This document shows positions 1 to 64,000 of a stretch of DNA of 64,000 nt, one piece after another. Each line of letters opens with the position of its first letter. The stretch's first letter is position 1. This stretch comes from a virus (taxonomy: Duplodnaviria; Caudoviricetes): positions 3,706 to 67,705 of IMG/VR virus record IMGVR_UViG_3300042937_000528. One strand, written 5' to 3'. Below the pieces are notes generated by a model. It did no database searches and had not been told where the DNA came from. It saw nothing but the letters and a program-made list of their open reading frames with translations. A program made the translations under genes and the position numbers.

Positions 1-624
1 GCCGCTCGTGCTTATACTTGGGGTTATGATTTATTCCACCCACATAAAGTTTTGATTTGGCACGAATATACTCGTAAAGGTAGAACAAAACAATGGGATG
101 ATGACAAAGATTGGGGTAATAAAAACAGTCATTCACATTTTACCAATAGAAAATTATTTGGTATGGATGGTGAAAAACAAGAAGGTCATGACGGACCTTA
201 TGGATTTGGACCTGTTAGGACATTAAGAGATTATGAAAAGTATTCAGGTCTTTTATTTGAAAAAAGAGCTGTCCAACAACATACCTTAGATAAGAATTAT
301 CCACCAAATCCATACAACTTTGAATCTGAAGAAGAGTGGAAGAAAAACTTTGCTCAAGTATTTAAACATTGTATTGATATTGGTTTCTCACAAGTACCTG
401 AAAAAGATTATGATTTTTGGGTGGTTGCCTTCCACGGTGAAAATGATGAAACACTGAACAGAAAAGACGCTGATAAGGCAGAAATTGATAGAATGATGAA
501 TGACCCTGATGGTTACTGTAAAGTATGGAGAGAATTCCAAACAGAACATAAACCAAAGTATTGGGTTGTTTGGCCACACTCAGTATCTAAAGATTGGTGT
601 GAAAGAATAACAGGAAATTTATAA
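1..624 (+). CDS. 5'-truncated glycosyltransferase, GT60 (Skp1 GlcNAc-transferase / PF11397)-like C-terminal part
   Basis: Frame +1 is open from base 1 (AARAYTWGYDLFHPHKVLIWHEYTRK), so the track start at 52 is internal. The R-x-x-T-x-G-Y-D-x-x-x-P...W-H-x-Y-x-R pattern resembles GT60-family enzymes. First gene of a GT cluster. Confidence 0.6.
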   Translation, partial: AARAYTWGYDLFHPHKVLIWHEYTRKGRTKQWDDDKDWGNKNSHSHFTNRKLFGMDGEKQEGHDGPYGFGPVRTLRDYEKYSGLLFEKRAVQQHTLDKNYPPNPYNFESEEEWKKNFAQVFKHCIDIGFSQVPEKDYDFWVVAFHGENDETLNRKDADKAEIDRMMNDPDGYCKVWREFQTEHKPKYWVVWPHSVSKDWCERITGNL

Positions 625-625
625 T

Positions 626-1348
626 ATGGAAAATTTAGATAATAATTATGCCATCACCACTTTTTGTTATGGTGAAAGGTATTATGAACAAACAAACAGA
701 TTAATAGATTCTTTTAAAGAACTTAATGATAAACCAACAATTTTTGTTGTTACCGACAATCCCGATAAAATCACAAAAGAAAGTTGGGTTAAGGTTAAAG
801 ACATTAGGGAGTATAATGAACAATATCAAACCTACAATACAAATTATTATGATTTTGATTTTTCAGTTAAAAGGTATTCGGTTAGATTTGCATTAGAAAA
901 TGGTTTTAGTAAAATAATATTATGTGATACTGACGTTGTGGCTAATGAAAGTTTATTTACACATGAAAATATATTAAAACTATTTTTACCTAATAGTATA
1001 TCTGGTCAAGTAACATATCTATTTGAAAATGAAGAAAAAAGTAATAGTGAGTTAGGTAAAAGATTCAAACACTACGAAAATAAATTCAATGTTTTATATA
1101 GTAATGAAAATTTTTACATGCCTGAAGATTGTGTTCAATTTTTAGATATTGAAACAAATAAATTTAATGATTTTTTAAATACTTGGGATGAGTGTATTAA
1201 AATCAAATACGATGAGAATTTACGTAACGTGCCAGCGGGTAATATTGATGAAATGTGTTTTTCAGCATTTTATAACGGTATTGAATTAAAAAATAATTCC
1301 AGTCAAGGCATAAACTTATTGATTCCAAAACATAATAAATGGTATTAA
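626..1348 (+). CDS. Putative GT-A fold glycosyltransferase
   Basis: VVTDNP, a K in FSVKRY, DxD in IILCDTD, late NIDE motif; tightly packed within the GT cluster. Confidence 0.55.
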   Translation: MENLDNNYAITTFCYGERYYEQTNRLIDSFKELNDKPTIFVVTDNPDKITKESWVKVKDIREYNEQYQTYNTNYYDFDFSVKRYSVRFALENGFSKIILCDTDVVANESLFTHENILKLFLPNSISGQVTYLFENEEKSNSELGKRFKHYENKFNVLYSNENFYMPEDCVQFLDIETNKFNDFLNTWDECIKIKYDENLRNVPAGNIDEMCFSAFYNGIELKNNSSQGINLLIPKHNKWY

Positions 1349-2181
1349 AAATAATAACTTCAATCTACGATTTAAGATATGAAGACGGTAGAGGTGGAAT
1401 GAGGTATAAATCATTCCCGTTGTTGGCTCAAACAATACAAAACATCATATTTGATGAATATGAATATGTTATTTATACAGATAAACACACATATGATACA
1501 TTTTCATTAGGTGATGTTTTTAACCAACAAAATGTTGTTATAAAAATTGAAGAATTAGATTCTGAATATTACTTAAACACTATTAATCCAATCAGAGAAA
1601 CAAAATTCAATGAAGGTGAAATATATGATAGAATATATTGTGTTAAAAACTATATTGAGGTAATTTTAAACAAAATTAAATTTTTATTGTCTGAAAGTGA
1701 AGAAAATAAAAATGTTGTTTGGTTAGATGCGGGATTGTTTGGAACTAGTTGTCACGATGGTTGGAGAGATTATATGAATGTCTTGGCCCACTCAAAATTA
1801 TTTTTGGATAAAATTAATGAAAAAATTGATGAGTATGGTTTTATATCTTTAAGAGGTGAAGCAATCCAAATTAATTATGAGTTACGAGATAGAATGAATG
1901 CGATATATAACACAGACTTTAAATTAATACCTGGTGCATTATTTGGTGGAAATAAAGAAAATATACAAAAAGTATTATCCGATTATCTAAATATTTTTGA
2001 TTTATATTTAAAAACTTATAGTGGTTTAATCAGTGAACAAGAGGTTTTGGCCATTTTAACACATAGAAATAACACCAAGTTCTTTAATTTTGGAGATTGG
2101 AATGATTTCCAAAGAGGTATTTTAGAAATTATGGACAAATTAGACACTGAAAAATATATCTTAGAAAAATGTTATGAATAA
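1339..2181 (+). CDS. HtrL/YibB (WlaTC)-like putative glycosyltransferase
   Basis: IITSIYDL start, VVWLDAG, GALFGG and SEQ motifs; paralogous to the N-half of 2737..4413. Confidence 0.6.
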   Translation: MVLKIITSIYDLRYEDGRGGMRYKSFPLLAQTIQNIIFDEYEYVIYTDKHTYDTFSLGDVFNQQNVVIKIEELDSEYYLNTINPIRETKFNEGEIYDRIYCVKNYIEVILNKIKFLLSESEENKNVVWLDAGLFGTSCHDGWRDYMNVLAHSKLFLDKINEKIDEYGFISLRGEAIQINYELRDRMNAIYNTDFKLIPGALFGGNKENIQKVLSDYLNIFDLYLKTYSGLISEQEVLAILTHRNNTKFFNFGDWNDFQRGILEIMDKLDTEKYILEKCYE

Positions 2182-2740
2182 TTTTTCTTTTCACATCCTT
2201 TGTACATCTTTAGGACGAGAATCGTTAGGTCGTTTAATTGATAGTTTTGTTAATCAATTAAATGAAAATGATTATTTTACCATTGTATCGGATAATAATC
2301 ACGACTTTGTTGAGGGGGTGTTATCTACTTTTAATTTTAAATGTAAATTAAATCATATTAAAAATTTAAACGGTCCTGAAGGTAATTTTGGACATCCATT
2401 GTTAAATAGACATATGAATACCTTAGACGGTGATTTTATAATGTTTGCCGATGATGATGATAGGTATGTTCCTGATGCATTTGAATATATTAGAAATACT
2501 GTTACAGAAAAAAAATTATACATTTTTAAACATAAATGGGGTGGTACCGTTAATTGGGCTTCAAAACATTTTGAAGTCGGCAACATTGGTAAATGTGTTG
2601 GTGTAATACCAAACACCAAAAATTTACCGTTATTTCATGAGGATATTTTTGGAGATGGGATATTTTATTCTGACATATCAAAAATATTTGAATATGAATT
2701 TATTGATAAAATTATTTATAAAGTTAGGGATACAGAATGA
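2174..2740 (+). CDS. GT2-like glycosyltransferase
   Basis: TSLGRESL...IVSD...GDFIMFADDDD...GDGIF pattern of GT-A/GT2 enzymes. Confidence 0.7.
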   Translation: MNNFSFHILCTSLGRESLGRLIDSFVNQLNENDYFTIVSDNNHDFVEGVLSTFNFKCKLNHIKNLNGPEGNFGHPLLNRHMNTLDGDFIMFADDDDRYVPDAFEYIRNTVTEKKLYIFKHKWGGTVNWASKHFEVGNIGKCVGVIPNTKNLPLFHEDIFGDGIFYSDISKIFEYEFIDKIIYKVRDTE

Positions 2741-4413
2741 GTAAAATAACATTAGTTACAGGTTTATGGAATATTAATCGTGATTCATTAACTGAAGGAT
2801 GGTCACGTAGTTTTGAACATTATTTAGAAAAATTTGACCATCTTCTTAAGGTTGATAATAATATAATAATTTTTGGTGAACAAGAATTGGAATCTTTTGT
2901 TTGGGAAAGAAGAGATAGGTCAAACACCCAATTTATTGTTAGAGATAAAGATTGGTTTAAACAAACTGTTCCATACGATAAAATCCAACAAATTAGAACA
3001 AATCCTGATTGGTATAATCAAGCTGGATGGTTGGCAGACTCAACACAGGCAAAACTTGAATGGTATAATCCATTAGTTATGTCTAAAATGTTTTTGTTAC
3101 ATGATGCCAAAATTTTTGATAATTTTGATTCTGAATATATGTTTTGGATTGATGCTGGATTGGCAAATACTGTACATCCAGGTTATTTTACACATGATAA
3201 GGTCTTAGAAAAACTTCCAAAGTATATTAATAAATTTAGTTTTGTTTGTTTCCCTTATGAGGCAAATAACGAAATTCACGGGTTTAATTTTGACGAAATT
3301 AATAAGATATCACAGACAAAGGTAGACATGGTTGCTCGTGGTGGTTTTTTTGGTGGACCAAAGAGTAGTATTAGTGATATAAATGGAATTTATTATAATC
3401 TTTTAACATCCACATTGTCACAAAATTTAATGGGAACTGAAGAATCAATTTTTTCAATAATGTGTTATAAACATGCTGATTTGATTGATTATTTTGAAAT
3501 TGAGTCAAATGGTTTATTTGGAAAATTTTTTGAGGATTTAAAAAATGACGATTTAAAAAAACAAAGTAAATTTAAAATGGATGCTGTTAATGATGATTTA
3601 AGCCCTGATAATGTTGCCTTATATGTTATAACATTTAATAGTCCAAAACAATTTGAAACTTTAATGAATTCTATGGAAGTTTATGATATAGATTTTATTA
3701 ACAAACCAAAAAAGTTCTTATTAGATAATTCATCAGATTTATCAACTACCGAGAAATACTCGGAACTTTGTGAAAAATATGGTTTTGAACATATTAAAAA
3801 AGATAATTTAGGTATTTGTGGTGGTAGACAATGGATTGCAGAACATGCTGAAGAAAATGAATTTGATTTTTATTTCTTTTTTGAAGATGATATGTTCTTT
3901 TACCCAAACAAAGGTGAGGTTTGTAGAAATGGATTTAACCGATACGTTGACAATTTGTATAAAAACATAATTGAGATTACAAAAAAATACCATTATGACT
4001 TCATCAAAATGAACTATAGTGAGTTTTTTGGTGATAATGGAATACAATGGTCATGGTATAATGTACCGCAAGATTTTAGGGTAAAACATTGGCCAGAAAA
4101 ACCAACATTACCCGTTCAAGGTCAAGACCCAAACGCACCAAAGACAAAATACAACAACATTAGAAATCACAAAGGAATTCCTTTTGTTGATGGTGAAATT
4201 TACTATTGTAATTGGCCACAGATAGTTACACGACATGGAAACAAAAAAATGTTCTTAGAAACAACATGGTCAAGACCGTTTGAACAAACTTGGATGAGTT
4301 ACATGTTCCAAGAAACAATTAAGGGAAATATTAAACCCGCATTGTTATTGATGACACCAACTGAACATGATAGGTTTGATTTTTATGATGGTTCATTAAG
4401 AAAAGAATCTTAA
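2737..4413 (+). CDS. Two-domain glycosyltransferase (HtrL/YibB-like N-half plus GT-A/GT2-like C-half)
   Basis: N-half: TLVTGLWNI, FWIDAG, GGFFGG, GTEES. C-half: YVITFNSP, LLDNS, NLGICGGR, FFFEDD. ATGA overlap with the previous gene. Confidence 0.7.
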   Translation: MSKITLVTGLWNINRDSLTEGWSRSFEHYLEKFDHLLKVDNNIIIFGEQELESFVWERRDRSNTQFIVRDKDWFKQTVPYDKIQQIRTNPDWYNQAGWLADSTQAKLEWYNPLVMSKMFLLHDAKIFDNFDSEYMFWIDAGLANTVHPGYFTHDKVLEKLPKYINKFSFVCFPYEANNEIHGFNFDEINKISQTKVDMVARGGFFGGPKSSISDINGIYYNLLTSTLSQNLMGTEESIFSIMCYKHADLIDYFEIESNGLFGKFFEDLKNDDLKKQSKFKMDAVNDDLSPDNVALYVITFNSPKQFETLMNSMEVYDIDFINKPKKFLLDNSSDLSTTEKYSELCEKYGFEHIKKDNLGICGGRQWIAEHAEENEFDFYFFFEDDMFFYPNKGEVCRNGFNRYVDNLYKNIIEITKKYHYDFIKMNYSEFFGDNGIQWSWYNVPQDFRVKHWPEKPTLPVQGQDPNAPKTKYNNIRNHKGIPFVDGEIYYCNWPQIVTRHGNKKMFLETTWSRPFEQTWMSYMFQETIKGNIKPALLLMTPTEHDRFDFYDGSLRKES

Positions 4414-4417
4414 TGAG

Positions 4418-4424
4418 TATTTAT
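4418..4424 (+). promoter_or_regulatory. TATTTAT motif (putative late promoter), 5 nt before ATG
   Basis: The same heptamer recurs upstream of many structural genes. Confidence 0.55.
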
Positions 4425-4429
4425 ATGTA

Positions 4430-4831
4430 ATGGATTTTAATATTAAGAAAAATGCGACATTACCACTTTTAAAAATGCAAGTGGTTAGAGATGGTAGAAG
4501 TGAATACCAATCTTTTATGGATTCTTTAGGTAGTGCGTCAATTTTCTTTTCTATGATAAATGAAGCAACGGGAATACCAAAGATTGTTTCAAAACCCGCA
4601 TACATTACTGAAGTAATTGGTGATGACCCAAACGCATTACCCGAATATTACGTATATTTTAAATTCACTGCTCGTGATACAAATACTATTGGTCGTTATG
4701 TTGGACAATTTTTGATTAAATATAATAACGGTCTTTTGGGTGGTATTGAAGGAAATCTTATTTTACCTCTAAGAGATGAGTTATACATCAATGTCCAAGA
4801 AAGTTTCATTATAGATAGTCCTTGTTGTTGA
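4430..4831 (+). CDS. Hypothetical protein, possibly a BppU-like Ig-fold virion protein
   Basis: Clean 133-aa ORF with a FNIKKNATLP...DT...G.Y.GQF pattern; preceded by TATTTAT. Confidence 0.5.
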   Translation: MDFNIKKNATLPLLKMQVVRDGRSEYQSFMDSLGSASIFFSMINEATGIPKIVSKPAYITEVIGDDPNALPEYYVYFKFTARDTNTIGRYVGQFLIKYNNGLLGGIEGNLILPLRDELYINVQESFIIDSPCC

Positions 4832-4856
4832 CGAGGTTAAATCCAATACCTATACT
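4828..4856 (+). promoter_or_regulatory. Sigma70-type promoter TTGACG-N17-TATACT upstream of DNA polymerase
   Basis: -35 at 4828-4833, -10 at 4851-4856, 17-bp spacer. Confidence 0.65.
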
Positions 4857-4926
4857 TTAACCAATGAGTAAGACAAACTCCGTATTTTACGGAAGATAAT
4901 AGGTCACTCGGTTAAAATTTATAGAA

Positions 4927-7662
4927 ATGATATCAAACGAAGAAATTAAAGCGTTCTTGGAAGGTGGCGACCCCGAACAATTCATTGTGTCCATAGAATT
5001 TGATTATGTGACAGACGCAATTTACAAAATTAAAGAAGTTCCTGGTCAAGGAAAATCAATTCAAAAAGACCATTTTATACCTTTTGCTTGGGTCGGTGAC
5101 CTAAAAGGTTTAAATTTTTATCAAGGCTCAAAAGGATTACAAAAAGAGGCCATGTCAAAACATAAAATTGTTATTGACAAATTAGAAACCCACGATAATG
5201 AAAGATTAGAGAACGGTTTAACCTATATGGTTAAATGTCTTGGTGGATACCGTTCATTGGTTCAATTTTTCCGTGATGGTGGTATTGACCCTTGGGGTGA
5301 TAGAGCAAAGGATAAGTTTCTTATGTTACCTCCTGTAGAACAATATCTTATTCAGAAAGAAAAACGACTATTCAAAGGATATGAAGAATACAATGACATA
5401 ACCCGACTTGTATTTGACTTAGAAACGACCTCACTTGAACCAAAGGATGGTCGTATATTCATGATTGGAATAAAAACAAACAAAGGGTTCCACGAGGTAA
5501 TTGAATGTGACACAGAGGAAACTGAAAAGTTAGGTTTAATTAAATTCTTTGATACAATTAATGAACTTAAACCATCTATCATTGGTGGATATAACTCATT
5601 TAACTTTGACTGGTTGTGGATTTTTGAACGAGCTAAGGCACTTGGATTGGATATAAAGAAGATAGCCAAGTCACTTAACCCCCAACGTACCATATCTCAG
5701 AAAGAACAAATGTTGAAGCTTGCCAATGAGGTAGAAAGATACCCACAGACCTCAATGTGGGGATACAACATCATTGATATCTTACACTCAGTTCGTAGAG
5801 CCCAAGCGATTAACTCAAACATCAAGTCGGCGGGTTTGAAATACATAACTCAGTACTTGGAGATTCAAGATGAAGACCGTGTATACATTGACCACACAGA
5901 AATTGGTCCTATGTATGCTAAAAAGGAAGATTATTGGTTAAATGTTAAAAACGGAAAATACAAGAAGGCGGATAATCCACAATTTGATGACCTTGATACA
6001 CGTTTTCCTGGTACATATATCAAAACTACAGGTGATAAGATTGTAGAACAGTACCTTGACGATGACTTAGATGAAACCCTACGTGTGGATGACGAGTTCA
6101 ACCAAGGTTCGTTCCTTTTGGCTTCGTTGGTTCCTACAACTTATGAGCGTGTAAGTACAATGGGTACGGCAACTTTATGGAAGATGATTATGTTGGCTTG
6201 GTCTTACAAGTACAACTTGGCAATTCCAGCCAAACAAGATAAGACTGACTTTGTTGGTGGATTGTCTCGTTTGATTAAGGTTGGTTATTCTACATCTGTA
6301 TTGAAATTGGACTTTAGTTCACTTTATCCATCTATTCAGTTGGTTCACAATGTATTCCCCGAGTGTGATGTAACAGGTGCGATGAAAGGATTGTTGGGTT
6401 ACTTTAGAAGTTCTCGTATTATGTACAAACAATTGGCTGAAGAGTTCGAAAAGAGTGACCCTAAGAAGTCAAAATCTTATGACCGTAAACAGTTACCGAT
6501 TAAAATCTTTATTAACTCAATGTTTGGAGCGTTGTCAGCACCACAAGTATTTCATTGGGGTGATATGTACATGGGTGAACAGATTACTTGTACAGGTAGA
6601 CAATACTTGCGTCAGATGATTGGGTTCTTTATGAAACGTGGATATGCACCATTGGTAATGGATACGGATGGTGTGAACTTTTCATCTCCATCTGATGTTC
6701 ACGAACGTAAATACATTGGTCGTGGTTTGAATTGGAAAGTAGTGGAAGGTAAAGAATACATTGGGGCGGCTGCGGATATTGCCGAATACAATGACATATT
6801 CATGAGAGGTGAAATGGCTTTGGATAATGATGGTGTATGGCCGGCATGTATTAACTTGGCTCGTAAGAACTATGCTTTGATGACTGATAAAGGTAAAATC
6901 AAATTGGTTGGTAATACAATTAAGTCAAAGAAACTACCAGGTTATATTGAAGAGTTCTTGGATAAAGGAATTAAGATGCTACTTCAAGGTAAGGGTAAAG
7001 ATTTCATTGAATATTATTACGAATACCTACAAAAGATTTATGATATGAAAGTTCCTTTGGCTAAAATTGCCCAAAGAGCAAGAATTAAACATTCTTTAAG
7101 TGATTATAAATTCCGTTGTACTCAAAAAACAAAGGCGGGTTCATTGATGTCACGTCAAGCACATATGGAACTTGCAATTCACCATAACTTAAGTGTGAAC
7201 TTGGGTGATGTGATTACATACGTAAATAATGGTCAACGAGCATCTCACGGTGATGTGGTAAAAAAAGGTGATAGTTTGGTTTTGAATTGTTATTTGTTGG
7301 ACCCTGCGGAATTAGAAGCAAATCCTGATTTAACAGGAAATTATAATGTGGCAAGAGCGATTGCTACTTTCAACAAACGTATCGACCCATTATTGGTTGT
7401 ATTCAAAGATGAAGTTCGTGAAGCTTTAATTGTGAATGACCCTGAAAAACGTGGAATATTTACAACCGCCCAATGTGAACTAATTAATGGACATCCATTA
7501 GGTGAAGGTGACCAAGATGATTTGAATGATGTATTAACAATTTCTGAACAAGAAATGTCTTATTGGAAAAAACGTGGATTGGAACCTTTTTATATCTATG
7601 AAAAAGCTGAAGAAGGTTGGGAAAATCAAATTACGGGATTACCAAATCTTCAAACCATCTGA
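4927..7662 (+). CDS. polB: Family B DNA polymerase with 3'-5' exonuclease
   Basis: ExoI FDLET, ExoII GYNSFNFD, motif A LDFSSLYPSI, motif B KIFINSMFG, motif C MDTDG, KNYA. Confidence 0.95.
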   Translation: MISNEEIKAFLEGGDPEQFIVSIEFDYVTDAIYKIKEVPGQGKSIQKDHFIPFAWVGDLKGLNFYQGSKGLQKEAMSKHKIVIDKLETHDNERLENGLTYMVKCLGGYRSLVQFFRDGGIDPWGDRAKDKFLMLPPVEQYLIQKEKRLFKGYEEYNDITRLVFDLETTSLEPKDGRIFMIGIKTNKGFHEVIECDTEETEKLGLIKFFDTINELKPSIIGGYNSFNFDWLWIFERAKALGLDIKKIAKSLNPQRTISQKEQMLKLANEVERYPQTSMWGYNIIDILHSVRRAQAINSNIKSAGLKYITQYLEIQDEDRVYIDHTEIGPMYAKKEDYWLNVKNGKYKKADNPQFDDLDTRFPGTYIKTTGDKIVEQYLDDDLDETLRVDDEFNQGSFLLASLVPTTYERVSTMGTATLWKMIMLAWSYKYNLAIPAKQDKTDFVGGLSRLIKVGYSTSVLKLDFSSLYPSIQLVHNVFPECDVTGAMKGLLGYFRSSRIMYKQLAEEFEKSDPKKSKSYDRKQLPIKIFINSMFGALSAPQVFHWGDMYMGEQITCTGRQYLRQMIGFFMKRGYAPLVMDTDGVNFSSPSDVHERKYIGRGLNWKVVEGKEYIGAAADIAEYNDIFMRGEMALDNDGVWPACINLARKNYALMTDKGKIKLVGNTIKSKKLPGYIEEFLDKGIKMLLQGKGKDFIEYYYEYLQKIYDMKVPLAKIAQRARIKHSLSDYKFRCTQKTKAGSLMSRQAHMELAIHHNLSVNLGDVITYVNNGQRASHGDVVKKGDSLVLNCYLLDPAELEANPDLTGNYNVARAIATFNKRIDPLLVVFKDEVREALIVNDPEKRGIFTTAQCELINGHPLGEGDQDDLNDVLTISEQEMSYWKKRGLEPFYIYEKAEEGWENQITGLPNLQTI

Positions 7663-7974
7663 AGATAAGATATACCAATATTGGTTAATAAAAACAAATT
7701 CGACACACGCACCTTTTTCAATTGATATTTCATCCCACTCTTCATCAATAGAATTAATGTCGGGTATGATTAATACGTTTGTCATTGCTTTTATTTTAAC
7801 TCTATCCGTTGTTAACGAATTTAATTTTAAAATACAATTATCAATACCACGAATAACGATTGAATATTCTCCATTTGTGGTGTATTGTGGTTCAGAAACA
7901 ATGGCTAATTCAGAAGTTCTAATCTGAACACCATTTATGATTTTAATTGCGGGTATAGATTTAATTATTGGCAT
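7639..7974 (-). CDS. Hypothetical beta-rich protein (likely virion accessory)
   Basis: ATG at 7974 just after the stop of the neck gene; ends FINQYWYILSSDG; converges with polB and overlaps it by 24 nt. Confidence 0.55.
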   Translation of the reverse strand: MPIIKSIPAIKIINGVQIRTSELAIVSEPQYTTNGEYSIVIRGIDNCILKLNSLTTDRVKIKAMTNVLIIPDINSIDEEWDEISIEKGACVEFVFINQYWYILSSDGLKIW

Positions 7975-7975
7975 A

Positions 7976-9091
7976 TTATACAACAGTAATTGGTATTGGC
8001 ATTGCTCTATATTTTAATTGCTTATTTAAATTTTCAGCAATAGAACCTTCTTTTTCCATTTGTTTTTCAGGACGTAATCTTTCTAATCTTTGTTGGAGTT
8101 CCGTCACTAAAGAAACTTTTTCATCTTTGGCTTCAGTTTGAAGAGACTGATAATCCATTGTTAATTCACTATCTGGTGTCTTCAAATTACCACTGAATTT
8201 ACCTCTAACACGAGCTAAGGTCTCTTTACAGTATGCGGTGAACCATCTTCTAACCCATTGTTTTGCAGGGTCGTTTAAATCAATCCAATTTAATTCATCT
8301 AATGGAATGTCTGATGGTAATTTTACGATATCAGGATTATCTTTAAGACATTGGTCTCTGTCTGCATCAGTTGTATCATAATACCAATACCAAACACGAC
8401 CTCTCATTAATTCATTATCACCAAAATCAAATCTACCACCAGGTGTATTATACAACATAACCGCTCTTTTTCCATCAGGAAGTGCTGTCACACGATAACT
8501 AACATCGGGTTGCATAATTCTTCTTTTAAGATTTATGTCTTGTTGTCTTGCTAATACATCATAAGATGAGAACATGAAATATCCTCCACCGGCACCACCT
8601 TGAGCAAACCCACCAGGTCCACCAAGTCCACCATAACCACCAAGACTTTGCATTGACCAAGGGTCAAAGAACATGTTATTTTGTTCTGCTGGTGAATACC
8701 ATAAAAGTTCGTTAATTTCACGACCCGCAGGTATTTCGTATATTTGTACGTTTTGTTGTAATTCAAAATAATCCTTCTTAAGAACCCAAGGACCTGAATT
8801 TTGAAGACCAACAATTTTAGAATAAGCGTAAGTGTATTGAGTTTCCCAATCAAGACTTCTTCTGATTAAAGCGTTTGCCACAGATTGGGTATCCAAATTC
8901 ATACCATACAATGTTGTCCATTGTGATTCAATCAACCAATCATAAAGATATTGTGTATAGTCACCGATGGACAATTCAAGTAATGAATCCATCATTTCAA
9001 ATTCCAATTCAACAGCTCTTAATGGAGCCCCAAGTTGATTTAAAATCCTGTTATACAGTTTGGTTCTTTCTGGTTCAGCAATAACTACCAT
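7976..9091 (-). CDS. Neck/head-tail adaptor, T4 gp13-like
   Basis: N-terminal ILNQLGAPLRAVEL and C-terminal WVRRWFTAYCKETLARVRGKFSG are typical of gp13-like proteins; Gly-rich middle. Confidence 0.75.
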   Translation of the reverse strand: MVVIAEPERTKLYNRILNQLGAPLRAVELEFEMMDSLLELSIGDYTQYLYDWLIESQWTTLYGMNLDTQSVANALIRRSLDWETQYTYAYSKIVGLQNSGPWVLKKDYFELQQNVQIYEIPAGREINELLWYSPAEQNNMFFDPWSMQSLGGYGGLGGPGGFAQGGAGGGYFMFSSYDVLARQQDINLKRRIMQPDVSYRVTALPDGKRAVMLYNTPGGRFDFGDNELMRGRVWYWYYDTTDADRDQCLKDNPDIVKLPSDIPLDELNWIDLNDPAKQWVRRWFTAYCKETLARVRGKFSGNLKTPDSELTMDYQSLQTEAKDEKVSLVTELQQRLERLRPEKQMEKEGSIAENLNKQLKYRAMPIPITVV

Positions 9092-9103
9092 AGTCTTTTA
9101 TAT

Positions 9104-9110
9104 ATAAATA
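9104..9110 (-). promoter_or_regulatory. TATTTAT motif upstream of neck gene
   Basis: ATAAATA on + strand, 12 nt before the start codon. Confidence 0.55.
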
Positions 9111-9118
9111 TCAAGTTA

Positions 9119-10663
9119 TTACAATTGATACAACTTGGCATCAATTGGGAAATAATAAACACCATCAATAATTTTTGTGTTTGAGTTATCAAAGATTACC
9201 ATGTCATCCAAACGTTTCATAAAAATCATCCAATTTGTTTGATATCTTTTAACATTTGCGGTACCATCAACTTTATACATGTCTTCACTTCTTGTTATAT
9301 GACTGAATGGTTTTACCTGTGCAGTTTTTTCAACACCATCAACCATAATCTTAACATCCACACCCGTCATCATATCTTCTTTGTTTCCAAGTTCACCAAT
9401 ACGAGTTACGTTTTCATCACCAAATTGTTTTTTAAGTTTTTCAACAACAGCATCTTCAGTTTTATTACCTTTGTCTGAAGTTACCCCCATCACACTCATA
9501 ATTGTTTTAAATGTTTCTGACTCTAATGAAAAAACTCTAAACTTAACTTTGTTTAATGTTTTTAACATTCTTGCCATTTCATTGACTTGTTCTCTTTGTG
9601 TTTTATCTGAAAAAATAATTGGTTCTTCACCTATTTTTGTAAGATATTTGTTTAAATCTTTTTTCAAGACACAAAACGCACTGTAATTTGTATTCAAATA
9701 ATTGATAACAGACCTACCTTCACCTTCCAAATCATACACACCCGACATTTGTCCTTTAGCATATTCATCTTTGTTGTAAAATCTGTCAGCAAATGTTTCT
9801 TTTAAAATTTGCATTATTGCATTTTTGTATAGATTAAGAACATCACGGTTTGTATTAAATAATAATTTTGAGGCCATTTTGTCTTGAGTAGAACAAGGTT
9901 CACTCTTAACGGCTTCAGTTAAAAATTCTTTTGCGGTTGTAGATTCTTTTACCGTTTTGTCTAACTTTCTTGAAAGTTCAGATTCTACATAATCCCAATT
10001 CACAACTTTCCAAAAGTTTTTAATATATTCATCTCTTCTATTTCTATATCTTAGATAATATGCGTGTTCCCAAACATCTAACCCTAAAATTGGATATCCG
10101 CCTTGGTCAACAACATCCATAAGTGGATTGTCTTGGTTGGCGGTTGTCATAATCTTTAATGTTCCTCGTTTTGTAAGAACTAACCAACACCAACCTGAAC
10201 CAAATCTATCTTTTGCTTGACCATCAAATTTCTTTTTAAAGTCAGATAAAGATGAAAAACTTTGATTAATTTTTTTGAGTGTTATCGGACCTGGTTTTGT
10301 TGTTTTTGGAGTTAACATTTTCCAAAACAATTGGTGGTTGTAAGCCCCACCCGCATTATTTCTGATGAACTTGTTGAAACTGTCAATTGTTTTAACAATT
10401 TCTTCTAAAGTTAAATCTTCATCATCTTTTAATGCTCCATTTAATTTATCAACATAACCTTTGTAGTGTTTGTTGTAATGAACACTCATGGTTTCTGGGT
10501 CAATAAATTGTTTTAGTGCTGAATAAGAATAGGGTAATCTTTCTATCTTAATGTTTTTGGCTTCTGTGACAACTTTTCGTACTTTTTGTTCTTGTTGTCT
10601 TTTAATTTCTTTTTTTTGTAAATCTTCTTCAATTACTTCAATCCTATTTTTAAGATTCTTCAT
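9119..10663 (-). CDS. sod: Fe/Mn superoxide dismutase (Mn-type signature) fused to a C-terminal PD-(D/E)xK-like domain
   Basis: LPYSYSAL, HYNKHYKGY, GGAYNHQLFW, FGSGWCWL, NQDNP, DVWEHAYY. About 270 extra C-terminal residues containing TE...DMMTGVD...AQVK. Confidence 0.85.
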   Translation of the reverse strand: MKNLKNRIEVIEEDLQKKEIKRQQEQKVRKVVTEAKNIKIERLPYSYSALKQFIDPETMSVHYNKHYKGYVDKLNGALKDDEDLTLEEIVKTIDSFNKFIRNNAGGAYNHQLFWKMLTPKTTKPGPITLKKINQSFSSLSDFKKKFDGQAKDRFGSGWCWLVLTKRGTLKIMTTANQDNPLMDVVDQGGYPILGLDVWEHAYYLRYRNRRDEYIKNFWKVVNWDYVESELSRKLDKTVKESTTAKEFLTEAVKSEPCSTQDKMASKLLFNTNRDVLNLYKNAIMQILKETFADRFYNKDEYAKGQMSGVYDLEGEGRSVINYLNTNYSAFCVLKKDLNKYLTKIGEEPIIFSDKTQREQVNEMARMLKTLNKVKFRVFSLESETFKTIMSVMGVTSDKGNKTEDAVVEKLKKQFGDENVTRIGELGNKEDMMTGVDVKIMVDGVEKTAQVKPFSHITRSEDMYKVDGTANVKRYQTNWMIFMKRLDDMVIFDNSNTKIIDGVYYFPIDAKLYQL

Positions 10664-10693
10664 AAGGTCGGCTTTTATTAATGTTTATTGATT

Positions 10694-10700
10694 ATAAATA
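10694..10700 (-). promoter_or_regulatory. TATTTAT motif upstream of SOD fusion
   Basis: ATAAATA on + strand in the SNF2-SOD intergenic gap. Confidence 0.5.
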
Positions 10701-10713
10701 AGCCGAAGTTTGA

Positions 10714-12483
10714 TTATCGCCTCCAATTATTTATAAGTTCCAAAATTTCTTGAACATAATCACCGTTGTCTACCTTATCACCCATCACGGTTTCAAAGAT
10801 GTCTTTCTTCTTTTTGAGTATGTCATAGATGATTCCCTCCACAGTATTGTCAAAAATTGGGTAATAAACTAACACATTATTTTTTTGTCCATAACGGTAA
10901 CTTCTATCTTCTGCTTGGGAGTGGTCGGATGGTAAAAACGATAAATCATTCATAACAACGGCTTCACCAGCTGTTAATGTAATACCAACACCTGCGGCTT
11001 TTATATTTCCGACAAACACCATAACATCTTCTTCGTTTTGAAAACGGTCAACAGACATTTGTCTTTCTTTTTGTGACATTTGACCATCAAGTCTAACCGC
11101 CTTTTTTCCAAAATGTTCCAATATCATCTCCAAAGTTTTGGTGAAGTTAGTAAAGACAATCACTTTCTTACCTTGTTCCACAATGTTTTCACAGATTTCA
11201 ATTGTTGACGCAACTTTTTCTTCAGCAATCACCTGTCTTACTTTTGTAAGTTTGGTGAATTGAAGGGTTAGTGAATCGGACTCACCATTTTTATCGTACC
11301 AATCATAATATTCACCCATTAGGGCTTCATATTCTTTTGATTTTAATCTTAAGTAAACGGGTGTGATAATTTTATCAGGTAAATCTAAGACATTTTCTTT
11401 TAATCTTCTTAGAACTAAAGGTGCTGTTCGGTCTCTTAACTCTTCTAAGTTGGATGCTCCACTAACATTCCAAATTTTTCTTCTTCCTGCTTGGAATTGA
11501 AAACCATTACAATACCTTTTGACGTATGCCATCCAATTCTTGGCTACAGGACATTCAATCAAGTTTAACAAATTAAAATAATTGATTGGTCTTGAAGTGA
11601 TTGGTGTACCTGTTAACAACCAAAGTCTATCAACATTGGACACAAAGTCATTAATTAACTTGGTTCTTTGTGCTTGTTTGTTTTGAATGTAATGTGCTTC
11701 ATCAATAATCACCAAATCAAACTTTGTTTTTAATAAAACAGAATCTGATTTCTTTTTTTCATCGTGAAAGTTTTTAATAATGTCATAGTTGATGATTATA
11801 AAATCACCATCTTCCCATTTTTTACCTTCAATGATTGATGTTGGTTTATTTGAATAGTTTTCAATCTCACGTTGCCAGTTAATCTTCAAAGATGCTGGAC
11901 AAATAATTAATACTTTCTTTGCTCCCGTTTCCAAAGCGGCAATAATGGTTGAAGTTGTTTTACCCAAACCCATATCATCGGCAAGAATAAACTTTTTATT
12001 TTCAACCAAAGATTTAATAGCTTCTTTTTGGTGTTCAAGTGGTGGACGGTGAGAATACTTTTCATAATCAATTACCACATCCTTAACTTTATTGTCTTTT
12101 ATCAAAGCAACCTTTGGAATCCAAAAGTCGTACACTTGTTCTGAATCAAAATATTTTCCCCAAATATGGTAGGCGGTATCTTTTTCAACCAAAAGTTTTT
12201 CAACATATACTCTTGTTGGAACAGATGAAAGTAATTTATCATTGGCAATTTTTTGTGCAAAATATGAATCAAGTTCAACCCACTTCTTGGCAACTTTTGG
12301 AGCCATTTCGTGATAATTTATAATGTATTCTGCTTGGGCTCGGGTTGGATAGAACTTTTTGTTATCAATCTGTTTTTGTCTTAAACGTATGATATAATTA
12401 TTGGCACCCTGATACGTCTCTAATAAATCAAGAGCCTTTCTTTCTAACACAGAGACATTATATGCGTTTTCAGTATTTTCCAA
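10714..12483 (-). CDS. SNF2-family helicase/ATPase (SMARCAL1/ZRANB3-like)
   Basis: LADDMGLGKT, ICPASLKINW, DEAH, LTGTP, GVGITLT, QAEDRSYRYGQ; TTG start. Confidence 0.92.
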   Translation of the reverse strand: MENTENAYNVSVLERKALDLLETYQGANNYIIRLRQKQIDNKKFYPTRAQAEYIINYHEMAPKVAKKWVELDSYFAQKIANDKLLSSVPTRVYVEKLLVEKDTAYHIWGKYFDSEQVYDFWIPKVALIKDNKVKDVVIDYEKYSHRPPLEHQKEAIKSLVENKKFILADDMGLGKTTSTIIAALETGAKKVLIICPASLKINWQREIENYSNKPTSIIEGKKWEDGDFIIINYDIIKNFHDEKKKSDSVLLKTKFDLVIIDEAHYIQNKQAQRTKLINDFVSNVDRLWLLTGTPITSRPINYFNLLNLIECPVAKNWMAYVKRYCNGFQFQAGRRKIWNVSGASNLEELRDRTAPLVLRRLKENVLDLPDKIITPVYLRLKSKEYEALMGEYYDWYDKNGESDSLTLQFTKLTKVRQVIAEEKVASTIEICENIVEQGKKVIVFTNFTKTLEMILEHFGKKAVRLDGQMSQKERQMSVDRFQNEEDVMVFVGNIKAAGVGITLTAGEAVVMNDLSFLPSDHSQAEDRSYRYGQKNNVLVYYPIFDNTVEGIIYDILKKKKDIFETVMGDKVDNGDYVQEILELINNWRR

Positions 12484-12491
12484 TCTAACAA

Positions 12492-12520
12492 AAGATAATC
12501 AATTTATGTATATTTATCAA
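12492..12520 (-). promoter_or_regulatory. Sigma70-like promoter TTGATA-N17-TATCTT for SNF2
   Basis: Reverse complement of 12515-12520 and 12492-12497, 17-bp spacer. Confidence 0.45.
12511..12517 (+). promoter_or_regulatory. TATTTAT motif, 5 nt before ATG of gp14-like gene
   Basis: Recurrent heptamer. Confidence 0.55.
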
Positions 12521-12522
12521 GT

Positions 12523-13038
12523 ATGGCGCAACAACTCGTTCCAATTACAAGATTAGGTAAATTCTTTGGTGGTGAAGATTTTGAATTAGATATTTCTATG
12601 GGTCGTGAATGGCTTGGTGGTGATATGAATTTTACCATTGTATTATATAAAGTTGACAGGACAAAAACAGTTAATGATGATGTTTATGGTGAAGTACAAC
12701 AAGACGGAATACAATTTTTAGCACCAGTATCAATTAACGCATATGTTAGAATTGAAGAGGCCACAGAACAATTTTTAGGTAGTAGTAAAATTATTCAGAA
12801 CGAGCCAGGTCTATTGAAATTCGCTGTTTACAAAAAAGAACTTGCCGATTTACAAGTTAATATTGAGTTGGGTGATTATTTAGGATATTGGATAACAGAA
12901 TCTGAAGTTAGATATTATTCAGTTATTGACGCAGGTATTCCTGATTATGACAATAAACACACTTATGGTGGGTATAAAGGATTTTATTATTCATATACCG
13001 CAACACCTGTTAGTGAAAACGAATTTAGAGGTATATAA
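12523..13038 (+). CDS. Head closure/neck protein, T4 gp14-like
   Basis: DDVYGE motif, size, and position before the gp15-like and sheath genes. Confidence 0.6.
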   Translation: MAQQLVPITRLGKFFGGEDFELDISMGREWLGGDMNFTIVLYKVDRTKTVNDDVYGEVQQDGIQFLAPVSINAYVRIEEATEQFLGSSKIIQNEPGLLKFAVYKKELADLQVNIELGDYLGYWITESEVRYYSVIDAGIPDYDNKHTYGGYKGFYYSYTATPVSENEFRGI

Positions 13039-14162
13039 TGGCATTACCAAGAAAACGAAAGGAAATTATTCCGACAATCAATCTTAAGCCCGAAAAAATT
13101 CTTTTGGCTCGTAGAGAACAATTGCTTGAAGATATTAAGTATGATGGAACTTATTTACCAAAGTCGTTAATGCATCCTGAATTAGATAGGGGATTTTTAG
13201 ATTTTGTAAAAGAAGATTTACAAACCACTGTTGCTGGTAGTATAATACCAATGATTGATTTAATTATTACCACTCAAAACTGGGCTCAATTTACAGAAAC
13301 TTGGGATATTCAAGATTTGAATGGTAACCCAACATTACCGTTTATTACAGTTGTTCGTCAACCTGAAGTTAAGTACGGAAGCAATCCCGCCATTATTTAC
13401 AACATTCCAAATAGAAAAGAATATTTTTATGCTGCCGTTCCATCTTGGAATGGAAACATCAAAGGTTTGGACATTTATAAAATTCCACAACCAGTTCCTG
13501 TTGATATTACTTACAATGTTAAAATTGTTTGTAATAGAATGAGAGAGTTAAATGAGTTTAACAAAAATGTGATTCAAACTTTTGCATCAAGACAAGCCTA
13601 TAGACAAATCAATGGTCATTATATCCCAATCATTATGGGTACAATTTCCGATGAGTCGGTTGTTGAAGTGCAAAGAAGAAGATTTTACATCCAAAACTAT
13701 GAATTCACAATGTTAGGGTTTTTATTGGATGAAGATGAGTTTGAAGTTGCACCTGCGGTTTCTCGTGTGTTTAATACTTTTGAAGTATCTGCTCAAACAT
13801 CAAGACCAAAAAGAAAAAAATACCCCGAAAATATTGATGAATATAATTTGAGTGTTTCAATACCGAGTGGGTCAACACAAACTGACTTAATGGTTGATTA
13901 TACAGGTGATTTTAATTTATTAACAAAAATAAATGTTACCAATTTTGATGTGTATATAAAACCACAAGGACAAGTAACTTTTGATTATTATGGTAGTGAT
14001 GTTTCATTAATACAAGTCAATACCAACGATACTTTAAGACTTGTTTTGACAAGTAGACCCGATGATACATTACCTTCTACATTCAATTATGCAATCAAAT
14101 TGTTTGGTGTGAATTATGATGTTCCACCACAACCAAATCCAAATGGGAACCCCCACTCATGA
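13038..14162 (+). CDS. Tail terminator/sheath stabiliser, T4 gp15-like
   Basis: LPFITV...QPVPVDITYNVKI...NEFN...YEFTMLG pattern; synteny. Confidence 0.7.
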   Translation: MALPRKRKEIIPTINLKPEKILLARREQLLEDIKYDGTYLPKSLMHPELDRGFLDFVKEDLQTTVAGSIIPMIDLIITTQNWAQFTETWDIQDLNGNPTLPFITVVRQPEVKYGSNPAIIYNIPNRKEYFYAAVPSWNGNIKGLDIYKIPQPVPVDITYNVKIVCNRMRELNEFNKNVIQTFASRQAYRQINGHYIPIIMGTISDESVVEVQRRRFYIQNYEFTMLGFLLDEDEFEVAPAVSRVFNTFEVSAQTSRPKRKKYPENIDEYNLSVSIPSGSTQTDLMVDYTGDFNLLTKINVTNFDVYIKPQGQVTFDYYGSDVSLIQVNTNDTLRLVLTSRPDDTLPSTFNYAIKLFGVNYDVPPQPNPNGNPHS

Positions 14163-14312
14163 TTCACCATAAATGTCTTTTTTAGTTTGACATTTTTCTT
14201 TAATCAAATTTTCCAAAAATCTATACATCTTAATACCGTGTTTTTCACAGTATTTCTTTAAAATATCGTGTGACTCTATTGATATCTTCAAATTCTTTAT
14301 TTTCTTTTCCAT
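14157..14312 (-). CDS. Small ribbon-helix-helix-like DNA-binding protein
   Basis: KNLKISIESHDILKKYCEKHGIKMYRFLENLI fits a beta-alpha-alpha RHH. ATG 14312 preferred; the track start is 14345. Confidence 0.6.
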   Translation of the reverse strand: MEKKIKNLKISIESHDILKKYCEKHGIKMYRFLENLIKEKCQTKKDIYGES

Positions 14313-14348
14313 AGGTAGAATAAAGGCAGAAAATAATCTGCCCATATT

Positions 14349-14355
14349 ATAAATA
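14349..14355 (-). promoter_or_regulatory. TATTTAT motif upstream of RHH gene
   Basis: ATAAATA on + strand. Confidence 0.45.
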
Positions 14356-14391
14356 GATGGCGTAAAGTAAAGTTTTTCTTAAATCTGTTAA

Positions 14392-14398
14392 TATTTAT
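14392..14398 (+). promoter_or_regulatory. TATTTAT motif upstream of tail sheath
   Basis: Recurrent heptamer followed by an A-rich leader. Confidence 0.55.
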
Positions 14399-14433
14399 CT
14401 ATAAAATAAATAAAACTGAATAACTAAAACAAA

Positions 14434-17400
14434 ATGGCAGTATCAAATAAAGTATTCGTATCTCCTGGTGTATACACATCAGAGAGAGACCTTAGCTTCG
14501 TAGCTCAAAGTGTGGGGGTAACCACTCTTGGTCTTGTTGGGGAGACATTAACAGGTCCGGCTTTCGAACCAATCTTCATTACAAATTATAATGATTTTGA
14601 ATCATATTTCGGTGGAACCATCCCCGAAAAATTTGTAAACACTCAAATCCCAAAATATGAGTTGGCTTATATAGCAAAATCATACCTTCAACAATCTAAC
14701 CAATTGTTTGTAACAAGGGTATTGGGTTTATCTGGTTATGATGCGGGTCCATCTTGGTCAATCACAACAATTGCCAATGTTGACGGAAGTACTGTGGGTC
14801 TAAGTGTATCAACAGGTACAACATATACGGTTAACTTTACTGGAACAACAGGTGGAACTGCAATTACATATTCAACAACTTTCCCATCTATAATCCAAAC
14901 AGGAAATACTTACACACAATATAATGGTGGTGTATCAACAATTAATGAACAATTATATAATCAAATCCAAACAATAATTAATAACTCAGGAACTACTTCA
15001 GGAGATTCTGCTTACATTTTTGGAACTGTTGCAGATTCTGATTATAATTCGTTATTAACACCATATACTGCACAGACAAACGTTTATAATGTATCAGGAC
15101 TTTCTGTTTCAGATGCTGACTTTACATCACCAAGTGATGATACTTGGTATTACGCAAACTTTGATATTACAACAGCAGATGCTTATACAGGATATTCTTT
15201 CTATAACGTAGTGTCATCAATGACTAGTTTAGGTTCGGGTTCTTATTCAGGTACTGTCACAGGTAAAACTTATACATACTCAGGTACTGCATATGAAGGT
15301 TGGAATGATGTTGTTGTTGCGACTTTCCGTTCAAGAGGTGTTTCGTTGTTTACATCAGACTATCATGGTCCACAATATCAAATTACAGGAACAACTGATG
15401 TTATTATAGATAATTCAGGTTCTTATTCAGGAATTTCTCAAAACCCATTCGCACAATTTGCGATTTCAGGTTATACTGACAACGCTGAAACACCAGCTTC
15501 GTTCTCGTTTGTTGCGTCTATGAATAGTAACGACACAAATTATATTACAAAAGTATTTGGTATTTCTAACTTCGGTAAAAATAGAGTTGAAACACCATTG
15601 TTTGTTGAAGAACAATTCCAAACAATGTTGACTTATGGTTATAACAAAGGTTACATCAGAGGTATTAACTCATCGTTAATTAGTTTACCAGGTTTAAGAA
15701 ACCCTGTAACTACAGGTACAATTGCTAACTACTTGGAACAATACCAATCACCTGAATCACCGTGGGTTGTATCTGAACTTAATGGTTCTACAGTTGAAAG
15801 ATTGTTTAAGTTTTATTCAATTGCTGATGGTAATAGCGCAAACACTCAAATTAAAATTTCAATCCAAAATATTTCATTTAACAACTTAAGTTTTGACATT
15901 GCGGTTCGTGATTTCTTTGATACAGACGCAAATCCTGTTGTTATAGAAAAATATACAAATTGTACTATGGACCCAACAAACAATAACTATGTTGGTGTTA
16001 AAGTTGGTACTAGTGATGGTGAATACTCATTAAATTCTAAGTACATTATGTTGGAGATGAATACTGAGGCAAATCCTGAAAGTGTACCTTGTGGTTTTGA
16101 AGGATATGTTATTAGAACATACGGTTCGGCAACTTCTCCATTCCCAGTTTATAAAGTGGCATACAACTTCCCAGGTGAAGTAATTTATAACCCACCATTT
16201 GGTATTGTTACAAACCCACCATTCTCATTTACAGGTTTTGATAATAAAACAGTATCTGGTGGTGATAAAGTAAGAAGTACTTATTTGGGTATTTCATCAC
16301 AAATTGGTTATGACCCATTATTCTTTGAATATAAAGGTAAACAAAAACCTCTTGATTTATGTGTTGAAGGTGATGCATTACCTTGGAATACTGTAACTAA
16401 AGGATTCCACATGGATTCAGGAGCGACAGTTGTAAATATTGCTTATGGTACTACTTCAGGAACACCAGCATTTGATTGTGGTGTGGCTTCATTCCAATCT
16501 GACCCTGAAACACCTGCAAATCCATACTTCCAAATTCAAGCAAGAAAATTCACATTACTATTACAAGGTGGATTCGATGGTTGGGACATTTATAACGAAA
16601 GTAGAACAAATACAGATAGGTTTATATTAGGTGGTAGTGGATACCAAGCGGGAGCTTGTCCAACCACAAGATACCCTAACGCAACTGGATGGGGAGCGTT
16701 CAAACCAATCGCTATCAGTAACTTTACAGATTTCTCAAATACTGACTACTACGCATACTTGTTAGGTATTAATACTTTCGCAAACCCTGAAGCGGTTAAC
16801 ATAAATGTATTTGCAACACCTGGTATTGATTATGTTAATAACTCAAACTTGGTTGAGGATTCAATTTCTATGGTAACATTTGATAGAGCGGATTCAATCT
16901 ACATTTGTACAACACCTGATACAGCAATGTTTGTACCAGTAACAAATATAGCTGATTTCATCTACCCAACAGAAGCGGTTAATAACTTAGATAATACAGG
17001 AATTGATTCTAACTACACAGCAACTTATTACCCATGGATTTTGGTAAGAGATACTGTAAATAACACACAAATTTACATACCACCAACAAATGAAGTTTGT
17101 AGAAACTTAGCGTTGACTGATAACATTTCATTCCCATGGTTCGCAACTGCGGGTTACACAAGAGGTTTGGTAAATGCTGTTAAAGCACGTAAGAAACTTA
17201 CACAAGAAGATAGAGATACTTTGTATCAAGGTAGAATTAACCCTATCGCAACTTTCTCAGATGTTGGAACTGTAATTTGGGGTAACAAAACATTACAAAT
17301 TGCTGACACAGCACTTAACAGAATTAACGTAAGAAGATTGTTATTACAAGCTCGTAAGTTGATTTCAGCGGTGGCGGTAAGATTGTTGTTTGAACAAAAC

Positions 17401-17628
17401 GATGCTAAAGTAAGACAAGACTTCTTGGATTCGGTTAACCCTATCTTGGATGCTATTAGAAGAGACAGAGGTTTATATGATTTCCGTGTTACTGTAAGTA
17501 ATTCACCTGAAGATTTAGATAGAAATACTATGACAGGTAAGATTTACTTGAAACCAACAAAAGCGTTGGAATTCATTGACATTGAATTCTTAATCACTCC
17601 AACAGGAGCATCATTTGAAAATATTTAA
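14434..17628 (+). CDS. Contractile tail sheath protein (gp18-like) with large insertions
   Basis: SPGVYTSERD N-terminus; YYPW, PWFATAGYTRG, LYQGRINPI, WGNKTL, RINVRRL, KPTKALEFI C-terminus. Confidence 0.95.
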   Translation: MAVSNKVFVSPGVYTSERDLSFVAQSVGVTTLGLVGETLTGPAFEPIFITNYNDFESYFGGTIPEKFVNTQIPKYELAYIAKSYLQQSNQLFVTRVLGLSGYDAGPSWSITTIANVDGSTVGLSVSTGTTYTVNFTGTTGGTAITYSTTFPSIIQTGNTYTQYNGGVSTINEQLYNQIQTIINNSGTTSGDSAYIFGTVADSDYNSLLTPYTAQTNVYNVSGLSVSDADFTSPSDDTWYYANFDITTADAYTGYSFYNVVSSMTSLGSGSYSGTVTGKTYTYSGTAYEGWNDVVVATFRSRGVSLFTSDYHGPQYQITGTTDVIIDNSGSYSGISQNPFAQFAISGYTDNAETPASFSFVASMNSNDTNYITKVFGISNFGKNRVETPLFVEEQFQTMLTYGYNKGYIRGINSSLISLPGLRNPVTTGTIANYLEQYQSPESPWVVSELNGSTVERLFKFYSIADGNSANTQIKISIQNISFNNLSFDIAVRDFFDTDANPVVIEKYTNCTMDPTNNNYVGVKVGTSDGEYSLNSKYIMLEMNTEANPESVPCGFEGYVIRTYGSATSPFPVYKVAYNFPGEVIYNPPFGIVTNPPFSFTGFDNKTVSGGDKVRSTYLGISSQIGYDPLFFEYKGKQKPLDLCVEGDALPWNTVTKGFHMDSGATVVNIAYGTTSGTPAFDCGVASFQSDPETPANPYFQIQARKFTLLLQGGFDGWDIYNESRTNTDRFILGGSGYQAGACPTTRYPNATGWGAFKPIAISNFTDFSNTDYYAYLLGINTFANPEAVNINVFATPGIDYVNNSNLVEDSISMVTFDRADSIYICTTPDTAMFVPVTNIADFIYPTEAVNNLDNTGIDSNYTATYYPWILVRDTVNNTQIYIPPTNEVCRNLALTDNISFPWFATAGYTRGLVNAVKARKKLTQEDRDTLYQGRINPIATFSDVGTVIWGNKTLQIADTALNRINVRRLLLQARKLISAVAVRLLFEQNDAKVRQDFLDSVNPILDAIRRDRGLYDFRVTVSNSPEDLDRNTMTGKIYLKPTKALEFIDIEFLITPTGASFENI

Positions 17629-17635
17629 TATTTAA

Positions 17636-18472
17636 ATGATTAGAAAAAAAATACTAAACCCAACATCATCATTACTTGAAGGTTTTGATGATGTTGGTAC
17701 GCCTGACATGAAATATTACGCCTTTGATTGGGACGATAATATCATGATGATGCCAACAAAAATTATTCTTAAAGATGAAAATGATAATGAAGTTGGTATG
17801 TCTACAGAAGATTTTGCGGAATATAGAAGTGAAATCGGTGTAGAACCATTTGATTACAAAGGTAGTACAATAGTTGGATATGCTGACGAACCTTTTCGTA
17901 ATTTTAGAACTGGTGGTGATAAACAATTTAAAATTGATGCCATGAAAGGTAAACCAGGTCCCGCTTGGTCTGATTTTGTGGAAGCAATCAACAATGGGTC
18001 AATTTTTTCAATAATCACCGCACGTGGACACAACCCCGAGACACTTAAAGACGCAATTTATAATTTGATTATTTCTGACCACATGGGTATTAATAAAGAT
18101 TTATTAATTAAGAATCTTAGAAAATTCCGTGACCTTTCAAATATGGAAGACAAATCAGATGTGGAATTAATAAAAGACTATATGGATATGAACAAATATT
18201 ATCCCGTTAGTTTTGGTACAGACGCAGGAGCCGCCAACCCCGAGGAATTAAAAGTTCAAGCAATGAAAGAATTTATTTCATATGTAAAAGGACAGGCTAA
18301 AGAATTGGGTAAAAAACTATATGTTAAAGATGATGTGAAAAATAAGTTTGTACCTAGTATTGGTTTTTCAGATGATGACTTAAAGAATGTAGAAGTAATG
18401 AAGAAGCATTTTGAAGATGAACCAGTTTTAAAGACTTATTCTACTGCTGGAGGAACTAAAACTAGATACTAA
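17636..18472 (+). CDS. HAD-superfamily phosphatase-like protein
   Basis: Motif I FDWDDNI, motif II IITARG, motif III K (EELK), motif IV GFSDDD. Confidence 0.7.
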   Translation: MIRKKILNPTSSLLEGFDDVGTPDMKYYAFDWDDNIMMMPTKIILKDENDNEVGMSTEDFAEYRSEIGVEPFDYKGSTIVGYADEPFRNFRTGGDKQFKIDAMKGKPGPAWSDFVEAINNGSIFSIITARGHNPETLKDAIYNLIISDHMGINKDLLIKNLRKFRDLSNMEDKSDVELIKDYMDMNKYYPVSFGTDAGAANPEELKVQAMKEFISYVKGQAKELGKKLYVKDDVKNKFVPSIGFSDDDLKNVEVMKKHFEDEPVLKTYSTAGGTKTRY

Positions 18473-18526
18473 ACGATGATAATTTTTAAAAAATTAAAGT
18501 AAATACAAAAATTTTCAAACAACGAG

Positions 18527-18533
18527 TATTTAT
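18527..18533 (+). promoter_or_regulatory. TATTTAT motif upstream of tail tube
   Basis: Recurrent heptamer followed by an A-rich leader. Confidence 0.55.
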
Positions 18534-18574
18534 AGATAAATAAACTAAAACAAAAAAACTAAAAAGAATATACC

Positions 18575-19063
18575 ATGGCTGATTTATTAATGAAAATGCC
18601 GGTTCCTTACGAACCAAAAAGAGCGAACCGATTTATACTTAGGTTTGACACAACTTTAGGTATTAATGAATGGTTCGTAGAATCATCAGGAAGACCAAGT
18701 ATTGATATTAACCCTGTTGAGATACAATTTTTGAACACTTCTACATATGTAGCGGGTAGATTCAAATGGAATCCAATCTCAGTTAAATTCCGTGACCCAA
18801 TTGGTCCATCAGCAACACAAGCTCTTATGGAGTGGGTTCGTTTACACGCTGAATCAGTTACAGGTCGTATGGGATATGCTGCGGGTTATAAAAAGAATGT
18901 TGACCTTGAAATGTTGGACCCAACAGGTGTTGTTGTGGAAAAATGGATTCTTGAACAATGTATGATTACAAAATCTGCTTGGGATGGTGTATCATATAGT
19001 GATGACAAATTAGCAGGATTAGACGTTACATTACAAATGGACCGTTGTATCTTAGTTTACTAA
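18575..19063 (+). CDS. Tail tube protein (gp19-like)
   Basis: EPKRANRF, RPS, GRFKWNPISV, YKKNVDLEMLDPTGVVVEKW; 162 aa; follows the sheath. Confidence 0.9.
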   Translation: MADLLMKMPVPYEPKRANRFILRFDTTLGINEWFVESSGRPSIDINPVEIQFLNTSTYVAGRFKWNPISVKFRDPIGPSATQALMEWVRLHAESVTGRMGYAAGYKKNVDLEMLDPTGVVVEKWILEQCMITKSAWDGVSYSDDKLAGLDVTLQMDRCILVY

Positions 19064-19111
19064 TTTTGTATTTTATTTTATATTGATAAATTAATTTAAT
19101 ACGGTATATTT

Positions 19112-19142
19112 AACACAGGGTCTATTCCCTGTGTTTTTTTTT
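19112..19142 (+). terminator. Intrinsic terminator after tail tube
   Basis: AACACAGGG-tctatt-CCCTGTGTT followed by a T run to 19142. Confidence 0.75.
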
Positions 19143-19892
19143 ATGGACGAAAATTTATTACAATACGCACAACAAGAATTTAATTTACCACACGATGTGG
19201 TAAGATTACCATCTGAAGGTAAATTCTACAAATCAAAGAAAAAATCTGTTAAAGTTGGTTATTTGACAGCTGCAGATGAGAATGTCATCATGGGGTCAAA
19301 TACCGATGACATGATTATGACATTAGTTCGTTCAAAATTGTACGAACCAGATTTGAAACCTGATGAAATGTTAAATGGTGATATTGAAGCAATTTTAATA
19401 TTTTTAAGAAATACTTCTTTTGGACCTGAATATAAAATCAGTATTAATGACCCTGAGACTGGTAAGAAATTTTCTGCCGATATATTGTTGGACGAATTGG
19501 ATTTTAGAAAACCATCAACCGACCCAAATGAAGATGGTACTTTTGATGTAGTATTACCAAAGTCACAAGCATCTGTTAAATTAAAACCACTTATATATAA
19601 AGAAATTCAAGAACTTAATAAAGTGGCTGACTCATATCCGGCTGGAAGGGTTGCACCAAGAGTTACAATGAAACTTCAAAAACAAATTTTATCTGTTAAT
19701 GGTGATACATCACCATCAACAATTATTAAATTTATTGAAGGATTACCAATTATGGATTCAAAATTCATTAGAAAATTTATTGATGAAAATGAACCAAGAT
19801 TAGAATTAACCAAAACAGTTATAGCCCCGTCAGGAAACAAGGTAGATGTTGAAATCGCCTTTGGGGTGGAGTTTTTTCGGGTTTTCTTCTGA
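19143..19892 (+). CDS. Tail/baseplate assembly chaperone (T4 gp26-like)
   Basis: Two LPS/LPKS-type repeats (VRLPSEGKFY, VVLPKSQ), LTAADE, GDIEAILIFLR. ATG 19143 follows the terminator; the track GTG lies inside the hairpin. Confidence 0.65.
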   Translation: MDENLLQYAQQEFNLPHDVVRLPSEGKFYKSKKKSVKVGYLTAADENVIMGSNTDDMIMTLVRSKLYEPDLKPDEMLNGDIEAILIFLRNTSFGPEYKISINDPETGKKFSADILLDELDFRKPSTDPNEDGTFDVVLPKSQASVKLKPLIYKEIQELNKVADSYPAGRVAPRVTMKLQKQILSVNGDTSPSTIIKFIEGLPIMDSKFIRKFIDENEPRLELTKTVIAPSGNKVDVEIAFGVEFFRVFF

Positions 19893-20028
19893 TTATAGGA
19901 AACATCAATTAGACGAATTTTTTATTCTGAGTAGAGATTTACACATGTCTTGGACAGACTTTCAAAAAATGCCCACGTATGCTCGTAGGTATATTGTAGA
20001 CAAATTAATAGAATCTTATCAAAAATAA
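19879..20028 (+). CDS. Probable frameshift-accessed C-terminal extension of the chaperone (G/GT-type)
   Basis: +1-frame ORF overlapping the chaperone end with no convincing start; HMSWTDFQKMPTYARRY; directly precedes the tape measure gene. Confidence 0.5.
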   Translation, partial: GFSSDYRKHQLDEFFILSRDLHMSWTDFQKMPTYARRYIVDKLIESYQK

Positions 20029-20037
20029 GATTTATTC

Positions 20038-20044
20038 TATTTAT
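20038..20044 (+). promoter_or_regulatory. TATTTAT motif, 6 nt before tape-measure ATG
   Basis: Recurrent heptamer. Confidence 0.55.
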
Positions 20045-20050
20045 TAGAAT

Positions 20051-21886
20051 ATGCAAGCGGCTCCACCACCAAATAATCAACCAAATAACTCCAATGCTGC
20101 CTCACAGGCTCAAGCGGTTATTAATGATTTTACGGCAACTATCAATAGGGGTTATGACAGTTGGTTATCTAGAACCAAAGTTTTAGAACAATCTTTTTCT
20201 GATTTTACGGCAAAAATGGCTGGCACTTTTGGTCAAACCCAAATGGCCATTAAAGGTTTGACTGTTGAATTGGCTGTTGCGACACCATTAGTTACAGGTT
20301 TAGGTGGAAGTTTAACAGATGTTCAAAATATTCAAAAAGGAATTGCCGACAGTTTAAATACAAATGTAATAACTCTTGGTGAAACTGTTGGTGATTTATA
20401 CGCTGCGGGTCAGGCGGTTGGAATTGATTCGGGTCAAATTGGTGATATGGTTAAAGGATTCCAAGATGCGGGAATTCAAACAGGAAATATTAAAGAAAAT
20501 ATTCAACTATCCGTTGATATTGCAAGAAAAGTTGGTGTTAACACAAGTGCGGTATTTGGACTTGTTAGAGACAATTTAAGTAATATAAATAAATATGGTT
20601 TTGAAAATGGTGTTGCTGGTTTAGCTAAAATGTCGGCACAAGCGGCTTCATTACGTATTAATATGAATGAAATTTTTGGATTTGCTGAAAGGGTATTCAA
20701 TCCTGAAGGTGCCGTTGAAATGGTTTCCGCTTTCCAAAGGTTAGGTGTTGCTGCTGGTGATTTAGCGGACCCATTTAGATTAATGTATTTGGCATCTGAA
20801 GATACTGAAGAACTACAGAATCAAGTTGCTAAAATGACTGAAAAGTTTACATACTTTGATGAAAAAACAAAATCATTTAAAGTATTCCCTAATGCCAAAC
20901 GTGATTTACGAGAAATTGAAAAAGAAACGGGTATAGCATATAATGATTTGGTGAAAATGTCTGAAGGTCAACAAAAGTTGAACATGATTAGAAGCGAATT
21001 CAAAACAAATGCTATTGACGAAGAATCCAAACAATTTATTGCAAATGTTGCTCAATACAACAAAGATAAGGGTGGATTTACAGTTAAAGTTGGGGGAATG
21101 GATAAATTAGTTTCTGAAATTAATCCAGCCGACCTTGATGAGATAAAAAAATCGCAAGAAACCGTTACTGTTGAAGATTTGGCAAAGGCTCAATTAAATC
21201 AAACAGAATTACAAACCGCCGCTTTAAATAAGTTAGTTGATAGTCTTGCCGCTCCCGTAGCTGGTTCAAAAGCCCCAAGAGAACTTAGAGAATTTGGTCG
21301 AGCTGTTACACAAGTCGGAATGACGGCAACTGACAAAACCCTTGGAAACCAAAGAGGGGCAATATCATCTATTGATAAGTTTTATGATGAAACAGGTAAA
21401 AGTGTTATTGATTTATTAAAAGGAGAGGGAAGCCCAGCAAAAATTGCTGAAATTTTCAAAAATGCGGGTATGGATGTACAACAAAGTTTTTCTAATATAA
21501 AACAATCAATTACAAGTATTGATTTTAAATCGGCAATCCAACCATATGTAAGTTCGGGTAATAAAATTGCTGAAGCCGCTGATTTGGCAGTAAAAGGACT
21601 TACTAATTTAGCCACAAGAGCCACAGCATCGGGAACAATTCCAAATAGAATTGAAACCAACCAAGCACAATCACCAATTAATCAAACAATAAAAGTTGAG
21701 GATATTAATTATAAAGGAGCAATTGAAATTAAAGTTACAACACCAAATGGAAGTACTAGTAATTTAACTGACACCCAAGTTTATGATTTATTTAAAAACG
21801 AAACATTTATTAAACAAATTAATAAAATGATTAGTGATGGTAGTGTTAAGGGTCCATACAGTGCCGTTCCAAACAATACTAGATAA
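20051..21886 (+). CDS. Tape measure-like protein
   Basis: Helical, Ala/Gln/Lys-rich 611 aa; position after tube and chaperone. Confidence 0.65.
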   Translation: MQAAPPPNNQPNNSNAASQAQAVINDFTATINRGYDSWLSRTKVLEQSFSDFTAKMAGTFGQTQMAIKGLTVELAVATPLVTGLGGSLTDVQNIQKGIADSLNTNVITLGETVGDLYAAGQAVGIDSGQIGDMVKGFQDAGIQTGNIKENIQLSVDIARKVGVNTSAVFGLVRDNLSNINKYGFENGVAGLAKMSAQAASLRINMNEIFGFAERVFNPEGAVEMVSAFQRLGVAAGDLADPFRLMYLASEDTEELQNQVAKMTEKFTYFDEKTKSFKVFPNAKRDLREIEKETGIAYNDLVKMSEGQQKLNMIRSEFKTNAIDEESKQFIANVAQYNKDKGGFTVKVGGMDKLVSEINPADLDEIKKSQETVTVEDLAKAQLNQTELQTAALNKLVDSLAAPVAGSKAPRELREFGRAVTQVGMTATDKTLGNQRGAISSIDKFYDETGKSVIDLLKGEGSPAKIAEIFKNAGMDVQQSFSNIKQSITSIDFKSAIQPYVSSGNKIAEAADLAVKGLTNLATRATASGTIPNRIETNQAQSPINQTIKVEDINYKGAIEIKVTTPNGSTSNLTDTQVYDLFKNETFIKQINKMISDGSVKGPYSAVPNNTR

Positions 21887-21911
21887 ATTTAATAAAAAAT
21901 AAAGGTGCTTC

Positions 21912-21918
21912 TATTTAT
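21912..21918 (+). promoter_or_regulatory. TATTTAT motif
   Basis: 15 nt before ATG 21934. Confidence 0.5.
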
Positions 21919-21933
21919 AGATGATACAACAAC

Positions 21934-24900
21934 ATGCCAAGTCGTTTAACTTTTAGTGCTACGAAATTAAAAAGGGATGAGTTACTTTTAAGAAACTTAA
22001 GACCTTACAATAAACCAGGTGTTTATACACCTGTAGGTAGCCCTGGTGTTAATGAATATATCAGAAGTGATTATTCAGTTATTGATTCCCCTGACGCATT
22101 AATTGATAGTGACCCATTTGCAGATAAATTATATACTAATAATGTGTTTGGACCTTTGGGTGGATACAACAAAGACATTAGTGGTTTAATTAATACACAA
22201 CAAACATTATCAAATCAAGGTCCTTATACTCAAACACCACCATATACCGAAGCGTTACAATTGTATTCAGTATCGTTTCAAAAAAGACAATACATTAAGA
22301 ATGTTTATTCGCCAGGAAACCAATACACCTATTATGACATGGGTGATGTTATTAAGGTACAGAAAAACGCCACTTATTGGGACCCACCGAGTTTTAGACC
22401 ATCATCATATTCACCATATTCTGTTCTATTAGAAAAAGACCCCTTAGGTGATAATGGTCCTGCTAGTGATGACTCACAACTTGCTCAAATGGGGGTTAAA
22501 GGGGCAAGACAAGCTTTCCAATATAGAGTTGACCAAAATGTTAGAACACAAACATTAGGTAGAGTTAATATATTAAATGGTGTTCAAGACCCCGTTAATT
22601 TATCTTTAATTTTAGCAGGTAAAAAACCGTTAATTTATAGAGATTGGAAAATTACATCAGGTGGTGGAAATATTATATCGCAAGGACAAGATATAGTCCA
22701 ACGTATCGCTGGATTTACATTACCATTTTCTCCAATACCGGGAAGTTATTACGAAGCCCGTGATATCAACTCAACCCAATCGGCAATTAAGGCGGCTGGA
22801 AATGGAAAACGTGGTGGGTTATTTGGATTATTTGGTTCAAGACCAACATCACCATCACAAGTATTTTTAGATTATACAGGTTCAGGTCAAAGAGCTCAAT
22901 TGACTCAGAACTTAGATATGAACAGATTCCGTCCACAATACAATACGGGTGGAACAGGAATTTTATCGGCCCTTGGAAATGCTATTACAGGGGCAATTGC
23001 TAACAACGCCAGTCAAGGAACTTATTATGTAGGTAGTCCTGAAAGGGAACCTGGATATTTAACATCACCTCCTGGCCAAGTACCTATTGACCCATTCGGA
23101 GCTCAAGTATTGGCACCTGTTTATGGTCCTGATGTTTTAGGAAAAGAATATGAAGGTGTTGATAAAGATTTTAAATTTGGTTTAGCGGGTAAACCATTTG
23201 TTGATGACGGTAGTATTGTTGGTGGTTTTAGTTGGGTAAGTCAAAAATGGGCACCAAACGCTGGTAGGTATCAAAAACCTGGTGGAGATTACGGAACACA
23301 AGACCCGGCATATCCATCAATATCAAATCAATTTACATCAACTGAATCAGTAAACTATGAATTCAAACCAGGTTCAATTTTAGATGACACTCAAAGATTA
23401 ATTGATTCACAACCAAATTCAGGAGCCAGATTTGGACACGTAGGTAACGCAATTAGCCAAACATCAAAAGTTTTCTTTGATGGTTATAAAGAAATTACAA
23501 AAGGTTCTCAGATTGTTAGATATTCTGATGGACAAGCCAATGTGGGTATTGAATATTGTCGTGTTTTTACCAAAGATACACCATATTATACTTTTAACAA
23601 TTTACAAAAGAAAGACGGAAATATTCGTAAGTTTTCATATTCCGTAATGGACTCTACATTTAACATTAATATTGCACCTGAAAAAGGGGGTGATAGTGTT
23701 GTTAATGGTAGGGTTAAGAAATACATGTTCTCAATTGAGAACTTGGCTTGGAGAACAGGATATAGAGCTGGATATAGAGTTGACGATTTACCGGCTTGTG
23801 AAAAAGGACCTAACGGTGGTAGAGTAATGTGGTTTCCACCATATGATTTATCATTTACTGAGGATACAAGACCATCATTTAACGAAACTACTTTCTTAGG
23901 TAGACCCGAACCAATTTATACCTATAAAAACACTTCTCGTAGTGGTACATTGAAATGGAAGATGATTGTTGACCATCCATCAATTTTGAATCTTATTGTT
24001 AATAAGGTGTTAGCAAATGAAGGTGATAGACAAAAAGTGGATTCTATTGTTGATTCGTTTTTTGCTGGTTGTAAAAAATATGATTTATATGAACTTGCTA
24101 AAATTTATAATACAGTTCCATTAACCGATTTACAAGCTTGGCAAGAAATAATTACCAATCCAAACGCAACTAACACAAATATTGTTGACGCTTCAAGAGC
24201 AACCAATACAGTACCTACAAACTCATTACAAGATGGGGGAACAACAGATGATGCCACAGGAAACCCAACATTAAACGAATATAATGGTTTTGGGTTTTAT
24301 TTTGACAATGACATACCAAGCCCAACATCGGTGGCTTTCCAAACAACATATGCTAATTATACATCAGCATCTAATAAACAAGTATATAATAACAACTCAA
24401 AAGACAAACAAGTTACAACTCAATTTTTTGATGGTGTTATTGAAGAAAACTATACAAGATTAAAAGAAATGGCTCAAAAAATGTATAATATTTTGAGTCA
24501 AAAACAAGCTTCTAGTATTTTAGTTACTTTGGAGGCAAGTGCATCACCATCGTCATCTATTGATTATAATGATAAGTTGTCTGTTAGAAGAGGTGAATCT
24601 GTGGTTGAATTCTTTAAGACTTATAGTTTTGGTGCAAATAATAATTCGTTAGGTCAATTTATTGGTTCAACATTAGTATTCAATACTATTGCAAAAGGAG
24701 AAGTTGCAAGTGTAACCCCAAGAGGTAAACAAAGTTACAGTACTTACGATTGTAAAGACGAAGCTCTTAATACTGAAAAGTATACAACAAGAGCAATGGC
24801 TTGTAGAACTGTATTATTAAAAAATGTTGAAATTAAACCAATTGAAAAGAACTCAGAACCAAGCTCAACAGCCACTGAAAATAGTGCTGCAAACAACGCC

Positions 24901-26793
24901 GCTGGAAAACCAAACACAGGACAAAAACCAGGTCAAACCAATACTGTTGTAAATCAACAACCACAAAAAGATTTATATAAAGGAGCTTCTAAAAAACTAT
25001 TAAGATACTTGTTAAATGAGTGTGATTATTTTGAAGTTTTAAAGGCGGAAAATCCATTTATTTATGATTCAATTAAAGAAAAAATAAAATATTTCCAACC
25101 AGCGTTTCACTCAACAACACCTGAAGGATTAAACTCACGTTTAACTTTCTTACAACAATGTATGAGACCTGGTGAAACAATTCCAACTATTGGAACCAAT
25201 GGTGAAAAACTTTATAATGATGCGTTAAACACATCATTTGGGGCACCACCAATTATGGTTTTACGTATTGGTGATTTTTATAATACCAAAATTGTTCCAA
25301 CATCTTTAAGTTTTTCATACGATAAGACATTTGATATGAACCCTGAAGGTATCGGTTTCCAACCTATGATTGTTGATGTCAATTTAAGTTTTAATTTTGT
25401 TGGTGGGTCAGGATTGGCAGCACCAATTGACACATTACAAAATGCATTATCATTCAACTATTACGCTAATACTGAGATGTATGATGAAAGAGCCGAAGCA
25501 ACTGAAGATACAAGTAAACTTGATAAACAAATTATCCAAGCCTTAACTCAAAATCCACCAACTGTTGGTGTTGCCAACATTCAAAATGATAAAACAAATG
25601 ATGGTGGAAATACTATTGGTGTTTCAACATTTACAGGTTTAACGGATAGTGGACAAACAGGAACTATTGAATATGCAACATTTACCAACAAATTTGTTGA
25701 TAAAACTAAAGCGTATTATAATGGTGTTATGAATACCATGAATAGTGCGTTATTAAACTATAATTATGGTATGTTGGCAATATTAAATTATGGTGGTGAT
25801 AACCAAGGATATAATACGGGTTCGTTTAATTCTTCAACACCAACAGATACCGCAATTTATGGTAAACCAATTAATACCCAAAAATATGTTGACGAAGCAT
25901 TTAAAGCATTGTTAAAAGATGTTGACGATGATAACTTACCAATATTCACATCAGGTGAATTTACAAAATCTGTAATTACAACAGCTCAAAAAAGATTGTT
26001 CAAGAAAAACTATTCAAATTTTGTTAAAACTTACAGAAGTAGTTTTTTAAATACAATTACCTCTGATGTAAATACTTTAACAGAACTACAACAAGATTAT
26101 GTTTATAATGTTGATAGAATGAATTTTGTTGCTAGTGGAACTACAACAGGACATGACGGTAAATTAAATGATAAAAATATTGCAATTATTTATATAACAA
26201 CGGGTCAAACAGAAACTGTTAATGGAACTCCAATAGATACTTTAACATCCCTTAGAAATGATTATACTTCTATAGCAACTAATAACAATCAATTTTTAAC
26301 TGATTTAACCGCAGCACAATTATATGTAACTAGTTCCTATAAACCAAATGAACCTGGCGTTTTTACACCACCAACAGGATATGAATTTTTATCAACACCA
26401 GAAAAAACAAGAGAATATTTACTAATGTCGAGAGCCTTAACAATTGAATCTATAAAAGATAATTTTTTAAACGCATTACAAGAAGGTTTAGATGTTTATA
26501 CAAAATTTGCGGTTGAATCATATTATTTTTCAGGTCCAAATTCTTTATATGTAGAATGGCCAAAATTAAATCAAACAGGCCTTGCTTTAATGACAACATT
26601 TCAAACAAATAGTACTGGTAAAAATTATGTTGATTATACACCACCATTTGGTACAACACAAAAAAGAGTTGTTGATTTTAGTGAAGATAGTGCAGCATCT
26701 GAAGACCTTAAAAAACAATTACAAAATCTTTACGCAAATAAAAACGATAGTTCAAGCATAAACCCATATAACTTCAAGAAAAAATTTAATTAA
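21934..26793 (+). CDS. Large baseplate/tube-initiator protein (gp48/gp54-like core) with an inserted OmpA-like domain
   Basis: FPPYDLSF...FLGRPEPIYTYKNTSRS and PPIMVLRIGD...PMIVDVNLSF halves; between them FYFDND...YNDKLSVRRGESV...KGE...CRTV. Confidence 0.6.
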   Translation: MPSRLTFSATKLKRDELLLRNLRPYNKPGVYTPVGSPGVNEYIRSDYSVIDSPDALIDSDPFADKLYTNNVFGPLGGYNKDISGLINTQQTLSNQGPYTQTPPYTEALQLYSVSFQKRQYIKNVYSPGNQYTYYDMGDVIKVQKNATYWDPPSFRPSSYSPYSVLLEKDPLGDNGPASDDSQLAQMGVKGARQAFQYRVDQNVRTQTLGRVNILNGVQDPVNLSLILAGKKPLIYRDWKITSGGGNIISQGQDIVQRIAGFTLPFSPIPGSYYEARDINSTQSAIKAAGNGKRGGLFGLFGSRPTSPSQVFLDYTGSGQRAQLTQNLDMNRFRPQYNTGGTGILSALGNAITGAIANNASQGTYYVGSPEREPGYLTSPPGQVPIDPFGAQVLAPVYGPDVLGKEYEGVDKDFKFGLAGKPFVDDGSIVGGFSWVSQKWAPNAGRYQKPGGDYGTQDPAYPSISNQFTSTESVNYEFKPGSILDDTQRLIDSQPNSGARFGHVGNAISQTSKVFFDGYKEITKGSQIVRYSDGQANVGIEYCRVFTKDTPYYTFNNLQKKDGNIRKFSYSVMDSTFNINIAPEKGGDSVVNGRVKKYMFSIENLAWRTGYRAGYRVDDLPACEKGPNGGRVMWFPPYDLSFTEDTRPSFNETTFLGRPEPIYTYKNTSRSGTLKWKMIVDHPSILNLIVNKVLANEGDRQKVDSIVDSFFAGCKKYDLYELAKIYNTVPLTDLQAWQEIITNPNATNTNIVDASRATNTVPTNSLQDGGTTDDATGNPTLNEYNGFGFYFDNDIPSPTSVAFQTTYANYTSASNKQVYNNNSKDKQVTTQFFDGVIEENYTRLKEMAQKMYNILSQKQASSILVTLEASASPSSSIDYNDKLSVRRGESVVEFFKTYSFGANNNSLGQFIGSTLVFNTIAKGEVASVTPRGKQSYSTYDCKDEALNTEKYTTRAMACRTVLLKNVEIKPIEKNSEPSSTATENSAANNAAGKPNTGQKPGQTNTVVNQQPQKDLYKGASKKLLRYLLNECDYFEVLKAENPFIYDSIKEKIKYFQPAFHSTTPEGLNSRLTFLQQCMRPGETIPTIGTNGEKLYNDALNTSFGAPPIMVLRIGDFYNTKIVPTSLSFSYDKTFDMNPEGIGFQPMIVDVNLSFNFVGGSGLAAPIDTLQNALSFNYYANTEMYDERAEATEDTSKLDKQIIQALTQNPPTVGVANIQNDKTNDGGNTIGVSTFTGLTDSGQTGTIEYATFTNKFVDKTKAYYNGVMNTMNSALLNYNYGMLAILNYGGDNQGYNTGSFNSSTPTDTAIYGKPINTQKYVDEAFKALLKDVDDDNLPIFTSGEFTKSVITTAQKRLFKKNYSNFVKTYRSSFLNTITSDVNTLTELQQDYVYNVDRMNFVASGTTTGHDGKLNDKNIAIIYITTGQTETVNGTPIDTLTSLRNDYTSIATNNNQFLTDLTAAQLYVTSSYKPNEPGVFTPPTGYEFLSTPEKTREYLLMSRALTIESIKDNFLNALQEGLDVYTKFAVESYYFSGPNSLYVEWPKLNQTGLALMTTFQTNSTGKNYVDYTPPFGTTQKRVVDFSEDSAASEDLKKQLQNLYANKNDSSSINPYNFKKKFN

Positions 26794-27113
26794 TGGATGC
26801 TTATTATAACCGATACCAACCATTTTTGATTAATGGTGAACAAACAGTAGTTCCATTTATTCCACTACAGTCAAAGTCATCAGACCAAAGATACATCTAC
26901 AGAACAGGGTTTAGTAGGTTAGATAAAGTATCTCAACAATATTACGGAACACCTTTTTTTGGTTGGTTAATATTACAAGGTAATCCTGAATATGGTGGGT
27001 TGGAATGGAATATTCCAAATAATGCAATATTGACAATCCCATATCCACTTATATCTTCATTACAAGATTATAAAAATGGTTTAGATAACTATTTCTTCTA
27101 TTATGGCAGATAA
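26793..27113 (+). CDS. LysM-like baseplate wedge protein (gp53/P2 X-like)
   Basis: SRLDKVSQQYYGTPFFGWLILQGNP...LTIP. Confidence 0.75.
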   Translation: MDAYYNRYQPFLINGEQTVVPFIPLQSKSSDQRYIYRTGFSRLDKVSQQYYGTPFFGWLILQGNPEYGGLEWNIPNNAILTIPYPLISSLQDYKNGLDNYFFYYGR

Positions 27114-30100
27114 TTTTGGTACAACGGACAATATCTACATTGAATCCGATTATGATAACATATTTTTAATTGACCCAAACAAGGTTGAAAATAGTCTTGG
27201 TCAACCAATGGATAGACCAATCCATCATGAAGACCTTGTTATGTATGCAAACTTGGAAGCAAAAATGTTACCAAGAACAAAATTAGCCGTTGGTTCCGCA
27301 CTAACAGATGCTGTACAAACAACACCAATTGCTTCTATTAATTTTTTAAGACCTGGTGGGAAAACAACACTAAATAACAATTATCTAAATGAAATTACGG
27401 GTTTAAATACTGTTGATGGTAAAGGTACTAATCAACCAAGTAAAACCAATGTACAACAACAAAACAAAAGTGATGATTTTTATATTAAACAAAACACAAT
27501 TAACAGTGAAGACACTGGTTTATTAGGTATTGAAAGTATAAGAGTTAAGAATACAAGAAGTTTAACACCAACTGTTGAAATTGTGTTGATTGATGTTCAA
27601 GGTAGAGCCTTATTTGAAAAAGGTGAAAATTCTGAATACGCTTGTTTTTTTAATTTACCATATCCAACATTTTATTTAACATTAAAAGGGTTTTATGGTA
27701 AAGCAATAAGATACCAACTTATTTTAACAAACTTTTCAGCTGCGTTTGAGGGTAATACGGGAAACTACAGAATTAATTTAAAATTTTATTCTTACAAATA
27801 TACAATTTTAGCAGAAACACAAGTTGGTGCTTTGTTTGCAGTACCATTCATGTATACAACGGATTATAGAATTAATAACACCGCTCCTAATTCGCCTGGT
27901 GTAAACGCCGCTCAAGTATCTAACGGAAATCCTGATGTTACAACATCTTCTGTGAGGGTAACGAAGGGTGGACAAACCATTAGAGATGTATACAAACGAT
28001 ACAAAGCTTTGGGTTTAATTTCTCCAAACCTTCCAGAACTTTCATTTCCTGAATTAAAAGCAAGGTTAGAAGCGTTAGAAAAAAACTTACAACAAAGTTT
28101 TGGACAAACTGATTTTACACCACTTTCTGATTGTGATACATATTTTAAATTATTAACAAGTCTAAGAGATAATGTGTTATCACCTAATGATGACACAAGT
28201 TGGTTTAAAAAATACATTGACCAAGAAAAAATATTTGTATTAAAACCTAGTGCTGTTGGTGGTAAGAATGGTGTACTTACTTACATTTATAATAATAACA
28301 CTAGAGCTAGTTTACAATTACAAGTTAATGCATATTCCCAATTAAAACAATTAGTAGATGGGTATAAAGTTGATTTAGCTAAAAATAAAACACTAAGTGA
28401 CCCTGGAACATTTACAATTGATGGTAAAAAACAAACATCAAAGGTAACTAAAATTAATAATTTAAACATACAACCAACAATTGTACCATCTGCAATACAA
28501 CCACCATATGTTGCGACAGGTTTTTCTGTTGGAGAAATTAGGGGACTTCTTAGTTCTAACAGAGTCGTAAATAATTTAGTTAATTCTAGTTCTGATTTAG
28601 TTGGTTCGGATTCTGTTAGAAAAAGTTTAACTGATTTTAATATTGATTGGGCGGAAACATTTAAAATTAGATACAAAAGAGAGGCTCTTTCTCCTGAAGA
28701 AATTAATGAATTAGCAATTAAAGAATCAATATTTTTTCAACCATTTCCTGATAATACTGACGGTACTAGTATTCCACCAACGTATAATTTTGTTTTTGAT
28801 GGACCTGGCAATTTTTCAGATATTATAGACAAAACATTTGAAGATTTATCTGGTCAAAAAGAAAAAATTGTTCTCGCTTTAAATGAATTTTTATCCAAAA
28901 AAATTGAAGGTAACGATGGTTTAGGATTTAAACCAACCATGAGAAATATTATGGCAATGATATTTGCGTCTGTTGAAGCTTTTTATAGATTAATGGATGA
29001 TGTTCATAGTCAAGCTTGGAGTCAAAGGTTAAACCCAATCAGAAAAAATGCGGTGTTTGATAATACAAAATCTTCTGTTAGTACAGACAGTAAAAACTTA
29101 GTACAACAAACCGACCAAAACGCTTTAAAAGATATTCCCGTATATCCTTGGCCACAATATTTTGTTGAAACAAACAATGCTGATGGTGAAAGATTTGAGT
29201 TAAGGTATCCTGGTGACCCATCAGAAATATCAAGAACAAGAGGAAACAATTATGAAGTTTGGCCTGAAGTTCAATTTGTTGAAGAATATATGAAAGGATT
29301 GGCTCAAAGAGCTAGTATTGATTTGGGTCCAAATGGTAGTAATAATGAAGCCAATGTTATAAGTAGAATTACTGTAAACGGTATTGAATTCCCAACAACA
29401 AATATACCGTATAGTGATTATGATAGTGTTAAATTTATTTATGAAATTTACGAAAGAGTGTTATTAGCGTCATATTGGGATAGATTATCCACATCAGGTG
29501 CAAAACAATTATCAATATATAACACATTGTCTGATTTAGAAGTTTCAAATATAAGAACAGCTCTTAACTCAACAAGTCCAAGCTTAACTAAAATATTAAA
29601 AAACTTTGCTTTAACACCACAAAACTTCCCATTAATTCTTAGAAGTATTTCAAATGATGGGACGGGTTCTAGTTGGCAACAATTTATTAGAGGTGAATTT
29701 ACTTCTGAGTATTTAAGAACAATTACGGAAAATGATTATGCGATTTTAAATGATTCGTTTATTAAATCAAAACCAACTACAAATAAGAATGTTCAGTCGT
29801 TAACAAATTTATCAAACTATATTAAATCAACATCATCAACACAAACAAACATAATGGATGTATATCCATTTGTTATTACTGATTGGCAAAATGAAAACTT
29901 AGCTGGTGTAAAAACATCTAAAGGTAATGTTTTTGATACCACAAAAAGTTTATTTTTAAATGATACCCAAAGATATATCACCAATTATGAAAGTGCTGAT
30001 AGTTTAAACAACAATAGACCTTTTGTTAATAATTGTTTCCTTCAAACATTATCAACACCCAAACCAATATTATCCGTTGGTGGGTCGGGAAATATTACAG

Positions 30101-33100
30101 GAACTCCACCAACAGGAACTTTAGCCGCCTTTAACCAATTTTATAAAGACAGACGTTTAAATAATAGTTTCTTAGTAACTGAAGGACCAATAAATTACCA
30201 AGCCAAAACTGGAAACGTTGATGCCTTACAAACAACATCAATGTTGAATACCCCCTTCTTTATTAATGCCTTACAAGATGGTATTAATAAAGATAGAAAC
30301 AATACAAATACAACACCATATGTTTTACCAGCATATTTGTTTTTAAATTCATTACCACTTGCTACATTAAGAGAGAAATATAAAAACATTACAACAGAAG
30401 ATTCTACACCTTTAGATTATATATTTACTACTTTAACAAAATTTGGTGGTGTACATAAATTACCATATTCTTGGATTATAAAATATGGTTCTATTTGGCA
30501 CCGTTACAAAACATATGTTGAAACAAATGTAGATATTTTGGATTCTGTTTGGAAAAATGTGAATGTTGCAAATCTTTATGACCCCGATGGTTCATCATTA
30601 CAGAAACAATATACATTTACATCAATTAATGAAAATTATAATATTGTTGCTCAAGATACCATATCACAACCATCACTAACTTTAAAACAAGTACAAATGA
30701 ATCTTGGATTTTATCCAAAGATGATTAATGACACATATTTTTTAGTTACTGGTCAAGAACTGTTAACGGGATATACAGATACAGATATACAAACCGCAAT
30801 TAATCAAGGATTAGTTGTGGGGGCTATACCAAATGCTCAAATATCAACACAAAACGGATATAGTTCAACACCAAATCAAGTGTTGAAGTTTAACAATTTT
30901 TTTACAACATTTGAAACACAAAACTCACCAAAATTCAATTCAAGCCAACAATATAAAACTTTGTTGATGCCAAGTTTTGGTACTACATATAACCAAGTTA
31001 TTGGTGAATGTTTTACGGAAACAATAACAGGATTAACACAAACACAAGAAGTTCAAAATAACAAGGCGGTGTTTAATGGTTCTGTTAGAACATTTTGGGC
31101 GGCACCAAATTTTGGATACTTTGAATTATCAAGTATTACAAAACCAAGTCCAAATGAATACATGAAAGAAGTTTATCCAAATTTGGAAATACAGGATGTG
31201 GTTAAATTTGGCCAGACGTATTCTAAGATTGATGATGTTTTTGGAACGTTTAAAACAGAAATTTTAGATTCGTTTGAAATTGAATTTTTAAATTTCTGTA
31301 AATCGTTTACGGATTTAACATCTGAAGATTTGGCAAACTCAAGTTATGCCAATAGAAACTTTCAAGGATTGATGTCACAAATGTTGTTAGTTCCAACAGT
31401 TACATTAACAGATACTCCGGACAAATATGTTGTTGATTGTGGAAATGCTCAATTAACACAAGCCAATACGGTAATACAATCTTTTGTGAATTATGATATT
31501 GTTTTTAAATACGGAAATCCAAGTAATTTTAATAGACGTGTCTTTGGTACATTTACAACTTTGAATACTACAAACTATAATAAAGTTGTTGACCCTTATC
31601 CATATAACGCATATGTTCAAAACAGTGTTCCTGTTACAAACGGAGCTGTAACACAAATAACCTTAGCACAGTCAAAAGCGGCATATCCAAACGCTTGGAT
31701 TGCTATGGAAACGTATATTGGATTTGCAACAACAACAGGATTAACATACTCAAATTCAGGAAGTTATTATACTGACTTTTTCCCAACATTAAACGTAGAG
31801 TTTACTGAAGGAAATGTTAAAAACTTTGCACCACTTATCAAAATTTTTGGAACTCAAAAATCATTAAATAATGGTGTATATACAAGGGCGGATTTTACAA
31901 CGGCAATAAATGATTTTTATACAAATAATGATGAGTATCTGAATTATGTTTTGGGTCAATTAATGTTTACGTTACAAAAAGAATTACCTGATTATACACA
32001 GACAACTGAAAAACCAATATTATCTGCAATTGACGGTATGCAACCCAAAATAGAACTTTGGGAAACATTTAAATCTTTTAACGACAAGTGGATTGCTGGA
32101 AGTGAATTTAAAGATAGAACATTATATCAAGATGTTATGTTTTTAGATAGGGCGAATAGAGATATTGGAGATAAAGTATTAGTTGATGTTTTTAAATTAA
32201 AAGATTTCTTTTCAGGAACCACATCACTTGATGCAAGAATTATTGATTTTGTAAGTAGGATTATTGCTGACAACCAATTCCAAATGATGCCATTACCGGC
32301 ATATATGAATTTTTGGGGGGCGGGAGAAATTACTCAAGGAAATGCACCTAGACCTGAAAAATCTAATGATTTGGCAAACTCGTTATTTGGTACTTTTTTA
32401 GATGTTGATTACCGAGAGTCACAACCAAAATTTGTATGTTATTATGCAGGAAAACCAAGTGAGCATTTAGATATGAGAGAAAATGCCGATTACAGATGGA
32501 GAACGGATGCGTTTGATTTATCAAGAGCTTCAGATAACCCATTAGTTTCAGAACAAAAAAGTACAAAAACAGATTGGGCACAATCAAATAAAGTTGTTGG
32601 ATTTAATGTTGATTTTGGAATTAGAAACCAAAGTGTCTTTTATAGTATTCAACTTGACCAAAATAATGCTGCGGCAACAACAGAAGCTAACCGAGTTATC
32701 ACTGACATGGGTAACCAAGCTGGTGGTAGAAGAACAAACACTCAAAACGTTAGTTTGTATAATTTATATAAAAATAGAAGTTATGAGTGTAGGGTGGAGT
32801 CAATGGGAAATGCGATGATTCAACCTACAATGTATTTTAACTTAAGAAATGTACCAATGTTTAGAGGACCATATATGATTCAATCTGTTGAACATACAAT
32901 TAGTGCTGGAGACTTTAAAACATTTTTTAGTGGTGTTAGGATGCCAATTTATTCATTACCATTAATAACAAAACAATTAGTTTCAATTAATGCTAATTTA
33001 TTGGGACAATTAGTTCAGATATTAAAAAGACAAAAAGAAACTGAAGTCGCTTCAACACAACCAACAATAAATGTTATTACTATTGGTAATGGTATTCAGA

Positions 33101-33798
33101 CTAATGTTGTGTATTCTTCAGCATTTCCATCACAATGTCAAGCAGATATGTTATCAACAAATCCTAAATATCAAAACTTTCTTGGAATTGAAAATACACA
33201 ACAATCAATATCATTTGCTGATTTAGCAAAAATAATTAGAGATAATACTACTTTAGGTCCAGCAAGAGCTATGATTTTATATACTGCGTATGTCAATGGT
33301 CACGATGACAATTCTGTATATACATACAATTATGATTTAGGTAACACACTATTAGGTGGTGGTAGTTTCCCACAACAAATTAGTTATGGTGGAAGAGAAA
33401 AATATTTCCAAAAACAATTTGGTTGTAAAGTTAATCAAAATGGGTATGGACAACCAACTGCGGTATTTACAACAACTACATCTGGTGAATCATTTACAAA
33501 TTCAGTTAAATTTATTAATGACTATTACGTTAATGAACAAGTTTTATCTAAAAGTTTGTTATTTGCACCATTAGTAACAACTGGAAATACCGGTTCATTA
33601 GTTTGGAATACAAAAAAAGATTACATTGATAATATGATATCAATATGGACTAAATATTGGCCACAAAATAGATTTCAAACAGATGAACAATGGAATAAAT
33701 GGGTTGATTCAAATAAAAACATGTACGACACTTTTAAAAAGGAGGCTGAAAATGTGGTTGAATTATTAGCCAAATATAAACTTGTTAATTTTAAATGA
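27103..33798 (+). CDS. Very large baseplate hub protein (gp27/gpD-like elements)
   Basis: LGIESI...VEIVLIDVQG near the N-terminus; SYECRVESMGNAMIQP...GPYMIQSVEHTI near the C-terminus; follows the LysM gene. Confidence 0.6.
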   Translation: MADNFGTTDNIYIESDYDNIFLIDPNKVENSLGQPMDRPIHHEDLVMYANLEAKMLPRTKLAVGSALTDAVQTTPIASINFLRPGGKTTLNNNYLNEITGLNTVDGKGTNQPSKTNVQQQNKSDDFYIKQNTINSEDTGLLGIESIRVKNTRSLTPTVEIVLIDVQGRALFEKGENSEYACFFNLPYPTFYLTLKGFYGKAIRYQLILTNFSAAFEGNTGNYRINLKFYSYKYTILAETQVGALFAVPFMYTTDYRINNTAPNSPGVNAAQVSNGNPDVTTSSVRVTKGGQTIRDVYKRYKALGLISPNLPELSFPELKARLEALEKNLQQSFGQTDFTPLSDCDTYFKLLTSLRDNVLSPNDDTSWFKKYIDQEKIFVLKPSAVGGKNGVLTYIYNNNTRASLQLQVNAYSQLKQLVDGYKVDLAKNKTLSDPGTFTIDGKKQTSKVTKINNLNIQPTIVPSAIQPPYVATGFSVGEIRGLLSSNRVVNNLVNSSSDLVGSDSVRKSLTDFNIDWAETFKIRYKREALSPEEINELAIKESIFFQPFPDNTDGTSIPPTYNFVFDGPGNFSDIIDKTFEDLSGQKEKIVLALNEFLSKKIEGNDGLGFKPTMRNIMAMIFASVEAFYRLMDDVHSQAWSQRLNPIRKNAVFDNTKSSVSTDSKNLVQQTDQNALKDIPVYPWPQYFVETNNADGERFELRYPGDPSEISRTRGNNYEVWPEVQFVEEYMKGLAQRASIDLGPNGSNNEANVISRITVNGIEFPTTNIPYSDYDSVKFIYEIYERVLLASYWDRLSTSGAKQLSIYNTLSDLEVSNIRTALNSTSPSLTKILKNFALTPQNFPLILRSISNDGTGSSWQQFIRGEFTSEYLRTITENDYAILNDSFIKSKPTTNKNVQSLTNLSNYIKSTSSTQTNIMDVYPFVITDWQNENLAGVKTSKGNVFDTTKSLFLNDTQRYITNYESADSLNNNRPFVNNCFLQTLSTPKPILSVGGSGNITGTPPTGTLAAFNQFYKDRRLNNSFLVTEGPINYQAKTGNVDALQTTSMLNTPFFINALQDGINKDRNNTNTTPYVLPAYLFLNSLPLATLREKYKNITTEDSTPLDYIFTTLTKFGGVHKLPYSWIIKYGSIWHRYKTYVETNVDILDSVWKNVNVANLYDPDGSSLQKQYTFTSINENYNIVAQDTISQPSLTLKQVQMNLGFYPKMINDTYFLVTGQELLTGYTDTDIQTAINQGLVVGAIPNAQISTQNGYSSTPNQVLKFNNFFTTFETQNSPKFNSSQQYKTLLMPSFGTTYNQVIGECFTETITGLTQTQEVQNNKAVFNGSVRTFWAAPNFGYFELSSITKPSPNEYMKEVYPNLEIQDVVKFGQTYSKIDDVFGTFKTEILDSFEIEFLNFCKSFTDLTSEDLANSSYANRNFQGLMSQMLLVPTVTLTDTPDKYVVDCGNAQLTQANTVIQSFVNYDIVFKYGNPSNFNRRVFGTFTTLNTTNYNKVVDPYPYNAYVQNSVPVTNGAVTQITLAQSKAAYPNAWIAMETYIGFATTTGLTYSNSGSYYTDFFPTLNVEFTEGNVKNFAPLIKIFGTQKSLNNGVYTRADFTTAINDFYTNNDEYLNYVLGQLMFTLQKELPDYTQTTEKPILSAIDGMQPKIELWETFKSFNDKWIAGSEFKDRTLYQDVMFLDRANRDIGDKVLVDVFKLKDFFSGTTSLDARIIDFVSRIIADNQFQMMPLPAYMNFWGAGEITQGNAPRPEKSNDLANSLFGTFLDVDYRESQPKFVCYYAGKPSEHLDMRENADYRWRTDAFDLSRASDNPLVSEQKSTKTDWAQSNKVVGFNVDFGIRNQSVFYSIQLDQNNAAATTEANRVITDMGNQAGGRRTNTQNVSLYNLYKNRSYECRVESMGNAMIQPTMYFNLRNVPMFRGPYMIQSVEHTISAGDFKTFFSGVRMPIYSLPLITKQLVSINANLLGQLVQILKRQKETEVASTQPTINVITIGNGIQTNVVYSSAFPSQCQADMLSTNPKYQNFLGIENTQQSISFADLAKIIRDNTTLGPARAMILYTAYVNGHDDNSVYTYNYDLGNTLLGGGSFPQQISYGGREKYFQKQFGCKVNQNGYGQPTAVFTTTTSGESFTNSVKFINDYYVNEQVLSKSLLFAPLVTTGNTGSLVWNTKKDYIDNMISIWTKYWPQNRFQTDEQWNKWVDSNKNMYDTFKKEAENVVELLAKYKLVNFK

Positions 33799-33805
33799 TA
33801 TTTAT
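33799..33805 (+). promoter_or_regulatory. TATTTAT motif
   Basis: 15 nt before ATG 33821. Confidence 0.5.
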
Positions 33806-33820
33806 TAAGAAACTATAGTT

Positions 33821-34045
33821 ATGAATATTAAACAACATTTAGACAATTATCTTGGTAAAAACACAAGATACACAGAAAAAAATGCCGGAAATGGATTTAC
33901 CGAAGTATGTGATTTAGATACTGGTAATTGCTATACAGTTAGAGACAGAGATGGTCTTATTGAAAGAGTTGATAACACAATAAGAACAAATAAAAGAGTT
34001 CAAGTTGAAACACCACAAGGTGTTAAACAATTATTAAATGGTTAA
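33821..34045 (+). CDS. Hypothetical protein
   Basis: 74 aa, VCDLDTGNCY; has its own TATTTAT motif. Confidence 0.6.
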   Translation: MNIKQHLDNYLGKNTRYTEKNAGNGFTEVCDLDTGNCYTVRDRDGLIERVDNTIRTNKRVQVETPQGVKQLLNG

Positions 34046-34049
34046 GAAA

Positions 34050-34724
34050 ATGGCGATTGATAAAAAAATTATTGAAGAAATTAAAAGACACAATTCTATT
34101 AATAAGTATATTGTAGAACAAGATGCTTTGGGTGATTTACCCACACCACCTGCGGACCCGGCAGCACCTGTTGACCCAGCAGCGGCTCCTGCGGCAGCAC
34201 CTGGTGGAGACCCAACATTATCGGCACCACCAGCGGCTCCTGAAGTTATTGATACAACAACTGACACTGAAGTTGAAAAAATTGATGGTGATGGTAAAAG
34301 TGAAGAAAGTGAAAGTAGTTCTGAGGAATTGGATATTACTGATTTAGTTAATTCACAAAAGAATGTTGAAAGCAAACAACAAGAATATTTTGACATGATG
34401 TTCAAACAAATTGAAGGATTACAAACCAAGTTAAATGCTATGGATGATGTGTTTAACAAATTGAATTCAATGGAAGAAAAGATTGAACAGTACAGACCAA
34501 AAACAGCGCAAGAAAAATTAGAATTGAGAAGTCTTGATAGTGGACCATTCAACCAAAAACTTTCAAGTTTTTTTGATGACAAACAAGATGATATGCAAAA
34601 ATCAGGAAAGAATGAATATGTATTAACTTCAGATGAGGTTGAAGACATTGTACCTTCAGATATTAAAAAATCGTTTGATATGTATGGTGCAGAACCAACA
34701 GGAACATCTTTTAAAATGAATTGA
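34050..34724 (+). CDS. Hypothetical acidic, Pro/Ala-linker, coiled-coil protein (possible head scaffold/internal protein)
   Basis: IIEEIKRH...IVEQ, PAAP linker, coiled coil; alternative start at 34038. Confidence 0.6.
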   Translation: MAIDKKIIEEIKRHNSINKYIVEQDALGDLPTPPADPAAPVDPAAAPAAAPGGDPTLSAPPAAPEVIDTTTDTEVEKIDGDGKSEESESSSEELDITDLVNSQKNVESKQQEYFDMMFKQIEGLQTKLNAMDDVFNKLNSMEEKIEQYRPKTAQEKLELRSLDSGPFNQKLSSFFDDKQDDMQKSGKNEYVLTSDEVEDIVPSDIKKSFDMYGAEPTGTSFKMN

Positions 34725-34748
34725 TTTTTAATAACTTTTTACTATATT

Positions 34749-34776
34749 AAAGGGGTCACGTTGTGGCCCTTTTTTA
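34749..34776 (+). terminator. Intrinsic terminator
   Basis: AAGGGGTCAC-gtt-GTGGCCCTTT followed by a T run. Confidence 0.7.
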
Positions 34777-34790
34777 TTTGGCGAAACAAT

Positions 34791-34819
34791 TTGACGAACG
34801 GAAAAAAAACAACTATAAT
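34791..34819 (+). promoter_or_regulatory. Sigma70-type promoter TTGACG-N17-TATAAT heading the replication operon
   Basis: -35 at 34791-34796, -10 at 34814-34819; same -35 as the polB promoter. Confidence 0.75.
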
Positions 34820-34851
34820 TTATAAACAAACAATCTAATTAAACAAAAAAC

Positions 34852-35700
34852 ATGATGAGTTCACTTGACGCAGTACTTTCACAGTACGAAAAAAACACAC
34901 AGTCTTTCGGAGACTCTAACCGAATGTCCCAAGAGGAAAGAATGAAAAAGTATTTTGCTTGTATTCTTCCACAAGGGCAATCTCAAGGACAACGTAGAGT
35001 ACGTATCCTTCCTACACCCGATGGTTCTTCACCTTTCAAAGAGGTTTGGTACCATGAATTACAAGTGGGTGGTAAATGGCAAAAATTCTATGACCCAGGT
35101 AAAAATGACAATGAGCGTTCACCTTTGAATGAGGTTCACGATGAGTTGATGTCTACCGGCAAAGAGTCAGACAAAGAATTGGCTAAACAATACAAATCTC
35201 GTAAATTTTACATCGTAAAGGTTATTGACCGTGATGCTGAAGACGAAGGTGTAAAGTTTTGGCGTTTCAAACACAATTACAAGAATGATGGTATTCTTGA
35301 CAAAATTATTCCAATTTGGAGACAGAAAGGTGATGTAACTGATTCACAAAAAGGTAGAGACCTTATTGTACAGTTGGTTAAATCTAAAACTCCTGGTGGA
35401 AAAGATTACACAACAATCCAAACTATTATGCACGATGACCCAGCACCTCTTCACGAGACCGCTAAGGTTATGGAAGAGTGGTTGGCGGATGAGTTGACAT
35501 GGAATGATGTTTACTCTAAGAAACCTGTAGAATATTTGGAAGCAATCTCTCGTGGTGAAGAACCTCGTTGGGATAGTGAAACAGGTAAATACTTGTATAG
35601 TGATTCAGGAGATATGATGATGGGTGGTTCTAAATCAGCACCTGCGGCTCCTGCAGACCCACAATTATTTGACGAACCTGCTGAGGACTTACCGTTCTAA
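34852..35700 (+). CDS. ssb: Single-stranded DNA-binding protein, T4 gp32-like
   Basis: VRILP, FKEVWYH, FYIVKVIDR, GRDL, acidic tail EDLPF. Confidence 0.8.
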   Translation: MMSSLDAVLSQYEKNTQSFGDSNRMSQEERMKKYFACILPQGQSQGQRRVRILPTPDGSSPFKEVWYHELQVGGKWQKFYDPGKNDNERSPLNEVHDELMSTGKESDKELAKQYKSRKFYIVKVIDRDAEDEGVKFWRFKHNYKNDGILDKIIPIWRQKGDVTDSQKGRDLIVQLVKSKTPGGKDYTTIQTIMHDDPAPLHETAKVMEEWLADELTWNDVYSKKPVEYLEAISRGEEPRWDSETGKYLYSDSGDMMMGGSKSAPAAPADPQLFDEPAEDLPF

Positions 35701-35711
35701 TAAAACAAAAC

Positions 35712-35747
35712 ATCATGTATGGTATCTTGTATGGTACCATACATGAT
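35712..35747. repeat. Nested inverted/direct repeat between ssb and recA
   Basis: 13-bp inverted repeat ATCATGTATGGTA / TACCATACATGAT; includes the 16-bp palindrome TGTATGGTACCATACA (35728-35743). Confidence 0.8.
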
Positions 35748-35762
35748 TAATTTATAACACAC

Positions 35763-36773
35763 ATGGCAATCAAGAAAAACGATTTTAATTCAGTAAAGAA
35801 GAAATTCTCAACTTCGGCGAAGTATAAACCACAAAGATACTTTGACTTGGGTAAAGATTTCTTGGACGCTGTAGGACTACCAGGACCCGCCATAGGACAC
35901 TTGAACATGTTCTTGGGTCACTCTGATACAGGTAAGACAACGGGTCTCGTAAAAGCGGCCGTATCGGCTCAGAAACAAAATATTCTTCCCGTGTTCATTA
36001 TTACCGAACAGAAGTGGAGTTTTGAACACGCAAGACTTATGGGTTTTGATTGTGACGAAGTGGTTGACCCCGAAACAGGTGAGTTGGATTGGGATGGATT
36101 TTTTATTTTCAACAACAACTTTTCTTACATTGAACAAATTACGGATTATATTAATAGTTTGTTGGATGCTCAAGAAAAAGGTGAATTGGAATATGATTTA
36201 TTATTCCTTTGGGATTCTGTAGGTTCGGTTCCTTGTAAGATGACTTACGAAGGTAAAGGTGGTAAACAACACAACGCCGCGGTTCTTGCCGACAAAATTG
36301 GTATGGGTATCAACCAACGTATTTCAGGTTCTCGTAAATCTGATTCAAAATACGAAAACAGTTTAGTTATTGTTAACCAACCTTGGGTTGAACTTCCTGA
36401 CAATCCATTTGGACAACCAAAGATTAAAGCAAAAGGTGGTGAGGCGATTTGGTTAAACTCATCTTTGGTATTCTTGTTTGGTAATCAAAAAGGTGCGGGA
36501 ACAAACAAAATTTCTGCAACAAAAGACAAAAGAACTGTTAAGTTTGCAATCCGTACTAAAGTTTCTGTTATGAAAAACCACATCAATGGTTTGGGTTATG
36601 AGGATGGAAAAATCATCGTAACACCACACGGATTCTTGGCAGGAAAAGATGCTGCGGAAGAGAAAGTATCTATTGAACAATACAAGAAAGAAAACGCTGA
36701 GTATTGGAAAGAAATTATTGGGGCTGACGGAGATTTCAGCTTGTTTGAGGAAAAAGAAAGTGAAACAGTATAA
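35763..36773 (+). CDS. uvsX: RecA/UvsX recombinase
   Basis: Walker A GHSDTGKTT, Walker B FLWDSVG, VNQ, KGGEAI, KNH. Confidence 0.85.
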   Translation: MAIKKNDFNSVKKKFSTSAKYKPQRYFDLGKDFLDAVGLPGPAIGHLNMFLGHSDTGKTTGLVKAAVSAQKQNILPVFIITEQKWSFEHARLMGFDCDEVVDPETGELDWDGFFIFNNNFSYIEQITDYINSLLDAQEKGELEYDLLFLWDSVGSVPCKMTYEGKGGKQHNAAVLADKIGMGINQRISGSRKSDSKYENSLVIVNQPWVELPDNPFGQPKIKAKGGEAIWLNSSLVFLFGNQKGAGTNKISATKDKRTVKFAIRTKVSVMKNHINGLGYEDGKIIVTPHGFLAGKDAAEEKVSIEQYKKENAEYWKEIIGADGDFSLFEEKESETV

Positions 36774-36783
36774 ACAATAAATT

Positions 36784-37794
36784 GTGAAGACACTCTTAGT
36801 AGATGGTGATAACCTATTTAAAATCGGATTCCATGGGGTCAGAGACCTCTTCGTGGAAGGAAACCATATCGGGGGTGTCTTTCATTTTATCAATACCCTC
36901 AGAAAACAAATTGATGAACACAACTACGACAAAATTATTGTCTTTTGGGACGGTGACGACAACTCTGCCGTTAGACGTAAATTATATCCTAACTACAAGT
37001 TAAACCGTAGACAGAGTATGAACGAGTTTAAACTTGAGTCATACCATATCCAAAAAGAAAGAGTAAAAGAATACCTTGAAGAATGTTTTGTTCGTCAGGT
37101 AAGAGCAACTGAATGTGAGGCGGATGATTTAATAGCCTACTATTGTCAGATTGCGAAAGAAGAATCAAAAACAATATTATCGGCAGATAAAGATTACTTC
37201 CAACTGATTGATAAACATACATCAATCTACTCACCAATTTCCAAAGTCACATTTAAAAATGGTGATAAAGTTAAATTTGGTGATACTGAATTTCCACACT
37301 ATAACGTATTGACTCTTAAGATATTAACTGGTGATAAATCAGATAACATTAGTGGTATATTAAGGTTGGGTGAAAAGACCATTGTGAAATACTTTCCTGA
37401 GATACTTGATTCTATGGTAACTTTTAACCATATTTTAACAAAGGCTGAAGAACTTTTAGAACAAGACAAAAAAAACACAACTTTAAAAAATATTGTAAGT
37501 GGAAAAACAAAAGACGGAGAATTCGGAGAATCATTCTACCAAACAAACAAAAAAATCGTGGACTTACAAAATCCACTTATTTCTGACGAAGGTAGGGTAC
37601 TTGTTGAACAATATTATGCCGACACTTTAGACCCTGAAGGTAGGGGTTACAAAAATCTAATTCGTATGATGACAGAAGATGGATTCTTCAAATATCTCGG
37701 TAAGAGTGATGATGAATTTATAAAATTTATACGACCTTTGATGAAATTGACAAGAAAAGAAAAAAGACAACACAAACAACAAATAGAAAAATAA
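36784..37794 (+). CDS. 5'-3' exonuclease / T4 RNase H-like flap nuclease
   Basis: LLVDGDNL, WDG, YKLNR, EADD, SADKD, GDKSDNISGI; GTG start. Confidence 0.9.
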   Translation: MKTLLVDGDNLFKIGFHGVRDLFVEGNHIGGVFHFINTLRKQIDEHNYDKIIVFWDGDDNSAVRRKLYPNYKLNRRQSMNEFKLESYHIQKERVKEYLEECFVRQVRATECEADDLIAYYCQIAKEESKTILSADKDYFQLIDKHTSIYSPISKVTFKNGDKVKFGDTEFPHYNVLTLKILTGDKSDNISGILRLGEKTIVKYFPEILDSMVTFNHILTKAEELLEQDKKNTTLKNIVSGKTKDGEFGESFYQTNKKIVDLQNPLISDEGRVLVEQYYADTLDPEGRGYKNLIRMMTEDGFFKYLGKSDDEFIKFIRPLMKLTRKEKRQHKQQIEK

Positions 37795-37801
37795 AAAAAT
37801 T

Positions 37802-38251
37802 ATGAAAGAAACAGATGTAATTAAAATGGAGTTCTTGATTACCTTGAACAACAACATCGTAATCCAACGTTACTTTAACGTAAGAGATTACAATCCACAA
37901 GCTCGCAGTTCTATGGAATTGTATCAGTATTTAAAAGACTTTGTAGACGGGTTTGAGTACGGCCAAAAGATGCGTTCGGTTGTATACCTTTTGGAGAACA
38001 AAGACGAAATTTTGGAGAACCCAAGTATCTTGCAAACGTCAAATACTGAGGGTCCAGAAACATTTAACTTTTTAATAAAGGTAGGAGAACAGACAATTTG
38101 TCATAGAATTTTGGACGCTAAATTGTTCCCACCTAAAATAAGATACACCGTAGACATACGCCAGCAAGTAAAAAGTGTATTGAAGGACTTAACTGACATT
38201 TTTTCAGACGAAAAATTTGTTACAAGTTATATGACTTATAGCTTAATCTAA
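37802..38251 (+). CDS. Hypothetical protein in replication operon
   Basis: 149-aa ORF co-oriented between the exonuclease and helicase. Confidence 0.7.
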   Translation: MKETDVIKMEFLITLNNNIVIQRYFNVRDYNPQARSSMELYQYLKDFVDGFEYGQKMRSVVYLLENKDEILENPSILQTSNTEGPETFNFLIKVGEQTICHRILDAKLFPPKIRYTVDIRQQVKSVLKDLTDIFSDEKFVTSYMTYSLI

Positions 38252-38254
38252 TAG

Positions 38255-38261
38255 TATTTAT
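38255..38261 (+). promoter_or_regulatory. TATTTAT motif upstream of helicase
   Basis: Recurrent heptamer, 25 nt before ATG. Confidence 0.4.
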
Positions 38262-38286
38262 CAAAACTAACAAGGGAATTTTAATT

Positions 38287-39675
38287 ATGTCAAACAAGAA
38301 TTTTGAGTATCTAGGTAACACGTTTCAACTACAATTATTAAATCAGATTATCTTAGATAAGGACTTCTCACATTCTATCATTGATGTAATTGAACCCTCA
38401 CACTTTGAAAACAAATATTTCAAAACACTTCTCCAATTGGTGAAGGAGTACTATGTAAAATACGATTGTACTCCATCATACGAAACACTTTCACAAATGG
38501 TGAAAAGTGAGTTTCCACAAGAGTTGATGTTGAAAATTCTAAACGACACTATCAAACAGATACAAACTGCGTCTACTGAAGGAGCATCGTTTGTACAAGA
38601 AAAATCATTGAAGTTCTGTAAACAACAAGAGCTTCAAAAGGCAATCACCAAATCACAAAAAATACTTGATAGTGGAGAATTTGAAAACTATGACAAACTT
38701 GAAGAACTCGTAAGAAGTGCTCTCCAAGTAGGAGAAAATGGAAACAAGATTGAAGATGTTTTCCAAAACTTGGAAGATGTTTTGAACGAAGATTTCCGTC
38801 ATCCAATTCCAATGGGAATTACTGGCATTGATAAGTTATTAAAAGGTGGATTGGCAAAAGGTGAATTGGGTGTAATCTTGGCACCAACTGGTGTAGGAAA
38901 AACTACAGTCCTTTCAAAAATTGCTAACTCAGCATTTAATAATGGTTACAATGTTCTTCAGTTATTTTTTGAGGACAACCCAAAAGTAATCCAACGTAAA
39001 CACTTCACAATGTGGACAGGTATACCACCTGATGAACTCCCATTACACCGTGAAGAAGTTCTTGAAAAAGCACGTCAGGTCAAAGAAGAAATGACCAACA
39101 AATTGTTCTTGAAAAAACTACCTTCAGACCAATTTACAATGACTCAAATTAAGAACATGATTAGAAAGATGGTTGCTGATGGACACAAGATTGATATGAT
39201 TGTTTTAGATTATATTGATTGTATTGTACCTGACAGAAATATGGGTGATGAGTGGAAAAGTGAGGGTTCCGTTATGAGAGGTTACGAAGCTATGTGTCAT
39301 GAACTTGGCGTAGTGGGATGGACCGCAACACAGGGTAACAGAAGCTCTATATCTTCTGAGGTTGTAACCACCGACCAAATGGGTGGTTCTATTAAAAAGG
39401 CACAAGTTGGACACGTTATCATTTCCGTGGCTAAAACTTTACAACAAAAAGAAATGAATTTAGCAACCATCGCAATTACCAAGTCTCGTGTGGGTAAAGA
39501 TGGGGTTATCTTTGAAAACTGTAAGTTCAACAACGAATTGTTGGAAATTGATACTGAAAGTTCTGTTACCTTCTTAGGATTTGAAGAAAAGAAAGAAGAG
39601 AAAAACAGAGATAGAATCAAAGAACTTATGGAGAAAAGAAAAGAGCGAGTACAACAACCAAATAACTTTAATTAA
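38287..39675 (+). CDS. dnaB: Replicative DnaB/gp41-like helicase
   Basis: APTGVGKT, FFED, LDYID, TATQGNR, KSRVG. Confidence 0.9.
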   Translation: MSNKNFEYLGNTFQLQLLNQIILDKDFSHSIIDVIEPSHFENKYFKTLLQLVKEYYVKYDCTPSYETLSQMVKSEFPQELMLKILNDTIKQIQTASTEGASFVQEKSLKFCKQQELQKAITKSQKILDSGEFENYDKLEELVRSALQVGENGNKIEDVFQNLEDVLNEDFRHPIPMGITGIDKLLKGGLAKGELGVILAPTGVGKTTVLSKIANSAFNNGYNVLQLFFEDNPKVIQRKHFTMWTGIPPDELPLHREEVLEKARQVKEEMTNKLFLKKLPSDQFTMTQIKNMIRKMVADGHKIDMIVLDYIDCIVPDRNMGDEWKSEGSVMRGYEAMCHELGVVGWTATQGNRSSISSEVVTTDQMGGSIKKAQVGHVIISVAKTLQQKEMNLATIAITKSRVGKDGVIFENCKFNNELLEIDTESSVTFLGFEEKKEEKNRDRIKELMEKRKERVQQPNNFN

Positions 39676-39701
39676 TAAAAAAAAATAGTATTTTAAATAA
39701 A

Positions 39702-42214
<2,513 letters not shown>

Positions 42215-42219
42215 CATAA

Positions 42220-44061
42220 ATGGCTCAAAGAAGAATATCATATACCGTAAGGGATTTCCAAGCAATTCGTCAGGAATTAATTAATTACACAAAAACTTAT
42301 TATCCAGAATTGATTGATAACTTCAATGATGCTTCAGTTTTTTCTGTATTCTTGGATTTAAACGCAGCCGTAGCCGACAATTTACATTATCATATAGATA
42401 GAAGTATTCAAGAAACAGTTCTTCAATATGCACAACAACGTTCATCAATCTATAACATTGCAAGAACGTATGGATTAAAAATTCCTGGTCAAAGACCATC
42501 TGTAGCTTTGGTTGATTTTTCAATTACAGTTCCGGCATTTGGTGATAAAGAAGATGAAAGATATTTGGGAACATTAAGACGTGGAAGTCAAGTTCAAGGT
42601 TCAGGTCAAGTATTTGAAACAATATATGATATTGATTTCGCATCACCATTTAATGCTGATGGTATACCAAATAGATTAAAGATACCAAATTTTGATGCCA
42701 ACAACAACTTAATAAACTACACAATCACTAAAAGAGAAACTGTAGTAAATGGTATTACAAAGGTATTCAAAAGAGTTATAACTCCAAATGATGTTAGACC
42801 TTTCTTTGAATTTTTCTTACCTGAAAAAAATGTTTTAGGAGTCACATCAATAATTCAAAGAGATGGTACATCTTATTCTAACGTACCAACGGCACAAGAA
42901 TTTTTAGGTGTGCAAGGTAGATGGTATGAAGTATCGGCACTTGCTGAAGATAGAGTTTTTATTGAGGACCCTACAAAACCATCAGATGACCCAGCAATTA
43001 AAGTTGGAAGATATATACAAACACAAGATAGATTTATTACAGAATACACACCTGAAGGTTTTATAAAACTTACTTTTGGTGGAGGAACAAATACTGCTGA
43101 AGACCAACTTAGAGAGTTTACAGCACTTGATGTACCGTTAAAGATTCAAAGATACCAAAACAATTCAATGTCATTGGGTAATGCTCCACAAGCAAATACA
43201 ACAATGTTTATACAATATAGAATTGGTGGTGGACAAGGTACAAACTTAGGTGTTAATGTTATTACACAAATTGGTTCTGTTGATTTCTTTGTTAATGGAC
43301 CTTCTGATATTATAAATAATTCTGTAATTAATTCATTAGCTTGTAATAACGTAACGGCCGCGATTGGTGGAGCAGGATATCCATCAACTGAAGAAGTTAG
43401 AAATTATGTAACGTTTAACTTTGCAGCACAAAACAGAGCGGTTACAATACATGACTACGAAGCGATTATAAGAAATATGCCGGGTCAATTTGGAGCACCT
43501 GCCAAAGTATCTATTACTGAAAACAATAATAAAATTAATATCAATGTATTATCATATGATGCTACAGGTAATTTAACATCTGAAGTTTCACAAACTATGA
43601 AGAAAAATTTGGCGGAATATTTGTCAAATTATAGAATGATTAATGATTATGTTGTTATTGGAAGTGCAGAAGTAATTGATTTGGCGTTAGACATTTCAGT
43701 TGTTTTAGATGCTACACAAAACCAAGGAGTTGTTATTTCAAACATTGTGGATAGAGTCACCACATTCTTTAGTCCTACTGTAAGAGGTTTGGGTGAAAAT
43801 ATTGTATTATCTGAATTGAATAGAATATTACAAGCAGAAAATGGTGTATTAAGTGTTACTGACATTTCAGTATTTAACAAAGTTGGTGGTCAATATAGTT
43901 CGGCACAAACAGCAATGCCTTATTCAGATGCGGCAACAAAGAAAATTTCTTTAGTGGACAACACAATATTTGCAGAACCAAATCAGATTTACCAAGTCCA
44001 TTTCCCAACTAAAGATATTACGGTAAGAGTTAAAAATTACCAGACAACAAACTTCTCTTGA
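42220..44061 (+). CDS. Baseplate wedge protein gp6/J-like
   Basis: RDFQAIRQEL, AQQRSSIYNIARTYG, YRIGGG, QNRAVTIHDY. Confidence 0.9.
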   Translation: MAQRRISYTVRDFQAIRQELINYTKTYYPELIDNFNDASVFSVFLDLNAAVADNLHYHIDRSIQETVLQYAQQRSSIYNIARTYGLKIPGQRPSVALVDFSITVPAFGDKEDERYLGTLRRGSQVQGSGQVFETIYDIDFASPFNADGIPNRLKIPNFDANNNLINYTITKRETVVNGITKVFKRVITPNDVRPFFEFFLPEKNVLGVTSIIQRDGTSYSNVPTAQEFLGVQGRWYEVSALAEDRVFIEDPTKPSDDPAIKVGRYIQTQDRFITEYTPEGFIKLTFGGGTNTAEDQLREFTALDVPLKIQRYQNNSMSLGNAPQANTTMFIQYRIGGGQGTNLGVNVITQIGSVDFFVNGPSDIINNSVINSLACNNVTAAIGGAGYPSTEEVRNYVTFNFAAQNRAVTIHDYEAIIRNMPGQFGAPAKVSITENNNKININVLSYDATGNLTSEVSQTMKKNLAEYLSNYRMINDYVVIGSAEVIDLALDISVVLDATQNQGVVISNIVDRVTTFFSPTVRGLGENIVLSELNRILQAENGVLSVTDISVFNKVGGQYSSAQTAMPYSDAATKKISLVDNTIFAEPNQIYQVHFPTKDITVRVKNYQTTNFS

Positions 44062-44111
44062 TAATTTATTTTATTCATTCTTTAACTACTATTATAAAAT
44101 AGTGTATAAAC

Positions 44112-44118
44112 TATTTAT
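44112..44118 (+). promoter_or_regulatory. TATTTAT motif
   Basis: 17 nt before ATG 44136. Confidence 0.5.
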
Positions 44119-44135
44119 GATAGAAAGTAAAAGGA

Positions 44136-47100
44136 ATGTCCAAAACTTATAGAATACGTACAGAAGTTGGTGTTGATAGACAAGTCAATATAGAATTAGA
44201 ACAAGATTTTGACCAGTTAGAGATACTTTCTTTAAAAGTCAGAAGTGAAGATGTCTACACAAGAATGTGTGCAGACTATGGTGTAATTGTAGGTCGTGTT
44301 CTTGCCAATGGTGGATACGGTGTTCCAAATGTAAGAGTTTCTGTTTTTATTCCAATAACAGATGAAGATTTAAATGATGAAATAATTTATGATTTATATC
44401 CTTACCGAAGTCTTAATGATGTAAACGCTGATGGATATAGATATAATCTATTACCTTATGAGCAACAACATACAGGTCATATCCCAACAGGAACATTCCC
44501 AAGTAAAAATGATATTTTAACAAACCCAGCGTTGATTGAGGTTTATGACAAGTATTATAAATTCACTGTTAAATCAAATGGTAGTGGTGACTATATGATA
44601 ATGGGTGTTCCAATCGGAACGTATACTGTTGTTATGGATATGGATTTGTCTGACATCGGACCATTCTCATTATCACCACAAGATTTAATCAGAATGGGTA
44701 GAGCAACCGCAGACCAATTTGACGGTGTGAACTTTAAAAGTTCAACTAACTTATTTGAACTACCACAAATCGTAACTTTAAACCAAAGTGTAAATGTACA
44801 ACCATTTTGGGGACAACCAGAAATTTGTCAAATTGATATAACAAGAACTGATTTTGATTTACGTCAATCAGGTATTAATATATCTCCAACAGCCATGTTT
44901 ATGGGTTCTTTGATTACAAATAGTAAAGATTATGCTTTACCAAAGAATTGTAAACCACCACAAGATTTAGGAAGTCTTTGTTCATTAGAAACCGCACCTG
45001 GAGAAATCATTGGTGTCAGACAAACCATTTTTCAAGACACCCAAGGTAGACCTATATTAGAACAAGCTCAATTTCCACAAGGGGCAAAAACAATTGATAG
45101 TGATGGAACATGGTTATTAGAAGTTCCAATGAATTTGGATTATGTAACCACTAATGAATTTGGTGAACAAGTTTTAAGTCCTGACCCAAAAATTGGTATA
45201 CCAACTAGAGGAAAATATAGATTTAAAATAAAATATTCACAACCAGCCAACTTTGCAAAGGATGAAGTTAGACGAGCATATTATTTAGTACCAAATATTA
45301 AAGAATATGGTTGGGGTACTGCTGACCCATACAATGACCCAATTTATAAACCTGACAGTAATGTGGGTTATCAAGAGTTAATAGGTTCTTATTATTTTGG
45401 TTTAGATTGGAGTGGATATACTAACGCACAAGATGCTATTGATTGTAAAGATACATTCTATGAGTTTCAATATAATAAAGTCTATACGGTATCACAATTA
45501 ATTGATGAATATAAAAAAGGTACTAATAGAAAAAAGTTTATTGGTATTAAAGAAATTACTAATACTGAATGTGAAAGTGAAAATAATAGATTTCCGGCCA
45601 CAGATGGGTTAAGACAAAATTTTAGTATAATACCAACCTTAGTGACGTATTTGTTATATACAGCATCATTAACAATTATGATTTTATTACCTATTGTCCA
45701 TGTGTTAGCATTAATATGGCCAATTATAAGTGTATTATTAAAAGTTGTGTTTGGAACAATTTTGACAATTGTTTCAGTTATTTGTAAAGCGATTAATAAA
45801 CTGCGTGGTGCTGATAATCAAATAAATTGCCCAAAACCATACAATTTTCAAAATCTTTTTAAAGAATTAACAAATCCATTTAGTAAAATAACATTACCAA
45901 ATTTAACATATCCTGAATGTCAGTTTTGTGAATGTAAACAAGAACCTGTACCACAAGACAATGATGAGTTAACAGCAATTCAAGAAGCCGCGGCACAAAA
46001 TTCATTATCATTAAATGCCGATTTTTTTGTGTATGACAATTGGAATCCAAATCAATCTAATGTAACAGAACACCAAGAAGTTTTTGCGGGTAAAGGATTT
46101 AATACTGAAAGTGTTAGAGTCCCAATTAGAAAAAATGATAATAATGATTTTGATTTTATTGATAAATTACCACCATGGGAAATTATCAACAAGTATAATT
46201 TAAAATCAAAATATTTTGATACTGACCCCTACGCTGGTTCAAACAGAATTAAAGTACAAGTAGAACCAAAGTACAATTCAAATACAAATCACTTTGATAA
46301 TATCATGGCGGTATTTGTTGACCCAGATGTTCAAAATACTTTTATTTCGGGGCAACTATTATCTTTCCAAGAGTTGACCAAATCAACTGACCCAAATACA
46401 AGTGGTGCGACTTCAACACCTGAAACAGGGATAACAGGAACAACAAACGTTGGTAAAAGTGTAACGATGACATTTGCCAATCCAACATCACCAAATTTAT
46501 CAAATAGTACTGTAACATATAATTTCCCGACAGTACCAAATGAAACTAAATCTTACAAGTTCCCAACGGACATTGAATATTTCCAAGTTATTACTGGTGT
46601 TACTTATAATGATTTTGTATCTCAAAACGCGGCATATGCTAAAGGAACTACAACTTGTAACTACCTTAATTATACTGTAACGAATCAAACTAAAAATCCA
46701 ATCACAATTAATTATACGGATTACAATGGAACTTCACAAACAGCAACAATTGGTATTGTTGTGGACCAAGACACAAATACAACTTATGGTGCGACCGAAG
46801 ATATATGTGCGTGTGAAAATAGTTTAAGCTCAACAAAAAAATTCAGTATAGATAATATAAATTCTTGTTCAGTTCCAGCACCTGCTGGTTCGGTCTTACC
46901 AGGAAATTTATTAAGTCAATTATACCAAAAAATTGAACTTTTTAGAAATGATGGTAAAGACGGTCATGATTTTTACGATTCATATATTGGACAATGGATT
47001 GGTGGTGAAATTAGTTTAGTCTTTATGGTTAGGGGTGTTGACCCACACAGTGGACGTAAATCAATCAAATATGATTTATCAAGAATTTTTGGTTATAGTA

Positions 47101-49175
47101 GTTATGGTAGAAAAGTTATTAGTGGTGACTTTTACATGAACGTTCCCGTTCAACAAGGGTTAAAGACCGTAAGAAACGCAGAATTAACAAATAACTTACA
47201 ATCCAATTCAAATGGATATTTGTATTTTAACTCTTTCCAATACACCGCTGGTACTCAATACAGTGCTTATACCACTACACTTCAAAACTATTATTCATCG
47301 TTGGATATGAACCAAGTTGATGATTATCCAATTAACAACGACAATCCTGATAGTTTATTAACAAGTGATATGGTGTACAATGGTGGAAGTGGACAGTTAG
47401 TTGCAAATAGTAGTACTGAGGGTTATATACAAGGTGAATATATTGAAGGTGGTTCGTTTATATGGGCAGAAAAGGCTAAGAAAATTAAAAAAGACAATAA
47501 CGGTAATGACAACAATGATACAAGACCGTGGCTTTATTTTGCACCATCTTGGGCAAGATATGCTCCTGCTAAGATGGTTGTTTATAAAGATAAAATGGTT
47601 ATGAGGTCAGATAGATTACCAGTAGGTACTATATTTGATGGCAGTGCTAATAACTATTTTGCTTGGCAAGCATCAAACGCATTACCTTATACCTTTGTCG
47701 ATGATAATGGTACATCTAATACCCAACTTGTTGTACCATCATTTGATTTTAGTGACCCAACAGAAAATCCTGATTTAGTAACAGGTGCGACATTTAATGC
47801 TATCGCCAATTCATTTACCTGTAATGGTATGGTTGATTTGTCTTGTTATCAAGGTGACGGTAGAAATTTTACTGCATTACCCGCAACCAATGAATGTAAT
47901 ACTAATACTAAAAAGGGAGATAAAGTTGTTGTTAAGGGTTGTTACATATTAGTAAACAAACCAATTGGTACCCTCTTTGGTAGGAACAATGATTATTCAT
48001 TAATTATAGAATGGATTGGAAGACTTAGATTAATGATTGCAGTATGTCAAGGAACTTTTTCACATACGTTTGTAAACTCTTGGATAAATGGAACATTGTT
48101 TGCGTTCCCATTCCAAAATGCTGTTAGATTTAATGCTAAGAATGAGCCAATTGTTAGAACAGTTGTTTTAAATAAAGCCTTTTATAATTTTTGTGCCGAT
48201 ACAATAGTGTACGAACCACAATCTAATAATTTTTATTATCGTTCAAGTCCATGGGATGGTCAAAATTTTATAGGTCAATACCCACCATCAGGACTATTTA
48301 ATTCACCAGTGAATGATAGAAACTTATTATACCCAACTACAATTATGGATTTGGGTCCAAAATTTATTTGGAGTAAAGATGTAAACAAAAGTCCAAATTA
48401 CTTTGGATATCAAATGGATAGGTTCAATGCAACATCTTGGAACAATGTGTCTGATTTATTGCAATTATTTATAATATCAAGAATATCAAACTCTAACCTA
48501 TTAAAATCAACCAAAACAGGTTTAGACACATCAATTTCTGCATTTTTCAGTAGACCCCAATTAAGGGTTGATGGTGATTATGCTCAGATGTTACAAATCA
48601 ATTCACAGTATGGTATTGTACCATATACTGCGGATAATTATTTTGATGACCCTGCAACAACAACTGACAATGTTGTTTATGTGTCTGTTGATAATCAAAA
48701 AAATTCGGTATTTGGTATTTTTTATAGTGGGTATACTGAAGAAAGGGATTTAATATCACCACGTAGAATAGACAGAACATTTACTGGAAATACATTAATT
48801 GCCGATTATTTAGGAACCAAATCACAAGAAGTTCCATTTTATAGATGGTCAAATACAGCATATATTGATGGTCAACCGTCCATTTTTGGTAACGAGGAAA
48901 ACAATTGGTATACAGAAGGTAATGCTTACAAAGAAAAATATCAAAATTTAGATAGAATGTTAAACCCAATGTTCATTGGAGGAAACAATCAAATTCAAAA
49001 CAGAAAAGGTTACATTTACCAAACAAATAGTTTGGGACAATATTCCCAATCACCGGCACTTGGTAATAATAATGAAACTATAACAAGTGCACCATGGTAT
49101 TTTTATTTCGGTTTAAAGAAAGGTTCGTCTGCCATGGATAAATTTACAAAATTATATATTAAATCAGAAGAATGA
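44136..49175 (+). CDS. Large baseplate-associated protein with a prealbumin/carboxypeptidase-regulatory-like N-domain and an internal hydrophobic segment
   Basis: GVIVGRVLANGGYGVPNVRVSVF; a stretch of about 50 hydrophobic residues near 45620-45800; baseplate context. Confidence 0.55.
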   Translation: MSKTYRIRTEVGVDRQVNIELEQDFDQLEILSLKVRSEDVYTRMCADYGVIVGRVLANGGYGVPNVRVSVFIPITDEDLNDEIIYDLYPYRSLNDVNADGYRYNLLPYEQQHTGHIPTGTFPSKNDILTNPALIEVYDKYYKFTVKSNGSGDYMIMGVPIGTYTVVMDMDLSDIGPFSLSPQDLIRMGRATADQFDGVNFKSSTNLFELPQIVTLNQSVNVQPFWGQPEICQIDITRTDFDLRQSGINISPTAMFMGSLITNSKDYALPKNCKPPQDLGSLCSLETAPGEIIGVRQTIFQDTQGRPILEQAQFPQGAKTIDSDGTWLLEVPMNLDYVTTNEFGEQVLSPDPKIGIPTRGKYRFKIKYSQPANFAKDEVRRAYYLVPNIKEYGWGTADPYNDPIYKPDSNVGYQELIGSYYFGLDWSGYTNAQDAIDCKDTFYEFQYNKVYTVSQLIDEYKKGTNRKKFIGIKEITNTECESENNRFPATDGLRQNFSIIPTLVTYLLYTASLTIMILLPIVHVLALIWPIISVLLKVVFGTILTIVSVICKAINKLRGADNQINCPKPYNFQNLFKELTNPFSKITLPNLTYPECQFCECKQEPVPQDNDELTAIQEAAAQNSLSLNADFFVYDNWNPNQSNVTEHQEVFAGKGFNTESVRVPIRKNDNNDFDFIDKLPPWEIINKYNLKSKYFDTDPYAGSNRIKVQVEPKYNSNTNHFDNIMAVFVDPDVQNTFISGQLLSFQELTKSTDPNTSGATSTPETGITGTTNVGKSVTMTFANPTSPNLSNSTVTYNFPTVPNETKSYKFPTDIEYFQVITGVTYNDFVSQNAAYAKGTTTCNYLNYTVTNQTKNPITINYTDYNGTSQTATIGIVVDQDTNTTYGATEDICACENSLSSTKKFSIDNINSCSVPAPAGSVLPGNLLSQLYQKIELFRNDGKDGHDFYDSYIGQWIGGEISLVFMVRGVDPHSGRKSIKYDLSRIFGYSSYGRKVISGDFYMNVPVQQGLKTVRNAELTNNLQSNSNGYLYFNSFQYTAGTQYSAYTTTLQNYYSSLDMNQVDDYPINNDNPDSLLTSDMVYNGGSGQLVANSSTEGYIQGEYIEGGSFIWAEKAKKIKKDNNGNDNNDTRPWLYFAPSWARYAPAKMVVYKDKMVMRSDRLPVGTIFDGSANNYFAWQASNALPYTFVDDNGTSNTQLVVPSFDFSDPTENPDLVTGATFNAIANSFTCNGMVDLSCYQGDGRNFTALPATNECNTNTKKGDKVVVKGCYILVNKPIGTLFGRNNDYSLIIEWIGRLRLMIAVCQGTFSHTFVNSWINGTLFAFPFQNAVRFNAKNEPIVRTVVLNKAFYNFCADTIVYEPQSNNFYYRSSPWDGQNFIGQYPPSGLFNSPVNDRNLLYPTTIMDLGPKFIWSKDVNKSPNYFGYQMDRFNATSWNNVSDLLQLFIISRISNSNLLKSTKTGLDTSISAFFSRPQLRVDGDYAQMLQINSQYGIVPYTADNYFDDPATTTDNVVYVSVDNQKNSVFGIFYSGYTEERDLISPRRIDRTFTGNTLIADYLGTKSQEVPFYRWSNTAYIDGQPSIFGNEENNWYTEGNAYKEKYQNLDRMLNPMFIGGNNQIQNRKGYIYQTNSLGQYSQSPALGNNNETITSAPWYFYFGLKKGSSAMDKFTKLYIKSEE

Positions 49176-50863
49176 GCGAAAGTAATTACATAGTAGTTAA
49201 ACCTGATTTGAGGTATAAGTCGGCACCCGATGCAGATTTATCTTTTGTAACAGAATTAAATCAAACACAATCACAAGTAATTGATTATGATAGAACTGTT
49301 AATGTTAATTTAGCAACATTGTTTGATGCTGAAAGGCAAAAATCTGTATTGTTTAGACCAACAGTTAAGTTATCATATATCTACGAAAATAACTTGGTAG
49401 GTTATAGTAATTACAAACCGTATAGAGATAATTTATATTATATTAATCCCGAGTTGTCTGTAATCAATGGGATATGGAGTGGATTACCAACATATCAAGA
49501 ATTTGAATTTATTAGAACAGATGTGGAATCAACCCAATTAAATTTTGTTGCAAAAAGTGCGTCAACATATAATTGGAATGTTGTTTTATCCTATCCATAT
49601 GAAAATGACTATACGGTACCAATGCAATATTACTTTTCAAATGGTCAGTCATTAACACCATGGGTATCAGGGGATGGAATACCATTTAAAATATCTCAAG
49701 GAACTGAAAATGGAACACCGTTAATTCAGTTTACTTGCCCTGTTCCACACGGGTTATCTGTTAATGAATATGTTGAATTGTCATTTAATTATAGTGGTGT
49801 TAACACATTCCAAGTTTCTTATTTGGGTGATAATACAATTGGTTCAGATGAATATATTTTTAGTATATACAATGTTGGATTTACGGGTTCAACATTTAAT
49901 AGTGGTAATCAAGGATTCTTTAAACGAATCATAGACATTAATAATTCTGGTGAAACAAAATCAAAATATTATGTTAGATTACATAAGATTATTAGTAATC
50001 CACATGATTCAATCATTACAAGAAACGGATTTGAATTGAATCCATTTAGTGATGGTTCATTTTATCAATTTTCTTCATTAACACCAAACAATGTTGGAAG
50101 GGTTGTTAATTATCAAAGCTCAAACACATATAATATTACCATGGCTCGTGATTTGGAAGTTACAAATCAAGTTGATAATAATAAAAAACCTTTAACACAA
50201 GTGTTTGCAACATTTCAAAACGTTGGATACTTTGGTTGGTTCAATCAATTAAGAAGAGGTTGGGGATTTAATATGGTGCCAAAGACAACAAACCCGTGGT
50301 GGGCAACAACAAATCCAACATCATTAGAAAATAACACAACATCAGGATACACAAAAACACAAAATGGTGTTCCTTATAATTTTACGGTTAATCTACCAAG
50401 ATATAGTGGGGATACAATGTATGGTGATTGGTGTGAGTGGAATGAAAGTAATCAATCAGAAAGGGTTATTTCAAACTACATGAATAAAATGACCTATTAC
50501 CAAAAAGCGTTTGATATTGCACCTACCGCATCTACAAACCCAAGTGGGTTTTATTACCAAGTTCATTATCCAATTACCTTGAAAGTGTTTTCAGATTATA
50601 TTGAAACTGCTGAACAAAGTGGAACTGAAGGAATTCCATATTGGGCTTACTTCAGTAATAACAACAAATTATGGTTTTGGAGAGATATTTACGAATATGG
50701 GTATATTGACAATTTAGGTAGAGGTGTTGATTATCCATACTTGAATACTGCCCACTACCCATTCCAAGATATTACTTTCAGATTATATCCTGAAGGTGCG
50801 TCATTTGACATAACAGATTTGTACCAAATTGTACCAGACCCGATAATAGATGGATGCGAATAA
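49172..50863 (+). CDS. Putative virion (baseplate) protein
   Basis: 563-aa ORF overlapping its neighbours; VPHGLSVNEYV resembles a beta-barrel motif of phage structural proteins. Confidence 0.6.
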   Translation: MSESNYIVVKPDLRYKSAPDADLSFVTELNQTQSQVIDYDRTVNVNLATLFDAERQKSVLFRPTVKLSYIYENNLVGYSNYKPYRDNLYYINPELSVINGIWSGLPTYQEFEFIRTDVESTQLNFVAKSASTYNWNVVLSYPYENDYTVPMQYYFSNGQSLTPWVSGDGIPFKISQGTENGTPLIQFTCPVPHGLSVNEYVELSFNYSGVNTFQVSYLGDNTIGSDEYIFSIYNVGFTGSTFNSGNQGFFKRIIDINNSGETKSKYYVRLHKIISNPHDSIITRNGFELNPFSDGSFYQFSSLTPNNVGRVVNYQSSNTYNITMARDLEVTNQVDNNKKPLTQVFATFQNVGYFGWFNQLRRGWGFNMVPKTTNPWWATTNPTSLENNTTSGYTKTQNGVPYNFTVNLPRYSGDTMYGDWCEWNESNQSERVISNYMNKMTYYQKAFDIAPTASTNPSGFYYQVHYPITLKVFSDYIETAEQSGTEGIPYWAYFSNNNKLWFWRDIYEYGYIDNLGRGVDYPYLNTAHYPFQDITFRLYPEGASFDITDLYQIVPDPIIDGCE

Positions 50864-51632
50864 GATAAGAGTGTTGTTTAATAACCAACCCAAAGATTTG
50901 GTTATACCTCTTCAACAAGAGTGGGACTTCTATGGTCAGCAACAAGCCATTGAACAATACGAGTCAACCATTATTGAAAAAATATTAAATCAAGGGGATG
51001 ATTACGAAGTTAATAGGTTTGACCATCAGTTATATGATGGAACAAAAAGTTCTTTAAACTATGATTTTTATTTAAACAATCCCGTGTTTGCGGTTAACAA
51101 TTTTTGGGAAAATTCTTACTTAGCAAAATTTACTGCTGACCAAGTATATTATTACAGTCCATCATTTACAAAATCTTTTTGGAAAATAGATTTTTATGAT
51201 AGTCCAACTACAAGAACACAAAAATCTTATTTTACTACAATATTACCAGTACAACAAGGAAAGTTTCAACCAACAGTTTTAAATAATACAACAGCGGTTA
51301 CAATTAAAAGACCAAGTTATCAATTAGATTATATTGGTGATAAAGAAGGGTTTTTTCTTTATTGGTTGAAATCAAGACAATTCTTGAATATCAATACTTT
51401 TTATATGACGGCCAAGTTCTTTGATGGTAATACAGGACAGTTTATAAAAATGATGAAAGCACCTCAAAGTTCTTTACCAAATTATTATGATTTTCCATCT
51501 GAAGAATATTTTTACTACAAAGTAGATTTAGATTATGTAACACAAACATATCAAGTGTTTGATTACCCAAGAGGGGTACGAGCCGGAACAGTTTCAAATC
51601 CGATAAAATGGTATGAATACGTAAACCCATAA
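50850..51632 (+). CDS. Putative virion protein
   Basis: 260-aa aromatic-rich ORF; SFWKIDFYDS; in the operon. Confidence 0.6.
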   Translation: MDANKIRVLFNNQPKDLVIPLQQEWDFYGQQQAIEQYESTIIEKILNQGDDYEVNRFDHQLYDGTKSSLNYDFYLNNPVFAVNNFWENSYLAKFTADQVYYYSPSFTKSFWKIDFYDSPTTRTQKSYFTTILPVQQGKFQPTVLNNTTAVTIKRPSYQLDYIGDKEGFFLYWLKSRQFLNINTFYMTAKFFDGNTGQFIKMMKAPQSSLPNYYDFPSEEYFYYKVDLDYVTQTYQVFDYPRGVRAGTVSNPIKWYEYVNP

Positions 51633-52711
51633 TGGATACACAAGTAATGAATATCAGGGTATCACCCGAAGTCTTGAATACAATCATTCATGATGTTACT
51701 TACTCAGGTGAGACATTTGGGGTGTATTCATCTATGACTCAAACTTTAACAAGTGGTGTTAACAACACATCAAGTTTAACAGGTCTTACAGTTCCAATTC
51801 TTTTAACACAAAATACAATTGATTTGGGTTATTACTCTGTATTTGATGGTGCAATTTCACAAATAAATGTTGTAAACAATTTTATATTTTCATCCACAAC
51901 AGGAAATCCATTTACTTGGTATGTTTATAATACCGCAGATGTTGAGTTTAATGCCTACCTTCAGTTATCAACATATTTTTTAGATTGGGGTGATGGAACA
52001 CCATTACAACCAATTAATACGTACGCACCTAATTCTATTGTTCACACGTATAATACAAACCCAAGTGAATATACAATTACATTATCACAAAATAATCCTT
52101 GGGGAAACACAACGGTATCTAAAAATATTCAAACACCATATGTTGAAGTTCCTGATTTTAATCCAAGTGGAACTGCATACTTTACACCAAATGTTGGTTC
52201 TTGGAGTGCAACACCAATATCGTACAACTATATTTTTACTGGTGACAGTGTTAATTTAGTTGAAGACCAAGTTTCATCGGCATATGTTTCAGTACCATTT
52301 ACTGTTAGTGGATATACCGACTCAAGAATTAATGACTTGGCATTTTATGGTACACCAAAATTTAAATTATTGGTACCTGTTCAAAAGAATAATGTTGATT
52401 ATGGTATTATTACTGAAATTAATTTAGTTTATACAGCATATACAATACAGAATGTTGACTATGTTGACTATGCTGATGGAACTACAATTTTCTTTCTTCA
52501 GTCATCGGGTTTAACGGCAGATTGGATGGTACAAGAACCTTTAGTAAAAGATGAATTATTGTTGGGTGTCATTGCTCAAGCTGAAGTCCAATCCAATATA
52601 TTCATTGAACGAGGTAAAAATTCGGCGTATGAAAGAATACAAAGAATTGGTGAGGTTGATAATTTGGGAGACTTAATAAAATATGGATATTACTTTTTTA
52701 ATGTTACATAA
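51632..52711 (+). CDS. Putative virion protein with PKD-like Ig domain
   Basis: YFLDWGDGT...HTY...YTITL is a PKD signature. Confidence 0.65.
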   Translation: MDTQVMNIRVSPEVLNTIIHDVTYSGETFGVYSSMTQTLTSGVNNTSSLTGLTVPILLTQNTIDLGYYSVFDGAISQINVVNNFIFSSTTGNPFTWYVYNTADVEFNAYLQLSTYFLDWGDGTPLQPINTYAPNSIVHTYNTNPSEYTITLSQNNPWGNTTVSKNIQTPYVEVPDFNPSGTAYFTPNVGSWSATPISYNYIFTGDSVNLVEDQVSSAYVSVPFTVSGYTDSRINDLAFYGTPKFKLLVPVQKNNVDYGIITEINLVYTAYTIQNVDYVDYADGTTIFFLQSSGLTADWMVQEPLVKDELLLGVIAQAEVQSNIFIERGKNSAYERIQRIGEVDNLGDLIKYGYYFFNVT

Positions 52712-52725
52712 AAAAATAAAAATGG

Positions 52726-52732
52726 TATTTAT
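52726..52732 (+). promoter_or_regulatory. TATTTAT motif
   Basis: 22 nt before ATG 52755. Confidence 0.5.
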
Positions 52733-52754
52733 TACTAATAGATAAAATAAAAAA

Positions 52755-53663
52755 ATGGCTACAGGAACCTATGGTACAATAAGACCGGCAGATGTATCAC
52801 CCGAAGACGTAAGTATCGTCATGAATTATACACCATCAAGAGATGTAACGGACAATTTTGTTCTAACCACTTTGGATGCAACAACAATATTAAGACCTTA
52901 TTTTAATAATGCTGCAACTGGCGGAAACTCAAATGAAATCTTGGGTGGTTTATACAATCTTAGATTACCTGCAGAAACATTCACTCAATTAGGTATCTAC
53001 ACTCTTTATATAAGACCAGCGGAAATTAGAACAAGTATTACTGATTGTGGTGTGTTATCAGCATTACCAAACGTTAAAGGAATTGTAATTGATTTAAGTA
53101 ACGTACCAAGTCAATATGTTAATAAATTTGTTGCTCAAGGACTTGTTGGATTTAGAATTGAATATTTAAACTCTGATGGTAGTAAAATACCTAACTTCTT
53201 TAGGATTGTTACTTCAAATTTTTATTGTGAGCCTGTTATTCAAAATTTAACTAATACTTTACAAAAGGCTGTTAGATATAGATATACTGAAGGTCAAACT
53301 AATTTGGTGTTTTGTACTTTATCACCAAGTTCATCACCAACAAACAAACCAAACGCCACACCATATATTGGACAACCAGCTCAGAGTATTGTATTATCAA
53401 ATACTTACTTCAATCCATTAATGTTAGAGGTTCAAGTTTCTGAATATGACATTGATACATTGGGTATTGCTCTTTATGGTAATCAAACTAAATCTATGGA
53501 GGATGGTATCTACACTATCTATGATGCTCAAAACAACATCTATCAACAATTTAACTTGTATGAAATTAAAGATGACTTTAATAACTTGTTGTATGAGGTT
53601 AAAGATAATAGAGGTACTAATATTGACTTCAGTAAAAGTTATCAAAATATTACAGCTCAATAA
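52755..53663 (+). CDS. Putative virion protein
   Basis: 302-aa ORF, GLYNLRLP...GIYTLYIRP. Confidence 0.6.
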   Translation: MATGTYGTIRPADVSPEDVSIVMNYTPSRDVTDNFVLTTLDATTILRPYFNNAATGGNSNEILGGLYNLRLPAETFTQLGIYTLYIRPAEIRTSITDCGVLSALPNVKGIVIDLSNVPSQYVNKFVAQGLVGFRIEYLNSDGSKIPNFFRIVTSNFYCEPVIQNLTNTLQKAVRYRYTEGQTNLVFCTLSPSSSPTNKPNATPYIGQPAQSIVLSNTYFNPLMLEVQVSEYDIDTLGIALYGNQTKSMEDGIYTIYDAQNNIYQQFNLYEIKDDFNNLLYEVKDNRGTNIDFSKSYQNITAQ

Positions 53664-56620
53664 TGGCTAAAACATTCATACCTAACACAGCGGCTTCAGG
53701 TGCCGGAACTCCCTTTGATAATATCGTAGGGTTACAGACTGTGCAAGGTGGTGGATTGACACAAGGAAATTTTGAATTTGATTTAGGACTTTCAGAAAAA
53801 ACAAATAGAACATTTAACATTGGAACGTTTCAAAATCCTGTTTCTCTACAAGATTTAGATTTAGATTCAATAAATGCTTCAAGAGAGTTATTAGCAAAGG
53901 AATATAGAGTTTATCCAAATTATGATTTATCAGTTGTAACTAATTTTACAATATTTGGTTCGTTACAAAAAAGATTTGAAGTATCAATACAAAAAATATT
54001 AAACTTCTTTCCTGCGGCAATTGAAGTTGATGCAATCTATTATGATTTCACATCAGGATTAACTGCGGAAAATATCGTATATAGTCCTGTACCAAATGAA
54101 ACTGAATTTACGATTGATGCAACAAGGATTAAAAACCCATTCAACATTGATTATTCTGTTAATTCTATAATTAATCTTCAAAATAGAGAACAACAATTTT
54201 CACCAATTAGGGATTTAACAAATAGATACCGAGATTATAGTTTGTTTGTAAATGGTAATGAATACCCAATTATTGATTTAGACCCAACAGATAGTTTATA
54301 TTCAGGTAATCTTAAAATTATCGTTACTGGACAACCATTCATTAGTGTTACATCAACGGTAGATTCAATCTATATTAAACCAAACACATATTATACTGAA
54401 AAAGGATTTTCGGAAGATTTTGATGAGGTTGAAAAGTTTTTATTAAATAGATTGGCGACACCACCATATACGGCAACATTTAATGTTCCTGTTGAAACTG
54501 ATTCTGGTGTTGTATCAATACAAACATCTACATTAACTTGGCCTAAAGACGGTCTTTGGAATTTAGATATTAGAACTCCATTATTTACGACCTATCTTGA
54601 AAAGTTAAATGAAATCGCAATTAATTTTGATTCATTCAAGACAAACTTAATTACCCGTTTCTTAACAACAGAATCATTTTTAGAATTTGACACGCCAGAC
54701 CATAGAGTTGCTAAAGTATTACAAATATACGGAAGAAGTTTTGACCAAGTAAAACAATTCATTGATGCCTTAGCGTACATGAATTCTGTTAACTACACGC
54801 CAGGGAATGATATACCATCAATGTTATTGAAAAATTTAGCACAAACATTAGGATGGAGTACAAACATATCACCAATTACAAATGAAAACTTTTTAGATTC
54901 GGTATACTCGTCAACAGGTGTTACACAATACGCTGGTTTTTCAAGAGAACTTACACCTTCAGAATTAAATTATCAATTTTATAGAAACTTAATATTAAAC
55001 TCAGCATATCTTTTTAAATCCAAAGGTACGAGACGTTCAGTTGAGTTTACATTAAGATTGGTTGGAGCTCCTGAAGCGTTGGTTGAATTTAATGAACACG
55101 TTTATGTTGCCGACCAAAGAATCAATATGAGACAATTTGGTGAGCAGTACGCTCAAATTACTGGCGGTACATATATTGAAAATACAACAGCGTTAGCAAC
55201 GGGTAATACCTTTTCAATTTACGGTCAAACATACACAGCATTTACATCATCAACACAAACTTTTTTTGTGGGTGAAACAATTGATGATTATCCCGTTGAT
55301 GAATTTGGTTATCCAAGAGCACCAATTGAAACTTCTGATTATTATTTTGAAAAAGGTGCAGGATGGTTTGAATCAACACCACAACACAGAAGTCCACAAA
55401 TTGTAAATCAAACCACATCGGTTTTTACAGGTAATAGCCCAAATGTTCAAACAACATTACAACCTTTTACTTACGGACAAGAATATTTTGATAGATTCAG
55501 AAATTTCCCATATATGAATTTGGGTTATAACTTGAAACTTGTTCCTGACAATAAAAAAAGTTGGCAACCACCAACATTCAGAGTTAGTGTTGAATCGGGG
55601 TACAATGCGTATTACGTGGTTTCAGATGACAGATTAGTTCTTAATGCCAAAAATGTTGATTTGTTTATGAACCCTGGTCAAGGTATTCTTTATAATGTTT
55701 GGTCAATGTCCAAGAATTATAATTACCCAATTCCTAATGCAGGAATGACATCGCCATACCCAAGTTTAGGAACGTATGATTGGACATATATTAATCCTGA
55801 AGCAAACAAAAAAACATTTTTTGAATTTGCTCAAACATTTGTTAACAATACAATTAATATTAGAGATAGGTGGTATTCAACAGATGGTAAAACAGGTGGA
55901 TATCCAACACTATTAAATATTTTTTACAATTACCTTCTTTCTGAAGAAAATGTTGGAATTCCAAATGATAATTTTACATATCAAAAATTAATTGAGTATG
56001 TTGATGGTCTTGGTCCATATTGGATTAGATTAACACAACAAATGATTCCAGCCTCTACAATATGGAATACTGGTACCCGTTTAGAAAACTCGGCATTACA
56101 AAGACAAAAATATGTTTATAGAAGACAAAGAGGTTGTCAATTAGTACCAATTGAAAATGACCCATGTTTAGTAACAAGTCAACTATTCTCTTTTGATTGT
56201 ACCAAACAAAGTGCAACATGTTCAATATACCCTTGGATTGGAGCAAATCCTGGTGATGTTACGTCATTCTCAGAAATACTATATAACGTATTATATAATT
56301 ACTTAGATACACAAGGTTATCTCCTTTCAGATTGTAACGCAAACTCATTGTATTCACAATGGTATGTTGATGTTAAGATTGATGGTACAACTGTAATACA
56401 AAATAAATTTTTTGATGGTTATGGAACAGGACAAGTCCCAACAAATAACCAATGGAAGACAGCACTTATTTTAAATTTACAACAATTAGTTAATTATGGT
56501 TATTTCTTTTATGTGAACGGTAATGAGGTTACAATATATAACTTGACATGTGCTTCAAGTTCAGAACCAATTACTTTACAAATAAACGTGGGGGTTAATA
56601 TAGACATTAGTTGTCAGTAA
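53663..56620 (+). CDS. Baseplate wedge protein, gp7 / P2 gpI-like
   Basis: LLKNLAQTLGW...YLFKSKGTRRSVEFTLRLVG and QMIPAST motifs typical of gpI/gp7-type proteins. Confidence 0.65.
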   Translation: MAKTFIPNTAASGAGTPFDNIVGLQTVQGGGLTQGNFEFDLGLSEKTNRTFNIGTFQNPVSLQDLDLDSINASRELLAKEYRVYPNYDLSVVTNFTIFGSLQKRFEVSIQKILNFFPAAIEVDAIYYDFTSGLTAENIVYSPVPNETEFTIDATRIKNPFNIDYSVNSIINLQNREQQFSPIRDLTNRYRDYSLFVNGNEYPIIDLDPTDSLYSGNLKIIVTGQPFISVTSTVDSIYIKPNTYYTEKGFSEDFDEVEKFLLNRLATPPYTATFNVPVETDSGVVSIQTSTLTWPKDGLWNLDIRTPLFTTYLEKLNEIAINFDSFKTNLITRFLTTESFLEFDTPDHRVAKVLQIYGRSFDQVKQFIDALAYMNSVNYTPGNDIPSMLLKNLAQTLGWSTNISPITNENFLDSVYSSTGVTQYAGFSRELTPSELNYQFYRNLILNSAYLFKSKGTRRSVEFTLRLVGAPEALVEFNEHVYVADQRINMRQFGEQYAQITGGTYIENTTALATGNTFSIYGQTYTAFTSSTQTFFVGETIDDYPVDEFGYPRAPIETSDYYFEKGAGWFESTPQHRSPQIVNQTTSVFTGNSPNVQTTLQPFTYGQEYFDRFRNFPYMNLGYNLKLVPDNKKSWQPPTFRVSVESGYNAYYVVSDDRLVLNAKNVDLFMNPGQGILYNVWSMSKNYNYPIPNAGMTSPYPSLGTYDWTYINPEANKKTFFEFAQTFVNNTINIRDRWYSTDGKTGGYPTLLNIFYNYLLSEENVGIPNDNFTYQKLIEYVDGLGPYWIRLTQQMIPASTIWNTGTRLENSALQRQKYVYRRQRGCQLVPIENDPCLVTSQLFSFDCTKQSATCSIYPWIGANPGDVTSFSEILYNVLYNYLDTQGYLLSDCNANSLYSQWYVDVKIDGTTVIQNKFFDGYGTGQVPTNNQWKTALILNLQQLVNYGYFFYVNGNEVTIYNLTCASSSEPITLQINVGVNIDISCQ

Positions 56621-56647
56621 ACTACCTTATAATAATATTTAATAGTT

Positions 56648-59527
56648 ATGGCGTTAGTAGATAAATTATTTCAAAATTGTTTCAATTATACAGGAGATAC
56701 AATTTATAAAACATTTACTATTGATGATGCGAGTGGATGGACTGTAAACCAAAGCTATGTTATTTATAGCGGTGATGGTGCGTGTTATGCTTATATTTCA
56801 AGTGCTGGTGGTATTCCGAGTTCAACATACCTATCACCTGACGCGACAAATGCTGGTGGTGCTTGTAATTCGTCAACAGGATGTCCGTCAGTTAACACCA
56901 ATATGTACCCATACAATTTGTTTTACACATTTTCGGCATGTTGCGATGGTTCAACATTTAGTTTCAGACGTGGTGATATTGAATTAGGTTCCGATTATGT
57001 TAATGGTACAACAATGTTCCTTAACTATGTTGGAACTGGTGGAACTTTTAATGGTTGTGCAACAGTAATTACTGGATACACAGGGTCAACAATATATACC
57101 GACAATAATTGTGTTTTTAGTTATCTATCAACATTTTCAGATTGTCCCGATTGTGAAACATATTCGCCTTGCCCAACAACTCCAACACCAACACCAACAA
57201 TTACGCCAACACCAACAATTACGCCAACGGAACTACCACCAACTCCAACACCAACACCAACAATTACGCCAACACCAACAATTACGCCAACGGAACTACC
57301 ACCAACTCCAACACCAACACCAACAATTACGCCAACACCAACAATTACGCCAACACCAACAATTACGCCAACACCAACAATTACGCCAACGGAACTACCA
57401 CCAACTCCAACACCATCATCATCACCATATAATAATGGTAATACATTTGCATATACCCTAACAGTTACGGGTGCTTGTGAAACAGGGTTGGGTTCGGCAT
57501 TGATTACGGCTAGTGGGGGAACACCACCATATACTTTTGATTGGTATTATCCAAACTTAGGTACGGGTGATTACAAAACAAATTTACCTGCGGGAACTTA
57601 CTATGTTAGAGCAAATGACTCTACAGCACCTACAAATAACGAATTTTATATTAACGTTGTTATTGGTTCGGGGTTGACAATTGGATTTCAAACTGAAGTT
57701 GCAACAACATGTGGTTTAGATAATGGTTCATTGACGGTAACCGCAACATCAAGTTGTGATGTTATCAATTATTATTTATATTCCGCTTATGGATTTGTTG
57801 ATTCACAAACAAGTTCAACAAATATTGGAACTTTTAATAATTTATCCGCTGGAACTTATTCAGTAACAGCTGTTGATTGTGCTGGTTGTTCAGGAACTTC
57901 TGAAACGTGTATAATCTATTCATCTAATACGCTTGATTACGGATTTTATATTGTAAATGATACTCAATGTGCTAGTCCAACAGGAAAAGTTTATGTTACA
58001 GGAGTTACGGGTAATGCTCCGTTTACTTATGAATGGTCTAATGGTGTTACAGGTGATACTATTACGGGTCTTACTGCTGGCGGTTATGGGGTTACAGTAA
58101 CTTCATCGGATGGTTGTGTATTATCACAAGTGGCCACAGTAGATTTTGTCCCAAGTATTGGGTTAGGTTCATGGACTGCGGTTACACCTTCTTGTTTTGT
58201 TGCCGATGGTTCACTTACGTTAACTATAACTGGAGGAACTGGACCTTACTATTATTCGGGTTCAAATGGTACAGTTGCAATTACCTATGCAACATCATAT
58301 GTTTTTTCGGGATTATCTTCAGGACCATTCTCGGTGGATATTACTGATGCTGCTTTATGTAAAGCAACATTTTCAACAGTTTTACAAACGCCAAACACTT
58401 TTAATAGTTTATCTGTTACTCAAACTAACTCTACATGTAGTAGTAGTGATGGTAAAATATCAATTACTTTAGACGGTGGTGAAATTCCATACACATATAC
58501 TTTAGTTTATCCCGATTCATCAGTAGTCAATGCAGTTTCAAACTCAACTGCTTATGATTTTGTTAATTTAGAAAGTGGAACTTATACTGTTTATGTTTCT
58601 GATAGTACTAGTTGTTTATATCAACAAGAAATAACTATTATTGCCCAAAATCTTTACACTGTAACAACATCAAGTTCAGGTTCAACTTGTAATTTAAATA
58701 ACGGTACTGTTACACTCACATTATCAACAGGTGGTACGGCACCATATACCTACCAATTAAGTAATGGTCAGTCGGTTAACACTAGTTTTAGTGCGGCAAC
58801 CTTTGATGGATTGGGAACTGGTACCTATGGTTATACTGTGACTGACACAACAGGTTGTGTTCAAACAGGAAATGTTACCGTATCATACGGTACACCATTA
58901 CAATATTCTTTATATCCAACAAGTTGTGGAACTGGTTCAGGTGGTACAATAACGGCATTAATTAGTTCAGGTACACCACCTTTTACATTTACTTGGTCCA
59001 ATAATATTAGTGGTAATCCACAAAATATAACGGTAACAGGTCTTACGGGTGGAACTTACAGTTTAACAATTGTTGATGATAATGGATGTGTTCAAACAAG
59101 GAGTACTATTATAAGTTGTACGGCAATTGAATCAACATATCAAATTTACACAATGTGTGAAAAAGAATTTCAATATACTTCGGGAACAGAGAGAGGTATT
59201 CTTCAAATGTTAAATGAAGGTTATTATGATATTATATCTGGACACACCAATTGTTTATTAAGTGCAGCAACTTTTGTTGCTCAAGTAGAGGTTAGTGGAG
59301 TGACATATACAGATTCTTTTTATACGGGTACAACATTATTAGATATTCCAACCAATCAACAATGGTACGATGCGGTTGAAACAATTTTATTATCAATACC
59401 CGGTGTTAGTAGTGTTACGATAGATACTACAACAAGTGTGGTAACAATATCTACAGAAGGTGGATTGGCAAATCAACAAATTGTAATTGACCTAATAATC
59501 CAATATGATATTAATTGTGTGAGTTAA
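56648..59527 (+). CDS. Fibre/adhesin-like protein with SprB-type repeats and a Thr-Pro linker
   Basis: Repeated C...G.ITV..TGGT.PYTY.W...GL.AGTY.VTVTD..GC units; PT tract; Cys-rich N-terminus. Confidence 0.75.
57173..57415 (+). repeat. Coding tandem repeat (63-nt unit [21 protein letters not shown] with 18-nt subunits)
   Basis: Nucleotide-identical ACACCAACAATTACGCCA units; the third copy has two extra subunits. Confidence 0.9.
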
Positions 59528-59528
59528 T

Positions 59529-59849
59529 ATGGCAATGATAGAAATCATATCAATAACAGGTACATCACCATATCAGGTGTATGTTTCTGATGTTTATGGT
59601 AATAATGAATATTTTGTTGGAACAATTAGTGGAGCGGTTCCACCTACTGAAAATTTTTATCTTCCCACAATATTTGATAATGCGCCTGCAATCATGTTAA
59701 AAATAACTGACGCTAATGGGTGTTCAAAATTTAAAATTCTTGAATGTAGATATGGTTGCGGATTTACAATTCAAATCGTTGCAAGTGATTGTATTTTTAC
59801 AATTGCCTTGGACAATCCTGATTGTATTTTTGATACAATTGTAATTTAA
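59529..59849 (+). CDS. Small virion accessory protein
   Basis: ITGTSPY...LKITDANGC resembles a single SprB-like unit. Confidence 0.55.
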   Translation: MAMIEIISITGTSPYQVYVSDVYGNNEYFVGTISGAVPPTENFYLPTIFDNAPAIMLKITDANGCSKFKILECRYGCGFTIQIVASDCIFTIALDNPDCIFDTIVI

Positions 59850-59895
59850 GTTTATAGAAAAAAAAAATATTATTTTATAAACTACAATGTCATTG

Positions 59896-59902
59896 TATTT
59901 AT
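59896..59902 (+). promoter_or_regulatory. TATTTAT motif
   Basis: 19 nt before ATG 59922. Confidence 0.5.
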
Positions 59903-59921
59903 TAAGAAATAAAATAATAGA

Positions 59922-61247
59922 ATGGGGCAAATTTATGATATTATCGTAGTTAATGAGGCTAGTGGATGTCTTAATGCGGTAACTAATCAATACACCATTA
60001 CAGGTTGTAATCAGAACATTATTGTTAGGTTTGATGGTATTAACAATGCTGTTGGTCCATTTGATATTTATGTTGGTTCTACAGGAACTACTGCTGTATA
60101 TACTGGAGTTACAAGGACCGAAATGATTTATGGTGTTGTATTAACGTTATCAGATTCAGGTGCGGGATGTACACCAACACCAACACCAACAGTTACACCA
60201 ACACCAACTCCTACTGACCCAATGACTGGAGTTACCACAACACCAAGTCCTACACCAACAATAACACCAACTAACACTCAGACACCGAGTGTAACACCAA
60301 CAAATACTAATACACCTACTAATACTCAAACACAAACACCAACTAATACTACAACGCCTACACCAAGTGTTACACCAACTAATACTCAAACACCAACTGT
60401 AACACCAACTAACACTATAACACAAACACCTACAAATACTCAAACACCTACAAATACTAAAACACCAACTGTAACACCAACAAATACACCAACTAACACT
60501 GCAACACCAACCCAAACACCAACTAATACTCAAACACCGACTAATACGGCAAGTAATACTGCAACACCTACACCAACTAATACAGAAACACCAACTAATA
60601 CACCAACATTAACACAAACACCAACACCGACTAATGTTCCATTTAGTGCATACATTTTCCCTGAACCACAAGATTCAACATCACAAGGTGATATAGGTTT
60701 ATGGACAAGTAACGCTGGTGGTAACTACAATGGATTTACTAATAATAGTAGTGGACCCGCAGGTGGGGCAACATATGCTGCTGACATGGCAATCTATGCT
60801 CAATATCCTGGATGGTCAGGTTCAAGTGGTAATTTTATAACCAATGTTGGTACAATTAAAAATTCAATCAGACAGGCTTCAGGTACAGGGGTTGATTCAC
60901 AAGGTTGTTCTCAAAATCAATACACATTTGGTAGTATTGGTATTACAACAACAATGGTTAATCCTACAGAACAATATGTTTATACTGTTTGGGTACCATT
61001 GAATGGTGTGGGAGGTACCATGAACAATATGACATTAGATGTTGGTACAGGAGCTGCTTGTTCGGTTGGAATCATTGATAATGGTATACCTGACGCAGGA
61101 AATGCGTCAATAAATGTGACAGTGCCTGGTGGATGTGTTATTCCTGCGGGAGTTTATAGAATATTGTGGATGAATGAACTTTATTTTGTACCAACAACAC
61201 CACCATTAGGTGCGACTTTATGGATTAAGGGGGATACTAAATCTTAA
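59922..61247 (+). CDS. Mucin-like Thr/Pro-rich virion protein
   Basis: About 155-residue TPT(N/Q/V)T tract between two globular domains. Confidence 0.75.
60171..60636 (+). repeat. Degenerate coding repeat ([12 protein letters not shown])
   Basis: ACACCAACT/ACACCAACA-based degenerate repeats. Confidence 0.85.
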
Positions 61248-61278
61248 GAATAAAATTGAATAATAATTAAATTGAAAT

Positions 61279-64000
61279 ATGGCATTTGAATATAAAAACC
61301 CTTTATCATCAGCACAATTAAGTGGTAGTGAAAGTGTTGCAAGAACCTCGACATTTGGTACTAATTTTTCGGTATTAACTATTGGGGGTTATATGGAGGT
61401 TTATTATTTAAGGGATTTAGAACTTATATTAACTGCAACAACATACCCTTCAAATATACAATTGTCGGCAAATACAATCCCAATTAATTTTACAAAAGGG
61501 ACGGGAACATCATTTTCGCCAGATGGTATAAGTTTAAATTCCGATAATATATCTTCAGGTAGAAGAAGATTGGGTATGCAAGTTTATGTCCAAGAAACTG
61601 ATACTGTTTATCAATACGTAATACCTAATTATGAATTTTTATGGGATTCTTTATCGGGACTTACAGGAAATTCTGCAAAAACAGTAACTGACTATTCAAC
61701 AACGGTTAATAGTCGTTCTCAAGCCGGTAAAGATTTTATTAACGCATGGACTGCGTCAACAATTGAAGGGTATAATGATACGAGAGAAAATGCTCGTTGG
61801 AGAGTATTCTATGGTACTGATATTCAGATTACAGGTGGTACGTACAATTCAGGTACTACTACATTAGATTTATATAACAACACTGGTGGGACAGTTACAA
61901 TCACAGGATTTACAGGTACGGTAACAGGTGGAACATACGATAGTGGAACAGGTACACTTACCTTAAATAATAGTGATGGTTCTTCAGTAAATGTTTCAGG
62001 ATTCACATCAGGTGGTGGAGGTAGTCCACTTAGTGTTAGTGATGGTACGACAACAGTAGCCAATGTCACAGGTATGACATTTAGCGGTGCAACCGTTGTT
62101 AATGATGGTAGTGGAAACATTACGGTAACTATTACTGGTAGTACTGGAACATCTGGAACATCAGGTATTAGCGGTGTTGATGGTTCAAGTGGTTCATCGG
62201 GAACTAGTGGTACTTCAGGTATTAGTGGTGTAGACGGGTCTTCAGGTTCAAGTGGAACATCGGGTTCAAGCGGTACAGATGGTACATCAGGTAGTTCGGG
62301 AACATCGGGTTCAAGCGGTACAGATGGTACATCAGGTAGTTCGGGAACATCGGGTTCAAGCGGTACAGACGGTACGTCAGGTAGTTCAGGAACATCGGGT
62401 TCAAGTGGTACAAGCGGTTCATCAGGGGAGAGCGGAACAAGTGGTTCTTCAGGAACTTCAGGTTCAAGTGGAGAAAGTGGAACAAGCGGTTCATCAGGAA
62501 CATCAGGTTCAAGTGGAGAAAGCGGAACAAGTGGTTCATCAGGAACATCAGGTTCAAGTGGAGAAAGTGGAACAAGCGGTTCATCAGGAACATCAGGTTC
62601 AAGTGGAGAAAGCGGAACAAGTGGTTCATCAGGAACTTCAGGTTCTTCAGGAGAAAGCGGAACAAGTGGTTCATCAGGAACTTCAGGTAGTTCAGGTATA
62701 AGTGGTGTTGATGGTTCTTCAGGTTCATCAGGAACTAGTGGAACGTCAGGTTCAAGTGGAGAAAGCGGAACAAGTGGTTCATCAGGAACATCAGGTTCAA
62801 GTGGAGAAAGTGGAACAAGTGGTTCTTCAGGAACATCAGGTTCTTCAGGAGAAAGTGGAACAAATGGTTCATCAGGAACTTCAGGTTCTTCAGGAGAAAG
62901 TGGAACAAGTGGTTCTTCAGGAACATCAGGTTCTTCAGGAGAAAGTGGAACAAGTGGTTCTTCAGGAGAAAGCGGAACAAGTGGTTCATCAGGAACTTCA
63001 GGTTCAAGTGGAACATCAGGTTCTTCAGGAGAAAGTGGAACAAGTGGTTCATCAGGAGAAAGCGGAACAAGTGGTTCATCAGGAACTTCAGGTTCAAGTG
63101 GAGAAAGCGGAACAAGTGGTTCATCAGGAACTTCAGGTTCTTCAGGAGAAAGTGGAACAAGTGGTTCATCAGGAACATCAGGTTCTTCAGGAGAAAGCGG
63201 AACAAGTGGTTCAAGTGGAACATCAGGTTCAAGTGGAGAAAGTGGAACAAGTGGTTCATCAGGAACATCAGGTTCTTCAGGAGAAAGTGGAACAAGTGGT
63301 TCATCAGGAACATCAGGTTCTTCAGGAGAAAGCGGAACAAGTGGTTCAAGTGGAACATCAGGTTCAAGTGGAGAAAGTGGAACAAGTGGTTCATCAGGAA
63401 CATCAGGTTCTTCAGGAACATCAGGTTCTTCAGGAGAAAGCGGAACAAGTGGTTCATCAGGAACTTCAGGTTCTTCAGGAACATCAGGTTCTTCAGGAGA
63501 AAGCGGAACAAGTGGTTCATCAGGAACTTCAGGTTCTTCAGGAGAAAGCGGAACAAGTGGTTCATCAGGAACATCAGGTTCTTCAGGAGAAAGTGGAACA
63601 AGTGGTTCATCAGGAACTTCAGGTTCTTCAGGAGAAAGTGGAACAAGTGGTTCTTCAGGAACATCAGGTTCTTCAGGAACATCAGGTTCTTCAGGAGAAA
63701 GTGGAACAAGTGGTTCATCAGGAACTTCAGGTTCTTCAGGAGAAAGTGGAACAAGTGGTTCATCAGGAACATCAGGTTCTTCAGGAGAAAGTGGAACAAG
63801 TGGTTCATCAGGAACTTCAGGTTCTTCAGGAACTTCAGGTTCTTCAGGAACATCAGGTTCTTCAGGAGAAAGCGGAACAAGTGGTTCATCAGGAACTTCA
63901 GGTTCAAGTGGAGAAAGCGGAACAAGTGGTTCATCAGGAACATCAGGTTCAAGTGGAACATCAGGTTCTTCAGGAGAAAGTGGAACAAGTGGTTCATCAG
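61279..64000 (+). CDS. 3'-truncated fibre protein with proline-free collagen-like (Gly-X-Ser)n tract (not in ORF track)
   Basis: ATG 61279 (MAFEYKNPLSS...), frame +1 open to the window end; RRRLGMQVYVQETDTVYQ motif, two TGGTY...TL...GF repeats, then G-X-S triplets from 62137. Confidence 0.85.
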   Translation, partial: MAFEYKNPLSSAQLSGSESVARTSTFGTNFSVLTIGGYMEVYYLRDLELILTATTYPSNIQLSANTIPINFTKGTGTSFSPDGISLNSDNISSGRRRLGMQVYVQETDTVYQYVIPNYEFLWDSLSGLTGNSAKTVTDYSTTVNSRSQAGKDFINAWTASTIEGYNDTRENARWRVFYGTDIQITGGTYNSGTTTLDLYNNTGGTVTITGFTGTVTGGTYDSGTGTLTLNNSDGSSVNVSGFTSGGGGSPLSVSDGTTTVANVTGMTFSGATVVNDGSGNITVTITGSTGTSGTSGISGVDGSSGSSGTSGTSGISGVDGSSGSSGTSGSSGTDGTSGSSGTSGSSGTDGTSGSSGTSGSSGTDGTSGSSGTSGSSGTSGSSGESGTSGSSGTSGSSGESGTSGSSGTSGSSGESGTSGSSGTSGSSGESGTSGSSGTSGSSGESGTSGSSGTSGSSGESGTSGSSGTSGSSGISGVDGSSGSSGTSGTSGSSGESGTSGSSGTSGSSGESGTSGSSGTSGSSGESGTNGSSGTSGSSGESGTSGSSGTSGSSGESGTSGSSGESGTSGSSGTSGSSGTSGSSGESGTSGSSGESGTSGSSGTSGSSGESGTSGSSGTSGSSGESGTSGSSGTSGSSGESGTSGSSGTSGSSGESGTSGSSGTSGSSGESGTSGSSGTSGSSGESGTSGSSGTSGSSGESGTSGSSGTSGSSGTSGSSGESGTSGSSGTSGSSGTSGSSGESGTSGSSGTSGSSGESGTSGSSGTSGSSGESGTSGSSGTSGSSGESGTSGSSGTSGSSGTSGSSGESGTSGSSGTSGSSGESGTSGSSGTSGSSGESGTSGSSGTSGSSGTSGSSGTSGSSGESGTSGSSGTSGSSGESGTSGSSGTSGSSGTSGSSGESGTSGSS
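62137..64000 (+). repeat. Gly-X-Ser tandem repeat built from 9-nt modules
   Basis: GGTTCATCA, GGAACATCA, GGTTCAAGT, GGAGAAAGT/C, GGAACAAGT, GGTTCTTCA; dominant 45-nt unit GES-GTS-GSS-GTS-GSS. Confidence 0.95.

What the first reader, a model, noticed from the sequence alone, without database searches (positions are those of the whole stretch)
14434..64000. Recurring [ST]-G-x-[ST] motif across tail, baseplate and fibre proteins: a possible glycosylation sequon
Seen by eye: sheath STGTT, FTGTTGGT, QTGNT, NSGTT, VTGKT, ISGYT, DSGAT; gp15 PSGST; 21934 FTGLT, ASGTT, TTGQT; hub LTGYT, ITGLT, FSGTT; 44136 TSGAT, ITGVT, VTGAT, FTGNT; 49172 FTGST, TSGYT, YSGDT; 51632 YSGET, LTGLT, VSGYT; 53663 TSGLT, STGVT, ATGNT; 56648 YTGDT, VTGDT, ISGHT, VSGVT, YTGTT; 61279 VSGFT, VTGMT, FSGAT. 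The replication proteins show it only rarely (e.g. the RecA Walker A). The collagen-like tract (SGTS, SGSS, SGES) is a head-to-tail polymer of the same motif. Inference: a short acceptor sequon spread over unrelated exposed virion proteins, different from the Bacteroidota D-[ST]-[AILMVT] motif.
Basis: partly seen in the sequence, partly recalled or inferred. Interest (0 to 1): 0.8.

Follow-up and report, generated by a model that had tools for sequence, protein, structure and literature searches.

The report
Sequon-like Ser/Thr-Gly-x-Thr virion motif
The outward-facing particle proteins of this uncultured jumbo phage and its relatives carry the four-residue word Ser/Thr-Gly(or Ala)-x-Thr about three to four times more often than chance, which looks like an address tag, perhaps for the phage's own sugar-adding enzymes, although no sugar has been measured.

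Summary
In 19 tail, baseplate and fibre proteins, [ST]G.[ST] occurs 77 times against 31-34 expected from global or local (15-60 aa) shuffles. In the other 19 proteins it occurs 5 times against about 5.

In the a-G-x-b matrix only SG.T and TG.T stand out. Val, Ile, Asn or Asp at either end are not enriched.

Eight control phages show 0.6-1.8x, against 3.3-3.7x here. The controls include XacN1, which shares this phage's glycosyltransferase cassette.

In 77 distant sheath homologues the motif sits in the inserted domains (3.7x) and not in the conserved core (0.4x). Its positions turn over.

The collagen-like tract matches only through its Gly-x-Ser period, and SG.S is not the enriched form.

My best reading (about 0.4) is a tag read in trans, most plausibly O-glycosylation by the phage's soluble glycosyltransferases. 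A structural idiom (about 0.3) is not excluded. No chemistry exists.

Earlier notes of this scan describe the same motif on related phages. My four literature searches found no description of it.

The parts
14434..17628 (+). Tail sheath, 1064 aa, with 14 [ST]G.[ST] sites. Twelve of them lie in residues 127-348 of the inserted region.
   Evidence: PHROG 23 (E 4.5e-55); Pfam Phage_sheath_1C. AF2 model pLDDT 87.6; best Foldseek match is T4 gp18. 14 vs 3.3 expected.
27103..33798 (+). 2231-aa giant tail or baseplate protein, 8 sites vs 3.6. Its G002 orthologue has 1 vs 2.7.
   Evidence: no family hit
21934..26793 (+). 1619-aa giant protein, 5 sites vs 3.8 (not enriched). Its G002 orthologue has 1 vs 2.3.
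44136..49175 (+). 1679-aa protein downstream of the baseplate wedge genes, 8 sites vs 2.6.
49172..50863 (+). 563-aa protein, 4 sites vs 1.0.
51632..52711 (+). 359-aa protein, 5 sites vs 0.8. In 111 family members [ST][GA].T occurs 665 times vs 97.1 expected.
53663..56620 (+). 985-aa protein, 5 sites vs 1.7.
56648..59527 (+). 959-aa fibre-like protein with five SprB repeats, 21 sites vs 7.9. About 9 of the 21 fall in what I recall as the repeat's conserved signature; this was judged by eye from the contexts.
   Evidence: Pfam SprB, E 1.9e-28
59922..61247 (+). 441-aa Thr-rich protein (T 23.8%) with (Thr-Pro)n linkers, 4 sites vs 3.7 (not enriched).
61279..63999 (+). Tail fibre that runs off the window. 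The globular N-terminus (residues 1-285) has 11 sites vs about 3. From about residue 287 it is a collagen-like (Gly-[Thr/Ser/Glu]-Ser)n tract.
1..624 (+). 3' part of a 415-aa PF11397 (GlcNAc-transferase family) glycosyltransferase. The gene starts 624 bases upstream of the window.
   Evidence: Pfam E 2.9e-65 on the whole protein. 47% identical to XacN1 ORF334. No hydrophobic segment.
1339..2181 (+). 280-aa cassette protein, a distant homologue of XacN1 ORF332.
   Evidence: tblastn 25% identity, E 1.6e-6
2174..2740 (+). 188-aa GT2-family glycosyltransferase.
   Evidence: Pfam PF00535, E 1.2e-5, 25.8 bits against a cut-off of 23.3
2737..4413 (+). 558-aa HtrL_YibB-like protein with a weak TAGT-like region, homologue of XacN1 ORF330.
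   Evidence: Pfam E 1.4e-14 and 0.0029; 41% identity, E 2e-136

Best explanation
Hydrophobic-[Ser/Thr]-[Gly/Ala]-x-Thr is a short linear tag on the outward-facing domains of virion proteins (sheath insertions, fibres, probably the head). It is kept at high density by selection because a trans-acting factor reads it. The most plausible reader is one of the phage's own soluble, cytoplasmic glycosyltransferases, which would O-glycosylate one of the two hydroxyl residues before or during assembly and give the particle a sugar coat.

Shown: the enrichment, its chemical sharpness, its restriction to virion proteins and (in the sheath family) to inserted domains, its positional turnover, its restriction to this lineage, and the presence of soluble GTs.

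For: 1. Chemical sharpness. In 30 S/T-rich ORFs of G000 and G002 (25,919 aa), of the 400 a-G-x-b words only SG.T (75 vs 18.6, z 12.3) and TG.T (74 vs 25.0, z 10.1) stand out.
   - At position 0, Val, Ile, Asn and Asp are at chance.
   - At +3, Thr is 149 vs 43.7, Ser 44 vs 33 and Val 15 vs 23.9.
   - At +1, Ala also works (G002 2.7x, z 6.3), while Asn, Ser and Asp do not. This is the opposite of what a positive-phi turn position would give.
2. Unbiased word scan. Among 7,118 three-residue words, SG.T, TG.T and SA.T are the top words once those derived from (Thr-Pro)n linkers are set aside.
3. Many unrelated carriers. There is no blastp similarity among the structural proteins. The major head protein and a neighbouring 495-aa protein in G001 and G002 are also enriched.
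4. Density is kept while positions move.
   - Window against G002 orthologues: 32 sites shared, 38 window-only, 26 G002-only.
   - In 77 sheath homologues of 33-62% identity: 395 instances on 174 columns, 113 of them singletons, and no column above 17 of 73. Enrichment is still 2.0x ([ST]G.T 2.6x) in the 87 homologues of at least 780 aa.
5. Location in the sheath family. Inserted region: 360 vs 140.8, and [ST]G.T 3.66x (z 28). Conserved core: 35 vs 43.7, and [ST]G.T 0.39x.
6. No single structural context. In the AF2 sheath model (pLDDT 87.6) the 14 sites lie in strand interiors (3), at strand ends (2), in loops (6), in helices (2) and in the C-terminal tail (1).
7. Lineage-specific. 3.3-3.7x here against 0.6-1.8x in 8 control phages.
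8. Enzymes.
   - A PF11397 GT (E 2.9e-65), a GT2 and three to four further cassette genes follow directly after a fibre gene.
   - All six cassette proteins lack a hydrophobic segment and none carries the motif.
   - Relatives have 3-5 PF00535 matches each; G001's three are all below the curated cut-off.
   - The XacN1 paper reports at least two virion glycoproteins and names ORF334, the 47%-identical homologue of this GT, as a candidate enzyme (PMC5852040, passage read).
Against: - No modification has been measured in this lineage.
- XacN1 carries homologues of three cassette genes yet shows no enrichment (132 vs 118 over all ORFs; 1.12x in S/T-rich ORFs). That cassette is therefore at least not sufficient.
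- In both phages the cassette lies near the DNA polymerase gene, and one member has a weak TAGT-like hit, so the GTs could modify DNA instead.
- The flanks look like amphipathic beta-strand: hydrophobic residues at -1 and -3, Ser/Thr at -2 and +5, and no Pro at -1 or x in any of 75 contexts.
- Some sites are fixed. 6 of 14 sheath sites are kept in at least 72 of 74 relatives. Two sites are kept in 111 of 111 members of the 51632 family.
- About 9 of the 21 hits in 56648 appear to belong to a known repeat signature (SprB; by eye and recall).
- The non-virion proteins show no avoidance of the motif.
- Family-level counts come from related sequences and overstate independence.
Confidence: 0.4

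Rival explanations
1. Structural idiom. The word is a local folding element of the Thr-rich beta-architecture used for this lineage's outer domains. It would be a strand kink or bulge with a small residue flanked by hydroxyl side chains that hydrogen-bond to the backbone. Nothing reads it.
For: - The flanks are beta-like and amphipathic, and Pro is excluded at -1 and x.
- By my reading of the DSSP string, 10 of 14 sheath sites lie in, or within three residues of, predicted strands.
- Several sites are invariant over 57-100% identity.
- Part of the 56648 signal appears to sit in the SprB repeat signature (by eye and recall).
- All phages show a weak baseline of 1.1-1.4x.
Against: - A general structural preference should also appear in other beta-rich virion proteins. 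It does not: the T4 structural set is 33 vs 30.2, and S-PM2's S/T-rich ORFs are 62 vs 49.5.
- Beta-branched Val and Ile do not substitute for Thr, and Asn and Asp do not substitute for Gly.
- The sites occupy loops, strands and helices alike.
- Positions turn over while density is kept.
Confidence: 0.3
2. The tag is read by something other than a glycosyltransferase. Candidates are another modification of Ser/Thr (phosphorylation, acylation), an assembly chaperone, or a direct role of the exposed hydroxyl pairs in binding host or environmental polysaccharide.
For: The same sharpness, turnover and domain restriction as for the best explanation. None of these points specifically to sugars. XacN1 separates the shared GT cassette from the motif.
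Against: No candidate kinase, acyltransferase or dedicated chaperone was identified in the 67.7-kb contig. The contig is rated only 23% complete. GTs are the only modification enzymes seen.
Confidence: 0.2
3. Composition or method artefact. On this view the excess comes from S/T/G-rich patches, hidden repeats or a DNA-level word.
For: Low-complexity (Thr-Pro)n linkers and the collagen tract do inflate naive counts.
Against: - Shuffling within 15-aa blocks leaves the expectation unchanged (33.6 vs 77 observed).
- The collagen protein was excluded or masked.
- Codon use at the sites matches the background, and no internal or mutual blastp repeats were found.
- The same pipeline gives about 1.1-1.4x over all ORFs in eight other phages.
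Confidence: 0.03

Closest known systems
Virion O-glycosylation of mycobacteriophages (Che8, Corndog, Myrna; Freeman et al. 2023). Recalled.
   Same: Phage-encoded glycosyltransferases beside structural genes would decorate virion proteins made in the cytoplasm.
   Different: As I recall it, the sugars there sit on Ser/Thr-rich C-terminal extensions of the capsid and tail-tube proteins, and no short dispersed sequon is described. Here the candidate tag is a defined four-residue word scattered through folded outer domains of many proteins. No chemistry exists for it.
Xanthomonas jumbo phage XacN1 virion glycoproteins (PMC5852040; passages read; Supplementary Fig. S4 not seen)
   Same: It carries homologues of the PF11397 GT (47% identity), of w1339 and of w2737. 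The paper reports at least two glycoproteins and proposes the phage GTs as the enzymes.
   Different: XacN1 has no excess of the motif. Its glycoproteins and sites are not identified in the text I could read.
BclA3 collagen-like exosporium glycoprotein and SgtA of Clostridioides difficile (PMC7157674; abstract and section 3.2 read)
   Same: A soluble GT adds O-GlcNAc to Thr of Gly-Pro-Thr triplets. Consecutive triplets read Thr-Gly-x-Thr, the same word as here.
   Different: There the word occurs only inside a long collagen repeat and x is Pro. Here x is never Pro (0 of 75), and the sites are isolated in globular domains. This phage's own collagen tract has Ser, not Thr, in the third position. 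No SgtA homologue was looked for.
[quoted passage not shown] Mentioned in the XacN1 passage. The reviews PMC9614988 and PMC7019647 were seen in listings only; details are recalled.
   Same: Virus-encoded cytoplasmic glycosyltransferases using a non-canonical, virus-specific sequon.
   Different: That case is N-linked, in a eukaryotic virus, on one capsid protein.
Bacteroidota general O-glycosylation motif D-[ST]-[AILMVT] (recalled)
   Same: A three-residue O-glycosylation sequon in a phylum that the SprB repeats hint may contain the host.
   Different: It is a periplasmic host system. Its motif is at chance in these virion proteins (45 vs 44.7).

Membership tests
Protein O-glycosylation sequon (generic) | A glycan is covalently attached at the motif residue | not testable with these tools
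   No proteomic or chemical data are available. The lineage is known only from metagenomic contigs.
Protein O-glycosylation sequon (generic) | The motif is over-represented in substrates relative to composition and to non-substrates | tested here: met
   77 vs 31-34 in virion proteins and 5 vs about 5 in the others. 3.3-3.7x against 0.6-1.8x in 8 control phages.
Protein O-glycosylation sequon (generic) | A cognate transferase co-occurs with the motif across genomes | tested here: inconclusive
   PF11397 is present in G000-G003 and absent from 6 motif-poor phages. It is also present in motif-poor XacN1. All the motif-rich genomes belong to one lineage.
Bacteroidota D-[ST]-[AILMVT] O-glycosylation | Enrichment or use of D-[ST]-[AILMVT] | tested here: not met
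   45 observed vs 44.7 expected in the 19 structural proteins.
BclA/BclA3-type collagen-repeat Thr glycosylation | Long Gly-x-Thr (Gly-Pro-Thr) collagen-like repeat as the substrate | tested here: not met
   The dispersed sites are isolated, with at most two in tandem. x is never Pro. The phage's collagen tract is Gly-[T/S/E]-Ser.
BclA/BclA3-type collagen-repeat Thr glycosylation | An SgtA-type glycosyltransferase is present | not tested
   Only the Pfam GT families PF11397 and PF00535 were searched.
PF11397 GlcNAc-transferase family (415-aa protein, contig 3082-4329) | Profile match above the curated cut-off | tested here: met
   221.5 bits against a cut-off of 21, E 2.9e-65.
PF11397 GlcNAc-transferase family (415-aa protein, contig 3082-4329) | Polypeptide acceptor, as in the eukaryotic members (recalled) | not testable with these tools
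   No solved homologue by sequence. The protein is soluble by hydropathy and DxD words are present.
Contractile tail sheath (Phage_sheath_1 / 1C) | Conserved C-terminal sheath domains and the sheath fold | tested here: met
   PHROG 23, E 4.5e-55; PF17482 above cut-off; Foldseek to T4 gp18, E 4.9e-24.

The most novel reading that the evidence does not exclude
A widespread lineage of uncultured jumbo phages (about 300 kb) coats its whole particle, that is sheath, fibres and head, with sugars. The sugars would be attached by its own cytoplasmic glycosyltransferases at a defined four-residue sequon, hydrophobic-[S/T]-[G/A]-x-T. That would be the first short O-glycosylation sequon known for any phage. 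The sites turn over between relatives in the way glycan shields of animal viruses do.
Probability: 0.4. Interest if true: 0.85.

Novelty: new variant of a known kind. Interest (0 to 1): 0.65.

Why it matters
Glycosylation of tailed-phage particles is documented for very few phages, and none has a defined short sequon.

If this word marks sugar attachment, three things follow. Sites would be predictable from sequence in hundreds of environmental phage genomes. A new enzyme-plus-tag pair would be available for cytoplasmic glyco-engineering. And it would suggest that phage surfaces are shielded or tuned by glycans that evolve by gain and loss of sites.

If it is instead a structural idiom, it is still a lineage-specific sequence rule for outer virion domains, and structure predictors and annotators could use it.

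Tried and rejected
- Megablast of 9.6 kb against cultured phages found no match.
- Paralogy or internal repeats as the source of the motif: no blastp hit at E<1e-3.
- A DNA-level word: codon use at the sites resembles the background.
- GT covariation. XacN1 shares the cassette but has no enrichment. Six other phages lack both. This is uninformative beyond 'one lineage'.
- DNA-hypermodification markers. PF00303 and PF12851 were not found in G000-G003. The records are rated only 23-47% complete, and the PF12851 control rang nowhere, so this does not exclude DNA glycosylation.
- Two papers on phage DNA glycosyltransferases were searched for PF11397, GT60, HtrL and XacN1, with 0 occurrences.
- The second AF2 model (51632 protein, 50-row alignment) was poor (pLDDT 49.9). 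Only the sites at 226 and 268 fall in moderately confident strands, so it adds little.
- No solved homologue by sequence was found for the PF11397 GT or the 558-aa cassette protein.
- tblastn of the SprB-repeat protein against cultured phages gave one weak hit to a 642-kb uncultured phage, so it gave no host call.
- Avoidance of the motif in non-virion proteins was not seen.
- Solvent accessibility of motif residues could not be computed, because the tools return no model coordinates.
- Supplementary Fig. S4 of the XacN1 paper, which may name its glycoproteins, could not be seen.
Full report
WHAT THE WINDOW IS

The window is bases 3706-67705 of a 67.7-kb viral contig. CheckV, as quoted by the tool, rates the contig 23% complete.

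It encodes a myovirus-type tail:
- sheath at 14434-17628 (1064 aa)
- tube at 18575
- hub-like protein at 19131
- baseplate wedge proteins at 41753 and 42220

Replication genes are interleaved with it: PolB at 4927, a helicase at 10714 (minus strand), and SSB, UvsX-like, exonuclease, DnaB-like and RNR genes at 34852-41561. A run of large proteins with no family hit, or only weak ones, follows from 44136. It ends in a collagen-like fibre that runs off the window at 61279.

The sheath has 538 relatives in IMG/VR, and the 80 kept are 70-100% identical. Three long relatives are rated 34-47% complete at 99-141 kb. One homologue of the 51632 protein lies on a contig of 329,958 bases. The lineage is therefore a jumbo phage of roughly 300 kb. 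No cultured relative was found by DNA. The nearest annotated sheaths are about 30% identical.

THE OBSERVATION

In 19 tail, baseplate and fibre proteins (12,744 aa, collagen-like protein excluded), [ST]G.[ST] occurs 77 times. Whole-protein shuffles expect 32.1. Shuffles within 60, 30 and 15 residues expect 30.9, 31.6 and 33.6. None of 1000 shuffles reaches 77. The other 19 proteins (6,948 aa) have 5 against about 5.

The excess is uneven across proteins:
- Enriched: the sheath, 56648, 51632, 44136, 49172, 53663 and, less so, 27103.
- At chance: 21934, 59922 and 20051.
- Eight small proteins have none.

Codon use at the sites matches the background. The proteins share no blastp similarity with each other.

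WHAT THE MOTIF REALLY IS

With Ser/Thr at both ends, Gly is the only residue enriched at the second position in the window, and shifting the Gly by one position removes the signal. TG.T (3.4x) and SG.T (3.2x) carry the signal, while TG.S and SG.S do not. A hydrophobic residue at -1 raises the word to 4.1x.

The full a-G-x-b matrix was computed on 30 S/T-rich ORFs of this contig and of a relative whose sheath is 70-71% identical. Only SG.T (75 vs 18.6) and TG.T (74 vs 25.0) stand out. Val, Ile, Asn and Asp do not replace the first hydroxyl. Ser, Val and Ile do not replace the final Thr. Ala can replace Gly, while Asn, Ser and Asp cannot.

An unbiased scan of 7,118 three-residue words ranks SG.T, TG.T and SA.T directly after words that come from (Thr-Pro)n linkers.

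The collagen-like tract matches [ST]G.[ST] only because it is (Gly-x-Ser)n. That gives SG.S, the form that is not enriched elsewhere, so I do not count it as the same thing.

IS IT GENERIC?

No. The same ORF caller, masking and shuffles were applied to every genome.
- Over all ORFs of at least 150 aa, [ST]G.[ST] is 2.27x (G000), 2.14x (G001) and 2.27x (G002).
- The controls give 1.23 (T4, 99 kb), 1.12 (XacN1), 1.33 (Mel-JY01), 1.13 (S-PM2), 1.20 (crAss001), 1.36 (SPO1), 1.25 (phiKZ, 134 kb) and 1.28 (LR756508).
- For [ST]G.T in ORFs with at least 15% Ser+Thr, the lineage is 3.3-3.7x (z 11-14.5) and the controls are 0.64-1.8x (z at most 2.0).
- An annotated T4 set of 31 structural proteins gives 33 vs 30.2.
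- Within the lineage, ORFs poor in Ser/Thr are near 1.

WHERE IT SITS AND HOW IT EVOLVES

A full-library search with sheath residues 95-700 found 751 homologues.
- In the 87 of the best 150 that are at least 780 aa long, [ST]G.[ST] is 420 vs 210.5 and [ST]G.T is 307 vs 116.6.
- 77 of them (780-1250 aa) were aligned as alignment A1 and split at query residues 100 and 700. The inserted region has 360 vs 140.8, with [ST]G.T at 3.66x. The conserved core has 35 vs 43.7, with [ST]G.T at 0.39x.
- These sequences are related, so the z-scores overstate independence.
- That the inserted domains are the outer ones is inferred from solved sheaths. The model's best structural match is T4 gp18.

Positions are labile.
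- There are 395 instances on 174 alignment columns, 113 of them singletons, and no column is occupied in more than 17 of 73 sequences.
- Between the window and G002 orthologues (48-71% identity), 32 sites are shared, 38 are window-only and 26 are G002-only.
- Among 74 close sheaths each has 8-17 sites, and 6 of the window's 14 sites are kept in at least 72 of 74.
- The 51632 family (111 sequences) has 4-9 [ST][GA].T sites per protein against 0.87 expected. Two sites are fixed and nine are polymorphic.
- The two giant proteins 21934 and 27103 lose the excess in G002 (1 vs 2.3 and 1 vs 2.7).
- In G001 and G002 the major head protein (4-5 vs about 1.5) and a neighbouring 495-aa protein (7-8 vs 1.3-1.7) are also enriched.

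STRUCTURE

The AF2 model of the sheath is confident (pLDDT 87.6, pTM 0.83). By its DSSP string the 14 sites fall as follows:
- strand interiors: 136, 252, 276
- strand ends: 127, 345
- loops: 139, 156, 185, 189, 221, 318
- helices: 332, 662
- the disordered C-terminus: 1057

There is no single backbone context. The flanks do have a beta-like amphipathic pattern, and Pro is absent at -1 and at x in all 75 contexts. A second model, of 51632, was too poor to use (pLDDT 49.9).

ENZYMES

The window opens inside a 415-aa PF11397 glycosyltransferase (E 2.9e-65). It directly follows an 828-aa fibre-like ORF with a Laminin_G_3 domain and a 164-aa ORF. After it come 240-aa and 280-aa proteins, a GT2, a 558-aa HtrL_YibB-like protein, a 133-aa protein and then PolB.

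None of the six cassette proteins has a membrane-like segment, and none carries the motif. Relatives have 3-5 PF00535 matches each, though all three in G001 fall below the curated cut-off.

Only four cultured phages have the PF11397 gene, all of them Xanthomonas or Stenotrophomonas jumbo phages. In XacN1 the GT, a w1339-like gene and a w2737-like gene are again together, and again near the DNA polymerase. The XacN1 paper states that at least two virion glycoproteins were detected and proposes ORF328 and ORF334 as the enzymes (PMC5852040, passages read; its Supplementary Fig. S4 was not available to me). Yet XacN1 has no excess of the motif.

INTERPRETATION

A word with the following properties behaves like a short linear motif read in trans:
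- it is chemically this sharp
- it is kept at three- to four-fold excess in unrelated virion proteins
- in the sheath family it is confined to the inserted domains
- it moves between positions
- it is absent from eight other phages

The only candidate readers I can see are the soluble glycosyltransferases, so O-glycosylation is my best explanation (0.4).

I hold it loosely, for four reasons. Nothing has been measured. The shared cassette does not track the motif in XacN1. The GTs could serve DNA modification. And the beta-like flanks and some invariant sites fit a structural idiom (0.3).

A different reader or function gets 0.2. A composition artefact is essentially excluded (0.03).

COMPARISON WITH WHAT IS KNOWN

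- Mycobacteriophage virion glycosylation (recalled). Same kind of enzymes beside structural genes, but no dispersed sequon as I recall it.
- BclA3/SgtA (PMC7157674; abstract and section 3.2 read). O-GlcNAc on Thr of Gly-Pro-Thr triplets, whose junctions read Thr-Gly-x-Thr. But those are long collagen repeats with Pro at x.
- Chlorovirus Vp54 (recalled). A virus-specific sequon, but N-linked.
- The Bacteroidota D-[ST]-[AILMVT] motif. At chance here.

My four literature searches returned no paper describing this word in phage proteins. The search tool covers only open-access full text and bioRxiv.

THE SCAN'S OWN EARLIER NOTES

Four earlier findings on look-alike sheaths and one further finding describe the same hydrophobic-[ST]-[GA]-x-T excess on related uncultured phages, with the same tentative reading. 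These are unchecked AI notes and I do not count them as evidence. My measurements agree with them.

- the XacN1 link (shared cassette, reported glycoproteins, no motif)
- the contrast between core and inserted region in 77 distant sheaths
- the mixed secondary-structure contexts
- eight control genomes run through one pipeline

Noticed in passing
window 9119-10663 (- strand): A 514-aa phage protein with both Fe/Mn superoxide dismutase domains (E 5.6e-39 and 1.2e-20), plus about 280 further residues with no family hit.
   Followed up: no
window 1-4413 and L084 (XacN1 216153-229496): A glycosyltransferase cassette is shared with Xanthomonas jumbo phage XacN1: the PF11397 GT at 47% identity, w1339 at 25% and w2737 at 41%. 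In both phages it lies near the DNA polymerase. XacN1 has an added carbamoyltransferase.
   Followed up: partly
window 56648-59527: Five SprB repeats (Pfam E 1.9e-28) in a phage fibre-like protein. As I recall, this repeat is typical of Bacteroidota gliding adhesins, so it hints at the host phylum.
   Followed up: no
window 59922-61247 and other S/T-rich ORFs of G000 and G002: Words from (Thr-Pro)n linkers (PT.T, T.TP, TPT; 3.8-4.0x) are the most over-represented three-residue words of all. Such linkers are classic O-glycosylation regions in other systems (recalled).
   Followed up: no
L083 (contig 1-5100): 3-2489 and 2514-3008: Upstream of the window lie an 828-aa 5'-open fibre-like ORF ending in a Laminin_G_3 domain (E 3.6e-25) and a 164-aa ORF whose first 40 residues hold three motif words. 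The glycosyltransferase gene follows them directly.
   Followed up: partly
G001 97896-99380 (L110:2896-4380) and G002 15745-17223 (L113): A 493-495-aa protein with no PHROG hit lies about 2 kb from the major head protein gene and has 7-8 motif sites against 1.3-1.7 expected. It may be a head decoration protein.
   Followed up: partly
G000 contig against G001: The PF11397 gene and the sheath gene are about 14 kb apart in G000 and about 30 kb apart in G001, although the sheaths are 97% identical. This points to an insertion, a rearrangement or an assembly difference.
   Followed up: no
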